Shown here piece after piece: positions 1 through 64,000 of a stretch of 64,000 nt of DNA. The number at the start of each line of letters is the position of its first letter. Within the stretch, counting starts at the first letter, position 1. The translations under genes were made by a program, and so were the position numbers. Under the pieces are notes generated by a model. The model worked only from the letters and a program-made list of their open reading frames with translations. It made no database searches and was not told the origin of the DNA. Origin of the DNA: Ascidiella aspersa (Eukaryota); NCBI GenBank assembly GCA_963924565.1, contig OZ004613.1:6386001-6450000 (forward strand), in the 5' to 3' direction.

Positions 1-521
1 GTGAAAGCATTTATTCCAGCTTTAGAAGCAGCATAGGCAGCACCGTCTTGCAATCCGGTTTTGGCCATTAAACTGGAGATATTAATGATACTTGTCCCTG
101 TTGCATCCTTATTGTCACTAAGCTCTAGTCGCTGAAGAAACTCTCTCGTAAATAGGAAGACGCTTTTAAGATTCACATCTATGATATTATTGAAGGAAGA
201 CGTAGTTGCCTTTGTGATCGAAGTCAAAGCTCCTATTCCAGCGCAGTTGACGAGAACATTGCAATTCTGCCCAAACTGAGAGTGCGAACTTGAAAATGCC
301 TCGGACGGTGACTTTTCTTCCGTTACATCGCACAGAATCATCGCCACTTTGCCTTTATACTTGGCATTCAAATTTCGGTAGGCAGATTCTAGATTTTCTT
401 TGTGGCAATCCACCATCATGACTTTGGAACCTTCGGCCAGAAAGCGTTCGCAAATAGCTTGGCCGAGGCCCCCTGCGGCTCCAGTGACAATCGCCACTTT
501 ACCGTGCAACCTACTCGTCAT
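1..521 (-). CDS. Classical short-chain dehydrogenase/reductase (FabG/HSD17B8-like), 5' part; 3' end lies outside the window
   Basis: ATG at 521 opens MTSRLHGKVAIVTGAAGGLGQAICERFLAEG...CDV...VLVNCAGI...IIDVNLKSVF...SIINISS...AAYAASKAGINAF. It contains the TGxxxGxG Rossmann motif, an NxAG motif, the catalytic Ser and YxxxK. There is no intron in 173 codons. It is missing from the ORF track because no stop lies in the window. Confidence 0.93.
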   Translation of the reverse strand, partial: MTSRLHGKVAIVTGAAGGLGQAICERFLAEGSKVMMVDCHKENLESAYRNLNAKYKGKVAMILCDVTEEKSPSEAFSSSHSQFGQNCNVLVNCAGIGALTSITKATTSSFNNIIDVNLKSVFLFTREFLQRLELSDNKDATGTSIINISSLMAKTGLQDGAAYAASKAGINAF

Positions 522-2869
522 GCTTCCCTTTTGAACTATAGCCTATTCTGAAACGTTTAAAGTAAGACAGTTAAGGAGTAGTAGGCCTACGACAAGAAAC
601 TGGTCATATAACATAAAGGTAGGCCTAATATTAGAAAAAATAAAGTTAGATTTATATATTACCAGATAAATTAAAATTATTTATTATTGCTGGCTTGAAA
701 CTTTTTTGTTAGGTTGAGTTTATCAGAAATTAATTCGTTCCTTTTTTTGACATCACAAACCAGAACTTAATATAGATACACCCTCGGCACCTTTATATCT
801 TTTTAATACCTAGATGTACGCACTGACCGCCTTTTTTCGCAGCTATTTTTTATCCTTTTTTCCTTTCTTTTTACGTTTTATCGCTTTTATTTTCACTTGA
901 TTTTTATACTGATGATGGCATGAGTTATTGCTGAAACGTCTGTAAATTGCGAAATATCGTTTTTATCGAATATTATGGCTTTGATATTTTTATTGTAATC
1001 TGTTCTAATACTAAACTTCAGCATGTGAAGCAGAATGGCTGTAACCTGGCGTTTTCCTTTTACAAACTGTATATTATTATCCTTAACCACATCGTAGATG
1101 CTATCTAACAGTCGGACTTAAAGCGATAAATAGCCTTTTCTTCAATCCGGTCAACGGGTATTTCGTATGCTATACAACACCCATGTTGTTGTACTTTGTG
1201 GCGAAGCATATCAACATATTTAATATTTCAATTCACGTGCGCTAGCCTGGGGAAATGCGAGGCACGTCCGTGCAATGAACGATCGACTATGATAACCTTG
1301 CCTGTTCGAACCCAGTTAAAAGAGAAATGCAAAACACGCACTTGTCTGTTCGAGCACGTTTCTTTACGTAAGTTTGGTTTTGTGATGTATTGATCAACTG
1401 TTACGTTAAGGGTCATAGCCCTTTTAGCTGCAAATTTTAGGAGTTATCGTGTGAATTTTTTAACTAGTGATTTTATTATCACGATTGGTATATACCCTTA
1501 GTAAAGACTTTATCATTAAAGTACTTTTGCCGGTTATTGGAAAAACTCCAACATTAAACTTGAAGCCAAAACACCTCTAACGATTGGCATGCAGCCACAT
1601 TACGATAGGTGTTGTTGTAAACTAAAGACGTTGTGAAGAAAAAAGAAACCGACTGATTTTAAAGCGGCCATTTAAACTGTCCAAATTTAATCGAGTAGTA
1701 AAGGCCTAGCCCGACTGATATTGACTACAAGCGAAGGCTTTTTGAAGAGTATGCCTTGTAGTTTATATTCCGAATTTTGTTTAGAGGGAATGATAATATG
1801 GCTGAATATTAATATGTTTTTAAATATATTTTTGATGAACTTGTGTTTAATATATATTTAAAGCTAAAACAAGGACTGTGTAAAAAATCCAGCTTACTAG
1901 TGGCTCAACTGTTGCAGATATTGCTTTTTAAAAATCTCTTCGGGCCAAGTTCGCCCATGTGTGAAAATAGAACCGACTGCTTTCAAAGCGCCAAGTAACC
2001 TGGCCGAGTTTTTTTTTTATTTTTTTTATTTTACTGGTTTAGTTTAATTTAGAAACAGTATTTATGTGACGCATTGGAATGAGATGATTGGCATCTTGAC
2101 TAAAAAGCATATTTGCGGTCAGGAATATAGATAGTACCGAAAAAAGCTTATAGGCTAAATCAAATTGTATAGACGTATTTTGCCTAAATTAATGCAACTG
2201 AAGTCAAGTTAAAACTCATATCGTATTTTTGGTTAAGCTTTACGAACTGTTTTGGGCAAACGTAGATCGATACTATAAATATACAGTGCAATAAATTTGT
2301 GGCAGTTGCGTTTTGACAATCAATCAGCTAGTTTTACGCAAAACATATTTGGACAATAAATATATTGGAATATTTTGCGGAAATTTATTTAGTTTTTCAC
2401 TTTTTTATTACCGATTGCCATAAAACAGGCAATAAGAATAAATTTTAAACAAAACTCTTTTAAGGTAGAATAATATAAATAAACAACGCAATATTGGAAT
2501 TAAAAGTATAACTAAAGAATATAATAATGGATAAGATAGAATCTATCATTTAATTTACACTTGATTATCTTTAAATTTAACTTGAAATATAGCGGTTCAG
2601 AAGATGTTTTGTATTAGAAGCTATCATTATTTTGTAAAATGTTTATCAGATTAATAAAAGAAAAGTTTTACAAATTTAATCTGTCTTGATATAGTTTTTA
2701 TTTTGTCTTACTTTTATTATCACTATTATGGTAAACGGTAATAAAAAGGAAAAAAAAAATCATTTTGCGTTAAATTAACCAAATTACGGCCAACTATAAT
2801 TTTCAATTTGTCTCGCCAGATGTTGGAATGTTTTTGTTTTTAAAGTTTGTCCCCACAAAGTCTCACCTT

Positions 2870-3215
2870 ATTGCAGTCTGGCTTGTTGTTTCGTAATCGC
2901 GGCTTGCAACGCAATCGGGCTACTTTAAAATAGCCGCTTCTAATCGGCCGGCTCCATTATTTCGGCCGTATTTTGTGCCTTATATGAAGCGACAAGACTT
3001 GATGAAAAAGGAGCCGGCTGCTTTGGAATCAGCCTTTTAAACTGGCCGATTTATGTTGATCAAAACGAATTTAAGGCGCCGAAGCAAACGCAATCAGTTT
3101 GGTGCAGAATGAGCAATTACACGACAAAATCAGTTGAGATAGTTGTGTTGTGTTGTAGTTCACCTCTGTGAAAAGTTTGCTGCTGATTAATGCTGCAAGT
3201 CTTCTTTGATAAGGT
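2870..3215 (+). repeat. Dispersed ~200-350-bp intergenic repeat family (7 copies in window)
   Basis: The core ...attatttcggc...ccttatatgaagc...actggccgatttatg...gcaaacgcaatcagtttggtgcagaatgagc also occurs at ~19185, ~20845, ~41410, ~42885, ~58880 and ~60145. Confidence 0.85.
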
Positions 3216-4843
3216 AAGTTGAGAGTTGTGTTTTGTTCATCACTTCTAGCTTAGTTTCAGACTAAAGTGCAACCGAATTCTAATTTCCTTCAAATTATTT
3301 ATTTCGTTCCCCGGTGGAAATTTATTACTGAGCAAAATCTATACAATGCTTACAATTAATGATTTTTTTGTTAAGAGGAAATTTTATGTGTATCCAAGGA
3401 AACATTTAACAGTTATTGAAATGTAAAGAAGAGTAAAGGATTTGGGTTTTAATCCACATTTTGAATTAACTTTCTTCAACCTATATTGACATGATTCACA
3501 TTACAGCCAACCATTGTTTAACTTCCATTTATTCTGGCGAAAAAATCTAACAGACAAATCAAATAGAGGACGTTTACAGCACGAATAAAATTAAAATACA
3601 GCCTGTTCAATGTTTATTAATCGAAAACATTCTATTCACACTTGATTTGTTCTAAACATGAAACACGGCCAACCATTAATATCTGTCAAATTGTAATAAG
3701 TTTGATGTTGACTCAATTCATGTTTAATTGCGCTGGTTTTAAAAGGTTTGAAACGTTGAAAATTGACTTTAGATGAGTTTTTTTTTTATTTACACATTCT
3801 TACAAGGAAGTGATGTCATTTTGTAAAATGCCAGTACCGCGACTTTTATATGGTGCACACTTAACAAAATAAACGTGTCGTGCAAACCAAGTGGCTTTGA
3901 ACAAGCATCGAAACTACACGGCAAGGCAACATGTAAGATCCATAATACTATCAGTTATATAACTGGTGGTTTGCACTTAAGTCTTGTATGCTTGCCGGCA
4001 TTCAAGTTTGAAATACGAATGTGTTAGTTTCAAAATTACGAAAACTGCACGCCACCCTTCAGAATTACTCGAGGCCAACAATTTTAGAAGCACCACTTAA
4101 AGCAAGGTGATTGAAACCACGGCACGCGGACCACTTATGGCACGGCGCAACATCGTTATCTGTTAACGATTGTTTAATTGAGTGATACAAAAGCTTATTA
4201 TTGATACTTTCGTTTCACATAGCATTCTTGGTAGAGTGTTCGCGTACTAATCATATCAAGAACATATCAAAAACCAGAAAAGCTAATACAGTTCGATAAA
4301 TTAAAGGAACAAATAAGTATGAAATCTGGAGCCTGCTGTGTATGGCCGCAAAAAAACGCAAATAACTTGTGGCCACCAGATTCTGACATTCTTTTGCCAC
4401 CCTGATTAAAGGGATGGGTAGATGAAGTAAAACACAAGTAACAGTCCATTATTGCCAGGTTACTGAACAATTGTTACCTCCCAGTTATATACGAAAAAAT
4501 AAGTTATGAGCCGTCTAGATTATCTTGCTTGTGTTCGTGTATTGTTCGGTTGTTAGAAGCGCAGACGAACTGTTTAAAAATGATGGAAAATAAACCCTGA
4601 TGCTACTGCTGAAAGAAAATACGAAAAGGCAGAAGTATTTAAAGGAATCGATCGCCTTTAGTGGTGCGTTTGCATAAAACACAACTTTGTCCTTTCTCTT
4701 CTGTAGCCAACTTGAAGTTATTTTTTTTCTTTATGGTCGAAATTGCTTGGCGTTCCTTCTGTTGATATAAGCCTTGGTTTACGCTTGCAAGTCAGCACAA
4801 AACTCTTTTCTCGTTGTTAGATCCTAATTTCGACTTCTGCTCC

Positions 4844-4891
4844 TCATAGCAGAAGGCATCTCTGGCGTCTGCGCCTTCTCCGGCCTGAACG
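4844..4891 (-). CDS. NLR-A terminal exon encoding polybasic + CLLL prenylation motif
   Basis: gttttgtgttacag|CGT TCA GGC CGG AGA AGG CGC AGA CGC CAG AGA TGC CTT CTG CTA TGA. It is phase 0 like the preceding LRR exon. The paralog copy differs by a synonymous CGT>CGA. Confidence 0.8.
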   Translation of the reverse strand, partial: RSGRRRRRRQRCLLL

Positions 4892-7800
4892 CTGTAACAC
4901 AAAACAAACGCAATAAAATACTTTGTGTGAGTACATTCCAATCAACTTATTCAAGTGCTGCGGAGTCGGTTTAGAACAACCAGTGTCCACCTTGGCCTTG
5001 TTTTGCAAGCACCACCACTATGGGCGAATACACGAGTTCAGAAGCTATAAAAAAATGTAAAATGATGTTCGAGATATTGTTTCCCTGCAAATTGTTTTTG
5101 AATTTGTAGAATCTATTTGAATAAGGAAACTGAAGATGCCACTTGGCGAAATATATTTTCCTTATAAACAAACGTCTGATCCTGTTTTTACTCATGTTTT
5201 TAACTATGAGTTTTACTTGTAAATATACGCGTCAGCGGAGCAGTGATCTATGGCTAAAACCTGCCGCCGATGGTTTTGGTTTCTATAAAGATACACCCTA
5301 ATTATACATATTCTTACAATGTGAGTCTTACCTTGCGCAGAGAATCCACATCAGCTTCATCGATGCCGCATCCTTCTAACCCCAGCTCTTGTACATTGTG
5401 GGCACAAGTTCGGAGGAAAGCGAGTCCTTGCGACCCTAACTTGTTGCGGTTCAGGTTCAAATTCCTCATCTACATAAGCACAACATAATGTTAGACACAA
5501 GCACGTGGTTGGCTGCATAAAGGTTCTAGCAAATTGAACAATGCATATTCGCAACTTACACCACAAAATGTGCTATTCTTAATAGTTAAGGTAACAACTT
5601 TGGGATATATAATATCTATTGGGGCCATGGTGGACGAAATAACTTAATGGGACATTTGTTAACTATAGCAACTGAAAAATGATGGAATGCCTTGTGATTG
5701 GATATTTTGTTATTTTTCTTTAAATACACAATTTGCGTAAAGTTAACATGCGTTTAAAATAAACTAGACCCCTGGTCATTAATACCAGCTACGCGTTTTC
5801 TACACCCTCTCAATTATTTCTGCATAAGTTTTATAAAACACGTGGCCATGGCGCTCCCAAACCTTATTTTTTCCTATTGTATCTATGGAAAAGCAAAAAT
5901 ATTTCGCAATACGCGCCAATTTAACTTATGTTTCTAGTATGTCTTACCCAACTTGAAAACCGGTTTATCCATGGGAGCCGTGTGTCTTACCGCACCCTCG
6001 AAAATTAAAGTTTGGGAACCTAAACTATTTAAAAGTATTTTTTCACGCTAGTGCTTTTCCTTCTTAAAAAACTAGTCACGTTTAGACGTAACGCTATATC
6101 CGTGATTTGGCGTAACATTGTGACATTATACCTGCAATTTTTTAACCCCCCTCAAACAAAAATCTCGCATTTGCCCCTGATAGTAGTAATTATTTAATAA
6201 TGGTGAAATAAAAATTCCATTTACGGAAATATCTTTTGTACACCAGACTGGGGTTCAGCTACCAAATTTTACACGCAATGCTACTGCGTAGTTTATCCAC
6301 CTCAATGTTATATCAATATTCAACAAACCCTTCATTCCACAACATACTTACAGGTCGATCCATTCGTGATATGGCGTCAGTTAGGGGTTTTAGATTGGAA
6401 CCAGCGATCTCGCAATCCCATAATTCCAGCTGGTTGATGTTGTGTACACTTGTTGCCAGGCAACTCAAACCACGTGAATCCATCTTGTTGCCACTTAGGT
6501 TAATTTTTTCCAACTGTTACAATAAAGAAGGTTAAATGGTAAATTTGCCTACTATATAAACTCACACAACATCTACGAATATAGAACCGGTGACTCGAAC
6601 AACATTAATTTAATATTATTTAGCTGAGCAAGGATTGACCATCACCTATAATGCACATTAAAAGGAGTATTTTTGAATTATTAACTCTAGATGAAAAATT
6701 AAATTTCAGAATCCTTAACTTAACTGAAACTAAGGTTGAAGAGATAATCAATATTTCGCTTTATCCAACTTATGTTGTTAAATATATTCGGCTTAACTTT
6801 CGCATAAATAACCATCTAGATTTTCTGCTTTATTTTACAAAGCAAGACGTTTAAAATTCCAAATCCACAAACTCAAAACTTGTTGTGCACAGCGTAATTG
6901 TACAAGGAAGATGAGTTTAAACCACGCCTGAACAACTTAAAATTGTGCAAGGGCCACAACAAGCAAAAAAAACATTTCGCAGTCCGCATACTGAAGTTGC
7001 ATAATAGGTCAGGTAACAACTACTTAAAATCGCAAAGACTCGCTTTTCTCCAAACAATAGGTCAGGTATAACTCTAGGATATTTAATATCTATTGGGGCA
7101 ATGGCGGACAAAATAGTTTTATGGAATATTTTGGTTAACTATGGCATCTCAACATTATTAAATATTTTATTATTTTTAGTAAATCAACTAAAATAGGCCA
7201 GACCCCAGGTCTTTACTTTCGTGTACGCGTTTTTAGAAGAACCACAGTTTAAATATTTCTATATAAGCTTGGCAAAATCACACAAATAAAATGAGGAAAG
7301 AACCCGGGCGTTCGTATTTTAACCTAAACTCCCCTGCTTAAATTTATTGGTATTTTTTTATTGACTTGGCGACAGACGAAGCTATGCGAAATGAAGTGGC
7401 ATTAAATCAAATTGCAAAAGTATGAGTGAACGTAGGCGCTTTTCGGGTTGCAATTACTTCAACAGGAAAATGTTGGTACAAAGTAGTAATTGCAATTCAA
7501 GTGTTGGTTGGTAAATTGCTCTCATAACTAGTAAACACAAACATAAAGGATGTCTAGTTAATAACGGTCCATTGAGAAGAAGTGCTATCAGAATAAAATA
7601 CTCAGACCACGGTTATTTTAGACTCTAGCTAGAAACTATAGGGGTGGATCCATAGGAGACGTATTTTTGCCTATTGTAACAACGTGAATGCAAAACATTC
7701 CGCATTACCCGTGAATCTAAGTTATATTTCTAGTATGTCTTATAGTTCACTTGAAAACCGGGTTATCCATGGGCGCCGCGCGTCTTATCGCACCCTCGAA

Positions 7801-10800
7801 AACGGAAGTGTGGGAAACCTAAACTATTTAAAAGTATTTTTTCACGCTGCCTGCGAGTGTTTTTTGCCTTTATGATATAAAACATGGTCACGTGTTGACG
7901 TAATGCTATGTCCGTTACTTGCGACGTCACGATTTGACGTAACATTGTGACATCATGTCAATATTTTCATGCGTCCTCAAACAAAAGTCCACATTTGCCG
8001 CTGCCAGGAATTACTTAGTAATGGTGACATAAAAATTCCGTTTACGGAAAATTGTTTTGTACACCAGACAGTGATTTAGTTACCAAATCTTACACGCAAT
8101 GCTGCTGACGGTTTATCCACCTCCATATCATTTCAATATTCAGCACATCCTTCATTTCAACAACACACACTTACAGGTCGATCCAATAGTGATATGGCGT
8201 CAGTTAGAGGTTGGAGATCGGAACCAGCGATATCACAACCCTCCAATACCAGCTGGTTGAGGTTGTGTACACTTGTTGCCAGGCAACTCAAACCACGTAA
8301 ATCCATCTTGTTGCCACTAATGTTCAGTTGCTCCAGCTTTTGCAAAAAACGGTTAAACGGTTAAATAAACGGTTAAAGATTTGCCTAGGCTACTCTATAA
8401 ACTCGCACAACATCTACGAACATAGAACCGTACTAATTTAATAATATTTGACTGTGCAAGGATTGACCATCGCCTATAATGCACATTATAAGGAGTATTT
8501 TTGAATTATTAACTGTAGATAAAAAAATAAATTTCAGAATCCTTAAGTTAACTGAATTAAGGTTGAAGCAGTAAATTATTTTCAAATTATAAGAGCCAAT
8601 CAATATTTCGCTTTAATCAACTTATGTTGTTAAATATTCGGCCTAAATTTCGCATATATACCCATCTAGCTTTTCTGTTTTTTTAACCAAGCAACACGTT
8701 TAAAATTCCAAATCCACCAATTCAAAACTCGATGTGCTCAGAGTAATTGTACAAGGAAGATGAGTTTAAACCACGCCTGCACAACTTAAAATGGTACATT
8801 TGCAGGTCGATTCATTTGTGAAATGGCGTCAGTTAGAGGTTTTAGATCGGAACCAGCGATTTCGCAATACGTTAATTACAGATGGTTGATGTCGTGTACA
8901 CTTGTTGCCAGACAACTCAAACCACGTGAATCCAGCATGTTATTATAAAGTTGCAATAATTTAATCTATAGTGACAAGAAGTTTTTATTGTTCCGTATCC
9001 CGCCGATATGAGCGTTCATAACATCCAAGGTGCTGTCTGCTAATCCTGGACCATAAGTGCCTGCAAAGGGGAGCATTTCCCGCCCAAACATCTGGAATAC
9101 TATGGGATAAACAAGAAACTGCTGTGTCTTTAACGCAAAATTATTTTTTCCGTGTAGAATGCGTGGCTACCCCCCCTCCACAAACTGTAAGTAATTGCCT
9201 TATTTTCTCAATACTGCATATTATTTTCTTTTATAACAGGTAGGCTACTGAAATTAGTCAGCATTCATTGTTTCACATAAGTCAAGTTATATGCCTAAAA
9301 TCAAGTCACTACCCAATATTATTAATAATAATGCGTCTATCGTATGGTCTGTGGGAATTAACAACGGTGTCAAAATCCAATACATTCTTATTTGTCTTCT
9401 AACACACGATTGAACAGAACACCAAGAAATTGGTGGAAATAAGCCCCATTGTGACTAACTGAGCGAGCAAAATAGTTTAAATATTTCTTCCAAGTAAATG
9501 TCCCATGTGCTTGCCCCAGGTGGCCAACCCCTCTTTGGCTAACATTTTCGAGTGTTTGTTTGCAGACGGTTTTAAACATCTATCAATATGCACAAGTATT
9601 TTAGAACAGTTAGAATTTTAAACCAAACAAAACAAGAGAGGGTAATTTTGTGAAAACAAGTGCCGACTTTATGCTTCAAAGACGTTGTTTAAGTGAAACA
9701 CCACCGTCCAGCCATGCAACTTTTTATGAAAGTATGTAATTTGGGAGTTGTATGGAAGCGTGTATTATATTCTCACTGATGTATTTAGGATAAACCTACA
9801 TGTCTTGGTATGTTTAATAAAAATGGTCCGTAAAAAAAATTTTTTGCCCCCATCCCCCTAATATATGCAGACTCTCATGCATGTGCGGTTAATGCTAACG
9901 TATTTACTTATCACAACTAGCATAAACATACAGGATGGTTTCTGCATGAGATGGCGTCAGTTAGAGGTTGCAGATTTAACCCAGAAGTGTCGCAATCTGG
10001 CAACTTCAGCTTGTTGATGTTGCTTGCACTTGTTGCCAGGCAACGCAACTCACGTGACCCCAAATTGTCCACGAATAATTCTTCCATCTACACAAAACAT
10101 AGTTTGGTTTGTTAACGGAAGTTTACTGATACTTACTGATAAAACTTATTTAAACAGCTAAATACCGACTGAGGTAAAATTGATTGTAAACCGGAAAACG
10201 TGGTAAAAGTTAAATTTAGATTCTACACGATAAATATTTGCGCGACCACGCTCAATTGCTGTAAAGAGACAAATACATCAAACGTACACCACACGTGATT
10301 CATTATTGATATACCGGGTGACTAAATTTACCGAAACATTTCATAATTCAGTTAAGCAATTTTACAAAATTTGATTTTTCAGATGTTTGAACCGCGTTTG
10401 AATATAGTATTATGTAACGGAATGTGAAATCTGCATAAAACGTAGCCTAACAAGTGCATTTCCAAAAATGTCGTTTTTATTCAGTTGAATTTACAAGTAA
10501 TTGTGCATGCATCTTTCATGGCTTCGTAAACTTTCTGGACTCAAATCAGTCATATTTGCTGAAAGATGGAGAAACCAAATAATTTTTTTAATGAAACTAA
10601 CTTGAAAGTCAATAGACTTAACAATTAGGCGAATTATAATGGCGACAATGACAAAACCATGTAAATGTCAATTGTTACACGTAAGAACTTACAGGTATTT
10701 CTCTACGTGCGATTGCTTCAGTTAGAACCTCGAAATCTGGCAAATCGCTCGTCTTATAACGTTTTATTTCAACCGGTAACTAATTTAGTCGTTCTAAAAG

Positions 10801-13800
10801 TCAAAATGCCATTTATGCACTTAAAACTATTTCTACTAAACTTTCCAATTACATTTTAAAACTCAAACTGTGGTTTATTGAACTTGACATTCTCTTGCTT
10901 CTATGGTGTTTCATTTGAAAATTTTCTTTTTTATTTGCACGTTAACTAATCCCTCATTTAACACGAAACTCGCGTTAAACGTTTCCAGTTAGTATCATCA
11001 ACGAAATATTAAAATCTGGACAATATACCAAAAAACTTATCTACTTGCTAAAAAAATATAAAAGTGGGATGAAACGTTTAACGCTTTAGGGGAGACTGTG
11101 ACTACGGAGAGGTCGGGGGTGGCGGTCCTGCGTTGTATAACATCCCAAACTAATGTTTATTATTAAAATGAAAAACGGCAAGTAACATCGTTACATTAAT
11201 GACCATTATGACATAACCATGTCAATTGTTGTAGGTTAACTTACAGGTGTTTCTCTGCGTGTGATTGCTTCAGTAAGAACTTCGAAACCGGACAGGTCGT
11301 TCGTTTTGTTTAACCACAGGCGGTTTATCTTATGAACGCAGGTGGACAAAACTTTGAAGTCACGTGATCCAGTTGTCCTCACACGTATAAACTCTATCTA
11401 CAAAATAACACCAAGATATGTTGGTGGGTGCGCTGTCCCAGATAGATGAGGTTATCAAACTTATGCGCCGATCAGTTTGCCTCGCCCACCATTGTTGGTT
11501 ACCTTTAGTCTTCTTCTTCTTTTCGTGTGTCAAAAGAAATGCGGGTCAATATGACGTTTTATTTCAAACTGTAATTAATTTAATCGTTTCTAAACGTAAA
11601 ATGCCATATTATTTATGCGCTTAAAACAGTTTTACTAAAACTCCTAGTTACTAAGTTGTAGAGTACGCAAACTTTGCTTTTTTATTTGTACAGTAATTAT
11701 TCCCTCATTAAACACGATACTCGCGTTAAACGGTTAAGTTAGTATCATTAAATATTAGAATATGTATAATTTAGGCGAGCAATGGCGGTCTGTTTATTTT
11801 TGAAGTGGGGTAACAACGTCCTTTATACATCTTTACATCACTCCATGAAAGATTCGTGTGTACGGTCTAGCGACTTGTGTACAATCAATGCTGGGTGAAC
11901 AAACAGAAAGAAAACAGTCTATTTACGTAACAAAATGGTGCCACCATGTGGCGCTATGGTTAAAAGTATCTTTTTAGAGAAAAATGTTGTGTGGCTTTAA
12001 AAAGGCTGCTTTGTTGCCTTTAATTTTTTAATAGTGTATACAAATTTAAACGACAGGCAATCGTAAAACTTCACTAACCTTTTGTTTGGTTTTTGCCATT
12101 GTCTCCATCAACATTTCTAAACCGTTGCCGGTAAATTTGACTGGGCTGTAAAGTTCCCCGATGTCGATGACCAACTCCCTTTGTGTTGCTCGAAGCACTT
12201 GACAGAGACTGGACACTTCACTGGAAAGGATCGTTGCACCCTTTATACGAAGCTCTCCAGCGAGGAAATCGGCCACTTTTGTGGTGATTTCTTCATCGTT
12301 TGATTCCTGCGCCAAACTGCAAAGCTTAAATAAATTGGAGTTGAAGCTCTCCTCATCGTCTAATAAAAGTTGAGGTCCAAGCAAATCAATCAGACCTTTC
12401 AGCAAACGTTTTTTGCTGTCAACATCGGTGGAAGAGATTTTAAAAATTGGCTTTAGCTTACGATGGAGTTCCGTGTTTAGCAACCCGAAAAGAAACCGAA
12501 GAACCATTTCCCAAGTATTACTTTCCATGCTTTGCAGCAGACCAGAAAATGTGGACAGGTCAGTATCGAACAACAGCTTGAGTGATGCAAAAAACTCTTG
12601 CCAAAGAAGATGTAGGAAGAAGAATATTTTTTCCCCTTCCAGTATACGAAGGTTGAGGTCGCTGGAAAAAACTTGCATGTTGAGAAAGTCCTCCATTCCT
12701 TCAGCATCAAGTCCGACTTCATCAAAGTCGTCTTCGTCGAATGTGATCTTGTCATTGAGCATTCCGTGTAATGCCAGGTCAGAAAGTTTGCGCAAAATTC
12801 TGGGGTGTTCCTTAAACTTAGGCGAGTGAATGCAATCGGACACAAAAGCCGCAAACACATCTGTGAGCGTAAAAGTGCCATCTAAAGTGCCATGTTTTAG
12901 GATGTAAGGTGCGACGGTTTTGGCAAATATAGGAAGAAAGCACAAGGCCTTTGCATGTGGGTTTTGACTAAGTGACTTGGTGACCTTCTCGTAATCTTCT
13001 TTCTCTGGGCAAATTTGTCGGAAATACAAATCTTGAGAGCTTTCGTTGAAGCCGATTACCTTGACTACAAAGTGGGGCTTGCAATTAGGATGTAGCTTAA
13101 GAAAAGCTCCCGGTCGTGAAGTAAGCAGCTTGTGAGCATTAGCAAGAATATCGCCACGGAGTATGTTTTGCAGAATGACAACCGGCGTTGCGCGATCGTA
13201 CAATCCGATCACTGGAGCATCCATGTCAAGATCTTTGAACCTAGGTTCGTCCAAACCATCCAGGAAGATAAACAGCTTGTTGGATTTGGAAAGTCTTTCC
13301 AGTATTTGATCATCTATTTCCTTTGTGTGTTTCCAGTTTGGGTCGGATGACAGCAATTCCAAAACGCCTATTTTTTTATTAAGATCCAAGGTCTTCAAGT
13401 ATTTAAAAAGCCAATATCCCTTATCATCTGCAGGTAATTCATCTACAAGCTCCGTTAGTGTCTGTATAATAGCTGTAGTTTTTCCAATTCCAGCTATTCC
13501 AGTCATACCGACCACGTTGCCATGCCTCTTGACGTAATCGTCAGTTGCTGCTTTATTTCTAAATTTCTTACTTTTGGCTTCATCGATTGCTTCTTGTTTT
13601 GCAGCAGTAAATAGTTGGTTAAGTTTAAGCATGTTTGAGTTGACCTGGTTGCCTCTGAGTCGTTTCAACCCTTTTAAACCAAACTCCTCCAATGGTGCTT
13701 GCGAATCCCGAACGACGTCAAGAGGAACTGGGTTGCTTGGCAGAGTTCCGATGACCTTGTCAGCTGCTTCCTGAGACTTTTCTTGCCATGACGCTACTGA

Positions 13801-16800
13801 AAAGGTATGAACTATTCTTTAAAGATGAACGCTACCAAGGCAGGAATAAAACGAATGAAAGTTATAGATGTTATCCGCAATCTTAATGCGCCCAATTTGT
13901 TGACAATTTTGTTTTATCATGTAAGCTAACTAGCACATATGAATGTATAACTTATTTGGTAGAATATATAGCGTAAAATTTTGCCCTGCACGCTTAGCTT
14001 ATCCCAGCCACCAAAACGTTAGTAAATGATTAACGCTTATCGTCGGTTTCACTTAAAAATGACTCTTGTAAGCGTAGGCTGGCTTTGCTTATTTATATTA
14101 ATAAACGCTTTTTTTATTTCCAAAACTAGTGTGTGTTATTTTGTCAAAAAGTGATTTTGCTTTAAACAAAGTTACACCGTTTTATTTATTGTATAATCGC
14201 TAATCACTTTTGATATATCGACTTTAAAACTCTTTAACAAACAAAAGGCTTATACTGGGATCAGCAATATCGGAAATCGTTCTAGCAAACGACATTACCA
14301 TCATTATGGGACTAATTGAACGCCATCGTATTACAATTTAAATGAAACGAGGGCATACCTCTCACCCGTGACCTACTTTTTTGTCGGTAATTATAGGTAA
14401 ATGCAAAAACCCTTAAATGACACTAATCAGTTAAAAAACACTTGATTCTATACTATGTGTCTTTCCAGAAAGAGCTTAAAATGCGGTTAATTTTATATTG
14501 TTTAATATGGGCATGTTAGGCTATATATGTATATAACTTTTGTGTTTTTTTGCGGTACCGCACCCCTGTGGACGTTGGCGAGTTACAAGGGGGCGTTTTG
14601 GGTATTTTTATTATTTGGGGGGGGGGGGGGGGGGGCGTTGTACGTCACAACACAAAATAGACTTCATAACTCTGTTATTTCGGTCCGAAAAATGTGAAAG
14701 TAAGTTAAACGGAGTCTAACTATACATTCAAATCCGTTTAAGTTTTAATTAAAGTGTTTTCTTTTCAAAATTAATTACTTTAAGTATACACTAGTTCTTT
14801 AATTAGGCTTTCATGGACTCCCTAAAACTAGTTCACGGACCCCAAGGGGTCCATGGACCCCAGTTTAAGAACCCCTGACATAAAATAAGAAACAAACAGC
14901 ACTGTAGGTAACATTTAACCTTAAATGGCAACATTCGTACTGCGAACTTGTAGCAGTTTTCCGCAAAGTGGTAACTTCTGGCGTAACAATTCAATCAGGG
15001 ACGTAACCAGAAAATCAAAAAGGGGTTCTGACTTTTCAACTTAGGGAATTCCCCTATTTTTCGTCTGACTTTAATGAATAATGACGTCACAAAACGGTGA
15101 CAGTATGACGTCATAGAACTAGTCAGAAACAGCCAAATACGTCCAGCAAAAGCGACCACGTGCCCCCCTTGCCCCCCCCGTGCGGGCGCCCATGACCATA
15201 TGCTATTCCGCCTTTACGATTTACAGTTGGTAACCATGTCAGTTTTGTAATATGGTTCTGCGCATGCGCACGTCCAACTCGGGACTCGGCTAATCATACG
15301 TGGTCTTACTCGAGTCCCGACTCCGACTCAGCAGCCCTGCTGTGGCGCAACCTACACTTGGTCATTAGTTTAAATCGAAGTTATCACCAACCGTTGTCAG
15401 ATGAGGTCGCTGTTGAGTCGGCAGCCACTCCAGGTCCCGGTTGCTGGCCATATATATGAACGTCGCCATGGAGGTTTTGTATGGGACCTTGATGACCGTA
15501 AACGTCACCAATGTTTACAGGTAGGATATTGATTGGCTGGTTGTTTGCTGGTGGAAGCTGAGGTGCATTTTCACCCTGTATAAATACGTTGATGTTCAAT
15601 TTTAATTTAATTGCGAAATAACATTTTAACACAAATAGCTTTGGGTCCTTTTTAGTATTTATTTTACTTTAAACAACAAATATATTCGATTTATTTTACT
15701 TTTTAAACTGCGTTTTACCTAAAACAGCTTTAAATAAAAGACCAAATAAATGATGTGATTAAACAGAGATATAATGAGTAAAAAACAGAGATATAATGTG
15801 TTGCCTAGTGCAGTGATTTTTGACCTTTAAAAGAACTGTCCGCACTTCATTTTCGGAAAAGTTTTATCCGCACGAAACAAGCACAGTAAGTTTGCACCCT
15901 TTAGTTTCCCCTATTTGTAAAATAACAATGAAAGGATGTGTGTATTAAACCGTGAGCCTTAACCGTTATAAATATAGATAGCGTATGCTTCAATGGCTTT
16001 ACCTTAATTAACAACCACAAGAATAACAACGAAAATTTATACACAAAGGGAATTAGCAGTCATTAATGTACGTGATTAAAGACTCGTTTGCTGCTGAATA
16101 TTTTTGGAAATTTCAGCCCAATTAGGAACAACTTCTTGTTCCAAAGCTCCCCGCATTAGGTCATCAAGTGGCGCGTTGAGAAGGCAACTCCTTTTTCTGG
16201 TTTTAATGTCAACAAGTGCACTAAATCCCTTTTCTGACAAGTAAGTAGTTGGGGTTTGCAGAAGCACTTTTAGTGCTAGCGTCGCCAGCCGTCGTTGTAA
16301 TGTCCATCAAGAGCACCGATTCAAAATTGTGTTTTTCACGATTAAAAAACGCTCGTTGACAGAAATCGTTTTTAAGATAGGGCTACCATATTTCAGCACC
16401 AAAAAAGAAGACCCTTTTTGCCAGCAAGTAAAACAAAAGTAAAATTGTTACGTTTGAGTTTGATGATGTTTTACAGTTCCTTAGTATAGTTGCAGACAAA
16501 AGTTACAAAAACAAAGCAAAGTAAAAGTTACAAAAACAAAGCAAAGTAAAAGTTACAAAAACAAAGCAAAGTAAAAGTTACAAAAACAGACACAAAAATA
16601 ACAAATCCTTTTATTTTTAATTATAGCTTATTTTGCTTTATGGTTGTCTAAATTTAAAGGATGATAAGGAAAATGAAAGCATCTGCTGAGGACTACCTGT
16701 ATGCTATAGACCAGGCGTCGGCAACCTACGGCCCGCCGCCTCTTTCACAAACTAGTCATTTCAAATACTATATTTTTTTATATAATATTTTAACTAAGTA

Positions 16801-17247
16801 AGTGCGAAAAGTTTCAAGCTTCGCGCAAATTATCTTTTTACATCCGGTTTGTTTACTTAGGATGCTGTCTTTTGAACTAGATCAGCGCTTCTTTACAGTT
16901 GCGCCGTGGAAGGCTGCCAAGTGCGTCGCGGACAAACGGAAAACGCATTCATAAATATTGGATATATGTTTTTTAACATTTTTAAATTTTTTTCGGCAAT
17001 TTAAAAAAACAGCAAGGAATTTAAAAGAAATGCAGGTATACCAAAAAGAAATAGCGCTCGCTTGGTTAACAAACACTGAAATAGATTAACTATTAAAGGT
17101 TAATAAGATAAGTTTCACTTTGTCAAATATCAGTGCTAAACGGATTTAGGAGGAGGATGACATGGAATTAAAAACCCAAAGCAGCAAAGATTTTGATTAA
17201 TTTATACGAGAAGAACTTACTTGGTTTTGGTTTGGAGTATCGGCCAT
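4844..17247 (-). CDS. NLR-A: spliced NACHT-LRR protein (~915 aa) with an N-terminal low-complexity/amyloid-like motif and a C-terminal polybasic-CaaX
   Basis: Exons (minus strand, all AG..GT, phases consistent): 17221-17247 (MADTPNQNQ), 15392-15575, 12079-13796 (NACHT), LRR exons 11245-11397, 9932-10087, 8175-8336, 6352-6513, 5332-5469, and terminal 4844-4891 (RSGRRRRRRQRCLLL*). Confidence 0.85.
8804..8965 (-). pseudogene. Dead LRR exon (pseudoexon) within NLR-A
   Basis: A 162-nt LRR exon homolog, IKLLQLYNNMLDSRGLSCLATSVHDINHL*LTYCEIAGSDLKPLTDAISQMNRP. It has an in-frame TAA (8876-8878) and the donor is changed from GTAAGT to GCAAAT. Confidence 0.85.
10693..10752 (-). pseudogene. Truncated duplicate of the 3' part of the first LRR exon (60 nt, frame-preserving)
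   Basis: aag|TSDLPDFEVLTEAIARREIP|GTAAGT, homologous to the end of exon 11245-11397. The acceptor is weak. Confidence 0.6.
12079..13796 (-). CDS. NACHT NTPase exon of NLR-A (NBD-HD1-WHD-HD2)
   Basis: Walker A GIAGIGKTT, Walker B LFIFLDGLDE, sensor-1 LLTSRP, LCFLP, winged-helix FFFLHLLWQEFFAS and HD2 WEMVLRFLFGL. Acceptor ttttcag at 13797, donor AAG|GTTAGT at 12078. Confidence 0.95.
15197..15338 (-). repeat. Inverted-repeat arm 1 (CAGGGCTG..GAGTCGG family transposon end) with TGCGCATGCGCA
   Basis: Reverse complement of 19003-19146. Related ends occur at ~34625 and ~4955. Confidence 0.75.
15392..15575 (-). CDS. NLR-A exon 2, N-terminal putative amyloid/RHIM-like signalling region
   Basis: tatacag|GENAPQLPPANNQPINILPVNIGDVYGHQGPIQNLHGDVHIYGQQPGPGVAADSTATSSDN-G|GTTGGT. 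The phase-1 end matches the phase of the NACHT exon, and homologous exons exist in B and A'. Confidence 0.85.
16076..16380 (-). pseudogene. hAT (Charlie/Buster-type) transposase C-terminal dimerisation-domain remnant in intron 1 of NLR-A
   Basis: LALKVLLQTPTTYLSEKGFSALVDIKTRKRSCL...LDDLMRGALE...PNW...QQQTSL matches the TTYLCExGFS..IKTKxRNRL...QxSH pattern of Charlie/Buster transposases. A degenerate CAGTG terminus lies at ~15810, and a frameshifted copy at ~55905-56200. Confidence 0.8.
16498..16588 (+). repeat. 25-bp A-rich tandem repeat (aaagttacaaaaacaaagcaaagta x~3.5)
   Basis: Read directly. It is absent from the A' copy (junction near 56270). Confidence 0.85.
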
Positions 17248-18295
17248 GTTATTCCTTGTGCTTGATTGGTTGATACAGTTTTTTCTACTAAATATAACTT
17301 GCCTGTAAAATGGAACCAGATACCAAGTTAAATGACCGTTTGGACATATACTGTGATATCTGTGATCTAGCCCTGTTGAAGTAGCACTGTCCAACGATTG
17401 GCATACACACAATATTATACCAGGTACAGAGGTACGCAGGCACAGTGGAAGCAAGTCGTTGGACGATCATTATAGCAGCGTTACCTGCTGGGTCTTGTTC
17501 GTACATACAATTTTTATGTTTGGAAAATAGTGATCGTCAACCTTTAGCACACGGACCACTGTTACGCCAACAGCTTTCAGGCTACAATCGAAGTTTTATA
17601 CAAATGAACGAAAGTGCATTGCGGCAAGATGACCCACTATCTTAAATCTGCGGCAAGCGTTGAAAGTAATTGTTTTTAATTTGGCTTTATCAAATATAAG
17701 TAAACTTGATTGAAAATGGTTTCTTTTGAAACCAGGTAGCTCGAAGTGACATTAAAAACACCACAGACTGGAGAGCGGCAGGAAAAGGTTGAGATCCATC
17801 GATTTAAGGTTTTGATATTATAAACTAACCTGACATTCCAGTTCAATGTTCATATACCTACACAACCTTACACATTTTCATCAGTACAGCAGGAAGGCGC
17901 TTGCACCAAACTACAGGCAACAACCAAACGCCAAGCTCTTTGTTGAAGGCAGACTTCGAAGTATTTCTTTTTTCTAAAGGAAATGACGTTAAGGCTCCAT
18001 TCATTTAGTTTGGCCCCTAACGCTTTTACTCATTTCCTGGCTGGCAATGACGCGAGCTAAAAAAAAAATTCTTAGTTTCAAGATTCGGTTGCATAGAAAT
18101 GCGTATTCTTATTGTTGTATAGTTGTTTAGTTGCTTCACTGGCACAATGATAATAATTCCATTAGACTTTTTTTATTACTTGTATTTGGTATGTCCGATA
18201 CTTGAAATTACATTCCGATACCCGATAGATTGGACAAAAAGCATCCGATCCGACAGCGAATGACGTCATTACTATAATCAAACAAGCATATAGAT

Positions 18296-18640
18296 CAGTG
18301 GTTCTCAACCTTTTTTCTTTCGTGGCCCATTTACGTTGCAAAAAAATTCTGCGGCCCAATAGTTTTATGAAAGAAAAACCACAAAAAAAAGGTTTACAAC
18401 AAAACACAGCAGAACGTATTTCAAACCAGATTATTTACTCAACCGTGTATTAGTGAGATACTTGCGGCTGAACAATAAATTTACATTCCTTTTTGATTCC
18501 TCCCCAAGTCATTATTTCCTGTAATTAAATGTAATGACACAAATGAAACCAAATCTAGCGTTTTTAAATTGGTCTGTGGCCCACCTCAAATGTTCTTATG
18601 GCCCACCAGTAAGCCATGGCCCACTGGTTGAGAACTGCTG
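18296..18640 (+). mobile_element. hAT-type MITE (345 bp)
   Basis: TIRs CAGTGGTTCTCAACC / GGTTGAGAACTGCTG with a perfect 8-bp TSD, ATATAGAT. The duplicate copy is at 57992-58334. Confidence 0.92.
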
Positions 18641-19002
18641 ATATAGATAAAATAAGTGAAATTTCTGGGTTATTAGGCAAAATTTGCTTTAGCGGGTAAA
18701 AAGTTTAGTTACGTCCAGTTAATAATCTTTAATTTTTTTAAATAAATTTACGTCAAGGCAGAATGGCTGCGTTAAATCACAAGTCTTGGCTGAAATTCTC
18801 GTATTAATGTGGTTTAGGATCGGCACCGATGCAACCCTAGTATCGGACGAGTATCAACGATACCACCACTTGGTATCGGGTATCGGCTTTGATCCGATAT
18901 TATCGGACATCCCTATACTTGCAACATGACGAAATATTTACCTAAAATTCGCGCTGAACTTGACATTAGTAATTCTGGAAATAAAGTCATAATACTTTGA
19001 AA

Positions 19003-19146
19003 CAAGGCTGCGGAGTCGGACTCAGGACTCGAGTAAGACCACGTGAAATTACCCGAGTCCAGAGTCCGACGTGCGCATGCGCAGGACCAAGATTTAGAAC
19101 TGATATGGCCGCCAACTGGAAATTGTAAGGGTGGAATAGCATATAG
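19003..19146 (+). repeat. Inverted-repeat arm 2
   Basis: See 15197-15338. The duplicate pair lies at ~54888-55031 and ~58699-58842. Confidence 0.75.
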
Positions 19147-22100
19147 TGGTATATTTTCCAACCATGCATTGTGAGTGAATGAGTTATTTCGGCTGCGTTT
19201 TGTGCCTTATATGAAGCCGCAAGACCTGGTAAAAAAGGAACCGGCTGATTAGGAAGCGGCTATTTAAGCTGGCCGATTTATGTTGAGCACAACGAATTGA
19301 AGACGCCGAAGCAAACGCAATCATATTGGTGCAGAATGAGCCGTAAAAAATTAACCAAGAAAAGTAAAATCAATGTAAACTACCGCAGTGGTCGAGCCAA
19401 CAAAATCAAAAGGCGACCCATCGTTGAAAAACACTGATTTAAACTTGTAGAGAAACGACGCATGTCTGTTTGTGCTTGTAATTATAGCGTGTTCGCCTGG
19501 TAAAGTGTTAAATAATTCACCTCGATACTCTTTTCCTTTCCTGGCCGTTCTGGCAAATCCATCCGGCATTTCGATTTAGCTAATCCCCAACGCAGTGTCT
19601 CTTGTGCTGTATATAGTGTCACGCTTCTGCTGGATAAAAAACTCCAGTCATAAAATGCATGCCTTACTTCCGAGACGCGTTTTACTGCGCTGTAAGCTAT
19701 TTTATTAAGAGCGAGCTATGTTGAAATATTTGAATGTATAATAAATTTATAAGCGACCTGACAGTAAGCATTTGAAATGCAATGACAGTTTGTTTAGTTT
19801 CGATATAGTGGAGTTCAGATAGTACGGTGGTCATGTCTCACCTGTTGAAATATACAAACTAAAAAAATGCGTTTATTTGCTTGAACTTGGCAAGTTTATC
19901 ACCCTTGTTTGATGCAAGCTTTGTTGACTATTTTGCGTCAGAGCGCACCTGTACACCTTGTGCATGGCAGCATGAAACGCCTGCAGCTGACCCTGCCTGC
20001 CTTGTAGTCAAGTTTAATTTACTTAGCGGAGTTTAGCTCGTAATAAAATTATTCATTGAATGATTTACTGAAATGCTTCTAGCATTTTTGTTGTTGTTGT
20101 ATCGTTATGTTTTCCATAGTCCCTGGGCTGATTTCGCAATCAAAATAACAGCAATGATCATAGCTTTTTGCCTTTCGACTTTATTTGACATTAGAAAATT
20201 CATTTTCATGTTTATCACAAAAAACGTGCGTATGCTGACTCATTCTCCTAATAATATTTTGTCTGTGCTGACACACGTATGCCTAGACCTAAAGTGTCAG
20301 TTCTCATATCAAGTCGAAAGTTTACTTGACTGCTAAAGCAAACTACCACACTTCTATAGGCTACAATGTACTTTTTGTAAAAAACAATCAAAATTCTTTG
20401 TTATTATGTAATTTAATGCACTGTTGTTATAATCTGGGTCAAAGAACCTGGTAAATAGACATAAATGAAGTCTTTCACCTCTCCGTTAATGTAAAATAAT
20501 TGATAAAGAACGTTTTAGAAACTAAAATAAGACAAACTAAGCACACAACTCTCAAATAAGCACGTTTCTTAGAAATAAGCACATTTATGTTTTCTAAGAC
20601 ACTGCACCCAAAAATAAGCACAAATCTTAGAAATAAGCACGGTGTGGTAACCCTGGATATAATATTGATTTCGTTTTACTTTTATCATAACTATTATGGT
20701 AAACGGCAATCAAAAATAAAAAACAAAAACATTTTGCCAGATTTATCCAAATTACAGCCAACTGTAATTTTCAATTTGGCTTGCCAGATGTTGAAATGAT
20801 TTTGTTTTTGAAGTTTGTCCCCACAAAATCTCACCTTATTGTAGTCTGGATTGTTGTTTCGCAATCGCGGCTTGCAACGCAATCGGACACTTTATATGGC
20901 TGCTTCCAAATTGGCCGGCTCCATTATTTCGGCCGTGATGTGTACCTTATATGAAGCGGCAAGACTTGATGAAAAAGGAGCCGACTGCTTTGGATGCGGC
21001 TATTTAAACTGGCCGATTTATGTTTAGCACAACGAATTAAAGGCACCAAGGCAAACGCAATCAGTTTGGTGCAGAATGAGCCGTAAGCAATCACACGAGA
21101 AAAGCATTTGATCATCAGTTGAGCTAGTTGTGTTGCGTTATGGTTGACCTTCGTGTTAAAGTTTGCTGCTGATTAATGCTGCAAGTCTACTTTAATAAGG
21201 TATATAATTTAAGTCTTTGTTAATTATATTTATTTTAAGTGAATGCATTCTTATTTCTTGAATGCCTAGAAAACACACCACGGTCTAAAATACCGCCTCA
21301 TACAGGGGACTGAACCACCCGCCCAAAGAAACAAAATATGTGGCCAGCGAGAATAGTTTAAACCCACCACACAAATACTCCGACGAGTATGATTTACCAC
21401 TTTTGAAACGTCTATTTGTCGAGGGTTTTAACTACCAATGTTGTCGTTCTATGGTTCTAATGTTGTTCTTATATATAGCAAAATAATGTTGTAGTAATAT
21501 AGGTTTTTATGCACAAGTGTTGTCGTTCTATGGCTCTAATGTTGTACTAATAAGTTTTATCTACAAATGTTGTCGTTGTATGGCCTGGCAACTCCTGGGC
21601 AGTTGTTTAACGTACATAGAGCAGGTGTGTTTTATGCTAATGCAAATTGAGGATTTCTGTTTGAGTTTTCGCAGTTATTTGTGGCAAGAATGACATTGTA
21701 GATATAGTGTGCTTTTCAAGTTTTTTTTGTTATTTTACATTTAACCTGCATAATTAGTTCACAATGTTACCAGTAGCAAGGGTAAAGAGGCGTGAGTTTA
21801 AAGTGGACTCTAGTTAAAAGGGTGGATGACAAAGACGGGCAACATAAAATTATGTAGCTTCACTTCGGCCTAACACCCTTCGCGATTTCAAAACGAGAAC
21901 CTTATTTAAAGCTACGAGCATACTCAGGTTAGTCTTATCAATAAATCGACCACGATTTATTTAAAAATATTTAACACATTTAATGTTTGTGAATCGTAAT
22001 AATAATGAAAAGAACGACAATAAAACAAATAATATTTAGCCAAAACGAAAATGAAAAAGTGTGACAACACAACATTTTGTTTTACGTTAATAGACAGTCG

Positions 22101-22560
22101 AAAACAACTAGTAAAAATTCGTGATTTTTACGCAAATACAGTAGAACGTTTGGCCAAAAGTTGGCGACATGTTAAACAATTATCAAGAGCACAGTGTTTA
22201 AAGCAGGACTAATATAAATAACCTCTAGGATTGCTAAAGAGGTGAGCACATCGCGTAATAAAAATGTTATAACAACCAAAACATTAAACGAATATAACGT
22301 TGATTAAATGTGTGGAGTATTGTAGCTGTATTTGGTTTCATCGTTTAAGTTAACTAGTTTTGTTACAATATAAAAGTATTTGTTGCAAACCGGTTTATTC
22401 AGTTATTGTCTAAAGAGACTTATGACATCATTTGGATCATTTTTGAAAACAAAACCGGTTCTATAGAAAAGACAATGTTGTTAATAGCTCTCTTGTATAA
22501 AACAAAATATTGCAAAAAATTATTGGATGAGCAGGTCAATTGCAGTTAATTTGAATTGAG

Positions 22561-25500
22561 TTATAGTTTGTTCAAATTTGCCAAATCCGCAACAGACCTC
22601 CGAACCTCCTTTGTTGTCCCCTGAGGTGATCTTTGCGTTGACCTTTGTGGTGACCTCTGCGCTGAACTCTCTGTTAATTCCTGTTAAAGCAAAGAAACGC
22701 ACTTGTTTAAAAAATGTTATTGTAAGAATTTGAATGAAGTTTTCACTCTGTCTTTACCAAAACAGATCCCACGTTAATTTTGATATTATTTGCCGATACT
22801 ACTAGGATTTATTGTGTTCACACAACATATAGTATGTAATAAGAAGCATGTGTTGCTACTTTTACGTTGAAATGTTCTTACATGATCTGTCCCATCGTCC
22901 AATTCTTGTTCAGTGTATGTTTCTTGGCTTTGACTTGCTTCTGGTTCCAGTTTTGATTTCGCTTTATCGGAGGCTTCCTTTTCTTGACATAACTGTGAAA
23001 GCAGATTTGTTAAGACGTGAATTTGTTCTTTAACGGGACGTACACGTGGAAACTGTAAAACACAATCTGTGTTCTGTTAAAGTACTTAATCAAACTACTT
23101 AAGAGTTACTCTTGGCGACAAAAATGCAGGACTGCGCAAAAATGTTGTGATTACCTCGATACATTAACTACTCGTATTGTTTGTTTGGTCGGTTGTCTAT
23201 AAAAGCAAAACTTGCTAGAGCGGATATACGCGTATCTGTGTAACAACATTAGGCGTCACTCAGACTAAAAGATAAGTTATTACATTTAAAGTTAGAACAT
23301 GCGTCTATTTAAAACGCAGTAGCCACTATTTAAAAATGCAATAACGCCCGGGTCAAGCCAGGTTGTTTCGTTCTGAACCCGAAGCTTTGTGTTTAGCTTT
23401 TCCTGTTTTAAGTTCTGCTTCTAAGTTCAGTTGGGCCTGGACAGATCCAAGCAAACTTGATCTCAGCGAGAAACAAGCGAATGCATTCGATCGCCAGACC
23501 TCCAAGCGCCTTACTTCACAACTTATTCCACTGAACGTCAATAACTACCATCATTATTCCGCAAATATCGACAGGTTTTTTTAACTAATGTTCGGAACGC
23601 ATCATGACGTCACACGTCTAAACACTGACGTCACTAGTGTCGCATCGTTGTCCCGACAACATATCCTTATGTTATGAGTGCCTACCTTGAGCAGAGAATC
23701 TACATCATTATAATCGATGTCGCAATTATCCAATTCCAGCTCTTGTACATTGTGGGCACAAGTTTGGAGGAAAGCATGTCCTTGCGATCCCAACTCGTTG
23801 TAGCGAAGGTCCAACTTCATCATCTACATAAGCACAACATAATGTAAGATACAAGCAGGTGTTTGGCTGCATACAGGAAGCAGCAAATTGAACAATCCAT
23901 ATTCGCAACTTACACCAAAAAACTGCTATTCGTAATAGGTCAGGAAAAAATGGCCATATCGCCCCCCCCCTAGATCCGCCCCTGCCTGCCGTGAGATTTC
24001 CAACTAATGACCTCGGCCATACCGGGACAGTCACTCTAGCAACTGAGCTATGCAAGATCTAAATACAAACAAAAAGGATGTCCAGTTAATGATGGTTCAT
24101 TGAGAAGAAGTACTATCACAATAAATGCACCCAGGCCAGGGCCATTTAAAGGCCAGTAATCAGGGCCAGAGGGGTCAGTAATCAGGGGTGGTTTATGGGA
24201 GAGGGCACGTGGACATGGCTCCACTTAAAATGTATTTATCCTATTGAAACAAAGCGAATGCAAAAATATTTCGCAATACCCGCGAATCCAAGTTATGTTT
24301 CATTATGTCTTAGCTCACTTTAAAACCGGTTTATCCATGGGCGCCGTGCGTTTTATCGCACCCTCTAAAAATAAAGTTTTGGAAACTTAAACTTTACAAA
24401 GGCATGATTTTACGCTGCACGCAAGTGCTTTTTCGTCTTCATAATGTAAAAAGTAGTCACGTTTTGACGTAACGCTATGTCCATTACTTGTGACGTCACG
24501 ATTTGACGTAGCATTGTGACATCATACCTGCAATTTTTTCATGCGTCCGCAAAAAAAACAAAAAAAAACGCCCCTGCCAGTAATTACTTAGTAATGGTGA
24601 CACAAAAAATTCCGTAACGGAAAAATCTTTTGTACACCAGACAGGTGGTTCAGTTACCAAATTTAACACACTATGCTGTTTTATGTTTATCCAACTCAAT
24701 GTCATTCCAATGTTCAACACATCCTTTATTCCAACAACACACACTTACAGGTCGATCCATTCGTGAAATGGCGTCAGTTAGAGGTTGCAGATCGGAATCA
24801 GCGATTTCGCAATTCCATAATTGCAGCTGGTTGATGTTATGCACACTTGTTGCCAGGCAACTCAAACCACGTAAATCCAGATTGCTCTGATACAGTTCCA
24901 ACAATTCCATCTACAATGACAAGAAGATCCAATTGTTACGCATTCTTATTTGTCTTCTAACAAACGTTTGCATAGAAAAATCGAGATATTGGTGTAAATA
25001 AGCCTAATTGTGAACACTGAGCGCGCAAAATAGTTTGTATCCAACTATAACAATCAGTTTTTTGAACGTTTGTGGTTTACAGATTGCTTCCAAGTAAATG
25101 TCCCATGTGCTTGTCCCAGGTCTCCAAACCCTTGAAGCGTATCTTTTTATTATATGTGTTACGCGACATGCTACACGCGACACGCCTATTCTATCGTGCT
25201 AGTGCCGAGCGGTCATTCGCTCGATCATTCGAAAATACAAGCTGACGTGTGCACTGCTCTGGCTCCTACACCCTCTTTGGCTGACGTTTTTGAGTGTTTG
25301 TTTGCAGACCTTTTTAAACATCTATCAATATGCAAAAGGCTGTTAGCACAGTTGGAATTATTAACGAGACAAAACCAGAGAGGGTAATTTTGTGAAAACA
25401 AGTGCCGACTTTATTTTTAAAGATGGTTTTAAGTGAAACACAACCTCCAGCCATGCAACTTTTCATAAAAGTATGTAATTGGCAAGTTGTTTGGAAGCGT

Positions 25501-28500
25501 GTATTAAATTCTCACTGATGTATTTAGGATAAACCTACATGTCTCGGTATGTTTAATATAAACGGTCCGTAAAAAATATTTTTACCCCCATTTCCCTGAT
25601 ATATGCAGACACTCATGCATGTGCGGTTAATGCTAACGTATTTACTTATCACAACTAACTCAAACATACCGGATGGTTTCTGTGTGAGATGACGTCAGTT
25701 AGAGGTTGCAGATTTGACTCAGAAGTGTCGCAGAAAAACAATTTCAGCTTGTTGATGTTGGTTGCACTTGTTGCCAGGTAACGCAACTCACGTGACCCCA
25801 AATTGTCCACTAAGAATTCTTCCATCTACACAAAATATAGTTTGATTTGTTAACGGAAGTTTTAAACTTACTGATAAAACCTATTGAAACAGCTAAATAC
25901 GGACAGAGGTAAAATTGATTGTAAACCGGAAAAGTTGTAAATGTTAATTTTAGATTCTAGTCGATAAATATTTGCGCGACCAATTGCCTTAAAAAACAAC
26001 ACATCAAACGTACACGACGCGTGATTCATCATTAGGAATAATCAGAGTTACTAAATTTACCGTAAAAAAATATAATTCAGTTGACTAATTCTAAAAAAAT
26101 TGATTTTCTAGATTTTTAAACCGTGTTTGAATATCGAGTATTATGTAACGCAGAGGTTCCCAACGTGGGCGGTATCGCCCCCTTGTGGGCGTTGGCGAGC
26201 TACAAGGGGGCCTTTTGGGTCTTTTCATAATTTGGGGGGCGCTGAACGTAAAACCATGTTCGTGTCAAACTGATATTTATTTAGTCGTTTGAAAAATTAC
26301 AGATGCCATATTTATGCGGTTAAAACAAGTTTAAAAAATATTCCTAATCAGTTATACATATAGATTTGTTAAAGCGTGATTTACAAACAGTTTTAAAACT
26401 AAACTGTGGTTTATTGAACCTGACATTCGCCAGCTTGAACTGTCTTTTGTGCAAAACTTTGCTTTTGTATTTGTACTTTAATTATCCTCCTCATTAAACA
26501 CGAAACTCGCGTTGAAACGTTTCCGGTTAGTATCATCAACTAAATATTAAAAAATAAGTGAAATTAAAAAAAAAAAAACAGTTGCTAAAATATCCAAGAG
26601 TGTGTGGAAACGTTTAACAGTTTAAGGGAGACAGTGACTACGAAGGGGTCGGGGGTTGCGTAGTATAATATCGCAAACACTAATATGCATGAACAAAGTG
26701 TAATACGTTAACATCGCAATTTGTCGCGAGATTTATAAAATATGTTATTTAAGTTTGTAGTATTAACCAGCCTGGTGTCGACGCACTTGTCCCATCTACC
26801 CATGCTTAGTGGGACTTTCCCTGTGCAATGGTTGACCCACGGTGATGCCCCTTACCAGTTTAACACGTCCCCGTTTCACCCAAGGACTTCCCCTATCAGC
26901 TTGATTGTCGATAATGTGATTGGAGAATCGCGCCCGCCCCATCGCAATAATGACCATTATGACATATTCATGTCAGTTGTTGCACGACATAAATCATGTC
27001 AGTTGTTGCTAAGTTAACTTACAGGTGTTTTTCTGTGTGCGATTGCTTCAGTAAGAACCTCGAAACCGGACAGATCGCTCGTATTGACCAACCACAGGCG
27101 GTTGATCTTGTGGACGCAGGTGGATAAGACAGTGAAGTCACGTGATCCAGTTGTCGTCACACTTACAAGCTCCATCTACAAAATAACAACAAGATTTGTT
27201 GGACTGTGCGCTGTCCCAGATAGATTCAGATTCAGATTCAATTTATTTTTGTGCATGTTTGCAAACATCGAAAAAACAAAATAACATAAATAATAACACA
27301 AGGACAGCGAAAGGACCATTCGGTCATCGAGTCGAGCTGCCCCAGATCGATGAGGTTCTTAAACTTATGCGCCGATCAGTTTGCCCTGCCCGCCATTATT
27401 GGCTACCTTTAGCCAATGACGTGGTTTAAAAAGTATACGCAAAGTCGCTGAAGAAAAAATGCGGGTCGATATGACGTTTTATTGTAAACTGTAATTAATT
27501 GAGTCGTTCCTAAAGTTAAAATGCCATAATATTTATGCGCCTAAAACAATTTTACTAAAATTCCTATTAACTCAGCTATAGAGTACGCACATTGTTAAGT
27601 CGTAAGATGCGAACAGTTTTAAAGTCAAACTGTATACAGTTATTGATCCTAAAATTTGCTTGCTTGAACTGTGTTTTATTTAAAACTTTGCTTTTGTACT
27701 TGTACGTTAATTATCCCCTCATTAAACACGAAACTCGCGCTAAAACGTTTCCAGTTAATATTATCAACGAAATATTAAAATCTGGATAGTTTATTAAAAA
27801 CTTATCCAATTGCTAAAAAGTCCAAAAGTGTGTGGAAATGTTTAACGTTTAGGGGATACAATGACTACGAAGGGGTCGGTGGTTGCGGTGTATAACATCC
27901 CAAACTAATATGCATTAACAAAATTAAAAACGGTTAAATCATAATTTTCGCGCCAATTAAGAGTGTTATATCATAAAATAAAACAGAAAGATGTTAGTTT
28001 ATAAACTTATTTTTAGCTAAATAGACTCAATTAAAGTCGCGAATTTTATTACCCAGCAAAGTTGTTGAAACGATTTTGGTTATTTGTTCTAATTTCACCG
28101 GTTTAATCTCAGAGGCGAGCAATGACGGTCTGTTTTTCGGCATAACAACGCCATTTAGACATCGTAACATGAGACCATGAATATTTTTGGCCGATACAGC
28201 AATGTGTGTGCCCAATTCTCGGTGAACAACAGGAAAGCAAACCGTTGCGAAAAAGCAAGTTGTCTACTAATGTCAAAAAACTCGGCACACTCTATTGCCA
28301 TCATGTGGTAATAGAACTTTAAAGTACCTTTTAAGAGCAGGGGTCGGCAACCCCGCCAATGTAATTTATCCGGCCCTCCACCTCTTTTGCAAATTTGGCA
28401 AGAGGCCGTTGTTTAAACTGCATAAATGTAAAAATTTTACATACTTTTTTTTTCATTGTTTTCGGCCCAAATGCGACGTACATGAACTAGCACTATCACA

Positions 28501-31500
28501 ATCGACGTTTCGCTATCTTAGTATGTCTGAATGCGTTTAATGGTGCTGCACACTATAGTTCCTGTGTGGTTTAAATATATTAAAATAAACTATGTCGACA
28601 TTTTAAGAGTCCTATTCAAATAACATCATAAAGTTATATCATATCCTATTTAAATTAGATTAACGATTAAATTTATCGCATATCTTTATTTTTACTTTTA
28701 TTTTGCGATGATGAACTTACACCAGACCTGGGCAACATACGGCCCACGGGCCGGTTCCGTCCCGCCAAGCAGTTTAATCCGGCCCGCGGCATATTTGCAT
28801 TGAAATATGGAAGCAAAGGCGAGTTTCTACATGCTTGGTTATATCGTGAACACTTTTTTAGGGACGTCTCTAGTCACGACTCGCCAAATCGATTTTTACC
28901 CTGTTTTAAATACTAAAACGGAAATTGTTTTCGCGCTTCGCGCGAATCTCTCTTGTATTGCTCGTATCTAGCCTAATATTTATATATTTTTGGTCTTAAA
29001 ATATGAAAGCAATACTGACGGTTTTCTAAACTCTAAAATATACCGATTCGCTTTTTATAAACCAAAGTTAGGGAATTTAATGTTGTGTGTTTCTCCCGAT
29101 TTATATCGTCTTTGCAATAAGGCTGCTGTACCGCAAGTAACACATCGGTAACTTAAAACTTTAAAATGCAAAATTCTTTTCTACGAAACTTTTACATTAA
29201 ATCATTAAATTTTGCATTTTAAAATAAGTTTAGTCGCAATTTTTTCGCGCTTCGCTCGACGTCTTGTGGCTTTGTCTAAATTCATTAAATTGCACATTTT
29301 CGCACAACTCTAAACGTAATAACGAGTTCGTTAGCTTATTTGTTTTATACAGAGTAGTGACGTCATATTGCGTGTATTTTAGATCTTATATTTGATCCCG
29401 CCCGCCACAACATTTTAGGTTTCTCATACGGCCCGCGGCTAAAAATAATTGCCCACCCCTGATTTACACCTTAATCCAGAATTATTCCACCCTGGTATTT
29501 GATTCTCGGTAACAACCAACTTTGAAAGGTTCAATTACAGTTAACAGACATTAGTTATCCCAACCATAACCCATAACCAAATAGAGAACCATTAATGTCG
29601 CTTATGATTAAACTATGTTTATCGGCGGCAGCACACTCGACGAACCTCACGTCCTTTCGCTACACCAGGGACATCAAATATTTGCAAAATGTTTAATCGA
29701 TTTTAATCCACAAACGCTTTTTTTCGCGCTTGGCGCAAACGCTTTACCGCCTTTTTTTCAAATCTTAGATAATAGCTGATTTTTAACTAAAAGAACTAGG
29801 TCGCCACTGATTAACAGTTATTATGATAAAATGCTCAAAACTCAACATTTTAGGAAAATTTTAGGTTTATATTTATTACGGCTCGCCGAGCCCTTTTCAA
29901 GTTTGTGTCAGGTCCGCGACTAGAAAAAGGTTGCCGACTTCTGCTTTAGAGAGTTAAATGTTGTGTGGCTTCAAAACGGTGCAGGGTGCGTTTGGCGTTT
30001 TTCGCTGCTTTGTTGCATTTAATATAAAATGGGGTATAAAAATTAAAAAAACTAGAAATCGTAAAACTTCACAAACCGTGTGTTTGGTTTTCGCCATTGT
30101 CTCCATCAACATTTCTAAACCGTTGCCGGTAAATGTGACTGAGTAGTTATCCCCGATGCTGATGACCAGCTCCCTTTGTCTTGCTCGAAGCACGTGACAG
30201 AGACTTGACACTTCACTGGGAAGGATCGTTCCCCACTTTATACGAAGCTCTCCAGGGAGGGAATCGATCACTTTCGCGGTGATTTCATCATCGTTTGATT
30301 CCTGCGCCAAACTGCAAAGCTTAAACAATTTGGAGTTAAAGCTCTCGCCATCGTTTGATAAAAGTTGAGATACAAGCGAATCAATCAGACATTTTAGCAA
30401 ACCTTCCTTACTGGCAACATCGGTAGAAGAGATTTTAAAAATAGGCTTTAGCTTTTGGTGGAGTCCCGTGTTTAGCAACCCAAAAAGAAACCGAAGAACC
30501 ATTTCCCACGTATTACTTTCCATGCTTTGTAGCAGCCCAGAAAATGTAGCCAGGTCTGTATCGAACAACAGCTTGAGTGATGTGAAAAACTCTTGCCACA
30601 GAAAATGAATAAAGAAGAATACTTTATCCCCTTCCAGTAAACGAAGGTTGAGGTCGCTGGAGACAGCTTGCATGTTGAGAAAGTCCTCCATTCCTTCATA
30701 ATTAAGTCCGACTTCATCAAAGACTTCTTCGTCGAACATGATCTTGTCGTTGAGCATTCCGTATAAAGCCAGATCTGAAAGTTTGCGCAAAATTCTTGGA
30801 TGTTCCTTAAACTTAGGCGAGTGAATGCAATCAAACACAAAAGCCGCAAACACATCTGTGAGCGTAAAAGTGCCATCTTTAGTGCCATGCTTTATGATGT
30901 AAGGAGCGACTGTTTTAGCAAATATAGGAAGAAAGCACAAAGCCTTTGCATGTGGGTTTTGACCAAGTGACTTGATGACCTTCTCATAATCTTCTTTCTC
31001 CGGGCAAATTTGTCGGAAATACAAATCTTGAGAGCTTTCGTTGAAGCCGATTACCTTGACTACAAAGTGGGGCTTGCAACTTGGGTGTAGCTTGAGAAAA
31101 GCTCCCGGTCGTGAAGTAAGCAGCTTGTGAGCATTCGCAAGAATATCGCCACGGAGTAGGTTTTGCAGAATGACAACCGGCGTTGCGCGATCGTACAATC
31201 CGATCACTGGAGCATCCATGTCAAGATCTTTGAACCTAGGTTCGTCCAAACCATCCAGGAAGATAAACAGCTTGTTGGATTTGGAAAGCCTTTCCAGTAT
31301 TTGATCATCTATTTCCTTTGTGTGTTTCCAGTTTGGGTCGGATGACAGCAATTCCAAAACGCCTATTTTTTTATTAAGATCTAAAGTGTTCAAGTATTTA
31401 AAAAGGCAATACCCTTTTTGATCTGCTGGTAGTCCATCTGCAAGCTCATTTAGTGTCTGTATAATAGCTGTTGTTTTTCCAATTCCAGCTATTCCAGTCA

Positions 31501-33125
31501 TACCGACCACGTTACCATGTCTCTCGACATAATCGTCATTGGCTGTATTATTTGTAAATTTCTTACTTTTGGCTTTAATGATTGCTTCTTGTTTAGCAGC
31601 AGTAAATAGTTGGTTGAGTTTAAGCGTGGTTGAGTTGACCTGGTTGTCTCTGAGTCGTTTCAATCCTTTTAAACCAAACTCCTCCAAAGGTTCTTGCGAA
31701 TCCCGAACGACGTCAAGAGGAACTGGGTTGCTTGGCAGAGTCCCGATGACCTTGTCAGCTGCTTCCTGTGACTTTTCTTTCCATGATGCTTCTGAATAAT
31801 AATAATAATAAACCTATTATTTTCATATCCACATTTTTTATCGTAAGGATGACCTTAATCTGTATTTTATTTAGTGTGGGCTGTCTCGGCAATAAGCGGC
31901 TTACAAAGGCGTGGGTTAAAGCCATATGTGACGTTAAAAAGGTCCTCTCCGACCTTAAGCGAAACGTTAACTTTATAGCGCATCAAATTACCAAACTTTA
32001 AACCTTAGCAAACAGCAGAACCCCAACGAGAGGCGGAAGGCGTGCCATTTTGGTTTGCACTAACGGTTACCTTCATCTGTTTTTAGGTTAACAGTCCAAC
32101 ATTTAAATGGCTATGGCGATATGATAAAATGTCTGAGGATTCTATTATAAGCTGTGTATAAAAATACCAAACCCAAATTTAACTTGTTATTTTGTAACTT
32201 TAGTTTAAAATGCAATTTGGGGACGCTTTGATTCTAGGTACTGATTTGTGCTATATAAACATATCCTACCAAAATGCTGCTTAATACAAATTAACCAGTA
32301 ACAGTTTGCTCTTGTGGATAAAACAAGAACGATTTACTTAACCGTGAAATACAATCAGCTATTGGAAACGCATGTAGCATTCTATATAGTATGTATTATC
32401 TTTCATTTTGATTGACTAAATGTTAGTGCTACAATTGTGTGGTTATGGTTAATGCTTATTAAAGTGACGTTCAAGAATTCCGCATTTCTTTATGTCTATG
32501 TCTCACTGTTATGAGTAAAAGTTATCACTAACCACTGTTAAAGGGCGCTGCTATGTCATGAGCCACTCCAGGCCATGGTTGATAGAAGTTGCCTTGAACG
32601 ATAAGTTGATGTATTGGACCACGACTCTGTATGTCACCAATGTTTAGAAGCTCGGTATTGATGGACTGGCTGTTTTCAGGTGGATTCTGAGCTGCATTTT
32701 GATCCTGTGGCGAAATCGTTGATGCTGTTAAACTTAAGTGTATTTGTGATACCACATCCTAACATGTATTTTCTACTACAAAAGAAACAAATCTAATAAC
32801 AACATTTCAAGATAACTGTTTCGGTATATTGTGACTATAAAGTTAACTTTCTTTCCCGCTCAGACATAGTTCTCCACATTTAACTGAAATATGTATTTCT
32901 TACCAATTGTACATTTTACAATGTTTTATCTAAAGATAAATAGAGCGGCAAAGCAAAGCACTCTATATTATAACCTAGTAAAAATCAGTCGGACTTTCGT
33001 TAACGTTGCTGCAAATACTAGAAAATTTAGTCGAAAGTCGAACACATACTTTTAGTTTAAACTAAATCCTCGATCCACCAATTACGAAAAAAACTTACTT
33101 GATTTTGGTTGCCAGTCTCGGCCAT
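22561..33125 (-). CDS. NLR-B: spliced NACHT-LRR protein (~917 aa) with an N-terminal amyloid-like motif and a disordered S/T/Q-rich C-tail
   Basis: Exons: 33099-33125 (MAETGNQNQ), 32533-32704, 30077-31791 (NACHT), LRR exons 27023-27175, 25670-25825, 24749-24910, 23686-23823, tail exon 22882-22992 (LCQEKEASDK...DDGTDH|GTAAGA) and terminal 22561-22680 (ELTESSAQRSPQRSTQRSPQG...ANLNKL*). All splice phases are consistent. Confidence 0.82.
27222..27340 (-). mobile_element. 5'-truncated non-LTR retroposon fragment with a (GAATCT)n tail
   Basis: Flanked by a duplicated GCTGYCCCAGAT and absent at the homologous site in NLR-A (~11432-11450). It has a microsatellite tail and a small hairpin, GACC-GAAT-GGTC. 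Confidence 0.7.
28338..29943. mobile_element. Non-autonomous hAT element in an NLR-B intron, with a nested element at 28723-29461
   Basis: TIR CAGGGGTCGGCAACC / GGTTGCCGACTTCTG with a degenerate TSD (TTTAAGAG/CTTTAGAG). The empty site is seen in NLR-A at ~11970. The nested element runs CAGACCTGGGCAA...TTGCCCACCCCTG with TSD ACTTACAC/ATTTACAC. Confidence 0.85.
30077..31791 (-). CDS. NACHT NTPase exon of NLR-B
   Basis: Same motifs as A (GIAGIGKTT, LFIFLDGLDE, LLTSRP, FFFIHFLWQEFF). Acceptor ttattcag at 31792, donor ACG|GTTTGT. Confidence 0.95.
32533..32704 (-). CDS. NLR-B exon 2, N-terminal putative amyloid/RHIM-like region
   Basis: ccacag|DQNAAQNPPENSQSINTELLNIGDIQSRGPIHQLIVQGNFYQPWPGVAHDIAAPFNS-G|GTTAGT, homologous to A exon 2. 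Confidence 0.82.
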
Positions 33126-33696
33126 TTTGGTGCTAGTGCTTTATTGGTTGATCGTTGAACAGGTTTTTATCTAACATAAACAGGCTTGTCTGAAAAAAAG
33201 AAAAAAACATTAGTTTGGATGACAACTGTGACTTACTCAAATGTGTTGCTGAAAACCTTGTTTGAGGAAACACAGTATATAGCAAAAGAAAGTGGAAAAA
33301 ATGAAGAGTGCGAAATAATGTTGACATTATCATACAGAGCCAAGAATAGAGAGGTCAGGCCCCACTTACTATACAACTGGTGGGGTTGTTGTACAACATT
33401 GTTATTTTGGTCGTTTTAACATTACTTTATTCCATGGGCGAAATGTAACACCAATAAGTAAAAGGTCTGATTTAGCGTATGTAAATAATGGTCGACTGTA
33501 AGATTGTATTCTGTAAAATGGTGCGCAAAAACGGAAATTAACATCAAAGCTTTGATGTATATGGCTTGTAAGTCGTCACTGAACCTAATTAAACCACTTA
33601 GAAGCCAATTCAACTGAGAGGGTGAGATACGAGCACGATTGGCGCTAAGAATTTTTCGTTTAACGCTTGTTAACGCTTGTTTGTAAAAAAAAACGG

Positions 33697-34468
33697 GTCC
33701 CACCTACCAACGGAAGGTTTGGACAAAGAAAGAGCTGAAACGTGATTCTTCACAATGACTGGGGACAAAAATACGACGCGCTGCCTCGGCGTCCTTTGAA
33801 ACCCGAAATTATTTAACGGTGGCTGTTTTGAGCTATAACGTTTTTGCCGTTAGAAACGCTACTGTTTAAAATACGCTCCCAAACTATAATTTAATACCGT
33901 TTCAATAGTTAATAAATTTTGTTCGGATAACGCATGGGTAATTTTGCACTTGGAGAATTTTCAGGCGCATAATTAAAAAAAAACTTGTTAAAAAGGAAAT
34001 TCGTATTCCTAGCATAAAAAGTCACTTAGGGCTTTGATATGATCCATATATTTACTTAAATTCGTAAAATACAAAATACCGCTAAAAATAATGTTTCAAA
34101 ATGAGGAATTGGAAAAACCTTGCCCACGCTTCGAAGATTCTATTGTAAGTTTGTTAAGGAAACTTTTACAATATTTCAGAACGTCGACCTTCATTTGCTG
34201 TGTTTACACTTTTTTCAATTTGCTAACGCCCTGGATTCCGAGGTTGGTGGTCCTCAAACTTATGTTACAATCCAAGAGAACAATAGCAAAAACAACAGAC
34301 TATAAACGCGTCCCACCGACCAACGGAAGGTTTGGGACAAAAAAGAACTGAAACGTGATTCTTCACAATGACTGGGGACAAATATACGACGCGCTGTCTC
34401 GGCGTCCTTGGAACCTGAAACTATTCAACGGTGGCTGTTTTTAGCCTCAACGGTTTTGCCGTTAGAAA
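33697..34468 (+). repeat. ~160-bp direct duplication upstream of NLR-B (33697-33857 and 34310-34468)
   Basis: ccaacggaaggtttgg...gactggggacaaa.atacgacgcgctg...gccgttagaaac is present twice, ~613 bp apart. Confidence 0.85.
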
Positions 34469-35418
34469 CACAAACGTACAATATGAGTGTCTCTTTATCT
34501 TGGATGAAGCCTTTCATAATAAAGTAGTATTAAACTTCGCTGTGATATCAAGAGGACTTTTTTAAGATCTTGAGAGAAATTATTCCTTTGCACTAATCGG
34601 CGTTTAAAAATTGCACAAAAGCGCCAGGGCTGCGGAGTCGGTTGAAAACAACCCGAGTCCAACCTCAGCCGAAAAAAATAAAGCCGAGTTTGACTCGGCA
34701 AATTTGCTCATTCTGTCGAGGCATGAGTCCAACTCCGGATCCACTGCCTGTATTTCACCAATTTAGGTAATTAAAATAGGTCAAATTTCCAACAATCCAC
34801 TCATAGGGTTGTAATATAACTCATCCACTCACAATATGTGACTAGGAAATTTCCACCATATGCTATTCCATCTTTGCAATTGTCAGTTTGTGTTCGATTT
34901 TTAAAAAGAATATTTTAAGTTATTTTAATTTGTTCTACATGTTCGCTTCACTCGAGAAATTCCCGTGGGTCCCGTTCGTTTGTGAAATAAGTCAAGGGCA
35001 AAGCCGTCACGCATCAGTGGGTTTCTGTCGACCTGGCAAGTTCATGTTTTGAGTTTCTGTAGCTCAAACTTTCCCGAAGCCTTTACAGGCCAAGCTCCTT
35101 TTTACTTACAAGTGGATTCGAAGCGAACAAACATCACGTTGCCAAACTTGGTCATTACATGAAGTTATAACATAACAGTCTTATCAACAAGAGTGTGATA
35201 TAAACGGCTTTGTGTGAGAAGTGGAGCCCGTAAAAAAACTAAAATGTATCTTGATATATTAATGTGGTCAACATAATTAAAGTTTTATACTTATTTCAAT
35301 CATTTCGATCTATCATATCGCATTGCGTTAAATTATTTTCACTTAGCGCGTGCTTTATGCGATAACGAAGGGCAAAGATCGTCAAAAAAACCCAACAGAG
35401 TCCCCATACGTATAATTA

Positions 35419-35839
35419 GTACACCGAAAGCCATCGCAGACTCACCGAATCTGTTGATCTATGATGCAAGCAGAGCAGACTAGAAAAACAACTAGCCTGC
35501 AGTGAGGTTCGAACTCACGACCTCCTATGCAGGCTCAGAAGAGAACAAGTCGAGAAACAACCATGCGCCAATGCTTGCTCATTGAACAAATGATATGGTA
35601 CTGTGGATCCCCTTCAATGAGGTTGCTTGTACTAACAGATTGAGCAAGCATTGGCGCATGGTTGTTTCTCGACTCGTTCCCTTCTGAGCCTGCATAGCTC
35701 AGTTGGTAGAGCGACGGTCCCGGCTTGACCGGAGGTCATAAGTTCGAACCTCACTGCAGGCTATAGTTGTTTTTCTAGTCTGCTCTGCTTGCATCATAGA
35801 TCGACAGATTCGGTGAGTCTGCGATGGCTTTCGGTGTAC
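35419..35839. mobile_element. Palindromic (fold-back) element with tRNA-derived arms
   Basis: 35419-~35581 is the reverse complement of ~35640-35839, apart from a 34-nt deletion, around a ~58-nt spacer. Both ends read GTACACCGAAAGCC. Confidence 0.85.
35688..35762 (+). tRNA. tRNA-like cloverleaf (pseudo-tRNA/SINE head; anticodon position GGC, non-canonical loop)
   Basis: Acceptor stem GCCTGCA/TGCAGGC, A-box TAGCTCAGTTGGTAGAGC, stem CGGTC/GACCG and B-box GTTCGAACC. The loop CCGGCTT lacks U33 and purine-37, so it is probably not a functional tRNA. Confidence 0.55.
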
Positions 35840-37958
35840 CAATGAAACGAATATATAAAATGGCTTTACGAACAATATATAAATGGCTTGACTGAAGCCA
35901 AATCAACTTGAGCTTACTGCCACACACCGTTGATATTGTGCTGGCCGTTTGTAATTAAAACTTTCGCGCGATTTCAATTCCATATCGAATAATAACGAAC
36001 GACTAGAAAACCGTAAAAACTCAGAAACAAGATTCGAAATAATGTGATCAACCGGAATTAAACGCCCAATTTTCACGATCTTCTAATTCAATTGCTAGTG
36101 TCGGCCATTCCTTGATGAGTTTTTACAAAAATAAAACAACACAACAACTAACGATGTCGTGCAAATGCAATATAAGAGCTTAACACAAATCGTGATCCAG
36201 TAGAAAAATGGAGGTTAAAATGTTGCATAAATGCTTTTGAACACCAAGTATAAAGCACAACCAACACATACAACTTTTATAAGCACAACACACCAATAAT
36301 CGCACTGACGGTTTTCAACACTATTGTAATGTACTTATGCCACTTTGCTGCTAAAAACTAAACTTAAATAAACTCGGCCAGTTTGTCTGTTTAAAACTGA
36401 GACATTTGGTCTAAATAAGTTGTGTCAAACATGCAACCTGTAGGTCGCATGTCGCACTTTACACACACGCCTAATTTTTTGCACCCGAGACGCACACTAC
36501 GTTGAATTTCTTAACTGGGTGGATTTGCTGATTTTGTATAGTTTTTCCCCAAAAAAATCCACGATATTTGTCGCGCGTTTAGTTCAAAATGCAATATTTT
36601 CCAATACCATGGCATTTTCGGTGATCGAAAACATAAAATTTATGCGGCTCCCATGCAACGTTATCACTTTGCATTTATTGAGGATGCTAAAACGTCAATA
36701 TTCATCTCCACAATGTAAATCACTGCTTTTTACCCGGTGCGCCGCAGTACATAAAAAAAAACAGATGAATTTTATGGAATAAAACTTGCACGAAATTTCG
36801 GGGAAATGCGGATATAATCAACAAATTTCGCGCTCGCTCGTTTCTTAGTTCTGTTGGTGCGGCCCGCTAACGCAATTAAATTATCTCGCGCGACCCACAC
36901 TGAGACTTGACTTCAACACAGACTATTTTCACGCACTAAAGACTCGTTAAAATATGTGAAAGTGCATATCAAATAATACCTTGGGCAAAGTAAAGTGCAT
37001 TCTATATTAAAGTAGCAAAGTTTTCCAATACAATTATCTCCTAACAAATGACTACAAACAAGAATCGACGTGGCTATATATAAAACGTATACGAGCAGGG
37101 GCGCCAGCAGAAAATTTTCCAGGGGGGGCAATCAGGGGCGTAACCAGAAAATCAAAAAAGGGCCCTGAATTTTCAACTTAGGGATTTCCCCCCTTTTCGC
37201 CTGATATTAATGAATAATGAAGTCATTAAAACAGTGACAATATGACGTCATAGAATGGTGATTGCAAGAAGAGATAGAAAAAAAACAGAAACAGTCAAAT
37301 ACGTCCAGCAAAAGCGAGCACGTGCGTCGTCGACAATCCTGTCAGGCACCAGCTGCGAAACCACAGTGTGCAATCGTTAACTTTAGGCAAAAAAACAAAT
37401 CAAGACCTTAAAATATGTGTGTTTAATTGTGGAAGAATCACACATAATTTGACTATCAGCAGCGCAGTTTTCAAGTTCCATGAACGGAACTAGCGCTCAA
37501 TTCTAAATTACAAGTAAGCCTTTCACCACGTGCAATACCAAACGAAGATCGTTTTTACCGGGTGTTGTTATGCCACGATTGACGCAACATCTGCGCCGAG
37601 TTGTGTATCAAGTCAGCTAAATTACAAGCTGTGGTTGAGGGGAAATAAGTCGTGTCCATTGCACACTTAGCACGTGGTCTTAGTAGAGTATGCTTAAAGA
37701 GCATAATTTTGCGTTAACTATCATTACTTAAAAATTTATACTTGAAAACGTGCACGACAGTCACCATTATACCTCCTTTTAAGAATCTGCTTCATTTAAG
37801 CAAATGTCGATGCTACACCAACATCGGATATTAGCGCAGAGACTGAACAGCGAGGAACATACTGCGTATAACTCGTTTTTAGCGAGAAAAAAGGAAATAA
37901 GGTTTGACTTAGCTTTGTCAATTGTCGAATCCACACTTGCTAATCATTCAACCTAAGC

Positions 37959-38715
37959 CAGCGCTTTTCAACCAGTGGGGGCCATAAGAACATTTGAGGT
38001 GGGCCACAGACCAATTTAAAAAGCTAGATTTAGTTTCATTTGTGTCATTGTATTTAATTTTAAAGGAATAATGGTTTGGCAGAAATTAAAAAGCAATGTA
38101 AACTTATTGTTCAGCCGCAAGTATTTCACTAATGCACGGTTGGTTAAATAATCTGTTTTGAAATATGTTCTGCTGTGTTTTGTTCTAAACCAGGGGTGTC
38201 CAACAAGCGGCACGCGTGCCAAATGTGTCACACGACCCAATAAAAAATGGCACGCAAGCCTTCCTAAAATAGGCTACTTTATTTGTTATTCACCCAATTG
38301 TCAAAAAATCATTTATTTTGTACAGTAAATTGCTAATTTTTTATACAGTAAAATCCTTCTAATACTATAACAATATATTGTAGTGGAGGCTAGCATTTAC
38401 ATATCTATAAAGTTTGGTGTGAGGAAACAAGAAGCAAAATTCAGCTCACCGACGGACAGTTTGCTGCAGTAATGCGCACTGCTATACGTCTTTATTGTTT
38501 TTAAAAATGCGCTTTTATTATTAGAAAGAATTAGTTACTAAACTTTGGCACGGGAAGAAGTTATAGGATAAAAATTGGCACGCCGGCATGATTGAGTTGG
38601 ACACCCCTGTTCTAAACCTATTTTAAAGGTTTTTCTTTCATAAAAATTCTATTGGGCCACAGAATTTTTTTGCAACGTACATGGGCCACGAAAGAAAAAA
38701 GGTTGAGAACCACTG
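37959..38715 (-). mobile_element. hAT MITE of the same family as 18296-18640, inverted, with a nested MITE
   Basis: Reverse-complement homology to 18296-18640. TSD ACCTAAGC/ACCTAAAC. Confidence 0.88.
38191..38609. mobile_element. Nested hAT MITE
   Basis: TIR CAGGGGTGTCCAAC / GTTGGACACCCCTG with a perfect 8-bp TSD, TTCTAAAC. Confidence 0.92.
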
Positions 38716-41700
38716 ACCTAAACAAACAACGAAAGATAAAAACTATCCAGCGTTTACGGTCGACCAAACTAAAAACAAAAAACGGCGTTTTGCGTTCGAT
38801 TTTGGCTTCGCATTAGATTAAGACGCGTGTGACCCAATTACTTGAAAAGCACACCGCTTCGAACAGTTTGCTAAACCATGACAAAAACGAACCAAAAACG
38901 ATAATATCACTTACTAAAAGGGGGGGGAAGAACTCCCGCCCCCTATTGGATACGCCACCAGCGGCAATGGATAGTGTATATTATTTTTAACCTTTGTAAG
39001 TAATACATATTATACATACAAATAATACTAATAATCACATTTTAAAATTCCAGGGGGGTGGAGCGTATTTATGTAAAGTATACGAGCGTATTTCTGTAAA
39101 GTACTGCTTTTATGACAGTCAAAATTTTACTCTCATTACATCGCTTGAGCCTAAATTACTTGCTTATAGAATGAATGCAAGTATATAGTTTGTTTTAATT
39201 TTTATTGCAGAACGTGTCTGTAGATGCAAGAAATGGTTAAAGATTCATTGCAATGTCCATATACAATTATCATCAAAAAATGACTACAAACAAGAATCGG
39301 CGTGGCTGTATAAAGCGTATACTTAAGAGCGTATTTGTGCAAAGAACTGCATTTGTGACCATCAAAACTTTACTCTCATTTTATTACTTGACCTATAACC
39401 TACATGCCTATTAGTATGGACAAAACACCATCAAATAATGCAAGTATTTAGTTTTTACATTTTTTACAGATGCAGGAAATGGTTAAAGATTCATTGCTAT
39501 GTCCAATTTCATTTTTTCAATACATCTGTTTGATAATTTTTACACTAAACACCTTTTAATCGATTCAAGCATTTATATATAGAATAGTAATAATGGGTTT
39601 CTGTTGGTAGTAGGCCTAACGATTAAATTATTAACTGCATATTTTACATATTGCTACTTTCATTAAACGAAAATAAAACCTGAAAAACCTACAACAAATT
39701 TGTTTCCCTACAAATCCTGGTGTTACTTAGAATCATGAAAAAACGTTATAAATATTACTCCAGCTGACAATTGTTATGCTGAATACTTGAAACTCCACCG
39801 AATTTATTCTGGCAAACCTTTTTTCTCTCCAGACTCCAGCAACACAAAACCACCCTCGCTTCACCATTTGGCCTCTTTTTGTGGCCGTTACACCGTCAAA
39901 CAATGTCGGCACATTCTCGCTAAGACTGTCTGTCGCGTTACGTCATACACTTGTCGCGAGACGTTCGATTCATGTCGCGTGTCGCTCAAATATGACAAAT
40001 GTTACCTGTTGGTAAACAAATGTTTGTAAACTAAAATATTAGGTTTCATAGCTAAAATCTGTTATAAATAATTGTAGTCAATGTTTTGCTCAATTAAGTG
40101 TAGTAATGACGTCATTGGGTATCGGATCGCGATAGTTTAGGTCCAAAATATCGGCTATCGGTATCGGAATAAAAATATTTAGGCTGTACCTTGATATTTT
40201 GATTATATTTTCGTTCAAGGATCAATAGGAAACGCACCAGCGGTAACCGCACAGTTTGTGTTGTTGGCTGCTGATGTGTGATTGGCCTTTTTTTTTAAAT
40301 AACTGTATTTATAAATAAGCCATTATACTTGATATCAGACCGGACCATTACTACCAACTTAGCCATCTAAATACAATTTTTCGTGATTCTTTTGTTTCTT
40401 TTTAGCATGTTTTTTTCATTTCTAAAGTATATTCGTGCCTAAAGGCGCCGTGCAATATATCCAGTTTTTCTTTGTGTCCACGGCATAGCACTGTGTGGAC
40501 CTCGACTGTCCAAAATGCGCAATTGTTTGCCATGAGTGCACATCTAAAACGTTATGCCACATGGTTGTTGTATCCCCAGTAGTACCGAGCCAACTGTTAA
40601 AAAACACTTTTTCTTCTTTTATCCGCTTTTTTGCAAACGTTTTAGGTGATTTCGCTGCAAAATGCCCCAAGTCTCTGTTTAAGATAAACATTTTGCTAAT
40701 TTAAACCCATTTCATATTTCTAAACCCTACGATTAACTTAATTTTAGTTTGCAAACAAGTTTGTTCGAGAGAAGTACTCTTTATACTATTCTCTAAATTA
40801 GGACATCACGTTATGACGTAACTTTTGAGTTCACATTTAAAAAAATATGAAGTTGCAAGAGGCAGACTTGGATAACTAGATAATTTTAGTGGCTTATTAA
40901 ATTTTAAAGCAAAATGCGGCTAATTTTAATACTAATAAAATTTAAAAACTCCCAAGTCTGACGCCAGAGCGCCAACTAGTGGAGGTACGACTCTGTATCA
41001 GCCATATACGCATTTCAATAATAGCTTACTCATCAATTGAATATCAACTGATAAAAAATGAACTTAAGTAAAACTGTGTTTATAATGAAGTTATGTGCTT
41101 TTAACTTAACTTACAGATTTGGAAATTTCGTGACTTGTTTGTTGCTATTGTTTAAAACACTCAAAACTACAAATGGCATTTGTTGTAGTTGAAGTCGATT
41201 TGAAACCATTTGAACAATTACAAGCAACCTATGGAACCAACCAAGGTTCCACTACAAATCCCACTTTGAAGAAAAATATCCTGAAGTATTTTTTAATGGA
41301 TTTAAATAATGTGTTTTGGCTAATAACGCATGCCATATTTGTATTTTTGTCTTATCATTTAGTTTATTGTTTTTTGTAATTGCTATTATACTTTTCTGTC
41401 TTTCTGGAAATAGCGGCTTGCAATGCAATCGGCCGGCTCCATTATTTCGGCAGCTTTTGCGCCTTATATGAAGCAGCAAGGCTGATTAAAAGCGAGCCGG
41501 CTGCTTTAGAAGCGGCCATTTGAACTGGCCGATTTATGTTGAGGAAAACGAATTAAAGGCGCCGAAGCAAAGGCAATCAGTTTAGCGCAGAATGAGCCGT
41601 AAGCAATCCCACGAGAAAAGTAAAATAAATGTAAACTACTGCAGTTGTCGAGCCAACAAAATTAAATGGCGACCGTTCGGTTGAAAGATACTGATTTCAA

Positions 41701-44700
41701 TTAAAATGTTTCTCCCAGTCTACACAAATCTTTCGTAACCTGGCCTGTTTATTTGGTGTTTGTTTATTAATTGTTATGAAACAATGGCCATTATTACCAG
41801 CCAATCGTTTTTGACGATTACTAAGATCGACATTTAGTTGTTGCATATTGTTAGCTGAATGTTTTTGTAGCAGGAAAAGTTAATTATCAGGTAACTTGTG
41901 ATTGATATGCTTGCTGTTGCAGTTGAAAATGTTTAACGCTGATTGCATTAGGTGAAATTAAATAGCGTAATATTATCATGGTTGTATAGCAGTTCGGTTA
42001 GTTTTATTTGTAATTTGACTGACAACAGTAGTTTTTTCATTTGACTGGTTTAGTTTAATTTAGAAACAGTATTTATGTGACGCATTGGAGTACGATAATT
42101 GGCATCTAGACTAAAAAGCATATTTGTGGTCAGAAATATAGATTGTACTGAAAAAAGATTATAGATCTGTATAGACATATTTTGCCTATACTGCAACTGG
42201 AGTCAAGTTAAAACTCATATCGTATTTTTCGTTAATCTTTACGAACTGTTTTGGGCAAACCTAAATCGACACTATAAATAAACAGTGCAACAAATTTGTG
42301 GCAGTTGTGTCTTGACAATCAATCAGCTAGTTTTACGCAAAACATATTTGGACAATAAAAATATTGGAATATTTTGCTGAAAATTATTTTTTTTCACTTT
42401 TTTATTACCGATTGCCATAAAACAGGCAATAAGAATAAATTTTAAACAAAACTCTTTTAAGGTAGAATAATATAAATAAACAACGCAATATTGGAATTAA
42501 AAGTATAACTAAAGAATATAATAATGGATAAGATAGAATCTATCATTTAATTTACACTTGATTATCTTTAAATTTAACTTGAAATATAGCGGTTCAGAAG
42601 ATGTTTTGTATTAGAAGCTATCATTATTTTGTAAAATGTTTATCAGATTCATAAAAGAAAAGTTTTACAAATTTAATCTGTCTTGATATAGTTTTTATTT
42701 TGTCTTACTTTTATTATCACTATTATGGTAAACGGTAATAAAAAGGAAAAAAAAAATCATTTTGCGTTAAATTAACCAAATTACGGCCAACTATAATTTT
42801 CAATTTGTCTCGCCAGATGTTGGAATGTTTTTGTTTTTAAAGTTTGTCCCCACAAAATCTCACCTTATTGCAGTCTGGCTTGTTGTTTCGTAATCGCGGC
42901 TTGCAACGCGATCGGGCTACTTTATAATAGCCGCTTCTAATCGGCCGGCTCCATTATTTCGGCCGTATTTTGTGCCTTATATGAAGCGACAAGACTTGAT
43001 GAAAAAGGAGCCGGCTGCTTTGGAATCAGCCTTTTAAACTGGCCGATTTATGTGAAGCACAACGAATTTAAGGCACCGAGCAAACGCAATCAGTTTGGTG
43101 CAGAATGAGCAATTACACGACAAAATCAGTTGACATTGTTGTGTTGTGTTGTATTAGACCTCTGTGATAAGTTTGCTGCTGATTAATGCTGCAAGTCTTC
43201 TTTGATAAGGTAAGTTGAGAGTTGTGTTTTGTTTATCACTTCTAGCTTAGTTTCAGACTAAAGTGCAACCGAATTCTAATTTCCTTCAAATTATTTATTT
43301 CGTTCCCCGGTGGAAATTTATTACTGAGCAAAATCTATACAATGCAATAAAATATTTTTTTGTTAAGAGGAAATTTTATGTGTATCCAAGGAAACATTTA
43401 ACAGTTATTGAAATGTAAAGAAGAGTAAAGGATTTGGGTTTTATTCCACATTTTGAATGAACTTTATTCATATATTGACATGATTCACATTACAGCCAAC
43501 CATTGTTTAACTTCCATTTATTCTGGCGACAAATCTCACAGGCAAATCAAAAGGAGAACGTTTACAGCACGAATAAAATTAAAATACAGCCTGTTCAATG
43601 TTTATTAATCGAAAACATTCTATTCACACTTGATTTGTTCTAAACATGAAACACGGCCAACCATTAGTATCTGTCAAATTGTAATAAGTTTGATGTTGAC
43701 TCAATTCATGTCTTATTGCACTGGTTTTAAAGTGTTTGAAACGTTGAAAATTGACTTTATATGAGTTGGTTTTCTTATTTACACATTCTTACAAGGAAGT
43801 GATGTCATTTGGCAAAATGCCAGTACCACGACTTTTATATGGTGCGCACTTAACAAAATAAACGTGTCGTGCAAACCAAGTGGCTTTGAACAAGCATCGA
43901 AAAACTACACGGCAAGGCAACATGTAGATGTAAGATCCATAATACTATCAGTTATATAATTGGTGGTTTCCACTTAAGTCTTGTATGCTTGCCGGCATTC
44001 AAGTTTGAAATACGAATGTGCTAGTTTCAAAATTACGAAAACTGCACGCCACCCTTCAGAATTACTCGAGGCAAACAATTTTAGAAGCACCACTTAACGC
44101 AACGTGATTGAAACCAAGGCACGCGGACCACTTATGGCACGGCGCAACATCGTTATCTGTTAACGTTGTTTAATTGAGTGATACAAAAGCTTATTATTGA
44201 TACTTTCGTTTCGCATAGCATTCTTGGTAGAGTGTTCGCGTACTAACCATATCAAAAACCAGAAAAGCTAATACAGTTCGATAAATTAATGGAACAAATA
44301 AGTATTAAATCTGGAGCCTGCTGTGTATGCCCGCAAAAAACGCAAATAACTTGTGGCCACCAGATTCTGACATTATTTTGCCACCCTGATTAAAGGGATG
44401 GGTAGATGAAGTAAAACACTAAAGTAACAGTCCATTATTGCCAGGTTACTGAACAATTGTTAACTCCCAGTTATATACGAAAAAATAAGTTATGAGCCGT
44501 CAAGATTATTTTGCTTGTGTTCGTGTATTGTTCGGTTGTTGGAAGCGCAGACGAACTGTTTAAAAATGATGGAAAATAAACCCTGATGCTACTGCTGAAA
44601 GAAAATACGAAAAGGCAAAAGTATTTAAAGGAATCGATCGCCTTTAGTGGTGCGTTTGCATAAAACACAACTTTGTCCTTTCTCTTCTGTAGCCAACTTG

Positions 44701-44831
44701 AAGTTATTTTTTTTTCTTTATGGTCGAAATTGCTTGGCGTTCCTTCTGTTGATATGAAGCCTTGGTTTACGCTTGCAAGTCAGCACAAAACTCTTTTCTC
44801 GTTGTTAGATCCTAATTGCGACCTCTGCTCC

Positions 44832-47800
44832 TCATAGCAGAAGGCATCTCTGGCGTCTGCGCCTTCTCCGGCCTGATCGCTGTAACACAAAACAAACGCA
44901 ATAAAATACTTTGTGTGAGTACATTCCAATCAACTTATTCAAGTGCTGCGGAGTCGGTTTAGAACAACCAGTGTCCACCTTGGCCTTGTTTTGCAAGCAC
45001 CACCACTATGGGCGAATACACGAGTTCAGAAGCTATAAAAAAATGTAAAATGATGTTCGAGATATTGTTTCCCTGCAAATTGTTTTTGAATTTGTAGAAT
45101 CTATTTGAATAAGGAAACTGAAGATGCCACTTGGCGAAATATATTTTCCTTATAAACAAACGTCTGATCCTGTTTTTACTCATGTTTTTAACTATGAGTT
45201 TTACTTGTAAATATACGCGTCAGCGGAGCAGTGATCTATGGCTAAAACCTGCCGCCGATGGTTTTGGTTTCTATAAAGATACACCCTAATTATACATATT
45301 CTTACAATGTGAGTCTTACCTTGCGCAGAGAATCCACATCAGCTTCATCGATGCCGCATCCTTCTAACCCCAGCTCTTGTACATTGTGGGCACAAGTTCG
45401 GAGGAAAGCGAGTCCTTGCGACCCTAACTTGTTGCGGTTCAGGTTCAAATTCCTCATCTACATAAGCACAACATAATGTTAGACACAAGCACGTGGTTGG
45501 CTGCATAAAGGTTCTAGCAAATTGAACAATGCATATTCGCAACTTACACCACAAAATGTGCTATTCTTAATAGTTAAGGTAACAACTTTGGGATATATAA
45601 TATCTATTGGGGCCATGGTGGACGAAATAACTTAATGGGACATTTGTTAACTATAGCAACTGAAAAATGATTGAATGCCTTGTGATTGGATATTTTGTTA
45701 TTTTTCTTTAAATACACAATTTGCGTAAAGTTAACATGCGTTTAAAATAAACTAGACCCCTGGTCATTAATTCCAGCTACGCGTTTTCTACACCCTCTCA
45801 ATTATTTCTGCATAAGTTTTATAAAACACGTGGCCATGGCGCTCCCAAACCTTATTTTTTCCTATTGTATCTATGGAAAAGCAAAAATATTTCGCAATAC
45901 GCGCCAATTTAACTTATGTTTCTAGTATGTCTTACCCAACTTGAAAACCGGTTTATCCATGGGAGCCGTGTGTCTTACCGCACCCTCGAAAATTAAAGTT
46001 TGGGAACCTAAACTATTTAAAAGTATTTTTTCACGCTAGTGCTTTTCCTTCTTAAAAAACTAGTCACGTTTAGACGTAACGCTATATCCGTGATTTGGCG
46101 TAACATTGTGACATTATACCTGCAATTTTTTAACCCCCCTCAAACAAAAATCTCGCATTTGCCCCTGATAGTAGTAATTATTTAATAATGGTGAAATAAA
46201 AATTCCATTTACGGAAATAGCTTTTGTACACCAGACTGGGGTTCAGCTACCAAAGTTTACACGCAATGCTACTGCGTAGTTTATCCACCTCAATGTTATA
46301 TCAATATTCAACAAACCCTTCATTCCACAACATACTTACAGGTCGATCCATTCGTGATATGGCGTCAGTTAGGGGTTTTAGATTGGAACCAGCGATCTCG
46401 CAATCCCATAATTCCAGCTGGTTGATGTTGTGTACACTTGTTGCCAGGCAACTCAAACCACGTGAATCCATCTTGTTGCCACTTAGGTTAATTTTTTCCA
46501 ACTGTTACAATAAAGAAGGTTAAATGGTAAATTTGCCTACTATATAAACTCACACAACATCTACGAATATAGAACCGGTGACTCGAACAACATTAATTTA
46601 ATATTATTTAGCTGAGCAAGGATTGACCATCACCTATAATGCACATTAAAAGGAGTATTTTTGAATTATTAACTCTAGATGAAAAATTAAATTTCAGAAT
46701 CCTTAACTTAACTGAAACTAAGGTTGAAGAGATAATCAATATTTCGCTTTATCCAACTTATGTTGTTAAATATATTCGGCTTAACTTTCGCATATAACCA
46801 TCTAGATTTTCTGCTTTATTTTACAAAGCAAGACGTTTAAAATTCCAAATCCACAAACTCAAAACTTGTTGTGCACAGCGTAATTGTACAAGGAAGATGA
46901 GTTTAAACCACGCCTGAACAACTTAAAATTGTGCAAGGGCCACAACAAGCAAAAAAAACATTTCGCAGTCCGCATACTGAAGTTGCATAATAGGTCAGGT
47001 AACAACTACTTAAAATCGCAAAGACTCGCTTTTCTCCAAACAATAGGTCAGGTATAACTCTAGGATATTTAATATCTATTGGGGCAATGGCGGACAAAAT
47101 AGTTTTATGGAATATTTTGGTTAACTATGGCATCTCAACATTATTAAATATTTTATTATTTTTATTAAATCAACTAAAATAGACCAGACCCCAGGTCTTT
47201 ACTTTCGTGTACGCGTTTTTAGAAGAACCACAGTTTAAATATTTCTATATAAGCTTGGCAAAATCACACAAATAAAATGAGGAAAGAACCCGGGCGTTCG
47301 TATTTTAACCTAAACTCCCCTGCTTAAATTTATTGGTATTTTTTTATTGACTTGGCGACAGACGAAGCTATGCGAAATGAAGTGGCATTAAATCAAATTG
47401 CAAAAGTATGAGTGAACGTAGGCGCTTTTCGGGTTGCAATTACTTCAACAGGAAAATGTTGTTACAAAGTAGTAATTGCAATTCAAGTGTTGGTTGGTAA
47501 ATTGCTCTCATAACTAGTAAACACAAACATAAAGGATGTCTAGTTAATAACGGTCCATTGAGAAGAAGTGCTATCAGAATAAAATACTCAGACCACGGTT
47601 ATTTTAGACTCTAGCTAGAAACTATAGGGGTGGATCCATAGGAGACGTATTTTTGCCTATTGTAACAACGTGAATGCAAAACATTCCGCATAACCCGTGA
47701 ATCTAAGTTATATTTCTAGTATGTCTTATAGTTCACTTGAAAACCGGGTTATCCATGGGCGCCGCGCGTCTTATCGCACCCTCGAAAACGGAAGTGTGGG

Positions 47801-50800
47801 AAACCTAAACTATTTAAAAGTATTTTTTCACGCTGCCTGCGAGTGTTTTTGCCTTTATGATATAAAACATGGTCACGTGTTGACGTAATGCTATGTCCGT
47901 TACTTGCGACGTCACGATTTGACGTAACATTGTGACATCATGTCAATATTTTCATGCGTCCTCAAACAAAAGTCCACATTTGCCGCTGCCAGGAATTACT
48001 TAGTAATGGTGACATAAAAATTCCGTTTACGGAAAATTGTTTTGTACACCAGACAGTGATTTAGTTACCAAATCTTACACGCAATGCTGCTGACGGTTTA
48101 TCCACCTCCATATCATTTCAATATTCAGCACATCCTTCATTTCAACAACACACACTTACAGGTCGATCCAATAGTGATATGGCGTCAGTTAGAGGTTGGA
48201 GATCGGAACCAGCGATTTCACAATCCTCCAATACCAGCTGGTTGAGGTTGTGTACACTTGTTGCCAGGCAACTCAAACCACGTAAATCCATCTTGTTGCC
48301 ACTAATGTTCAGTTGCTCCAGCTTTTGCAAAAAACGGTTAAACGGTTAAATAAACGGTTAAAGATTTGCCTAGGCTACTCTATAAACTCACACAACATCT
48401 ACGAACATAGAACCGTACTAATTTAATAATATTTGACTGTGCAAGGATTGACCATCGCCTATAATGCACATTATAAGGAGTATTTTTGAATTATTAACTG
48501 TAGATGAAAAAATAAATTTCAGAATCCTTAAGTTAACTGAAATTAAGGTTGAAGCAGTAAACTATTTTCAAATTATAAGAGCCAATCAATATTTCGCTTT
48601 AATCAACTTATGTTGTTAAATATTCGGCCTAACTTTCGCATATATACCCATCTAGCTTTTCTGTTTTTTTTACCAAGCAACACGTTTAAAATTCCAAATC
48701 CACCAATTCAAAACTCGATGTGCTCAGAGTAATTGTACAAGGAAGATGAGTTTAAACCACGCCTGCACAACTTAAAATGGTACATTTGCAGGTCGATTCA
48801 TTTGTGAAATGGCGTCAGTTAGAGGTTTTAGATCGGAACCAGCGATTTCGCAATACGTTAATTACAGATGGTTGATGTCGTGTACACTTGTTGCCAGACA
48901 ACTCAAACCACGTGAATCCAGCATGTTATTATAAAGTTGCAATAATTCAATCTATAGTGACAAGAAGTTTCTATTGTTCCGTATCCCGCCGATATGAGCG
49001 TTCATAACATCCAAGGTGCTGTCTGCTAATCCTGGACCATAAGTGCCTGCAAAGGGGAGCATTTCCCGCCCAAACATCTGGAATACTATGGGATAAACAA
49101 GAAACTGCTGTGTCTTTAACGCAAAATTATTTTTTCCGTGTAGAATGCGTGGCTACCCCCCCTCCACAAACTGTAAGTAATTGCCTTATTTTCTCAATAC
49201 TGCATATTATTTTCTTTTATAACAGGTAGGCTACTGAAATTAGTCAGCATTCATCGTTTCACATAAGTCAAGTTATATGCCTAAAATCAAGTCACTACCC
49301 AATATTATTAATAATAATGCGTCTATCGTATGGTCTGTGGGAATTAACAACGGTGTCAAAATCCAATACATTCTTATTTGTCTTCTAACACACGATTGAA
49401 CAGAACACCAATAAATTGGTGGAAATAAGCCCCATTGTGACTAACTGAGCGCGCAAAATAGTTTAAATATTTCTTCCAAGTAAATGTCCCATGTGCTTGC
49501 CCCGGGTGGCCAACCCCTCTTTGGCTAACATTTTCGAGTGTTTGTTTGCAGACGGTTTTAAACATCTATCAATATGCACAAGTATTTTAGAACAGTTAGA
49601 ATTTTAAACCAAACAAAACAAGAGAGGGTAATTTTGTGAAAACAAGTGCCGACTTTATGCTTCAAAGACGTTGTTTAAGTGAAACACCACCGTCCAGCCA
49701 TGCAACTTTTTATGAAAGTATGTAATTTGGGAGTTGTATGGAAGCGTGTATTATATTCTCACTGATGTATTTAGGATAAACCTACATGTCTTGGTATGTT
49801 TAATATAAATGGTCCGTAAAAAATATTTTTTGCCCCCATCCCCCTAATATATGCAGACTCTCATGCATGTGCGGTTAATGCTAACGTATTTACTTATCAC
49901 AACTAACATAAACATACAGGATGGTTTCTGCATGAGATGGCGTCAGTTAGAGGTTGCAGATTTAACCCAGAAGTGTCGCAATCTGGCAACTTCAGCTTGT
50001 TGATGTTGCTTGCACTTGTTGCCAGGCAACGCAACTCACGTGACCCCAAATTGTCCACGAATAATTCTTCCATCTACACAAAACATAGTTTGGTTTGTTA
50101 ACGGAAGTTTACTGATACTTACTGATAAAACTTATTTAAACAGCTAAATACCGACTGAGGTAAAATTGAATGTAAACCGGAAAACGTGGTAAAAGTTAAA
50201 TTTAGATTCTACACGATAAATATTTGCGCGACCACGCTCAATTGCTATAAAGAGACAAATACATCAAACGTACACCACACGTGATTCATTATTGATATAC
50301 CGGGTGACTAAATTTACCGAAACATTTCATAATTCAGTTAAGCAATTTTACAAAATTTGATTTTTCAGATGTTTTAACCGCGTTTGAATATAGTATTATG
50401 TAACGGAATGTGAAATCTGCATAAAACGTAGCCTAACAAGTGCATTTCCAAAAATGTCGTTTTTATTCAGTTGAATTTACAAGTAATTGTGCATGCATCT
50501 TTCATGGCTTCGTAAACTTTCTGGACTCAAATCAGTCATATTTGCTGAAAGATGGAGAAACCAAATAATTTTTTTAATGAAACTAACTTGAAAGTCAATC
50601 GACTTAACAATTAGGCGAATTATAATGGCGACAATGACAAAACCATGTAAATGTCAATTGTTACACGTAAGAACTTACAGGTATTTCTCTGCGTGCGATT
50701 GCTTCAGTTAGAACCTCGAAATCTGGCAAATCGCTCGTCTTATAACGTTTTATTTCAACCGGTAACTAATTTAGTCGTTGTAAAACTATTTCTACTAAAC

Positions 50801-53800
50801 TTTCCAATTACATTTTAAAATTCAAACTGTGGTTTATTGAACTTGACATTCTCTTGCTTCTATGGTGTTTCATTTAAAAATTTTCTTTTTTATTTGCACG
50901 TTAACTAATCCCTCATTTAACACGAAACTCGCGTTAAACGTTTCCAGTTAGTATCATCAACGAAATATTAAAATCTGGACAATATACCAAAAAACTTATC
51001 TACTTGCTAAAAAAATATAAAAGTGGGATGAAACGTTTAACGCTTTAGGGGAGACTGTGACTACGGAGAGGTCGGGGGTGGCGGTCCTGCGTTGTATAAC
51101 ATCCCAAACTAATGTTTATTATTAAAATGAAAAACGGCAAGTAACATCGTTACATTAATGACCATTATGACATAACCATGTCAATTGTTGTAGGTTAACT
51201 TACAGGTGTTTCCCTGCGTGTGATTGCTTCAGTAAGAACTTCGAAACCGGACAGGTCGTTCGTTTTGTTTAACCACAGGCGGTTTATCTTATGAACGCAG
51301 GTGGACAAAACTTTGAAGTCACGTGATCCAGTTGTCCTCACACGTATAAACTCTATCTACAAAATAACACCAAGATATGTTGGTGGGTGCGCTGTCCCAG
51401 ATAAATGAGGTTATCAAACTTATGCGCCGATCAGTTTGCCTCGCCCACCATTGTTGGTTACCTTTAGTCTTCTTCTTCTTTTCGTGTGTCAAAAGAAATG
51501 CGGGTCAATATGACGTTTTATTTCAAACTGTAATTAATTTAATCGTTTCTAAACGTAAAATGCCATATTATTTATGCGCTTAAAACAGTTTTACTAAAAC
51601 TCCTAGTTACTAAGTTGTAGAGTACGCAAACTTTGCTTTTTTATTTGTACAGTAATTATTCCCTCATTAAACACGATACTCGCGTTAAACGGTTAAGTTA
51701 GTATCATTAAATATTAGAATATGTATAATTTAGGCGAGCAATGGCGGTCTGTTTATTTTTGAAGTGGGGTAACAACGTCCTTTATACATCTTTACATCAC
51801 TCCATGAAAGATTCGTGTGTACGGTCTAGCGACTTGTGAACAATCAATGCTGGGTGAACAAACAGAAAGAAAACAGTCTATTTACGTAACAAAATGGTGC
51901 CACCATGTGGCGCTATGGTTAAAAGTACCTTTTCAGAGAAAAATGTTGTGTGGCTTTAAAAAGGCTGCTTTGTTGCCTTTAATTTTTAATAGTGTATACA
52001 AATTTAAACGACAGGCAATCGTAAAACTTCACTAACCTTTTGTTTGGTTTTTGCCATTGTCTCCATCAACATTTCTAAACCGTTGCCGGTAAATTTGACT
52101 GGGCTGTAAAGTTCCCCGATGTCGATGACCAACTCCCTTTGTGTTGCTCGAAGCACGTGACAGAGACTGGACACTTCACTGGAAAGGATCGTTGCACCCT
52201 TTATACGAAGCTCTCCAGGGAGGGAATCGGCCACTTTCGCGGTGATTTCTTCATCGTTTGATTCCTGCGCCAAACTGCAAAGCTTAAATAAATTGGAGTT
52301 GAAGCTCTCCTCATCGTCTAATAAAAGTTGAGGTCCAAGCAAATCAATCAGACCTTTCAGCAAACGTTTTTTGCTGTCAACATCGGTGGAAGAGATTTTA
52401 AAAATTGGCTTTAGCTTACGATGGAGTCCCGTGTTTAGCAACCCGAAAAGAAACCGAAGAACCATTTCCCAAGTATTACTTTCCATGCTTTGAAGCAGCC
52501 CAGAAAATGTGGACAGGTCAGTATCGAACAACAGCTTGAGTGATGCAAAAAACTCTTGCCAAAGAAGATGTAGGAAGAAGAATACTTTTTCCCCTTCCAG
52601 TATACGAAGGTTGAGGTCGCTGGAAAAAACTTGCATGTTGAGAAAGTCCTCCATTCCTTCAGCATCAAGTCCGACTTCATCAAAGTCGTCTTCGTCGAAT
52701 GTGATCTTGTCATTGAGCATTCCGTGTAATGCCAGGTCAGAAAGTTTGCGCAAAATTCTGGGGTGTTCCTTAAACTTAGGCGAGTGAATGCAATCGGACA
52801 CAAAAGCCGCAAACACATCTGTGAGCGTAAAAGTGCCATCTAAAGTGCCATGTTTTAGGATGTAAGGTGCGACGGTTTTGGCAAATATAGGAAGAAAGCA
52901 CAAGGCCTTTGCATGTGGGTTTTGACCAAGTGACTTGGTGACCTTCTCGTAATCTTCTTTCTCTGGGCAAATTTGTCGGAAATACAAATCTTGAGAGCTT
53001 TCGTTGAAGCCGATTACCTTGACTACAAAGTGGGGCTTGCAATTAGGATGTAGCTTAAGATAAGCTCCCGGTCGTGAAGTAAGCAGCTTGTGAGCATTAG
53101 CAAGAATATCGCCACGGAGTATGTTTTGCAGAATGACAACCGGCGTTGCGCGATCGTACAATCCGATCACTGGAGCATCCATGTCAAGATCTTTGAACCT
53201 AGGTTCGTCCAAACCATCCATGAAGATAAACAGCTTGTTGGATTTGGAAAGTCTTTCCAGTATTTGATCATCTATTTCCTTTGTGTGTTTCCAGTTTGGG
53301 TCGGATGACAGCAATTCCAAAACGCCCATTTTTTTATTAAGATCCAAGGTCTTCAAGTATTTAAAAAGCCAATATCCCTTATCATCTGCAGGTAATTCAT
53401 CTACAAGCTCCGTTAGTGTCTGTATAATAGCTGTAGTTTTTCCAATTCCAGCTATTCCAGTCATACCGACCACGTTGCCATGCCTCTTGACGTAATCGTC
53501 AGTTGCTGCTTCATTTCTAAATTTCTTACTTTTGGCTTCATCGATTGCTTCTTGTTTTGCAGCAGTAAATAGTTGGTTGAGTTTAAGCATGGTTGAGTTG
53601 ACCTGGTTGCCTCTGAGTCGTTTCAACCCTTTTAAACCAAACTCCTCCAATGGTGCTTGCGAATCCCGAACGACGTCAAGAGGAACTGGGTTGCTTGGTA
53701 GAGTTCCGATGACCTTATCAGCTGCTTCCTGAGACTTTTCTTGCCATGATGCTGCTGAAAAGGTATAAACTACTCTTTAAATATGAACTCAACCAAGGCA

Positions 53801-56800
53801 GGAATAAAACGAATGAAATTAGATGTTGTCCGCAATCTTAATGCACCCAATTTGTTGCCAATTTTGTTTTATCATGTGAGCTAACTAGCACATATGAATG
53901 TATAACTTCCTTGGTAGAATATATAGCGTAAAATTTTGCCCTGCACGCTTTGCTTATCCCAGCCACCAAAACGTTAGTAAATGATTAACGCCTATCGTCG
54001 GTTTCACTTAAAAATGACTCTTGTAAGCGTAGGCTGGCTTTGCTTATTTATATTAATAAACGCTTTTTTTATTTCCAAAACTAGTGTGTGTTATTTTGTC
54101 AAAAAGTGATTTTGCTTTAAACAGAGTTACACCGTTTTATTTATTGTATAATCGCTAATCACTTTTGATATATCTCCAACTTAAACTCTTACAAACAAAA
54201 GGCTGATACTGGGATCAGCAATATCGGAAATCGTTCTAACAAACGACATTACCATCATTATGGGATTAATGTAACGCCGTCGTGTATACACATAAGGGGG
54301 CATTACATAAAAGTAATTTTTGCAAAATTTTGTACGTCACAACACAAAATAGACTTCATAACTCTGTTATTTCGGTCCGAAAAATGTGAAAGTAAGTTAA
54401 ATGGAGTCTAGCTATACATTTAAATCCGTTTAAGTTTTAATTAAAGTGTTTTCTTTTCAAAATTAATTACTTTAAGTATACACTAGTTCTTTAATTAGGC
54501 TTTCATGGACTCCCTAAAACTAGTTCACGGACCCCAAGGGGTCCATGGACCCCAGTTTAAGAACCCCTGACATAAAATAAGAAACAAACAGCACTGTAGG
54601 TAACATTTAACCTTAAATGGCAACATTCGTACTGCGAACTTGTAGCAGTTTTCCGCAAAGTGGTAACTTCTGGCTTAACAATTCAATCAGGGACGTAACC
54701 AGAAAATCAAAAAGGGGGTTCTGACTTTTCAACTTAGGGAATTCCCCTATTTTTCGTCTGACTTTAATGAATAATGACGTCACAAAACGGTGACAGTATG
54801 ACGTCATAGAACTAGTCAGAAACAGCCAAATACGTCCAGCAAAAGCGACCACGTGCCCCCCTTGCCCCCCCGTGCGTGCGCCCATGACCATATGCTATTC
54901 CGCTTTTACGATTTACAGTTGGTAACCATGTCAGTTTTGTAATATGGTTCTGCGCATGCGCACGTCCAACTCGGGACTCGGCTAATCATACGTGGTCTTA
55001 CTCGAGTCCCGACTCCGACTCAGCAGCCCTGCTGTAGCGCAACCCACACTTGGGCATTAGTTTTAAATCGAAGTTATCACCAACCGTTGTCAGATGAGGT
55101 CGCTGTTGAGTCGGCAGCCACTCCAGGTCCTTGTAGCTGGCCATATATATGAACGTCGCCATGGAGGTTTTGTATGGGACCTTGATGACCGTAAACGTCA
55201 CCAATGTTTACAGGTAGCATATTGATTGGCTGGTTGTTTGCTGGTGGAAGCTGAGGTGCATTTTCACCCTGTATAAATACGTTGATGTTCAATTTTAATT
55301 TAATTGCGAAATAACATTTTAACACAAATAGCTTTGGGTCCTTTTTAGTATTTATTTTACTTTTAACAAAAAATATATTCGATTTATTTTACTTTTTAAA
55401 CTGCGTTTTACCTAAAACAGCTTTAAATAAAAAACCAAATAAATAATGTGATTAAACAGAGATATAATGTGTAAAATTAACAGCCAATTTAATATGGTTT
55501 TAAGAGCAGAAAATATTTTTTTTTATTGTTTATTTTAAATTTTTGATGGCAAAACTACAAAGATTATGTCCAAGGTAACCGTGCTATACAGGCTCATCAG
55601 TATCGCATGCCAGAAAAGCGAATGACTGTTGCCTAGTGCAGTGATTTTTAACCTTTAAAAAAACTGTCCGCACTTCATTTTCGGAAAAGTTTTATCCGCA
55701 CGAAACAAGCACAGTAAGTTTGCACCCTTTAGCTTCCCCTATTTGTAAAATAACAATGAAAGGATGTGTGTTTTAAAACCGTGAGTCTTAATCGATATAA
55801 ATATAGATAGCGTATGCTTCAATGGCTTTACCTTAATTAACAACCACAAGAATAACAACAACCATTTATACACAAAGGGAATTAGCAGTCATTAATGTAC
55901 GTGATTAATGACTCGTTTGCTGCTGAATATTTTTGGAAGTTTCAGCCCAATTAGGAACAACTTCTTGTTCCAAAGCTCCGCGCATTAGGTCATCAAGTGT
56001 CGCGTTGAGAAGACAACTTCTTTTTCTGGTTTTAATGTTAACAAATGCACTAAATCCCTTTTCTGCCAAGTAAGTAGTTGGTTTGCAGAAGCACTTTTAG
56101 TGCTAGCGTCGCCAGTTCGTTGTAATATCCATCAAGAGCACCGATTCAAAATTGTGTTTTTCACGATTAAAAAACGCTCGTTGACAGAAACCGTTTTTAA
56201 GATAGGGCTACCATATTTTCAGCACCAAAAAAAGACCTTTTTTGCCAGCACGTGAAACGAAAGTAAAATTGGTAAATCCTTTTATTTTTAATTATAGCTT
56301 ATTTTGCTTTATGGTTGTCTAAATTTAAAGGATGATAAGGAAAATGAAAGCATCTGCTGAGGACTACCTGTATGCTATAGACCAGGCGTCGGCAACCTAC
56401 GGCCCGCCGCCTCTTTGACAAACTAGTCCATTTCAAATACTATATTTTTTTTATATAATATTTTAACTAAGTAAGTGCGAAAATTTTCAAGCTTCGCGAA
56501 AATGATCTTTTTACATCCGGTTTGTTTACTTAGGATGCTGTCTTTTGAACTAGATCAGCGCTTCTTTACAGTTGCGCCGTGTAAGGCTGCCAAGTGCGTC
56601 GCGGACAAACGGAAAACGTATTCATAATATTGGATATATGTTTTTTAACATTTTTAATTTTTTTTCGGTAATGTAATAACAACTTGCAAGGAATTTAAAA
56701 GAAATGTAGGTATACCAAAAAGAAATAGCGCTCGCTTGGTTAACAAACACTGAAATAGATTAACTATTAAAGGTTAATAAGATAAGTTTCACTTTGTCAA

Positions 56801-56921
56801 ATACCAGTGTTAGACGGATTTATGAGGAGGGTGACATGGAATTAAAAACCCAAAGCAGCAAAGATTTTGATTAATTTATACGACAAAAACTTACTTGGTT
56901 TTGGTTTGGAGTATCGACCAT
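44832..56921 (-). CDS. NLR-A': near-identical paralog of NLR-A (amyloid-like motif, NACHT, LRR, polybasic-CLLL)
   Basis: Exons 56895-56921 (MVDTPNQNQ), 55085-55268, 52037-53754, 51204-51356, 49918-50073, 48160-48321, 46340-46501, 45320-45457 and 44832-44879. It carries the same pseudoexon (48790-48951) and truncated exon (50679-50738). Confidence 0.85.
48790..48951 (-). pseudogene. Dead LRR exon in NLR-A'
   Basis: Same in-frame TAA and GCAAAT donor as 8804-8965. Confidence 0.85.
52037..53754 (-). CDS. NACHT NTPase exon of NLR-A'
   Basis: 548-aa ORF nearly identical to 12046-13692 (about a dozen amino-acid differences). Walker B is LFIFMDGLDE. Confidence 0.95.
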
Positions 56922-57991
56922 GTTATTCCTTGTGCTTGATTGGTTGATACAGATTTTTTTTACCAAATATAGTCTGTGAAATGGAACAAGATACCAAGTT
57001 AAATGACCGTTTGGGCATATACTGTGATATCTGTGATCTAGCCCTGTTGAAGTAGCACTGACCAACGATTGGCATACACATAATATTATAGCAGGTACAG
57101 AGGTACGCAGGCACAGTGGAAGCAAGTCGTTGGACGATCATTATAGCAGCGTTGCCTGCTGGATCTTGTTCGTACATACAATTTTTATGTTTGGAAAATA
57201 GTGATCGTCAACCTTTAGCACACGGACCACTGTTACGCCAACAGCTTTCAGGCTACAATCGAAGTTTTATAGAAATGAACGCAAGTGCATTGCAGCAAGA
57301 TGACCCACTATGTTAAATCTGCGTCAAGGGTTGAAAATAATTGTTTTTAATTTGGCTTTGTCAAATATAAGTAAACTTGATTGAAAATGGTTTCTTTTGA
57401 AACCAGGTAGCTCGAAGTGACAGTAAAAACTCCACAGATTAAAGCGCGGTAGGAATAGGTTGAGATCCACTGATTTAAGGTTTTGATATTATAAACTAAC
57501 CTGACATTCCTGTTCAATGTTCATATACCTACACAACCTTACACATTTTTATCAGTACAGCAGGAATGCGCTTGCACCAAACTACAGGCAACAACCAAAC
57601 GCCAAGCTCTTTGTTGAAGGCAGACTTCGAAGTATTTCCTTTTTCTAAAGGAAATGACGTTAAGGCTCCATCCATTTAGTCTGGCCTCTAATGCTTTTAC
57701 TAATTTCCTGTCTGGCAATGACGCGAACTAAAAAAAAAAAATTCTGAGTTTCAAGATTCGGTTGCATAGGAATGAGTATTCTTATTGTTCTATAGTTGTT
57801 TAGTTGCTTCACTGGCACAATGATAATAACTCCATTAGACTTTTTTATTACTTGTTGATAATTACACTGGTACGTTTACCTTACAAACCTTGCACTAAAA
57901 CTAAAATCGTAAGCTTACTTTAAAAAAAAAACATAATCAAGCGATCCGACAGCGAATGACGTCATTACTATACACAAACAAGCATATAGAT

Positions 57992-58334
57992 CAGTGGTTC
58001 TCAACCTTTTTTCTTTCGTGGCCCATTTACGTTGCAAAAAAATTCTGTGGCCCAATAGTTTTATGAAAGAAAAACCCAAAAAAAAGGTTTAGAACAAAAC
58101 ACAGCAGAACATATTTTAAAACAGATTATTTATTCAACCTTGCATTAGTGAGATACTTGCGGCTGAACAATAAATTTGCATTCCTTTTTTATTCCTCCCC
58201 AAGCCATTATTCCTGTAATTAAATATAATGACACAAATGAAACTAACTCTACCTTTTTTAAATTGGTCTGTGGTCCACCTCAAATGTTCTTATGGCCCAC
58301 CAGTGAGCCATGGCCCACTGGTTGAGAACCGCTG
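57992..58334 (+). mobile_element. hAT-type MITE (copy in duplicate unit)
   Basis: Same TIRs and ATATAGAT TSD as 18296-18640. Confidence 0.9.
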
Positions 58335-60719
58335 ATATAGATAAAATAAGTAAAATTTCTGGGTTATTAGGCAAAATTTGCTTTAGCGGGTAAAAAGTTT
58401 AGTTACGTCCAGTTAATAATCTTTAATTTTTTTAAATAAATTTACGTCACAAGGCAGAATGGCTGCGTTAAATCACAAGTCTTGGCTGAAATTCCCATAT
58501 TAATGTGGTTTAGGATCGACACCGATACAACCTTAGTATCGGACGAGTATCAACGATACCACCACTTGGTATCGGGTATCGGCTTTGATCCGATATTATC
58601 GGACATCCCTATAGTTGCAACATGACGAAATATTTACCTAAAATTCGCGCTGAACTTGACATTAGTAATTCTGGTAATAAAGTCATAATACTTTGAAACA
58701 GGGCTGCGGAGTTGGACTCGGGACTCGAGTAAGACCACGTAAAACTACCCGAGTCCAGAGTCCGACGTGCGCATGCGCAGTACCAAGATTTAGAACTGAT
58801 ATGGCCGCCAACTGGAAATTGTAAGGGTGGAATAGCATATAGTGGTATATTTTCCAACCATGCATTGTGAGTGAATGAGTTATTTCGGCTGCGTTTTGCG
58901 TCTTATATGAAGCCGCAAGACTTGGTAAAAAAGGAACCGGCTGATTAGGAAGCGGCCATTTAAGCTGGCCGATTTATGTTGAGCACAACGAATTGAAGGC
59001 GTCGAATCAGTTTGGAGCAGAATGAGCCGTAAAAAATTAACCAAGAAAAGTAAAATCAATGTAAACTACCGCAGTGGTCGAGCCAACAAAATCAAAAGGC
59101 GACCCATCGTTGAAAAACACTGATTTAAACTTGTAGAGAAACGACGCATGTCTGTTTGTGCTTGTAATTATAGCGTGTTCGCCTGGTAAAGTGTTAAATA
59201 ATTCACCTCGATACTCTTTTCCTTTCCTGGCCGTTCTGGCAAATCCAGCCGGCATTTCGATTTAGCTAATCCCCAACGCAGTCTCTCTTGTGCTATATTG
59301 TATATAGTGTCACGCTGCTGCTGGATAAAAAACTCCAGGCATAAAACGCATGCCTTACTTCCGAGACGCGTTTTACTGCGCTGTAAGCTATTTTATTAAG
59401 AGCGAGCTATGTTGAAATATTTGAATGTAAAATAAATTTATAAGCGACCTGACAGTAAGCCATTTGAAATGCAATGACAGTTTGTTTAGTTTCGATATAG
59501 TGGAGTTCAGATAGTACGGTGGTCATGTCTCACCTGTTGAAATATACAAACTAAAAAAATGCGTTTATTTGCTTGAACTTGTAAGTTTATCACCCTTGTT
59601 TAATGCAAGCTTTGTTAACTATTTTGCGTCAGAGCGCACCTGTACACCTTGTGCATGGCAGCATGAAACGCCTGCAGCTGACCCTGCCTGCCTTATAGTC
59701 AAGTTTAGTTTACTTAGCGGAGTTTAGCTCGTAATAAAATTATTCATTGAATGATTTACTGAAATGCTTCTAGCATTTTTTTGTAGTTGTAACATTATGT
59801 TTTCCATAGTTCCTGGGCTGATTTCGCAATCAAAATAACAGCAATGATCATAGCTTTTTCCCTTTCCACTTTATTTGACATTAGAAAATTCATTTTCATG
59901 TTTATCACAAAAAACGTGCGTATGCTGACTCATTCTCTAATAATATTTTGTCTGTACTGACACACGTATGCCTAGACCTAAAATGTCAGTTCTCATATCA
60001 AGTCGAAAGTTTACTTGATTGCTAAAGCAAAACTGCCACACTTCTATAGGCTACAATGTACTTTTTATAAAAAACAATCAAAATCCATTGTTATTATGTA
60101 ATTTAATGCACTGTTGTTATAATCTGGGTCAAAGAACCTGTTGGTTTGTTGTTTCGTAATCGCGGCTTGCAACGCAATCGGACACTTTATATGGCTGATT
60201 CCAAATTGGCCGGCTCCATTATTTCGGCCGTGATGTGTACCTTATATGAAGCGGCAAGACTTGGTGAAAAAGGAGCCGACTGCTTTGGATGCGGCTATTT
60301 AAACTGGCCGATTTATGTTTAGCAAAACGAATTAAAGGCGCCGAGGCAAACGCAATCAGTTTGGTGCAGAATGAGCAGTAAACAATTACTTGAGATCAGT
60401 TAAGCTAGTTGTGTTGTGTTATGGTTGACCTCCGTGTTAAAGTTTGCTGCTGATTAATGCTGCAAGTCTACTTTGATAAGGTATATATTTTAAGTCTTTG
60501 TTAATTATATTTATTTCAAGTGAATGCATTCTTATTTCTTGAATACCTAGAAAACACACCACGGTCTAAAATACCGCCTCATACAGGGGACTGAACCACC
60601 CGCCCAAAGAAACAAAATATGTGGCCAGCGAGAATAGTTTGAACCCACCACACGAATACTCCGACGAGTATGATTTACCACTTTTGAAACGTCTATTTAA
60701 CAAGGGTTTTATGTACAAA

Positions 60720-61100
60720 TGCTGTCGTTCTATGGTTCTAATGTTGTTCTTATGTATAGCAAAATAATGTTGTAGTACTATAGGTTTTTATGCGCAAATG
60801 TTGTCGTTCTATGGTTCTACTGTTGTTCTTATATATAGCAAAACAATGTTGTAGTAATATAGGTTTTTATGCGCAAGTGTTGTCGTTCTATGGTTCTAAT
60901 GTTGTTCTTATATATAGCAAAATAATGTTTAAGTAATATAGGTTTTTATGCGCAAATGTTGTCGTTCTATGGTTCTACTGTTGTTCTTATATATAGCAAA
61001 ATAATGTTGTAGTACTATAGGTTTTTATGCGCAAGTGTTGTCGTTCTATGGCTCTAATGTTGTACTAATAAGTTTTATCTACAAATGTTGTCGTTGTATG
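60720..61100 (+). repeat. 79-bp tandem repeat (4 full units plus a partial)
   Basis: Units start at 60720, 60799, 60878, 60957 and 61036. The homologous site at 21439-21580 has one full unit plus a partial. Confidence 0.9.
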
Positions 61101-62113
61101 GCCTGGCAACTCCTGGGCAGTTGTTTAACGTACATAGAGCAGGTGTGTTTTATGCTAATGCAAATTGAGGATTTCTGTGTGAGTTTTCGCAGTTATTTGT
61201 GGCAAGAATGACATTGTAGATATAGTGTGCGTTTTAATTTTTTGTTTTGTTATTTTACATTTAACCCGCATAATTAGTTCACAATGTGACCAGTAGCAAA
61301 GGTAAAGAGGCGTAAGTTTAAAGTGGACTCTAGTTATAAACGGTGGATGACAAAGACAGGCAACATACAACTATGTAGCTTCACTTCGGCCTAACACATT
61401 TCGTAATTTCAAAACGAGAAGCTTTTTTAAAACGACCAGCATATTCAGGTTAGGCTTATCAATCAATCGACCACGATTTATTTATAAAAATGTAACACAT
61501 TTAATGTTTGTGAATCGTAATTATAAAATCAATAACGACAATAAAGACAAAAAATTCAATTTTATTTAGCCAAAACGAAAATGAAAAAGTGTGACAACAC
61601 AACATTTTGTTTTACTTTAATGGACAGTCAAAAACAACCAGTTAAAATTCGTAATTTTTATGCAAAACAACGTTTGTCCGAAAGTTGACGACATGTTTAC
61701 TAATTGCCAAGGCACATTGATTAAGACAGGAATACTATAAATAACCCCCAGGAGAGCTAAAGACGTTGGCACAGCGCGTAATAAAATTGTAATAACAACC
61801 GAAAACATTAAACGAATACAACGTTGATTAAATGTGTGAAGATTGCAGCTGCATTTGGTTCCGTTGTTTTACCACAGGCATTCTTTATGAAATAAGTCAA
61901 CTAATTCTACTACAATATGAAAGTATTGATTGCAAACCGGTTTATTCAGTTGTTGTTTAGAGAAACTTTTACGACATTATTTGGATCATTTTTGAAAAAA
62001 TAACTGGTTTTATAGAAAAGACAATGTTGTTAATCGCTCTCTTGTATAAAACAAAATATTGCAAAAAAATTTTGGATGAGAAAGAACTCAAGTGCAATGT
62101 ATCTGAAATAAAG

Positions 62114-63980
62114 TTATAGTTGTTCAAAGAATTTTGCCAAATCCGCAACAGACCTCCGATCCCCCTTTGTTGACCCTTGAGCTGACCACTGGGGTGACCT
62201 TTGCGTTGACCCCTGGGGTGACCTTTGCGTTGACCCCTGAGGTGACCTTTGCGTTGACCCCTGAGGTGACCTTTGCGTTGACCCCTGGGGTGACCTTTGC
62301 GTTGACCCCTGAGGTGACCTTTGCGTTGACCCCTGGGGTGACCTTTGCGTTGACCCCTGAGGTGACCTTTGCGTTGACCCCTGAGGTGACCTTTGCGTTG
62401 ACCACTGGGGTGACCTTTGCGTTGACCCCTGGGGTGACCTTTGCGTTGACCCCTGAGGTGACCTTTGCGTTGACCCCTGGGGTGACCTTTGCGTTGACCC
62501 CTGAGGTGACCTTTGCGTTGACCCCTGGGGTGACCTTTGCGTTGACCCCTGAGGTGACCTTTGCGTTGACCCCTGAGGTGACCTTTGCGTTGACCCCTGA
62601 GGTGACCTTTGCGTTGACCCCTGAGGTGACCTTTGCGTTGAGCCCTGTGTTGACCTTTGCGTTGAACTCTAAAGTAAAGAAACGCACTAATTTGAAAATG
62701 TTATTGTAAGGATTGGAATAAAGTTTTCACTCTGTATTTAGCAAAACAGATCCCAAGTTAATTTTGATATTACTTGCAGACACTATAGAGTTTCTTGTGT
62801 TCACACAACATTTGGTATGTCTAGTAAGAACTATGTATTACTACTTTAACGTTGAAATAATCTTACATGATCCGTCCCATAGTTCATATCTTGTTCAGTG
62901 TATTTTTCGTGACTTTGACTTGCTTCTGGTTCCGGGTTTGATTTTGCTTTATCGGAGGATTGCTTTTCTTGATATAACTGTGGAGACAGATTAGTTAAAG
63001 ACGTGAATTTGTTCAATGGGACGTACAAGTGAATACTGTTAAACACAATCTGTGTTCTGTTAAAGTGCTTAATCAAACTACCAGAGTTACTTTTGGCGAC
63101 AAAAATGCAGGACATGGGAATGCGCAAAAGGTTGTGATTACCTAGGTACATTGAGTACACGTATTGTTCGTTTGGTCGGTTATCTGTAAAAGCAAAACTT
63201 ATTATAGCGGATATACGCGTATCTGTATAGCAACATTAGGCGTCAGCCAGACTAAAGAAAATATCACATTCAAGATTAGAACAAGCGCCAATCTGAAACG
63301 CAACTGCCACTATATAAACATGCATTAAATGGCATTATACAAGTAAAGACATAATGATAATTAACCGATTACTTGTGAATTCGTTATTGCGCAACTCGCT
63401 CTACTCGTTACTCGCCAGAGTCAAGCCAGGTTGTTTCGTTTTTAACTCGAAGTTTTGTTTTTAGCTTTTCCTGCTTTGAGTTTAAGCCAAGTTGTTTTGC
63501 TCTGACCCAAAACTTTTTAGTTCTGCCTCTTTTAGGTCAGTTGAGCCTGAACATATTTGAACAAACTTGATCTCAGCGAGAAACAAGCGAATGCATTCGA
63601 TCGCAAAAATGTCAGACCTCCAAGCGCCTTACTTCAAATCTTATTCGCGTGAACGCCACTAACTGCAATCAAGCTGTGGCTGATTATTTCGTTGATATAG
63701 AAATGCTTATTTAACTAAACTTGTACAATTTGATGCAACGGGAGCATCATTACGTCACCCGTCGAAACACTGGCGTCACTAGTGTCGCTATGTTGCTCCC
63801 GCATATATTGTTACGTTTTGGGTTATGTTTATAGGTGCCTACCTTGCGTAGAGAAACCACATCATTATAATTAAGTGAGACGTCGTACAACTCCAGCTCT
63901 TGTACATTGTGGGCACAAGTTCGGAGGAAAGCGAGTCCTTGCGATCCAAAAGTTTTGCCCATTAGGTTCAACTTCCTCAA
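62114..63980 (-). CDS. NLR-B' (B-type paralog), last three exons; the 5' part lies beyond the window
   Basis: LRR exon 63843-63980 (LRKLNLMGKTFGSQGLAFLRTCAHNVQELELYDVSL...SLRK|GTAGGC), tail exon 62867-62977 (LYQEKQSSDK...YGTDH|GTAAGA) and terminal exon 62114-62668 (S(STQRSPQG)~20...RRSVADLAKFFEQL*). Confidence 0.75.
62186..62665 (-). repeat. 24-bp coding minisatellite, 20 units (TCAACGCAAAGGTCACCYCAGGGG)
   Basis: Read directly. Only ~1.5 degenerate units are present at the homologous site 22610-22665. Confidence 0.97.
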
Positions 63981-64000
63981 CTACATAACATAATGCAATA

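What the first reader, a model, noticed from the sequence alone, without database searches (positions are those of the whole stretch)
4844..33125. Candidate new immune system: a paired animal NLR locus with amyloid-like N-termini and contrasting C-termini (prenylated A-type, phospho-repeat-tailed B-type), duplicated as a unit
Seen in sequence: two adjacent same-strand NACHT-LRR genes share exon architecture and a similar NACHT. Neither has a CARD/PYD/DD/TIR; only ~70 low-complexity residues precede the NACHT exon. They end in unrelated tails, polybasic-CLLL in A and an E/K/S/Q-rich tail with STQRSPQG repeats in B. The A-then-B order recurs 40 kb later. Established: animal NLRs usually signal through death-fold domains, fungal and bacterial NLRs often signal through short N-terminal amyloid motifs, and plants use linked sensor/helper NLR pairs. 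Inference: this could be a membrane-anchored NLR plus a soluble partner that nucleate an amyloid signalosome.
Basis: partly seen in the sequence, partly recalled or inferred. Interest (0 to 1): 0.92.

Follow-up and report, generated by a model that had tools for sequence, protein, structure and literature searches.

The report
Sea-squirt NLR gene array, not pairs
The two genes are ordinary neighbours in a tandem array of about 80 sea-squirt-specific NLR immune-receptor genes that carry a short, unnamed N-terminal motif instead of a death domain; they are not a dedicated sensor/helper pair.

Summary
The two minus-strand NACHT-LRR genes are real. Gene A is 914 codons (17247 to 4844) and gene B is 917 codons (33125 to 22561). 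All splice sites are canonical, and RNA supports the join between the motif exon and the NACHT exon. Neither gene has a death-fold domain. A 9-residue start exon and a roughly 60-residue Gly/Asn/His-rich exon precede the NACHT exon. A ends in a polybasic CLLL tail. B ends in an acidic/lysine-rich exon plus an STQRSPQG-repeat exon.

The pairing idea fails. The genome, from an ascidian, has at least 79 such NACHT exons, nearly all on one contig. It has 62 motif exons in two main variants, 20 polybasic tail exons (13 with CaaX) and at least 40 acidic tail exons. Motif type and tail type combine freely, and gene order does not alternate. The 98% repeat covers only gene A. The gene after A' matches B at about 86% and has a damaged P-loop and a deletion in its NACHT exon. 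B's near-identical copy lies 99 kb away beside non-CLLL genes.

The motif matches no RHIM or other Pfam model, no solved structure and nothing convincing among 1.84 billion proteins. It occurs on no non-NLR gene here. Amyloid signalling therefore stays an untested guess.

The scan had already noted this family on neighbouring DNA (s1-792890).

The parts
17221..17247 (-). Gene A coding exon 1 (start codon plus 8 codons, then donor GTAAGT)
   Evidence: The sequence was read. It is homologous to B's start exon (81% over 70 nt). Phase 0 fits the next exon. RNA depth here is on one strand only (bin 17150-17349). No splice-junction read was seen for this exon.
15392..15575 (-). Gene A motif exon (61 codons + 1 nt), A-type variant of the family's N-terminal motif
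   Evidence: Acceptor and donor were read. An RNA joint runs from 15392 to the NACHT exon in run X5 (2 reads) and in X3 contigs. The genome holds 62 copies of this exon.
12079..13793 (-). Gene A NACHT-WH-HD2 exon (1715 nt)
   Evidence: Pfam NACHT 3.3e-13, NOD2_WH 1.2e-10, NLRC4_HD2 3.1e-06.
5332..11397 (-). Gene A LRR region: five phase-0 exons (11397-11245, 10087-9932, 8336-8175, 6513-6352, 5469-5332)
   Evidence: All have canonical AG/GT sites and lengths that are multiples of 3. LRR_6/LRR_1 hits are below threshold on three of them.
4844..4891 (-). Gene A terminal exon: polybasic run plus CLLL and stop (CaaX box)
   Evidence: The genome has 20 copies of this exon: 11 end CLLL, 2 end CLLQ, and 7 share a stop before the Cys. 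No RNA check was possible.
33099..33125 (-). Gene B coding exon 1
   Evidence: There is an in-frame stop six codons upstream within the same exon.
32533..32704 (-). Gene B motif exon (B-type variant)
   Evidence: About 14 B-type copies exist in the genome. It is 45% identical to the A-type exon.
30077..31791 (-). Gene B NACHT-WH-HD2 exon
   Evidence: Pfam NACHT 4.2e-15.
23686..27175 (-). Gene B LRR region: four phase-0 exons (27175-27023, 25825-25670, 24910-24749, 23823-23686)
   Evidence: An LRR_6 hit falls on the last exon.
22561..22992 (-). Gene B tail: acidic/lysine-rich exon 22992-22882 and last exon 22680-22561 with 1.5 STQRSPQG units
   Evidence: The splice phases fix the reading frame. 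The first tail exon has 51 candidate copies in the genome.
42029..60833 (-). Recent copy of gene A with its flanks (A'; NACHT ORF 52004-53650, motif exon 55086-55268, CLLL exon 44832-44879)
   Evidence: 95-98% identity to 2018-21552.
62114..62668 (-). Last exon of the next gene (B'), with 20.6 copies of the 24-nt STQRSPQG unit. The rest of that gene lies beyond the window.
   Evidence: Its NACHT exon in L031 has a changed Walker A and an internal deletion.

Best explanation
A and B are two members of a large, young NLR family specific to this ascidian lineage, laid out as a tandem array over several megabases of one chromosome.

Each gene encodes four parts in order:
- a 9-residue start;
- a roughly 60-residue Gly/Asn/His/Pro-rich exon with a conserved core (N-x-G-D ... 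G-P-I ... G-D/N, with Gly about every 7 residues);
- a NACHT-WH-HD2 ATPase module on one exon;
- 4-5 two-repeat LRR exons.

The genes end in interchangeable tail exons. One is a polybasic exon, with or without a CaaX box. The other is an acidic/lysine-rich exon followed by a variable STQRSPQG repeat. The A-B-A' pattern in the window comes from a recent duplication of about 19.5 kb that carries gene A alone inside this array. It does not reflect a functional pair.

Inferred mechanism:
- Each protein acts as a stand-alone cytosolic receptor.
- The LRRs hold it off until a ligand is sensed.
- NACHT-driven oligomerisation then clusters the N-terminal motifs, which act as the signalling end. This could work by proximity-induced beta-strand self-assembly or by docking an unknown adaptor.
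- Members with a CaaX tail are held at membranes by geranylgeranylation plus the polybasic patch.

The gene structures, family size, mosaic arrangement and lack of a death-fold domain are shown. Everything about signalling is inference.
For: - Domains and exon structure.
- RNA: the motif exon is spliced to the NACHT exon, and coverage is strand-specific.
- Family size: 79 scored NACHT exons out of 291 first-look candidates. Only 2 contain stops, and nearly all lie on contig C7 between 0.3 and 6.65 Mb.
- Motif exon: 62 copies, all but two of them (C6:31280327 and C7:6632131) lying 1-5 kb upstream of a NACHT exon. All 48 exact matches to the core pattern fall in those exons, against 3 for the reversed control pattern.
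- Motif conservation: 7 invariant and 5 near-invariant positions among 23 diverse copies.
- Tails.
- Independent assortment of ends and no alternation in gene order.
- Extent of the duplication.
- Purifying selection: pN/pS is 0.2-0.3 in the NACHT core and 0.44 in the A-type motif core, against about 1.1 in its flanks.
- Structure prediction: AlphaFold gives no folded domain for the motif exon, only short strands at mean pLDDT 54.
- Host: HSP70 is closest to Phallusia (84%) and Ciona (81%).
- Isolation of the family: the closest database protein to the NACHT exon is only 31% identical.
Against: - No RNA evidence was obtained for the exon 1-exon 2 join or for any tail exon.
- The two X5 junction reads sit 2 nt away from the canonical acceptor, and the X3 contigs differ by 5 nt. 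These reads may come from paralogues.
- Many copies are so young that the nucleotide sequence of the motif core is identical in more than 25 of them. Conservation is therefore partly a matter of age.
- pN/pS in B-type motif exons is about 0.9.
- No ligand, adaptor or downstream partner is known.
- The LRR calls are below Pfam thresholds on single exons.
Confidence: 0.75

Rival explanations
1. A (prenylated, at the membrane) and B (soluble, with a phospho-repeat tail) form a dedicated linked sensor/helper pair. Their N-terminal motifs co-assemble into an amyloid signalosome, and the pair is duplicated as a unit.
For: - The two genes are adjacent on the same strand with contrasting tails.
- A gene with a B-type tail again follows A'.
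- One further case exists of a CLLL/A-motif gene followed by an acidic-tail/B-motif gene, at C7:3930033 and 3980389.
Against: - Motif type and tail type assort independently. B-type motifs occur with CLLL tails, and A-type motifs occur with acidic tails.
- Of nine CaaX genes mapped on C7, only two are followed by a B-motif gene.
- The 98% repeat covers A only. B and B' are about 86% alike, and B' is damaged and carries an A-like motif.
- B's 98-100% copy at C7:6515214 has non-CLLL neighbours.
- The genes lie in tandem rather than head-to-head, and no integrated decoy domain was seen.
Confidence: 0.05
2. Across the whole family, the N-terminal exon is a new amyloid-like signalling motif, functionally like RHIM, HET-s or the bacterial amyloid signalling (BASS) motifs. 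It is nucleated by NLR oligomerisation.
For: - It sits exactly where fungal, bacterial and amphioxus NLRs carry such motifs (PMC4262963).
- It is short, non-globular and rich in G/N/Q/H, with alternating hydrophobic residues.
- Positions N21, G23, G30, I32 and G37 are invariant.
- Only short strands are predicted.
- Two paralogues read N-M-Q-I-G-D, close to the RHIM tetrad.
- Distinct motif variants exist, as expected for specificity classes.
Against: - No Pfam RHIM or HET-s-type hit appears even at E<=10.
- No match to solved RIPK1/RIPK3 RHIM chains.
- No relative among 1.84 billion proteins.
- No non-NLR gene in this genome carries the motif.
- Constraint on the exon is weak.
Confidence: 0.25
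3. The N-terminal exon is merely a disordered leader or a short linear docking site for a folded adaptor. The tails are fast-evolving and largely neutral appendages of a young, partly decaying gene array.
For: - Mean pLDDT is 54.
- pN/pS is about 0.9-1.1 outside the A-type core.
- 7 of 20 polybasic exons have lost the Cys.
- The STQRSPQG unit varies from 1.5 to 20.6 copies.
- B' is damaged.
Against: - Seven invariant positions persist across variants that are otherwise only 43-57% identical.
- 77 of 79 NACHT exons are intact and under purifying selection.
- The CaaX box is retained on contig C6 in a copy whose exon region is only 81% identical in DNA.
Confidence: 0.35

Closest known systems
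Amphioxus RHIM-NACHT-repeat proteins (e.g. BF82280; Kajava et al. 2014, PMC4262963)
   Same: Both are chordate NLR-type proteins in which a short non-globular motif occupies the position usually held by a CARD-like six-helix domain.
   Different: The motif here is not detected by the RHIM profile and has no strict I/V-Q-I/V-G tetrad in A or B. It has a Gly spacing of about 7 residues. That paper states that tunicates appear to lack RHIMs. No other motif-bearing proteins were found here.
Fungal NWD2/HET-S and bacterial amyloid-motif (BASS) NLR-effector systems
   Same: A short motif lies N-terminal to a NOD/NACHT ATPase with C-terminal repeats, and there are several motif variants.
   Different: Those systems are defined by the same motif on a separate, usually adjacent, effector protein. 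In this genome, all motif copies but two belong to NLR genes, and neither of those two is shown to lie in another gene.
Lineage-specific NLR expansions (zebrafish NLR-C on chromosome 4, sea urchin, amphioxus)
   Same: Tens to hundreds of young paralogues lie in tandem arrays. Each has one large NACHT exon, modular LRR exons and variable C-terminal additions.
   Different: The host is an ascidian, whereas Ciona is credited with about 16 NLRs (PMC8455134). The N-terminal motif exon and the polybasic-CaaX and STQRSPQG tails are not described for those families, to my knowledge.
Plant paired NLRs (RGA4/RGA5, RRS1/RPS4; from my own knowledge)
   Same: Two NLR genes lie side by side.
   Different: Plant pairs are typically head-to-head and co-inherited, with an integrated decoy in the sensor. 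Here the genes lie in tandem within an array, with freely recombined ends.
Rho/Rac polybasic-CaaX tails (Rac1 ends in CLLL; from my own knowledge)
   Same: A polybasic run lies directly before C-L-L-L at the extreme C-terminus. This is the textbook signal for geranylgeranylation and binding to acidic membranes.
   Different: Here it is attached to an NLR. Prenylation is untested, and a third of the paralogous exons have lost the Cys.

Membership tests
NLR (NACHT-LRR) family | NACHT NTPase with Walker A/B motifs, followed by winged-helix and helical domains | tested here: met
   Pfam NACHT, NOD2_WH and NLRC4_HD2 are found in A, B and A'. GIGKT and LDGLDE motifs are visible in the ORFs.
NLR (NACHT-LRR) family | C-terminal leucine-rich repeats | tested here: inconclusive
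   LRR_6/LRR_1 hits fall on 4 of 9 exons, all below the gathering score when exons are scanned singly. The repeat pattern is visible by eye.
Death-fold NLRs (CARD/PYD/DD/DED N-terminus) | A six-helix death-fold domain N-terminal to the NACHT | tested here: not met
   Pfam finds nothing in the motif exons or in the pre-NACHT part of the NACHT exon. AlphaFold predicts no helices for the motif exon. B's start codon is fixed by an upstream in-frame stop.
RHIM-containing proteins | A match to the RHIM profile, or the I/V-Q-I/V/L-G core tetrad | tested here: not met
   None of 23 motif exons hits RHIM in Pfam at E<=10. No PDB RHIM chain matches. A reads V-N-I-G and B reads I-V-Q-G. Only two paralogues read M-Q-I-G.
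Amyloid-signalling NLR/effector systems (HET-s and bacterial BASS type) | The same motif on a separate effector protein | tested here: not met
   62 motif exons were found. 60 lie 1-5 kb upstream of a NACHT exon. The other two are an orphan next to a retrotransposon (L050) and C7:6632131, which has no scored NACHT exon nearby. All 48 core-pattern matches lie inside those exons.
Amyloid-signalling NLR/effector systems (HET-s and bacterial BASS type) | The motif forms self-templating beta-rich fibrils | not testable with these tools
   This needs biochemistry. The four-copy complex prediction gave no verdict.
Paired (sensor/helper) NLRs | Conserved adjacency and co-duplication of the two types | tested here: not met
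   The map of about 58 genes shows no alternation. The recent duplication covers A only. B's recent copy has different neighbours.
CaaX-prenylated proteins | Cys-aliphatic-aliphatic-X as the last four residues | tested here: met
   A, A' and 9 other paralogues end in CLLL plus stop, and 2 end in CLLQ. Whether the exon is used in mRNA, and whether the protein is prenylated, was not tested.

The most novel reading that the evidence does not exclude
Ascidians, reported to lack RHIMs, have evolved their own short beta-assembly (amyloid-like) signalling motif on a family of about 60 NLRs. The motif variants would act as specificity classes, and a subset of receptors would be anchored to membranes by geranylgeranylation. 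This would be a chordate counterpart of fungal and bacterial amyloid-signalling NLRs that works without a death-fold domain.
Probability: 0.2. Interest if true: 0.8.

Novelty: new variant of a known kind. Interest (0 to 1): 0.45.

Why it matters
Tunicates are the closest living relatives of vertebrates. Ciona has been credited with only about 16 NLRs, and ascidian NLRs are described simply as lacking an N-terminal domain (PMC8455134, PMC11508797). This genome shows an ascidian with at least 79 NLR genes in one array. About 60 of them carry a conserved but unnamed N-terminal motif exon, and their tails are modular, including a textbook prenylation signal. If the motif proves to be a self-assembling signalling element, it would give a chordate example of NLR signalling without a death fold. 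It would also revise the view that tunicates have no RHIM-like signalling. If it does not, the locus is still a clear example of how exon shuffling and segmental duplication diversify an immune-receptor array.

Tried and rejected
- **Complex prediction.** Four copies of the motif exon gave 'no answer' (score 0.01). This is not evidence either way.
- **Motif-profile search of 1.84 billion proteins.** It returned nine hits. Six are TPR-repeat proteins and three are other proteins with bacterial repeat or surface-type domains, all scoring by summed weak repeat matches (N-L-G-x-x-Y-x-x-Q-G resembles the motif core). I rejected them as noise. The same artefact explains the designed-TPR hit in the PDB. 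A TPR reading is also unlikely given the Pro/Gly content and the absence of predicted helices.
- **ESM Atlas.** Nothing scored above 0.80.
- **Second protein search** with the WH-HD2 half of the NACHT exon: no hit.
I worked from coordinates and small pieces instead.
- **The divergent subfamily** (60-65% identity, C7 0.3-1.7 Mb): no motif-like or domain-bearing exon could be recognised in the 5.5 kb upstream of two members. Its N-terminus stays unknown.
- **Reads.** They could be laid only once, so only the 5' part of gene A was tested. The tail exons and the exon 1-exon 2 join have no junction evidence.
- **Poly(A) signals** downstream of the stops were uninformative.
Every exon was searched by reference.
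Full report
**What is in the window**

All three long ORFs in the window lie on the minus strand (12046-13692, 29954-31687 and 52004-53650). They encode NACHT, NOD2-type winged-helix and NLRC4-type HD2 modules. I read the splice sites directly.

Gene A has these exons:
- a 27-nt start exon, with ATG at 17247 and donor GTAAGT;
- a 184-nt motif exon (15575-15392);
- a 1715-nt NACHT exon (13793-12079);
- five phase-0 LRR exons;
- a 48-nt last exon (4891-4844) encoding a polybasic run and CLLL.

Together they give 914 codons, and all sites are canonical AG/GT.

Gene B has the same plan. Its ATG is at 33125, its motif exon is 32704-32533 and its NACHT exon is 31791-30077. It has four LRR exons. It ends with a 37-residue acidic/lysine-rich exon (22992-22882) and a last exon (22680-22561) holding 1.5 STQRSPQG units, for 917 codons. 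The phase-0 junctions fix the reading frame of the repeat. B's start codon is preceded by an in-frame stop in the same exon. A's start follows by homology (81% over 70 nt).

**RNA evidence**

I could lay reads only once, and I chose the 5' part of A.
- The RNA run X5 gives strand-specific coverage of the NACHT exon, the motif exon and the start-exon bin.
- Two X5 reads join 15392 to the NACHT exon. Contigs of X3 carry the same join.
- The X5 join sits 2 nt from the canonical acceptor, and the X3 contigs differ by 5 nt. The reads were accepted at 95-99% identity, so they may come from paralogues.
- This shows that the family splices the motif exon to the NACHT exon. It does not prove this exact junction in gene A.
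- The tails and the exon 1-exon 2 join have no junction evidence.

**No death-fold domain**

Pfam finds nothing in the motif exons or in the roughly 90 residues before the P-loop. AlphaFold, given 23 paralogous motif exons, predicts only two short strands at mean pLDDT 54.

**The wider family**

The host is an ascidian. An intronless HSP70 from the same assembly is closest to Phallusia (84%) and Ciona (81%), which agrees with earlier notes from this scan.

A search of the whole assembly with A's NACHT exon found 291 first-look candidates, of which 79 were scored.
- 58 are 78-100% identical to A.
- 21 are 60-65% identical.
- Only two contain a stop.
- Nearly all lie on contig C7 between 0.3 and 6.65 Mb.

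The terminal exons are also widespread.
- The motif exon has 62 copies: about 45 A-type, about 14 B-type and a few rarer forms.
- The polybasic tail exon has 20 copies. Of these, 11 end CLLL, 2 end CLLQ, and 7 share a stop just before the Cys.
- The acidic tail exon has 51 candidates.

**The pair hypothesis fails**

I put all these coordinates on one map.
- Each NACHT exon has one motif exon 1-5 kb upstream and a tail 6-30 kb downstream.
- The two ends combine freely. A-type motifs occur with acidic tails (the commonest combination) and with CLLL tails. B-type motifs occur with CLLL tails (for example C7:2401029 and 5415166) and with acidic tails.
- Many polybasic-tail genes also have an acidic-type exon 1.5-3.4 kb before the polybasic exon.
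- Gene order shows no alternation.

The local repeat is also not a duplicated unit.
- The 95-98% repeat is 2018-21552 against 42029-60833, which is gene A and its flanks only.
- B and the gene after A' are about 86% alike.
- That gene (L031) carries a degenerate A-like motif exon, a changed Walker A and a roughly 150-residue deletion.
- B's true recent copy has a 100% identical acidic exon and a 98% identical motif exon. It lies 99 kb away at C7:6515214, among genes with acidic tails.

**What the N-terminal motif is**

Among 23 diverse copies that are 43-93% identical to A's exon, seven positions are invariant: I15, N21, G23, G30, I32, G37 and D53. Five more are nearly so. The core reads N-x-G-D ... 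G-P-I ... G-D/N, with Gly about every seven residues.

Selection on the exon is modest.
- Within A-type copies the core has pN/pS 0.44, against about 1.1 in the flanks.
- B-type copies are near 0.9.
- The NACHT core is at 0.2-0.3.
- Many copies are so young that the core DNA is identical in more than 25 of them, so age explains part of the conservation.

The motif has no detectable relatives.
- No Pfam family matches at E<=10, including RHIM.
- No solved RHIM chain matches.
- Nothing credible appears among 1.84 billion representative proteins.
- The ESM Atlas gives nothing.

Within this genome the motif is confined to the NLR family. All 48 exact core-pattern matches, against 3 for the reversed control, lie in the known motif exons. 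Two motif copies have no scored NACHT exon nearby. One sits beside a reverse-transcriptase fragment, and the other is C7:6632131.

The feature that defines fungal and bacterial amyloid-signalling NLR systems is the same motif on a separate effector. That feature is absent here.

There is one loose lead. The closest outside relative of the NACHT exon is 31% identical and sits on a 7-kb metagenome contig. It has an open frame with a His-rich 'G-D-I-H-Y-H' stretch 1.2 kb upstream of its NACHT ORF.

**Comparison with what is known**

Kajava et al. (PMC4262963) described amphioxus proteins with a RHIM in front of a NACHT and repeats. They stated that tunicates seem to lack RHIMs. Ascidian NLRs are described as NACHT-LRR without an N-terminal domain (PMC11508797), and Ciona is credited with 16 NLRs (PMC8455134).

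Three things are therefore new here:
- the size of the expansion in an ascidian;
- the conserved N-terminal motif exon and its variants;
- the modular tails, including a Rac-like polybasic CLLL signal.

None of this needs a new kind of system. It is a new variant of the lineage-specific NLR expansions seen in zebrafish, sea urchin and amphioxus.

**Mechanism**

My best estimate is a set of stand-alone receptors. NACHT oligomerisation clusters the N-terminal motif, which then signals either by beta-strand self-assembly (about 25%) or by docking an unknown adaptor. CaaX-bearing members would sit at membranes. All of this is inference.

**Limits**

- Exon models were searched exon by exon and never joined.
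- The N-termini of the divergent subfamily were not found.
- The complex prediction gave no verdict.

Noticed in passing
L031:5474-7127 (C7:6455474-6457127), just beyond the window's end: The gene that owns the 20-copy STQRSPQG exon has a NACHT exon with a changed Walker A (G-I-G-K-T replaced by E-I-G-K-N) and a roughly 150-residue internal deletion. Its motif exon is a degenerate A-type form with a 6-residue gap. It is probably a decaying copy or a decoy.
   Followed up: partly
L036, L039-L041, L048, L049 (polybasic tail exons of paralogues): A 9-nt tandem duplication inside the polybasic exon occurs in six copies. In five of them it adds a second Cys four residues before the CaaX Cys (C-Q-R-C-L-L-L). 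This could be an added palmitoylation site.
   Followed up: no
L063 and L064 (C7:6593123 and C7:6632131): Two paralogues carry a third motif variant that reads N-M-Q-I-G-D-I-Q and is richer in His. This is the closest any copy comes to the RHIM Q-I-G core.
   Followed up: partly
L050:4324-4491 (C6:31280324-31280491): An orphan A-like motif exon lies on another contig with no scored NACHT exon nearby. A reverse-transcriptase fragment lies 1.5 kb downstream on the other strand.
   Followed up: partly
L073:3226-3435: A 7-kb metagenome contig encodes the closest outside relative of the NACHT exon (31% identical). It has an upstream open frame with a His-rich G-D-I-H-Y-H stretch, in a position like that of the motif exon. 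This may be a distant counterpart in another animal.
   Followed up: no
window 35688-35762 (+): A tRNA or tRNA-like sequence (Rfam RF00005, 42 bits) lies in the spacer between gene B and A'. It may belong to the tRNA-derived retroelement that earlier notes on this genome describe.
   Followed up: no
window 14700-15150, 16750-16950, 18150-18750, 19350-19550: Very high-copy interspersed repeats lie in A's intron and upstream spacer. Read depth is thousands of times that of neighbouring bins, on both strands, with sharp loose ends at 14840 and 14877.
   Followed up: no
window 60703-61070 and 16498-16588: There are two non-coding tandem repeats: 79 nt x 4.7 copies and 25 nt x 3.6 copies.
   Followed up: no
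G000 C7:0.3-1.7 Mb (e.g. L071, L072): A second NLR subfamily of at least 21 genes is 60-65% identical to A in the NACHT exon. It has no detectable copy of the motif exon, and its N-terminus could not be recognised in the 5.5 kb upstream.
   Followed up: partly
window 13791-13797 / 15392: RNA junction reads place the acceptor 2 nt (X5) or 5 nt of different sequence (X3) away from the canonical TAG|CG acceptor of gene A. This points to paralogue cross-mapping or alternative acceptor use.
   Followed up: no

Follow-up and report, generated by a model that had tools for sequence, protein, structure and literature searches.

It is proposed, with a probability of roughly 0.6, that the receptor gene NLR-A of the ascidian Ascidiella aspersa belongs to a lineage-specific ascidian subfamily of NACHT-LRR proteins which would be prenyl-anchored through a very short last coding exon, which adds a polybasic stretch of 7-9 Arg/Lys followed by a CaaX box. 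The signal is kept in 13 of 20 sister genes, therefore these receptors are probably lipid-anchored to membranes. The gene is located in a window of 64 kb, which is the whole stretch of DNA analysed here. The position of an NLR in the cell is central to its sensing and signalling. CaaX anchoring is a known targeting principle, and judging from the predicted tail it would appear here in a protein class where it is undescribed. The sequence-only reading, made earlier from the letters of the window, knew of no characterised animal NLR with a C-terminal prenyl anchor, and full-text literature searches returned no NLR described with a CaaX anchor.

Gene organisation

NLR-A is a NACHT-LRR (STAND NTPase) receptor with a NACHT domain, a winged helix and C-terminal LRRs. 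The NACHT exon matches Pfam NACHT (3.8e-13; 50.1 bits, cut-off 26.7) as well as NOD2_WH (1.4e-10), together with NLRC4_HD2 slightly below its cut-off (5e-7, 30.7 bits). Five phase-0 LRR exons exhibit an LxLxxNxL-type pattern; scanned one by one, they gave weak LRR_6/LRR_1 matches below the cut-off (E ~0.01), all Pfam and LRR evidence for this gene being that of single exons. The introns following the NACHT exon are all of phase 0 and the LRR exons are all symmetric. The closest proteins are ascidian NLRs (Clavelina, Ciona, Phallusia) with 31-40% identity. Between two intact LRR exons of the gene, at 8790-8965 (-), lies a degenerate LRR pseudo-exon which is interrupted in frame (...INHL, then stop), and an additional LRR fragment is placed at ~10680-10760.

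The window comprises a tandem duplication in which NLR-A (2018-23344) and NLR-A' (42029-63328) are ~98% identical and a more divergent gene, NLR-B, lies between them. The coordinates of the features are collected in Table 1.

Table 1. Exons and neighbouring features of NLR-A and of its tandem duplicate NLR-A' (window positions)
Feature	Position	Strand	Remarks and basis
Terminal coding segment, NLR-A	4844..4891	(-)	15 codons, RSGRRRRRRQRCLLL, then TGA; translation, 20 paralogous copies
Putative 3' UTR, prolonging the terminal exon	4441..4843	(-)	extent inferred from paralog conservation
Last intron, NLR-A	4892..5331	(-)	440 nt, gtaaga...ttacag; splice signals, paralog comparison
Last LRR exon, NLR-A	5332..5469	(-)	46 codons, ...DVDSLRK; phase-0 acceptor and donor; weak LRR_1/LRR_6
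LRR exon, NLR-A	6352..6513	(-)	54 codons, phase 0/0
LRR exon, NLR-A	8175..8336	(-)	54 codons, phase 0/0
LRR exon, NLR-A	9932..10087	(-)	52 codons, phase 0/0
First LRR exon, NLR-A	11245..11397	(-)	51 codons, phase 0/0
NACHT-WH-HD2 exon, NLR-A	12079..13796	(-)	572-codon ORF; Pfam domains
Terminal exon, tandem duplicate NLR-A'	44832..44879	(-)	peptide same as in NLR-A
Last LRR exon, NLR-A'	45320..45457	(-)	identical to that of NLR-A

The terminal exon

A 48-nt, phase-0 terminal exon with a polybasic stretch and CLLL had been described in the sequence-only reading, and its translation, its acceptor and the in-phase donor at 5332 were all confirmed. The acceptor, tgttttgtgttacag/CG at 4892/4891, is strong and directly precedes the exon, and the last LRR exon carries the donor CGCAAG/gtaaga after 5332, giving a predicted junction 5332>4891 of phase 0. 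A search of sequencing runs returned one non-RNA data set, made up of DNA unitigs in which no joint is seen. Between A and A' the exon differs solely at 4889, where CGT stands against CGA, both coding for Arg, so that the single change is indeed synonymous, as had been stated. The tail ends in CLLL followed by TGA, with the Cys four residues from the C-terminus, two aliphatic residues and Leu at X. By these residues it would qualify as a GGTase-I-type CaaX substrate; the rule invoked earlier, that a CaaX box with X = Leu is directed to GGTase-I, is found in the literature (PMC8357416).

The probability of meeting such a motif by chance was evaluated with first-order Markov randomisations of the 64-kb window in six frames, counting a loose CaaX followed by a stop with at least five Lys/Arg in the preceding 12 residues. 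About 0.75 such motifs are expected per randomised window. In the real window, CaaX ends with eight basic residues occur in A and A' only.

No canonical AATAAA was found within 700 nt downstream of the tail exon. Upstream, a near-invariant block, GTT[T/C]TAAACC[G/C]ACT[C/T]CGCAG, is located at 4956-4979 (-), which is -88..-65 from the tail acceptor in all 20 paralogs; it lies unusually far from the acceptor and may represent a remote branch point or some other element of splicing. The CCGCAG of this block (~4956, ~65 nt upstream) was also tried as an acceptor and rejected: it extends the frame in A, and in the paralogs it either fails to keep the phase or runs into a stop.

The tail-exon family

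The genome holds exactly 20 copies of the tail exon, 19 on contig C7 and one on contig C6, a count on which one DNA search and two pattern searches were concordant. In 19 of them the last LRR exon has a homologue upstream, and its phase-0 donor is conserved. The remaining copy, L030 (C7:3783800-3793799), carries an intact ...QRCQRCLLL and stop with no LRR exon within 9 kb upstream, and is either an orphan exon or the end of a very long last intron.

The polybasic CaaX is kept in 13 of the 20 copies, 11 with CLLL and two with CLLQ. Six copies (A, A', the C6 copy and three others) end in ...QRCLLL or ...QKCLLL. Five copies have an in-frame 9-nt insert and end in ...QRCQRCLLL (four) or ...QRRQRCLLL (one), with an additional in-frame 3-nt deletion in one of the five, and two end in ...QRCLLQ. 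The remaining seven tails are broken, being cut short to RSARKRRRRQ and a stop (four) or to a single R and a stop (three), and all seven also have Cys changed to Tyr. The paralogs thus form a series from CLLL through CLLQ and an extra upstream Cys to a polybasic end only (...RRRRQ) and to none.

In a tree built from the flanking DNA with the exon masked, the C6 copy, whose tail reads QSARRRRRRQKCLLL and stop, is the outgroup, and the A/A' branch comes next. Since this outgroup has an intact CaaX, the CaaX tail is ancestral, and since all seven broken copies, with their nonsense change and Cys>Tyr, fall into a single derived clade, it was lost once. About 38 close NLR paralogs, NLR-B among them, are devoid of the tail exon; together with the seven copies that lost the motif, they indicate that NLR function as such does not require the tail.

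The genome yielded at least 292 NACHT candidates. Some 58 located on the chromosome of the window have an identity of 77% or more, nearly all with an open NACHT exon. Contig C7 at 0.3-6.6 Mb accommodates a very large NLR expansion, where two of 74 scored NACHT candidates have an in-frame stop; the genes there vary in the number of LRR exons and have repeat units of ~2.2 kb. A genome-wide search for an Arg-rich C-[L/F]3 end followed by a stop returned this NLR family and matches at chance level.

Constraint and alternative explanations

Conservation among the paralogs amounts to 0.55-0.75 in the intron, rises sharply to 0.87-0.94 where the acceptor is reached and remains ~0.8-0.9 over the next ~450 nt, as expected of a terminal exon with its UTR. 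Among the 13 intact copies, variation affects 9 of 48 sites of the CDS against 73 of 207 in the adjacent intron and UTR (Fisher p = 0.018), a comparison of 15 codons in non-independent paralogs (tandem array, possible gene conversion) which is therefore supportive and not conclusive, as are the further figures on constraint given below. In the broken clade the CDS is no less variable than its flanks, and rather more so (OR 1.4). The CaaX box and stop of the intact copies vary at 1 of 15 bases, CTA>CAA, a change of L to Q that again yields a CaaX (p = 0.013). Five of 10 variable sites in the intact copies are synonymous in the tail frame (CGG/CGA, AGG/CGG, CGC/CGT/CGG, CGT/CGA, TGC/TGT) versus 1/10 and 2/10 in the other two frames, where one change also creates a stop. 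The five replacements are conservative with regard to the motif: Q/R, A/G, K/R, L>Q at X, and C>R in the duplicated insert. Both the 9-nt and the 3-nt indel are in frame, and TGA is invariant in 20/20 copies. It can be said that the tail exon is probably real, coding and terminal, and that constraint probably acts on its polybasic CaaX in 13 of the 20 members of the family.

A different account holds that the 48-nt frame does not occur in mature NLR-A mRNA, that the last LRR donor is instead read through (...SLRK-VRLTL and stop) or the end lies elsewhere, and that the motif persists since the duplications are recent. The whole block of ~280-900 nt around the exon is indeed conserved as DNA, UTR included, which together with the nonsense changes in seven copies and the missing canonical poly(A) signal speaks for this account. 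It is nevertheless regarded as unlikely, because donor and acceptor are kept in all copies, the CDS is less variable than the flanks in intact copies only, indels respect the frame, the stop does not vary, and the motif outlived the divergence of the C6 copy, which has 83% identity in its NACHT exon. The read-through end was rejected, as the resulting tails are not conserved across the paralogs: V and stop, VRLTL and stop, or variants of 14-40 residues with frameshifts.

If the exon is translated, it might act mainly via its Arg run, directing the protein to the nucleus or nucleolus, binding membranes electrostatically or binding nucleic acids, with the CaaX unmodified or secondary. Runs rich in Arg classically serve as signals for the nucleus or nucleolus, and the polybasic part alone is kept in the four paralogs ending in RSARKRRRRQ; nonetheless, such a role seems rather improbable given that variation within the intact copies is lowest at Cys, both Leu and the stop, that the sole change at X, L>Q, restores a CaaX, and that a C-terminal CLLL is a canonical GGTase-I substrate. 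Moreover, Cys became Tyr in every copy of the broken clade after the nonsense change, which is expected if this residue mattered only while it was translated. The use of a second acceptor 7 nt downstream (ttcag/GCC, exon from 4884), opening another frame (AGEGADARDAFCYEEQKSK...), is scarcely credible and was rejected: although that frame has no premature stop and is open in 20/20 copies, 9 of 10 variable sites are non-synonymous in it, past the TGA the replacements are radical (E>R), the stop of this frame is unconserved (TGA to TTA in A, A' and the outgroup), and three paralogs have lost the acceptor (cag>aag). The upstream AG, not this one, comes first after the pyrimidine tract. The sequence-only reading had also raised, as speculation, a Rho-tail mimic or decoy for pathogen enzymes, such as YopT-type proteases, which cleave prenylated tails. 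In a fuller form of this idea the geranylgeranylated polybasic tail would be an integrated mimic of Rho/Rac C-termini, and pathogen cysteine proteases of the YopT/AvrPphB type, which cut or modify such tails, would release or alter the NLR and trigger it. No evidence in support of this idea was found; it is unsupported speculation and very improbable. If true, it would provide an animal counterpart of the integrated decoys of plant NLRs, and the series of CLLL, CLLQ, double-Cys and tail-less paralogs would represent bait diversification.

Other 3' ends in the family

The last intron, short in NLR-A, measures 2.1-4.2 kb in the other 17 paralogs with a last LRR exon. When these long introns were checked for hidden coding exons, one candidate alone was found, an 87-nt exon E between the last LRR exon and the tail, which occurs in at least 14 tail-bearing paralogs (L022, L024-L027, L029, L031-L035, L039, L040, L042) and reads LYQE(K/R)QAEPEASQSQ.TYTEQDLDDETDH. 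It has a conserved cag/ acceptor and /gtaaga donor, in-frame indels and phases 0/0, hence the frame of the tail remains the same with E included. Exon E is acidic (EPEASQSQ...DDETDH), ranges from 87 to 111 nt in size, and is also found in the window at 22882-22992 and 62867-62977 (-). Because it precedes the tail in most paralogs, most members would end in LRR, acidic linker and polybasic CaaX. A and A' are without exon E; the paralog comparison indicates that it is lost in both, and that the predicted direct LRR-to-tail junction of A is a derived arrangement.

NLR-B has another end: its last LRR exon is followed by exon E (22992..22882) and by an exon of Ser/Thr/Gln/Pro repeats with a stop (22680..22561), all of phase 0, and by no tail exon. 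The repeat exon, built of STQRSPQG units, has ~1.5 copies at 22561-22680 (-) versus ~20 copies at 62129-62668 (-). Being of phase 0 after E and having a terminal stop, it looks like an alternative C-terminal exon of B-type NLRs and not a 5' exon of A. Two TGACGTCA palindromes (CRE-like) are placed right after the last LRR donor, at ~23600-23640 (-) and, in many paralogs, within the initial ~90 nt of the last intron; this stretch is open for ~27 codons in 11/19 paralogs and frameshifted in others.

Predicted membrane anchoring

According to the prenyl-anchor reading, GGTase-I would geranylgeranylate the Cys of CLLL, and in the two CLLQ paralogs the Cys would be farnesylated instead. The last three residues would be cut off and the Cys then methylated. 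The lipid and the neighbouring positive charge would hold the LRR end on negatively charged cytosolic leaflets, most likely those of the plasma membrane, leaving the NACHT and N-terminal signalling parts exposed to the cytosol. The combination of a prenyl group and a polybasic stretch, to which the sequence-only reading had appealed, is an accepted plasma-membrane signal (PMC11392533). The genome encodes the prenyltransferase beta-subunit type at three loci (PF00432, above cut-off) and ICMT (PF04140) at one locus. As the paralogs differ in their tails, tail variation may diversify where the family members sit.

If the anchor is real, it would constitute a third route to membrane-resident NLRs, with an irreversible CaaX-plus-polybasic code at the LRR end. 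One gene cluster would then offer an allelic series for testing the effect of anchoring, with members that have a geranylgeranyl or farnesyl tail, an extra Cys, charge only or no tail, and the prenylated innate sensors (OAS1 p46, ZAP-L, GBPs) would gain an NLR class.

A scan of NLR C-termini for CaaX ends, proposed along with the initial observation, yielded a single genuine case among 206 homologues, in Clavelina lepadiformis; two others are ends of single-exon ORF calls, and one CaaX among the 84 long homologues is weakly above chance. The Clavelina protein, an NLR isoform X2 annotated by NCBI (XP_076802100.1), ends in ...NICRCCLLQ. Its tail comes from an alternative 69-codon terminal exon (L044:26734-26943, OX392440.1) with acidic SSSIDDEEPI repeats before the NICRCCLLQ end, and the longer isoform X1 skips this exon. 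Like most tail-bearing paralogs described here, it has an acidic stretch before the CaaX end, a Ser-rich linker in Clavelina and exon E in Ascidiella. It is unlike NLR-A in its NACHT region (32% identical), its two extra Cys and the lack of a polybasic run. No homology between the two tails was detected, and a search with the Clavelina tail returned the query alone. CaaX-tailed NLRs may, on these sequences, exist in more than one ascidian lineage and be wider in tunicates.

Comparison with known prenylated and membrane-bound proteins

CLLL is the CaaX box of Rac1. The tail of NLR-A had been called Rac1-like, which is right for CLLL; it is, however, Arg-rich rather than Lys-rich, and no relation to Rac1 beyond CLLL was demonstrated. 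The hypervariable tails of Rac1 and K-Ras4B share with NLR-A a basic run immediately before the CaaX, from which targeting to the inner plasma-membrane leaflet by prenyl group and charge would be expected (two-signal principle, PMC11392533), but in NLR-A this arrangement is found on a NACHT-LRR receptor and not on a small GTPase. A search for a Rac-type tail with a Lys-rich CaaL pattern gave one match in the genome, at chance level (C4:31554239, KKKRKKKCQLL and stop), where the DNA is A-rich and transposon-like and has no exon of a GTPase up to 1.5 kb away.

Among innate sensors, OAS1 p46 resembles NLR-A in having a CaaX ending in Leu (CTIL) that originates from an alternative 3' end; it has been shown experimentally to be geranylgeranylated, targeted to membranes and dependent on this for its activity (PMC8357416). 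It differs from NLR-A in protein family, in the lack of a polybasic run and in being directed to endomembranes; its prenylation is proven by experiment, that of NLR-A is predicted. ZAP-L and GBP2/5 are further prenylated innate immune effectors with a C-terminal CaaX, and GBP1 is, similarly to NLR-A, a cytosolic immune protein with a C-terminal CaaX and an adjacent polybasic patch. In contrast to NLR-A, GBPs are dynamin-like GTPases and ZAP-L is a zinc-finger protein, neither being a STAND/NLR protein.

Closest in protein class are NLRP3 and NOD1/NOD2, which are NLRs relying on lipid-mediated membrane association, as would be the case for NLR-A. NLRP3 has a lipidated Cys in addition to a polybasic region, and the known lipidation of NLRs is S-acylation (PMC12224916, PMC11392533); an artificial fusion of the NLRP3 polybasic region with CVIM goes to the plasma membrane (PMC11392533). 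In NLRP3, NOD1 and NOD2 the modification is a reversible S-acylation of an internal Cys near the N-terminal linker, whereas for NLR-A an irreversible prenylation is proposed, at the extreme C-terminus after the LRR.

Follow-up and report, generated by a model that had tools for sequence, protein, structure and literature searches.

The window analysed here, a stretch of 64,000 nucleotides of the Ascidiella aspersa genome, contains three NLR genes, NLR-A, NLR-B and a third NLR, whose exons described below all lie on the minus strand. A tunicate source is indicated by the codon usage, in which AGR stands for Gly and TGA for Trp. NLR-A consists, in this order, of a start exon, a second coding exon carrying a short periodic motif (the motif exon), a NACHT exon, RI-type LRR exons and a polybasic-CLLL exon. 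The NACHT exon (12079..13796, minus strand; acceptor ttttcag/TA, donor AAG/GTTAGT) encodes a pre-NACHT segment, a P-loop (GIAGIGKTT), the NACHT domain, a winged helix and HD2. It is matched by the Pfam models NACHT (3.8e-13), NOD2_WH (1.4e-10) and NLRC4_HD2 (3.2e-06; 28.1 bits, under Pfam's cut-off of 33.1). The RI-type LRR exons, on the same strand, were read by eye at 11382-5314, without a Pfam run. NLR-A has the NACHT-LRR composition of an animal NLR.

The motif exon of NLR-A (15575..15392, minus strand; 184 nt) encodes residues 10-70 of the predicted protein. It is bordered by an acceptor AG at 15577-15576 and a donor G/GTTGGT right after 15392, and its phases, read from the sequence, are 0 on entry and 1 on exit. 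Joining to the NACHT exon at 13796 keeps the frame (G + TA = Val, followed by ASWQEK...). Upstream lies the start-codon exon (17221..17302, minus strand; acceptor AG at 17304-17303, ATG at 17247, phase 0), the coding part of which (17247..17221) comprises nine codons, MADTPNQNQ; its donor, CAA/GTAAGT after 17221, is a perfect consensus. This exon was located by a tblastx comparison of the upstream regions of NLR-A and NLR-B, and equivalents were also found upstream of other motif-exon copies. The two upstream regions further share a conserved, collinear block regarded tentatively as a candidate non-coding first exon with a promoter (20835..20935, minus strand; TATA-like CATATAAGG, donor AAG/GTGAGA at 20835), for which the RNA reads examined (~6% of one run) gave no support.

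At this sampling the RNA depth was too low for junctions, and the structure of the start and upstream exons was therefore taken from the comparison of paralogues. In run X3 the depth in the motif exon bin is 2.8, on the strand that an RNA of the minus strand should give, and the intron bins beside it have depths of ~0.1-0.5; the bin containing the start exon (17200-17399) has a depth of 1.25, also on the correct strand. This RNA evidence for the motif exon is thin yet consistent. With splice sites and frame kept in all copies examined, the segment 15575..15392 is confirmed as a real internal coding exon, and the peptide given for it in the preliminary description is genuine.

NLR-B carries a divergent, B-type motif exon (32533..32704, minus strand; NIGDIQ..GPIHQ..QGNF) preceded by a start exon encoding MAETGNQNQ (33125..33099, minus strand). 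The motif exon of the third NLR (55085..55268, minus strand), ~40 kb distant from that of NLR-A, is its near-duplicate; the start exon (56921..56895, minus strand; MVDTPNQNQ) and the NACHT-exon ORF (53650..52004, minus strand) of this gene were also identified.

In NLR-A the start exon and the motif exon together encode a 70-residue N-terminal tail, the sole element ahead of the NACHT module. The tail contains no Lys or Arg, is made up to 24% of Asn and Gln, to 13% of Pro and to 11% of Gly, and has a net charge of ~-6. The conserved motif core (15447..15533, minus strand) spans I15-G43 of the exon, i.e., residues 24-52 of the protein, and includes a 21-residue heptad block (15447-15509, minus strand); among its conserved residues are two Asp and a Gly-Pro. 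Since the nine-codon start exon precedes the motif and the NACHT exon comes after it, the motif is truly N-terminal, as had been proposed; its placement between low-complexity flanks was likewise borne out. A segment of ~110 residues separates it from the P-loop. AlphaFold2, given the motif exon with its alignment, returned no secondary structure (pLDDT 50), a result that does not discriminate between the readings considered below. As a monomer the tail is predicted to have no order; it contains one constrained element, at residues 24-52.

The motif exon across the NLR family

The NLR family forms a tandem array of 4 Mb on contig C7. Copies of the motif exon number 62 in the genome. The family has 59 NACHT exons (at least 78% identity), and none of them is without a motif exon 0.8-3.8 kb upstream. 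These 62 copies and the pairing with all 59 family NACHT exons place the motif exon far beyond chance. An orphan copy of the exon was noted at C7:6456963. The acceptor, the donor and the open frame are retained in every copy examined, 61 of the 62 copies being free of stops and having only in-frame indels. Most copies are mutually 88-98% identical.

Four positions of the motif (exon numbering) are invariant, namely N21, G30, I32 and G37, and three more (I15, G23 and D24) are nearly so. Six of these residues (N21, G23, D24, G30, I32 and G37) survive in variants that are only 38-50% identical, and the motif is retained before a NACHT exon that is itself only 50% identical (L034). The core consists of a phi-N-phi-G-D-phi head followed by three G-x-phi heptads (GDVYGHQ, GPIQNLH and GDVHIYG), each starting with Gly (G23, G30 and G37) and having a hydrophobic residue at +2. 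This pattern is present in 41 of the 43 unique exon variants. The peptide had been described as two pseudo-repeats; these are better read as three units of seven residues.

Conservation of the motif relative to its flanks, named beforehand as one of the points on which the proposal could fail, was borne out. The dN/dS ratio is 0.53 for the core, 0.80 and 0.94 for the two flanks, and 0.68 for the exon overall; purifying selection on the core is only moderate, and the flanks are almost neutral.

The A-type and L034-type variants contain 3-5 His residues adjoining the conserved Asp, whereas B-type variants have a single His and Asn in place of the second Asp, while keeping the Gly/Ile/Asn skeleton; conservation within the family thus does not extend to His. 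Between A and B types dS amounts to 0.72 in the motif exon versus 0.20 in the NACHT exon, and distinct tags are thus retained on otherwise homogenised receptors. At the sequence level, at least two motif classes, A and B, are shown to stay distinct despite far more similar NACHT exons.

Known amyloid motifs, partners and relatives

All searches were run exon by exon. The RHIM core tetrad is (V/I)-Q-(V/I/L/C)-G (PMC9444067), and it occurs in none of the 43 unique exon variants. The corresponding residues read V-N-I-G in the A-type and M-Q-I-G in two paralogues, and 41 of the 43 variants lack the RHIM-core Gln. The likeness of VNIG to the RHIM core, pointed out earlier, is thus real in that it lies one residue off phi-Q-phi-G, and goes no further. 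A Pfam scan of 16 exon variants (E<=10) gave no match, RHIM, HET-s_218-289, Ses_B, TPR and Flg_new included. Whole-genome scans also missed the exon: the matches of PF12721 were to a dispersed repeat (SGVQLGKNNFLS) and touched no motif exon, and neither PF11558 (HET-s_218-289) nor PF17046 (Ses_B/PP) matched one. The BASS3 signature (G-phi-Q-phi-G) was found in 0 of the 43 variants. Judged by these comparisons, the motif is no canonical RHIM and falls outside the RHIM, PP and HET-s families, and the family assignment suggested in the preliminary description was abandoned. In its general features, i.e., a short N-terminal element before an NTPase in a predicted disordered context, it does resemble the amyloid motifs of NLRs.

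Amyloid signalling is defined by the pairing of a receptor and an effector through the same motif. A profile search of the genome recovered only the 62 NLR-linked exons, although split (micro-exon) or strongly diverged motifs would escape it, and DNA patterns of two or three heptads gave elsewhere only control-level matches or minisatellites. Heptad repeats reading G-D-V-A-H-S-N, with a 21-nt tandem unit, occur on C4 at 33.18 and 33.23 Mb. Receptor/effector pairing is therefore missing, since the motif turned up in no gene other than the NLRs; the lack of a matching effector gene, first remarked for the window, extends to the whole genome in these profile and DNA-pattern searches.

In the NLRs of other animals a death-fold domain occupies this N-terminal position. 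Here no death-fold domain was found before NACHT, where only the 70-residue tail is present. A genome scan for the Death domain, the one member of the death fold scanned on its own, gave 15 exon matches, and the C7 NLR array contains none of them. The earlier statement that the motif replaces the death domain has to be withdrawn for this cluster: its paralogues lack such a domain, this part of contig C7 is free of Death-domain exons, and the replacement is therefore only an analogy to the NLRs of other animals.

Beyond this genome the motif was found neither in protein profile and word-indexed searches nor in two outside NACHT contigs. Searched as a profile, 16 exon variants matched eight of 1.84 billion representative proteins. 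Seven of them were scanned with Pfam (five TPR proteins, one Flg_new repeat protein and one unrelated), the eighth being a simple ALGDVYQ-type repeat; all eight were rejected as relatives, their scores being sums of weak repeats. In the PDB the sole profile match, also discarded, was a designed TPR protein. When the exon peptide was compared with 5.8 billion proteins in a word-indexed search, no candidate emerged, and a search of the ESM Atlas gave nothing over noise. The NACHT exon, in the same word-indexed search, found as its best outside matches contigs with 31-36% identity, followed by vertebrate NLRP3/12 (27-30%). The two outside NACHT-matching contigs (L052 and L055) have no motif exon upstream.

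Possible functions of the N-terminal tail

The reading that we prefer, with a probability of roughly 35%, is that the motif may act as a proximity-triggered tag for homotypic, possibly amyloid-like, assembly. Ligand-activated NACHT modules would oligomerise and thereby concentrate several tails; the concentrated tails could co-fold into a stacked beta structure, amyloid-like as in NWD2/HET-S or RHIM, and this structure would pass the signal on, either to same-class tails or to some partner. The tag would work like the RHIM, PP and HET-s families without belonging to them. In favour of this reading, the exon structure, the open frame and the RNA depth are consistent with translation, the motif is linked to an NLR in 59 of 59 cases, the constraint is centred on the motif, and the position is N-terminal to NACHT. 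The 21-residue block, the N/Q/G-rich disordered flanks and a phi-N-phi-G core near the phi-Q-phi-G of RHIM, PP and BASS3 also appear to fit it, as do the distinct A and B classes and the precedent of the amphioxus RHIM-NACHT proteins. Against it seem to speak the failure of every known amyloid-motif model to match, the missing effector partner, the moderate selection and the failure to find the motif outside this genome. An in-register parallel stack is unfavoured because of the two conserved Asp, the Gly-Pro and the net charge of ~-6 without a basic residue.

The same conserved Asp and Pro, together with His, fit recognition better than stacking, and would suit a docking role as a short linear motif. 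In that case a folded adaptor or enzyme domain would be bound one-to-one by the disordered tail, with no self-templating, and NACHT oligomerisation would add avidity. Few invariant positions in a disordered context are typical of linear motifs, and the absence of a same-motif partner from the genome is what a folded-domain partner would lead one to expect. However, ~29 conserved residues with a strict 7-residue Gly spacing make up a longer and more periodic stretch than is usual in linear motifs, and the binding domain has no named candidate. We regard docking as a serious rival, if on the whole somewhat unlikely.

The high identity of most copies is explained by the youth of the array, and it could be argued that recent tandem duplication accounts for most of the conservation; the tail would then be a weakly constrained flexible element (a spacer or an auto-inhibitory lid) with no specific signalling role. 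The overall dN/dS, the values of the flanks (near 0.8-0.9), the lack of an AlphaFold2 structure and the failure to find relatives outside the genome agree with this. It accounts poorly, however, for the six positions that are kept in the most divergent variants and before the 50%-identical NACHT exon, for the in-frame indels and stop-free frames, and for the exon not having been lost from a single one of the 59 family genes, and we consider it a rather unlikely explanation, though a serious rival too.

Two further proposals are very improbable. The sequences H-G-D-x-H and G-D-x-x-G-H could bind Zn or Ni, or sense protonation, and so control assembly as a His/Asp switch, and in A-type and L034-type variants the His residues beside the conserved Asp would share the same face of a putative strand; the B-type, however, keeps one His and has Asn for the second Asp. 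It is hardly more credible that the exon is untranslated, whether as a 5' UTR, with translation beginning only from the first Met that the NACHT exon encodes, or through skipping. The absence of junction-spanning reads agrees with this, but at a depth too low for junctions, and it is opposed by the frame maintained in 61 of 62 copies, the phase-compatible conserved ATG exon with its consensus donor, the core dN/dS below 1 and the peak of RNA depth at the exon.

That the peptide is what is left of a folded repeat, either one helix-turn of a TPR or the beta-hairpin that ends a Listeria-Bacteroides (Flg_new) repeat, is close to refuted, for although the database matches of the profile are confined to TPR proteins (N-L-G-N/D-V/I-Y-x-x-Q-G-D) plus a single Flg_new protein (G-D-V-Y..G..I-Q-N..G-D...Y), both set aside as relatives, their E-values add up many weak repeat stretches of ~6 bits each, the Pfam TPR and Flg_new models leave the exon unmatched, Gly and Pro break any helix, AlphaFold2 predicts none, and a lone half-repeat cannot fold.

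Returning to the assembly tag, a bolder version, which we hold to be quite improbable, would make the three Gly-x-hydrophobic heptads a tunicate-specific, non-RHIM amyloid or prion-like motif, through which dozens of same-class NLRs could cross-seed from receptor to receptor without a dedicated effector; at least two insulated classes (A and B) would be selected while gene conversion homogenises the NACHT exons. If it were true, amyloid signalling would have arisen independently in an animal lineage without canonical RHIMs. To our knowledge, no amyloid-type signalling motif other than RHIM is established in animals. The motif described here offers a concrete candidate, and one that can be tested cheaply, for a second amyloid-like signalling module of independent origin. 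Should the peptide fail to assemble, the family would still be a clean example of animal NLR signalling via a short linear N-terminal tag. It is an expanded animal NLR family that has a 21-29-residue periodic motif, not a death-fold domain, and that preserves distinct motif classes; it would also illustrate mosaic evolution, with old N-terminal classes on recently homogenised NACHT exons within the 4-Mb array.

Comparison with known signalling motifs

What defines the bacterial BASS motifs, which are paired with Bell-domain effectors, is that a receptor and an effector encoded next to each other form a motif pair (Dyrka et al., 2020; 10.1101/2020.01.06.895854). Unlike in that system, no such pair was found in the A. 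aspersa genome; shared with it are an NLR bearing a short N-terminal motif instead of a folded effector domain and the existence of many motif families.

Parallels are also offered by the fungal NWD2/HET-S, PP and sigma systems, in which one short motif copy is likewise N-terminal to NACHT, the monomer is disordered and several sequence classes occur per genome. The pseudo-repeat of the HET-s type measures 21 residues, with one copy on the NLR side (10.1101/2020.01.06.895854), and the constrained block described here is of the same length, with Gly and Asn at conserved turn positions. It differs from the fungal HET-s, PP and sigma motifs in its animal host, in its net acidic character and in that an effector gene with the motif was found neither adjacent nor elsewhere.

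Among animals, amphioxus has RHIM-NACHT-repeat proteins, e.g., BF82280, and RHIMs are apparently absent from tunicates (Kajava et al., 2014; PMC4262963). The motif differs from RHIM in its heptad-spaced Gly, its conserved Asp and its Gly-Pro, and neither a kinase nor an adaptor was found that could be its RHIM-type partner. Like the metazoan RHIM, it has a core of the hydrophobic-polar-hydrophobic-Gly type, and like the RHIM of the amphioxus RHIM-NACHT proteins, it is a short, non-globular N-terminal element with disordered flanks on an animal NACHT protein, occupying the usual position of the death fold.

Structure and expression of the N-terminal exons

The peptide highlighted in the preliminary description is encoded by an internal exon of NLR-A (minus strand, 15575..15392), hereafter the motif exon. 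It is preceded by a pyrimidine-rich tract and an acceptor AG (15577-15576), is entered in phase 0, lacks an in-frame ATG and ends at the donor G/GTTGGT, with one extra base ahead of the GT. The next coding exon starts at 13796 (ttttcag/TA...); the G and TA form a Val codon, and the frame continues through ASWQEK... to the P-loop GIAGIGKTT. The acceptor, donor, phases and open frame of the motif exon are preserved in all copies examined. The NACHT exon (minus strand, 13796..12079; donor AAG/GTTAGT) matches the Pfam models NACHT, NOD2_WH and NLRC4_HD2, the last with 28.1 bits, under Pfam's own cut-off of 33.1. It is followed, on the same strand, by RI-type LRR exons and then by an ORF with a polybasic-CLLL end (minus strand, 4844-5008; terminating in RRRRRRQRCLLL-stop), i.e., a polybasic stretch plus a CaaX signal. 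Provided that this ORF is the last exon, geranylgeranylation would anchor NLR-A to a membrane.

With an acceptor at its beginning and no ATG inside, the motif exon requires a coding exon further upstream. It was sought by tblastx comparison of the region 5' of NLR-A with the same region of the more divergent NLR-B, in which a single short collinear block was conspicuous. In NLR-A this start exon reads ...ttttacag/GC...AATAAC ATG GCC GAT ACT CCA AAC CAA AAC CAA/GTAAGT (minus strand, ATG at 17247, end at 17221, phase 0). Its counterparts encode MAETGNQNQ in NLR-B (minus strand, 33125..33099) and MVDTPNQNQ in the third NLR of the window (minus strand, 56921..56895), and it was also found in three genome copies outside the window, those whose fetched flanks were long enough. 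The predicted N-terminus therefore consists of 9 residues followed by 61 residues, and the 29-residue motif corresponds to residues 24-52 of the predicted protein, in agreement with the placement originally proposed, at the extreme N-terminus. The reading frame across the two exons was verified by arithmetic, and all searches were performed exon by exon.

In RNA run X3, of which approximately 6% was read (hence the low depth), the motif-exon bin had a depth of 2.8 and the start-exon bin 1.25, both in the orientation of minus-strand RNA, with neighbouring intron bins at nearly zero; no junction-spanning reads were recovered in this portion. One variant read (15527 T>C) corresponds to the I17V form found in paralogues, so the X3 reads derive from several family members. 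The motif exon is real and expressed at a low level, and is almost certainly translated.

Further elements were distinguished in this region: (i) two related, conserved blocks on the minus strand (19184-19443 and 20653-21202), collinear with the NLR-B upstream region, of which the distal one (20653-21202) contains CATATAAGG, which is TATA-like, and a short stretch, exon-like and ending in AAG/GTGAGA at 20835, making it a candidate promoter with a non-coding first exon, while the proximal one (19184-19443) is a partial duplicate of it, without the donor; and (ii) a minus-strand ORF (...FSALVDIKTRKRSCLLNAPLDDLMRGALEQ...; 16076-16267) within the intron between the start and motif exons, which looks similar to hAT-type transposases in their C-terminal dimerisation region and is probably a transposon fragment.

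Distribution of the motif exon in the genome

The motif exon had 62 matches in the genome (308.6 Mb, 75 contigs), almost all of them at 2.4-6.65 Mb of contig C7. Genome-wide pairing of motif-exon and NACHT-exon coordinates showed that all 59 NACHT exons with at least 78% identity are preceded, at a distance of 0.8-3.8 kb, by a motif exon on their own strand. Three of the 62 motif exons are exceptions to this pairing: L034 precedes a NACHT exon of only 50% identity; L035 is a truncated orphan copy; and L050 (G000:C6:31280000-31289999; motif exon at 328-465, …NANFGEVYDHQGSIQNVYGDVNIH…) has, between it and a NACHT ORF 6 kb downstream, a gypsy-like fragment of pol in the opposite orientation; that ORF belongs to another class (24% identity; P-loop GGPGSGKTT). 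The L050 exon is either an orphan or has been shuffled onto another NLR family. Every member of this large, lineage-specific family of NLRs carries the motif exon at its extreme N-terminus.

A sister subfamily of NLRs, whose NACHT exons are 59-63% identical, resides mostly at 0.3-1.7 Mb of C7. No motif exon was present within 8-9 kb upstream of the NACHT exons in the four copies fetched (L064-L067; G000:C7 0.72, 1.19 and 1.59 Mb, and C6 30.97 Mb). The subfamily carries another short conserved exon-like block (L064:6696-6770), approximately 2.1 kb 5' of the NACHT exon and open in two frames (...GAGTSKNQNEISDQSGGVAFQAR... / MKSPINLEEWLSRLE). No Death-domain exon was found in the C7 array, leaving the earlier suggestion that the motif "replaces the death domain" unsupported.

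Two other features were recorded. A 24-nt tandem repeat between NLR genes (62124-62709; degenerate counterpart at 22520-22702) is open on both strands and on the minus strand encodes G-V-N-A-K-V-T-S about 22 times, ending ...SEVCCGFGK; it alternates hydrophobic and polar residues and is probably a minisatellite. In mitochondrial COX1 (L068, G000:C75:21817-26154), Gly was the commonest residue aligned with AGA/AGG codons (13 of 29 positions), and every TGA aligned with Trp. These are the assignments of the ascidian mitochondrial code and make a tunicate the probable source of the genome; the mitochondrial contig, of at least 26 kb, is above the usual ascidian length and may be a concatemer.

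Conservation and classes of the heptad motif

Among 16 diverse variants, residues N21, G30, I32 and G37 (exon numbering) are invariant, and I15, G23 and D24 nearly so. The conserved glycines are spaced by exactly 7 residues, each with a hydrophobic residue (phi) at +2, forming a 21-residue block (GDVYGHQ / GPIQNLH / GDVHIYG; cleanest in L034 as GDIHGHH / GDIDHHY / GDIYYVR) with phi-N-phi ahead of it. In 43 unique variants, the pattern N-phi-G-[DE]-phi occurs in 38 and the three-heptad pattern, with 7-9 spacing allowed, in 41; phi-Q-phi-G occurs in two (as M-Q-I-G), and neither the strict RHIM tetrad nor G-phi-Q-phi-G in any. Pairwise dN/dS values (Nei-Gojobori, the same 43 variants) are 0.53 for the motif core vs. 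0.80 and 0.94 for the N- and C-terminal flanks, which indicates a real, moderate and motif-focused constraint; the expectation that the motif is better conserved than its flanks was borne out.

The N-terminal tail lacks Lys and Arg and has a high content of Asn, Gln, Pro and Gly. AlphaFold2, supplied with the family alignment, predicted disorder (pLDDT 50) with no secondary structure. The region is devoid of a folded death-fold domain; a periodic, selectively maintained motif sits in a disordered tail before the NACHT domain, which is the kind of element that the preliminary description had named.

The NACHT exons of NLR-A (12079-13796) and NLR-B (29954-31790) share 87% amino acid identity (dS 0.20), whereas their motif exons (15392-15575 and 32533-32704) share only 46% (dS 0.72), and the N-terminal classes therefore predate the NACHT exons that follow them. 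This suggests a mosaic history, in which the NACHT exons may have been homogenised by gene conversion or the 5' exons swapped within the array; under either, distinct tag classes are being retained.

Possible function and comparison with known motifs

None of the 16 variants matched the Pfam models for RHIM, HET-s, PP (Ses_B), sigma or TPR at E<=10, and whole-genome scanning with the RHIM, Ses_B and HET-s_218-289 models gave no match on any motif exon. RHIM membership, proposed from the resemblance of the core, is thus contradicted by both the profiles and the missing tetrad. Searches of the PDB, a 1.84-billion-protein library, a 5.8-billion-protein index and the ESM Atlas returned TPR/Flg_new repeat artefacts or nothing, and the motif exon was absent upstream of the nearest outside NACHT exons (approximately 33% identical; two metagenome-assembly contigs). 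The genome's only Pfam RHIM matches (L056-L063; eight places on C1, C2, C4, C6 and C7) lie in a dispersed repeat (SGVQLGKNNFLS / CMEFSGVQLGKNNFLSYFKF) with very short open frames and were rejected as chance matches, in line with published work, according to which RHIMs appear to be missing from tunicates (PMC4262963). Sub-threshold matches to the first 31 positions of HET-s_218-289 (approximately 15 bits, E 5-7, open frames of 53-64 residues), five of them clustered in 51 kb (G000:C4:29503457-29554698) and one at C8:17066452, may represent a short N-terminal exon of another family.

What defines amyloid signalling in fungi and bacteria is a partner carrying the same motif. A genome profile search with the 31-residue core returned exactly the 62 NLR-linked exons. 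The DNA pattern for three heptads matched these and 21-nt minisatellites, and the head plus second heptad pattern gave 9 matches outside the cluster vs. 13 for a reversed control. A partner with the same motif is therefore not detectable in the genome by searches of this kind, which would miss a strongly divergent motif or one distributed over several micro-exons; the earlier failure to find a matching effector in the window extends to the whole genome. One of the 21-nt tandem repeats matched by the three-heptad pattern (GGAGATGTCGCCCATAGCAAC; plus strand, G000:C4:33181723-33181772 and C4:33225785-33225855) reads in one frame as G-D-V-A-H-S-N heptads, similar to those of the NLRs; it may be coding or else a minisatellite.

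Tentatively, with a probability of about 35%, we read the motif as a homotypic assembly tag: proximity of the motif tails would trigger assembly, and the assembled tags might stack into an amyloid-like beta structure. Consistent with such a role are its position, its length (one 21-residue unit) and its disorder, together with Gly and Asn conserved at turns, a core (phi-N-phi-G) close to that of RHIM and the persistence of separate classes. Arguing against it are the absence of profile similarity and of a partner, Asp and Gly-Pro at conserved positions, and a net acidic charge. Two alternatives are serious: a conventional docking motif, rated only slightly lower, and a weakly constrained tail, somewhat less likely again. 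Minor possibilities are a metal or pH sensor, a degenerate remnant of a TPR or Flg_new repeat, and an exon that is not translated.

As in HET-s-type systems, in which the NLR side has one 21-residue unit, the heptad block of NLR-A is of this length, and its phi-N-phi-G core is near-RHIM in form, although without the strict tetrad. Fungi, bacteria and amphioxus are known to have NLRs in which a short motif stands in lieu of a folded N-terminal domain; new here are the sequence type (glycines at heptad spacing and a core without Gln), the probable tunicate host lineage, the scale (approximately 59 genes) and the class structure.

Follow-up and report, generated by a model that had tools for sequence, protein, structure and literature searches.

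Ascidians belong to the sister group of the vertebrates. Expansions of NLR families in invertebrates are usually read as diversified ligand sensing or as diversified N-terminal effectors, and tandem C-terminal repeats rich in Ser, Thr and Pro are familiar from the CTD of RNA polymerase II. The SFM F-actin motif, which is of the Lifeact/ITPKA type, has the core V(P1)xxL(P4)xxxF(P8)E(P9) (PMC13364712), and 103 human motif hits are reported in the accessible part of that paper. Links between NLRs and actin have been described for human NOD1, which acts at F-actin-rich sites via SSH1/cofilin (PMC4154870, accessible sections), and for sea-cucumber AjNLRC4, which engages actin (PMC8699970, accessible sections). 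In plants, the atypical modulator NLR NRCX lacks canonical activation features and belongs to an NLR network that has expanded (PMC9851556, accessible sections). The CaaX signal for prenylation is defined as a Cys-aliphatic-aliphatic-X end (PMC12057185, accessible sections).

The NLR family of Ascidiella aspersa described here resembles the SFM actin binders (PMC13364712) in VxxLxxxFE, in a Ser at P0, in a predicted short helix within disorder and in a linker to an unrelated folded domain. Unlike in them, the motif follows a minisatellite spacer and forms the very C-terminus of an NLR, is lineage-specific and appears to have been gained, lost and exchanged among paralogs. With NOD1 and AjNLRC4 the family would share NLR function at F-actin-rich sites; these two reach actin via a partner or via the NACHT-containing intracellular part, as far as the accessible text of the two papers goes, whereas here the receptor itself encodes a dedicated tethered motif. 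The component parts are known, but neither an NLR with an integrated SFM motif nor one with exchangeable SFM/CaaX ends was found in the literature searched, which comprised papers available without subscription. The terms NLR and NOD do not occur in the main text of the SFM paper, and NLR terms had no match in four supplementary files in their accessible form, which is a weak blank, as a control word was equally absent there. On balance, we favour the view that the last exons of this family encode exchangeable C-terminal address tags, and that the tag of the gene treated here would be a length-variable tether to F-actin.

The window, i.e., the whole stretch of DNA that was analyzed, comprises 64,000 nucleotides (contig OZ004613.1, positions 6,386,001 to 6,450,000), and positions without a prefix refer to it. 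It contains a tandem minus-strand run of NACHT-LRR genes. Pfam NACHT, NOD2_WH and NLRC4_HD2 were found on the window paralogs, in agreement with an earlier note on this DNA, which had attached the minisatellite to an NLR gene, here called the host. The genome contains at least 55 last-LRR exons, 54 of them on C7 at 2.38-6.59 Mb and one on C6; a genome search with the penultimate-exon region yielded 44 matches (40 of 51 candidates were scored), and additional copies turned up in a further search. The family count is a lower bound. The copies are young (NACHT dS mostly 0.1-0.3), have a common ancestry and convert each other, and therefore copy counts are not counts of independent events. Among named proteins, NLRC3-like proteins of ascidians come closest (Phallusia mammillata CAB3264356.1 with 38% identity, Clavelina, Ciona); they are alike in NACHT, WH, HD2, LRRs and a low-complexity N-terminus without CARD or PYD in the exons read. 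Unlike the present family, they end soon after the last LRR: the motif was found at the C-terminus of none of 45 long homologs and none of 87 proteins of at least 730 aa, which points to a lineage-specific motif, and a CaaX-like end in one of the 87. In the last LRR exons of 41 copies, variation is concentrated in two predicted LRR strand segments, as expected of diversifying ligand faces. A short-chain dehydrogenase frame lies at the edge of the NLR cluster (window 3-542).

The end of the host gene and the corresponding exons of paralog B are organized as follows:

63843-63980, minus strand: last LRR exon of the host NLR, beginning and ending in phase 0; the remaining gene lies beyond the window at C7:6452784-6458547.
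62867-62977, minus strand: penultimate exon of 37 codons, an acidic/polar linker, phase 0 at both ends (111 nt; 38 aligned copies).
62669-62690, minus strand: rescued splice acceptor; sequence comparison revealed a 15-nt deletion of the usual family acceptor, with the frame kept.
62114-62668, minus strand: likely last coding exon of 184 codons plus TAA, with the S/T/Q/R-rich repeat and the terminal motif (open frame, AlphaFold2 single-sequence model).
62171-62665, minus strand: minisatellite with a 24-bp unit of two 12-bp half-units, 20.6 copies (TRF), a predicted disordered spacer.
61941-61946, minus strand: likely poly(A) signal AATAAA, 167 nt past the stop (family survey of 35 tails).
22882-22992, minus strand: penultimate exon of paralog B.
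22561-22680, minus strand: last exon of paralog B with a short repeat, the terminal motif being destroyed by a small local frameshift.

The host repeat exon is a minus-strand open frame behind the acceptor tttactttag, which is closed by a TAA at 62116-62114. TRF reported period 24, 20.6 copies, 95% matches and a score of 878; this is the only array of coding size among the 10 TRF rows of the window. The translation reads S, 20 octamers, SAQGSTKGDRRSVADLAKFFEQL and the stop, with 17 exact STQRSPQG units, STQRSTQG as unit 1 and STQRSPQW as units 11 and 20. The tail contains 21 TQ, 19 SP and no SQ sites, has basic neighbours and consists to 36% of Ser and Thr; the approximate counts of 20 TQ and 19 SP given earlier were thus accurate. 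The earlier suggestion that the two W units reflect a block duplication fits the unit pattern (TTCTCTCW, then TTCTCTTCW) if one slippage step is added, but a W unit is also present in the paralog at C7:6.546 Mb. Among the repeat tails of the family, which range from 36 to 376 codons, the host tail is the third longest. Downstream of the host gene, at 60703-61102 of the window, lies a non-coding 79-bp minisatellite, the copy number of which varies among paralogs.

The frame was evaluated with the family. At 35 of the 41 loci first examined, a homologous phase-0 acceptor precedes a repeat exon in the S-T-Q frame; the six loci without such an exon were dropped from this survey and later placed in the CaaX class. 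In 33 of the 35 cases the exon is open to the family's end, while two carry a premature stop, as does one penultimate exon. The penultimate exon was aligned for 38 of the 41 loci (three with large insertions were left out), its length is a multiple of three in all 38, and its donor is invariant. All of its distinct gaps are in frame (3/3), compared to 15 of 95 in the flanking introns. Of the 35 tails, 22 have an AATAAA no more than 400 nt past their last stop, compared to two with an AATAAA between the upstream acceptor X, described below, and the penultimate exon. The frames reading VNAKVTSG, TFALTPEV and QRKGHLRG were rejected, as they have no matching phase and no conserved end; the two other sense frames have no silent excess among repeat variants, and a Pfam Cornifin match on the repeat was attributed to composition. 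The earlier note had proposed the STQRSPQG frame and a phase-0 acceptor following the phase-0 exon 62867-62977. The exon has phase 0 at both ends, and the frame is very probably right, with the common acceptor, the conserved in-frame end and stop, and the penultimate length divisible by three as family evidence. That at least part of the family's transcripts have the repeat exon translated in this way is rated as highly probable, the splicing being read from genomic DNA. Contigs of run X1 cover introns as DNA does and contain no splice joints, and the run may derive from the source sample; therefore they are uninformative on expression or repeat length. All exons downstream of the NACHT exon are phase 0, and thus last exons could be exchanged without a frameshift.

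In paralog B, with which the host had been compared, the acceptor does lie 12 nt further upstream, and the frame is unchanged (exon 22561-22680). However, the acceptor of B is the usual one of the family, and that of the host is derived, because the usual one was lost in the 15-nt deletion, which created a new in-frame TAG; with its frameshifted end B is also a poor reference. The length variation deduced from these two paralogs is real, but the comparison set is a family of at least 55 copies with about 2 to more than 40 octamers.

In the arrays of the 22 subclass-S tails, 48 distinct one-base unit variants were counted (later units of array C7:5370704 were left out): 15 silent, 32 missense and one stop. 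The silent share does not differ from the 28% expected (P=0.36), and stops are weakly depleted (1 compared to about 4 expected, i.e., 8%; P=0.08). A second repeat subclass yielded 5 silent variants of 18 (P=0.55). The CCT/CCC polymorphism, which had been used as an argument for the frame, is indeed silent in it, but over all variants the argument is weak. Nor do the one-base unit variants point to diversifying selection on the units.

These data bear on the main function that had been proposed for the tail, a CTD-like phospho-array. In its general form, this explanation holds that the translated tail serves mainly as a phosphorylation (or O-GlcNAc) array for kinases or phospho-binding partners and that the terminal motif is incidental. 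The abundance of TQ and SP sites and of Ser and Thr next to basic residues would suit it, as would the silent nature of the three commonest one-base variants, which affect Thr, Pro and Arg codons, and an S/T-rich frame retained in the most divergent copy, which is without the motif. A conserved unit sequence under purifying selection, as for a CTD-like array, was not found among the variants, however. Thr, Ser, Arg or Asn readily take the place of Pro, SP is absent from the units in 13 of 35 tails, the octamer number ranges from about 2 to more than 40, and it is the terminal VxxLxxxFE, not the units, that carries the constraint. While the repeats resemble the RNA polymerase II CTD in being tandem, C-terminal and rich in S/T/P, their unit sequence and number are unconstrained. 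We regard a phospho-array as main function as quite unlikely; phosphorylation of S/T sites as a secondary tuner is possible. The variants suggest that the repeat behaves as a near-neutral spacer rather than a conserved phospho-code. The most divergent copy (C7:6584200-6584640) has its own S/T-rich tail of 60-nt units behind the same acceptor type, without penultimate exon and without motif.

The host tail ends with the following element:

62123-62149, minus strand: V-x-x-L-x-x-x-F-E (VADLAKFFE), which agrees exactly with the SFM F-actin motif and has Ser at P0 (definition in PMC13364712).

VADLAKFFE, which the earlier note does not mention, has V at P1, L at P4, F at P8 and E at P9. By chance, such a match would start within the last 15 residues with a probability of about 2e-4, and anywhere in the 221-residue tail with about 6e-3. 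The motif stands in frame at the C-terminus of 19 of the 22 subclass-S tails; the strict motif was lost in the other three. In an AlphaFold2 single-sequence model a helix was placed at exactly residues 174-183, and the rest was disordered (pLDDT under 50-55). The amino-acid p-distance is 0.08 at the motif anchors compared to 0.36 at other positions, for copies that are related and not independent. Over P0-P9, the codon variants comprise 11 silent and 11 missense changes (P about 0.01 compared to 25% silent expected; paralog B was left out), which indicates that the motif codons are constrained. A complex prediction with the C-terminal 33 residues and the genome's own cytoplasmic-type actin, run without alignments, scored 0.83 in three runs, compared to 0.66 for one unrelated-partner control and 0.02 for other controls, and counts neither for nor against actin binding. 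When the PDB was searched by sequence with the tail end and with a profile of 14 rows, there was no match at E up to 10, and no known actin binder was recovered. The tail-end helix is a predicted F-actin-binding element, in which the motif specifies four residues only. The family motif pattern has 28 matches in the genome, all of them NLR tails on C7, and the reversed control has none. A separate donor gene for the motif exon was rejected, since every genome match (22/22 and 28/28) was an NLR tail. At C7:22.15-22.24 Mb there is a tandem row of at least eight cytoplasmic-type actin genes without introns, some of which have odd substitutions.

In two window paralogs, A and A', a different exon occupies the last position:

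44832-44879, minus strand: CaaX last exon of paralog A', RSGRRRRRRQRCLLL followed by the stop, with a polybasic run and a CaaX box.
4844-4891, minus strand: CaaX last exon of paralog A, the same exon type as in A'.

This Arg-rich phase-0 exon was found at 20 places; the CaaX box is intact at the stop in 13 (11 CLLL, 2 CLLQ), and 7 are truncated. Polybasic membrane anchors are carried by Rho/Rac-type proteins, and 13 of the 20 sister exons are alike in having an Arg run and then Cys-aliphatic-aliphatic-X directly before the stop. Here, by contrast, the anchor stands on an NLR as an alternative to an actin tag, and prenylation is predicted from the sequence; the CaaX copies would end in a predicted membrane-anchoring lipid tag. 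A match of the CaaX exon on C6 belongs to another NLR and not to a GTPase. The 55 last-LRR exons lead to the repeat with motif in 22 cases, to a related repeat with frameshifted end in 13, to a CaaX exon in 19 and to another S/T tail in one. Both tail-exon types after one last-LRR exon were found in none of the 55 cases in the downstream DNA examined (2-3.5 kb for most copies), and this exclusivity rests partly on a genome-wide search. One CaaX exon (C7:3784697), counted outside the 19, lies 11 kb behind a repeat-bearing gene. Tags are often lost: the strict motif is missing from 3 of 22 subclass-S tails and lies out of frame in 13 further tails, and truncation affects 7 of the 20 CaaX exons. 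The motif is read as functional mainly because two independent recognizable localization signals share one slot.

A tree of 20 NACHT exons rejected a single clade of the four CaaX copies (p-AU 1.4e-5); the tree and dS set comprised 20 of 24 loci, as four cut at the edge of the fetched stretch were left out, and groups were named from the tail exons. This indicates that tails and NACHT exons were reassorted, although NACHT gene conversion would give the identical tree result.

Several further observations concern the sister tails. The second repeat subclass (13 copies, e.g., L037:2850-3000, L031 and L058) ends in the acceptor frame with KRSAEDSKEEWEEKKAR plus N, Y or H before the stop; a bipartite nuclear signal may be considered for this frameshifted subclass. 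Its actin motif lies in the +1 frame, and all five of five changes past the frame-0 stop are at third positions of that frame, as if the +1 frame were still translated. Paralogs A and A' are 98% identical, lie 40 kb apart and have a common in-frame stop in the third of the LRR exons found (8798-8965, 48784-48951); both are without acceptor X and without the penultimate exon. The Clavelina NLR isoform XP_076802100.1 ends in short acidic 10-residue repeats and a CaaX-like box, an ending that its sister isoform lacks and that is possibly an independent tag.

The host copy itself is damaged, a point likewise absent from the earlier note. Its upstream exons lie outside the window (C7:6452784-6458547), and a gene model of eight exons runs through 832 codons without a stop. 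The Walker A motif reads GIAEIGKN instead of the GIAGIGKT of 22 of the 23 P-loops read; only that of the host is broken. The NACHT domain has a 173-codon in-frame deletion, the junction of which is spanned by a contig of run X1 that agrees at every position, and the host is without a complete HD1/winged-helix/HD2 core. Three LRR-pattern exons were found, by eye and tblastn, compared to 4-6 in neighbours, the first LRR exon being missing, and 27 otherwise invariant residues are changed. The NACHT exon is 74-79% identical to the window paralogs. Its private indels (15, 3 and 519 nt) are all in frame, and the 69 private substitutions comprise 49 missense, 20 silent and no stop changes (P=0.06), with an omega of 0.67, which is not significantly below 1 (P=0.09). 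For the N-terminus, two short low-complexity exons were found, without CARD or PYD in the exons read. One N-terminal exon (about 55080-55250 in A', L011:6908-7073 in the host) contains imperfect repeats like NIGDVYG..IQNLHGDVHIYG, which are degenerate in the host; we take it to look RHIM/amyloid-like. With these changes, the host copy would have no ATPase activity and could not assemble into a normal oligomer. Like plant NRCX, it is a family member without canonical activation features in an expanded NLR network, according to the accessible sections of PMC9851556; it differs in the loss of the P-loop and of 173 NACHT residues, which is known here from the sequence. The odds between a modulator or decoy and a gene in early decay are about even.

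Between the last LRR exon and the penultimate exon lies a second potential acceptor:

63532-63615, minus strand: near-invariant intronic block plus acceptor X (63546), four codons and then a stop; a possible tag-less or poison exon.

The reading frame behind X is stopped within at most four codons in 40 of 41 copies, and that of paralog B runs for 27 codons. At X with its early stop the p-distance is 0.04, compared to 0.11-0.12 for ordinary intron, and nothing in the region varies less than the 70 nt upstream of X, with a heterozygosity of about 0.01. X is retained in the distant C6 copy and is missing or damaged in several copies. The block at 63547-63615, which includes a 12-nt palindrome before X, is shared by at least 40 copies; a second conserved block at 63391-63415 contains a possible donor about 95 nt after X in typical copies. 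X and the second block are a candidate poison cassette exon. A structured RNA was rejected for the intronic block, as Rfam gave no match and the consensus fold was weak.

X is probably a real alternative acceptor that gives an untagged protein or an NMD target, and many transcripts may stop before the tail via X. If most of them ended at X (or underwent NMD), the repeat would be largely untranslated; alternatively, the host copy could be a decaying pseudogene with a runaway minisatellite. The conservation of X and its early stop, also in the C6 copy, the damaged NACHT domain, the near-neutral evolution of the repeat and the stops in two repeats and one penultimate exon are consistent with one or the other. 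Nevertheless, such an explanation is unlikely. The frame of the penultimate exon is conserved, its donor is invariant, the motif varies as coding sequence does, and poly(A) signals lie behind the last exon and not behind X. Furthermore, CaaX boxes are functional only at a protein end, X is lost or damaged in some copies, no indel of the host copy shifts the frame, and a copy with an intact P-loop carries the longest tail (376 codons). Constitutive use of the 63546 acceptor, which the earlier note had named as the case against a translated repeat, is unlikely, as it is hard to reconcile with the constraint on the exons downstream.

Exchangeable address tags would work as follows. The minisatellite would encode a disordered, length-variable tether for a predicted F-actin-binding helix at the C-terminus of an ascidian NLR, and the motif would dock in the SD1/SD3 cleft of actin, as do Lifeact and ITPKA. 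CaaX copies would be prenylated and thereby directed to membranes. Unequal crossover or gene conversion would exchange tails among paralogs, slippage and block duplication would let the array grow, and tether length would set reach or avidity within an oligomer. Sensors stationed on actin filaments or membranes could watch sites of microbial entry or actin remodelling. Exon structure, phases, motif, tail classes, reassortment and host damage can be read from the DNA; splicing, actin binding, prenylation and the immune role are what we infer.

The tail might instead be an integrated bait, a disordered stretch with an actin-binding mimic that is cut or modified by microbial proteases, kinases or actin-targeting effectors and thereby trips the NLR. 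The fast turnover of tail length and end motif and the hypervariable LRR faces that adjoin the tail would fit, and NOD1 signalling is coupled to actin dynamics (PMC4154870, accessible sections). However, the repeat shows no sign of diversifying selection, and the CaaX exon is nearly spacer-free and reads as a pure localization signal. We assign a bait only a slim chance; length variation would then diversify the bait and not the reach, which is compatible with address tags.

Taken together, the address tags can be extended, tentatively and with more doubt than confidence, to a scheme in which NLR paralogs swap phase-0 ends, either a Lifeact-like tether or a prenyl anchor, X yields the untagged form, and the ATPase-dead host copy acts as an actin-bound brake or decoy. 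The 14-residue motif, the 15-residue CaaX exon and the graded tether lengths are natural test constructs. If the explanation is true, these genes would be a dated example of how an SFM motif arises, spreads and disappears in a single family, and subcellular position (actin filament, membrane or none) would be a third genetically encoded axis of NLR diversity.
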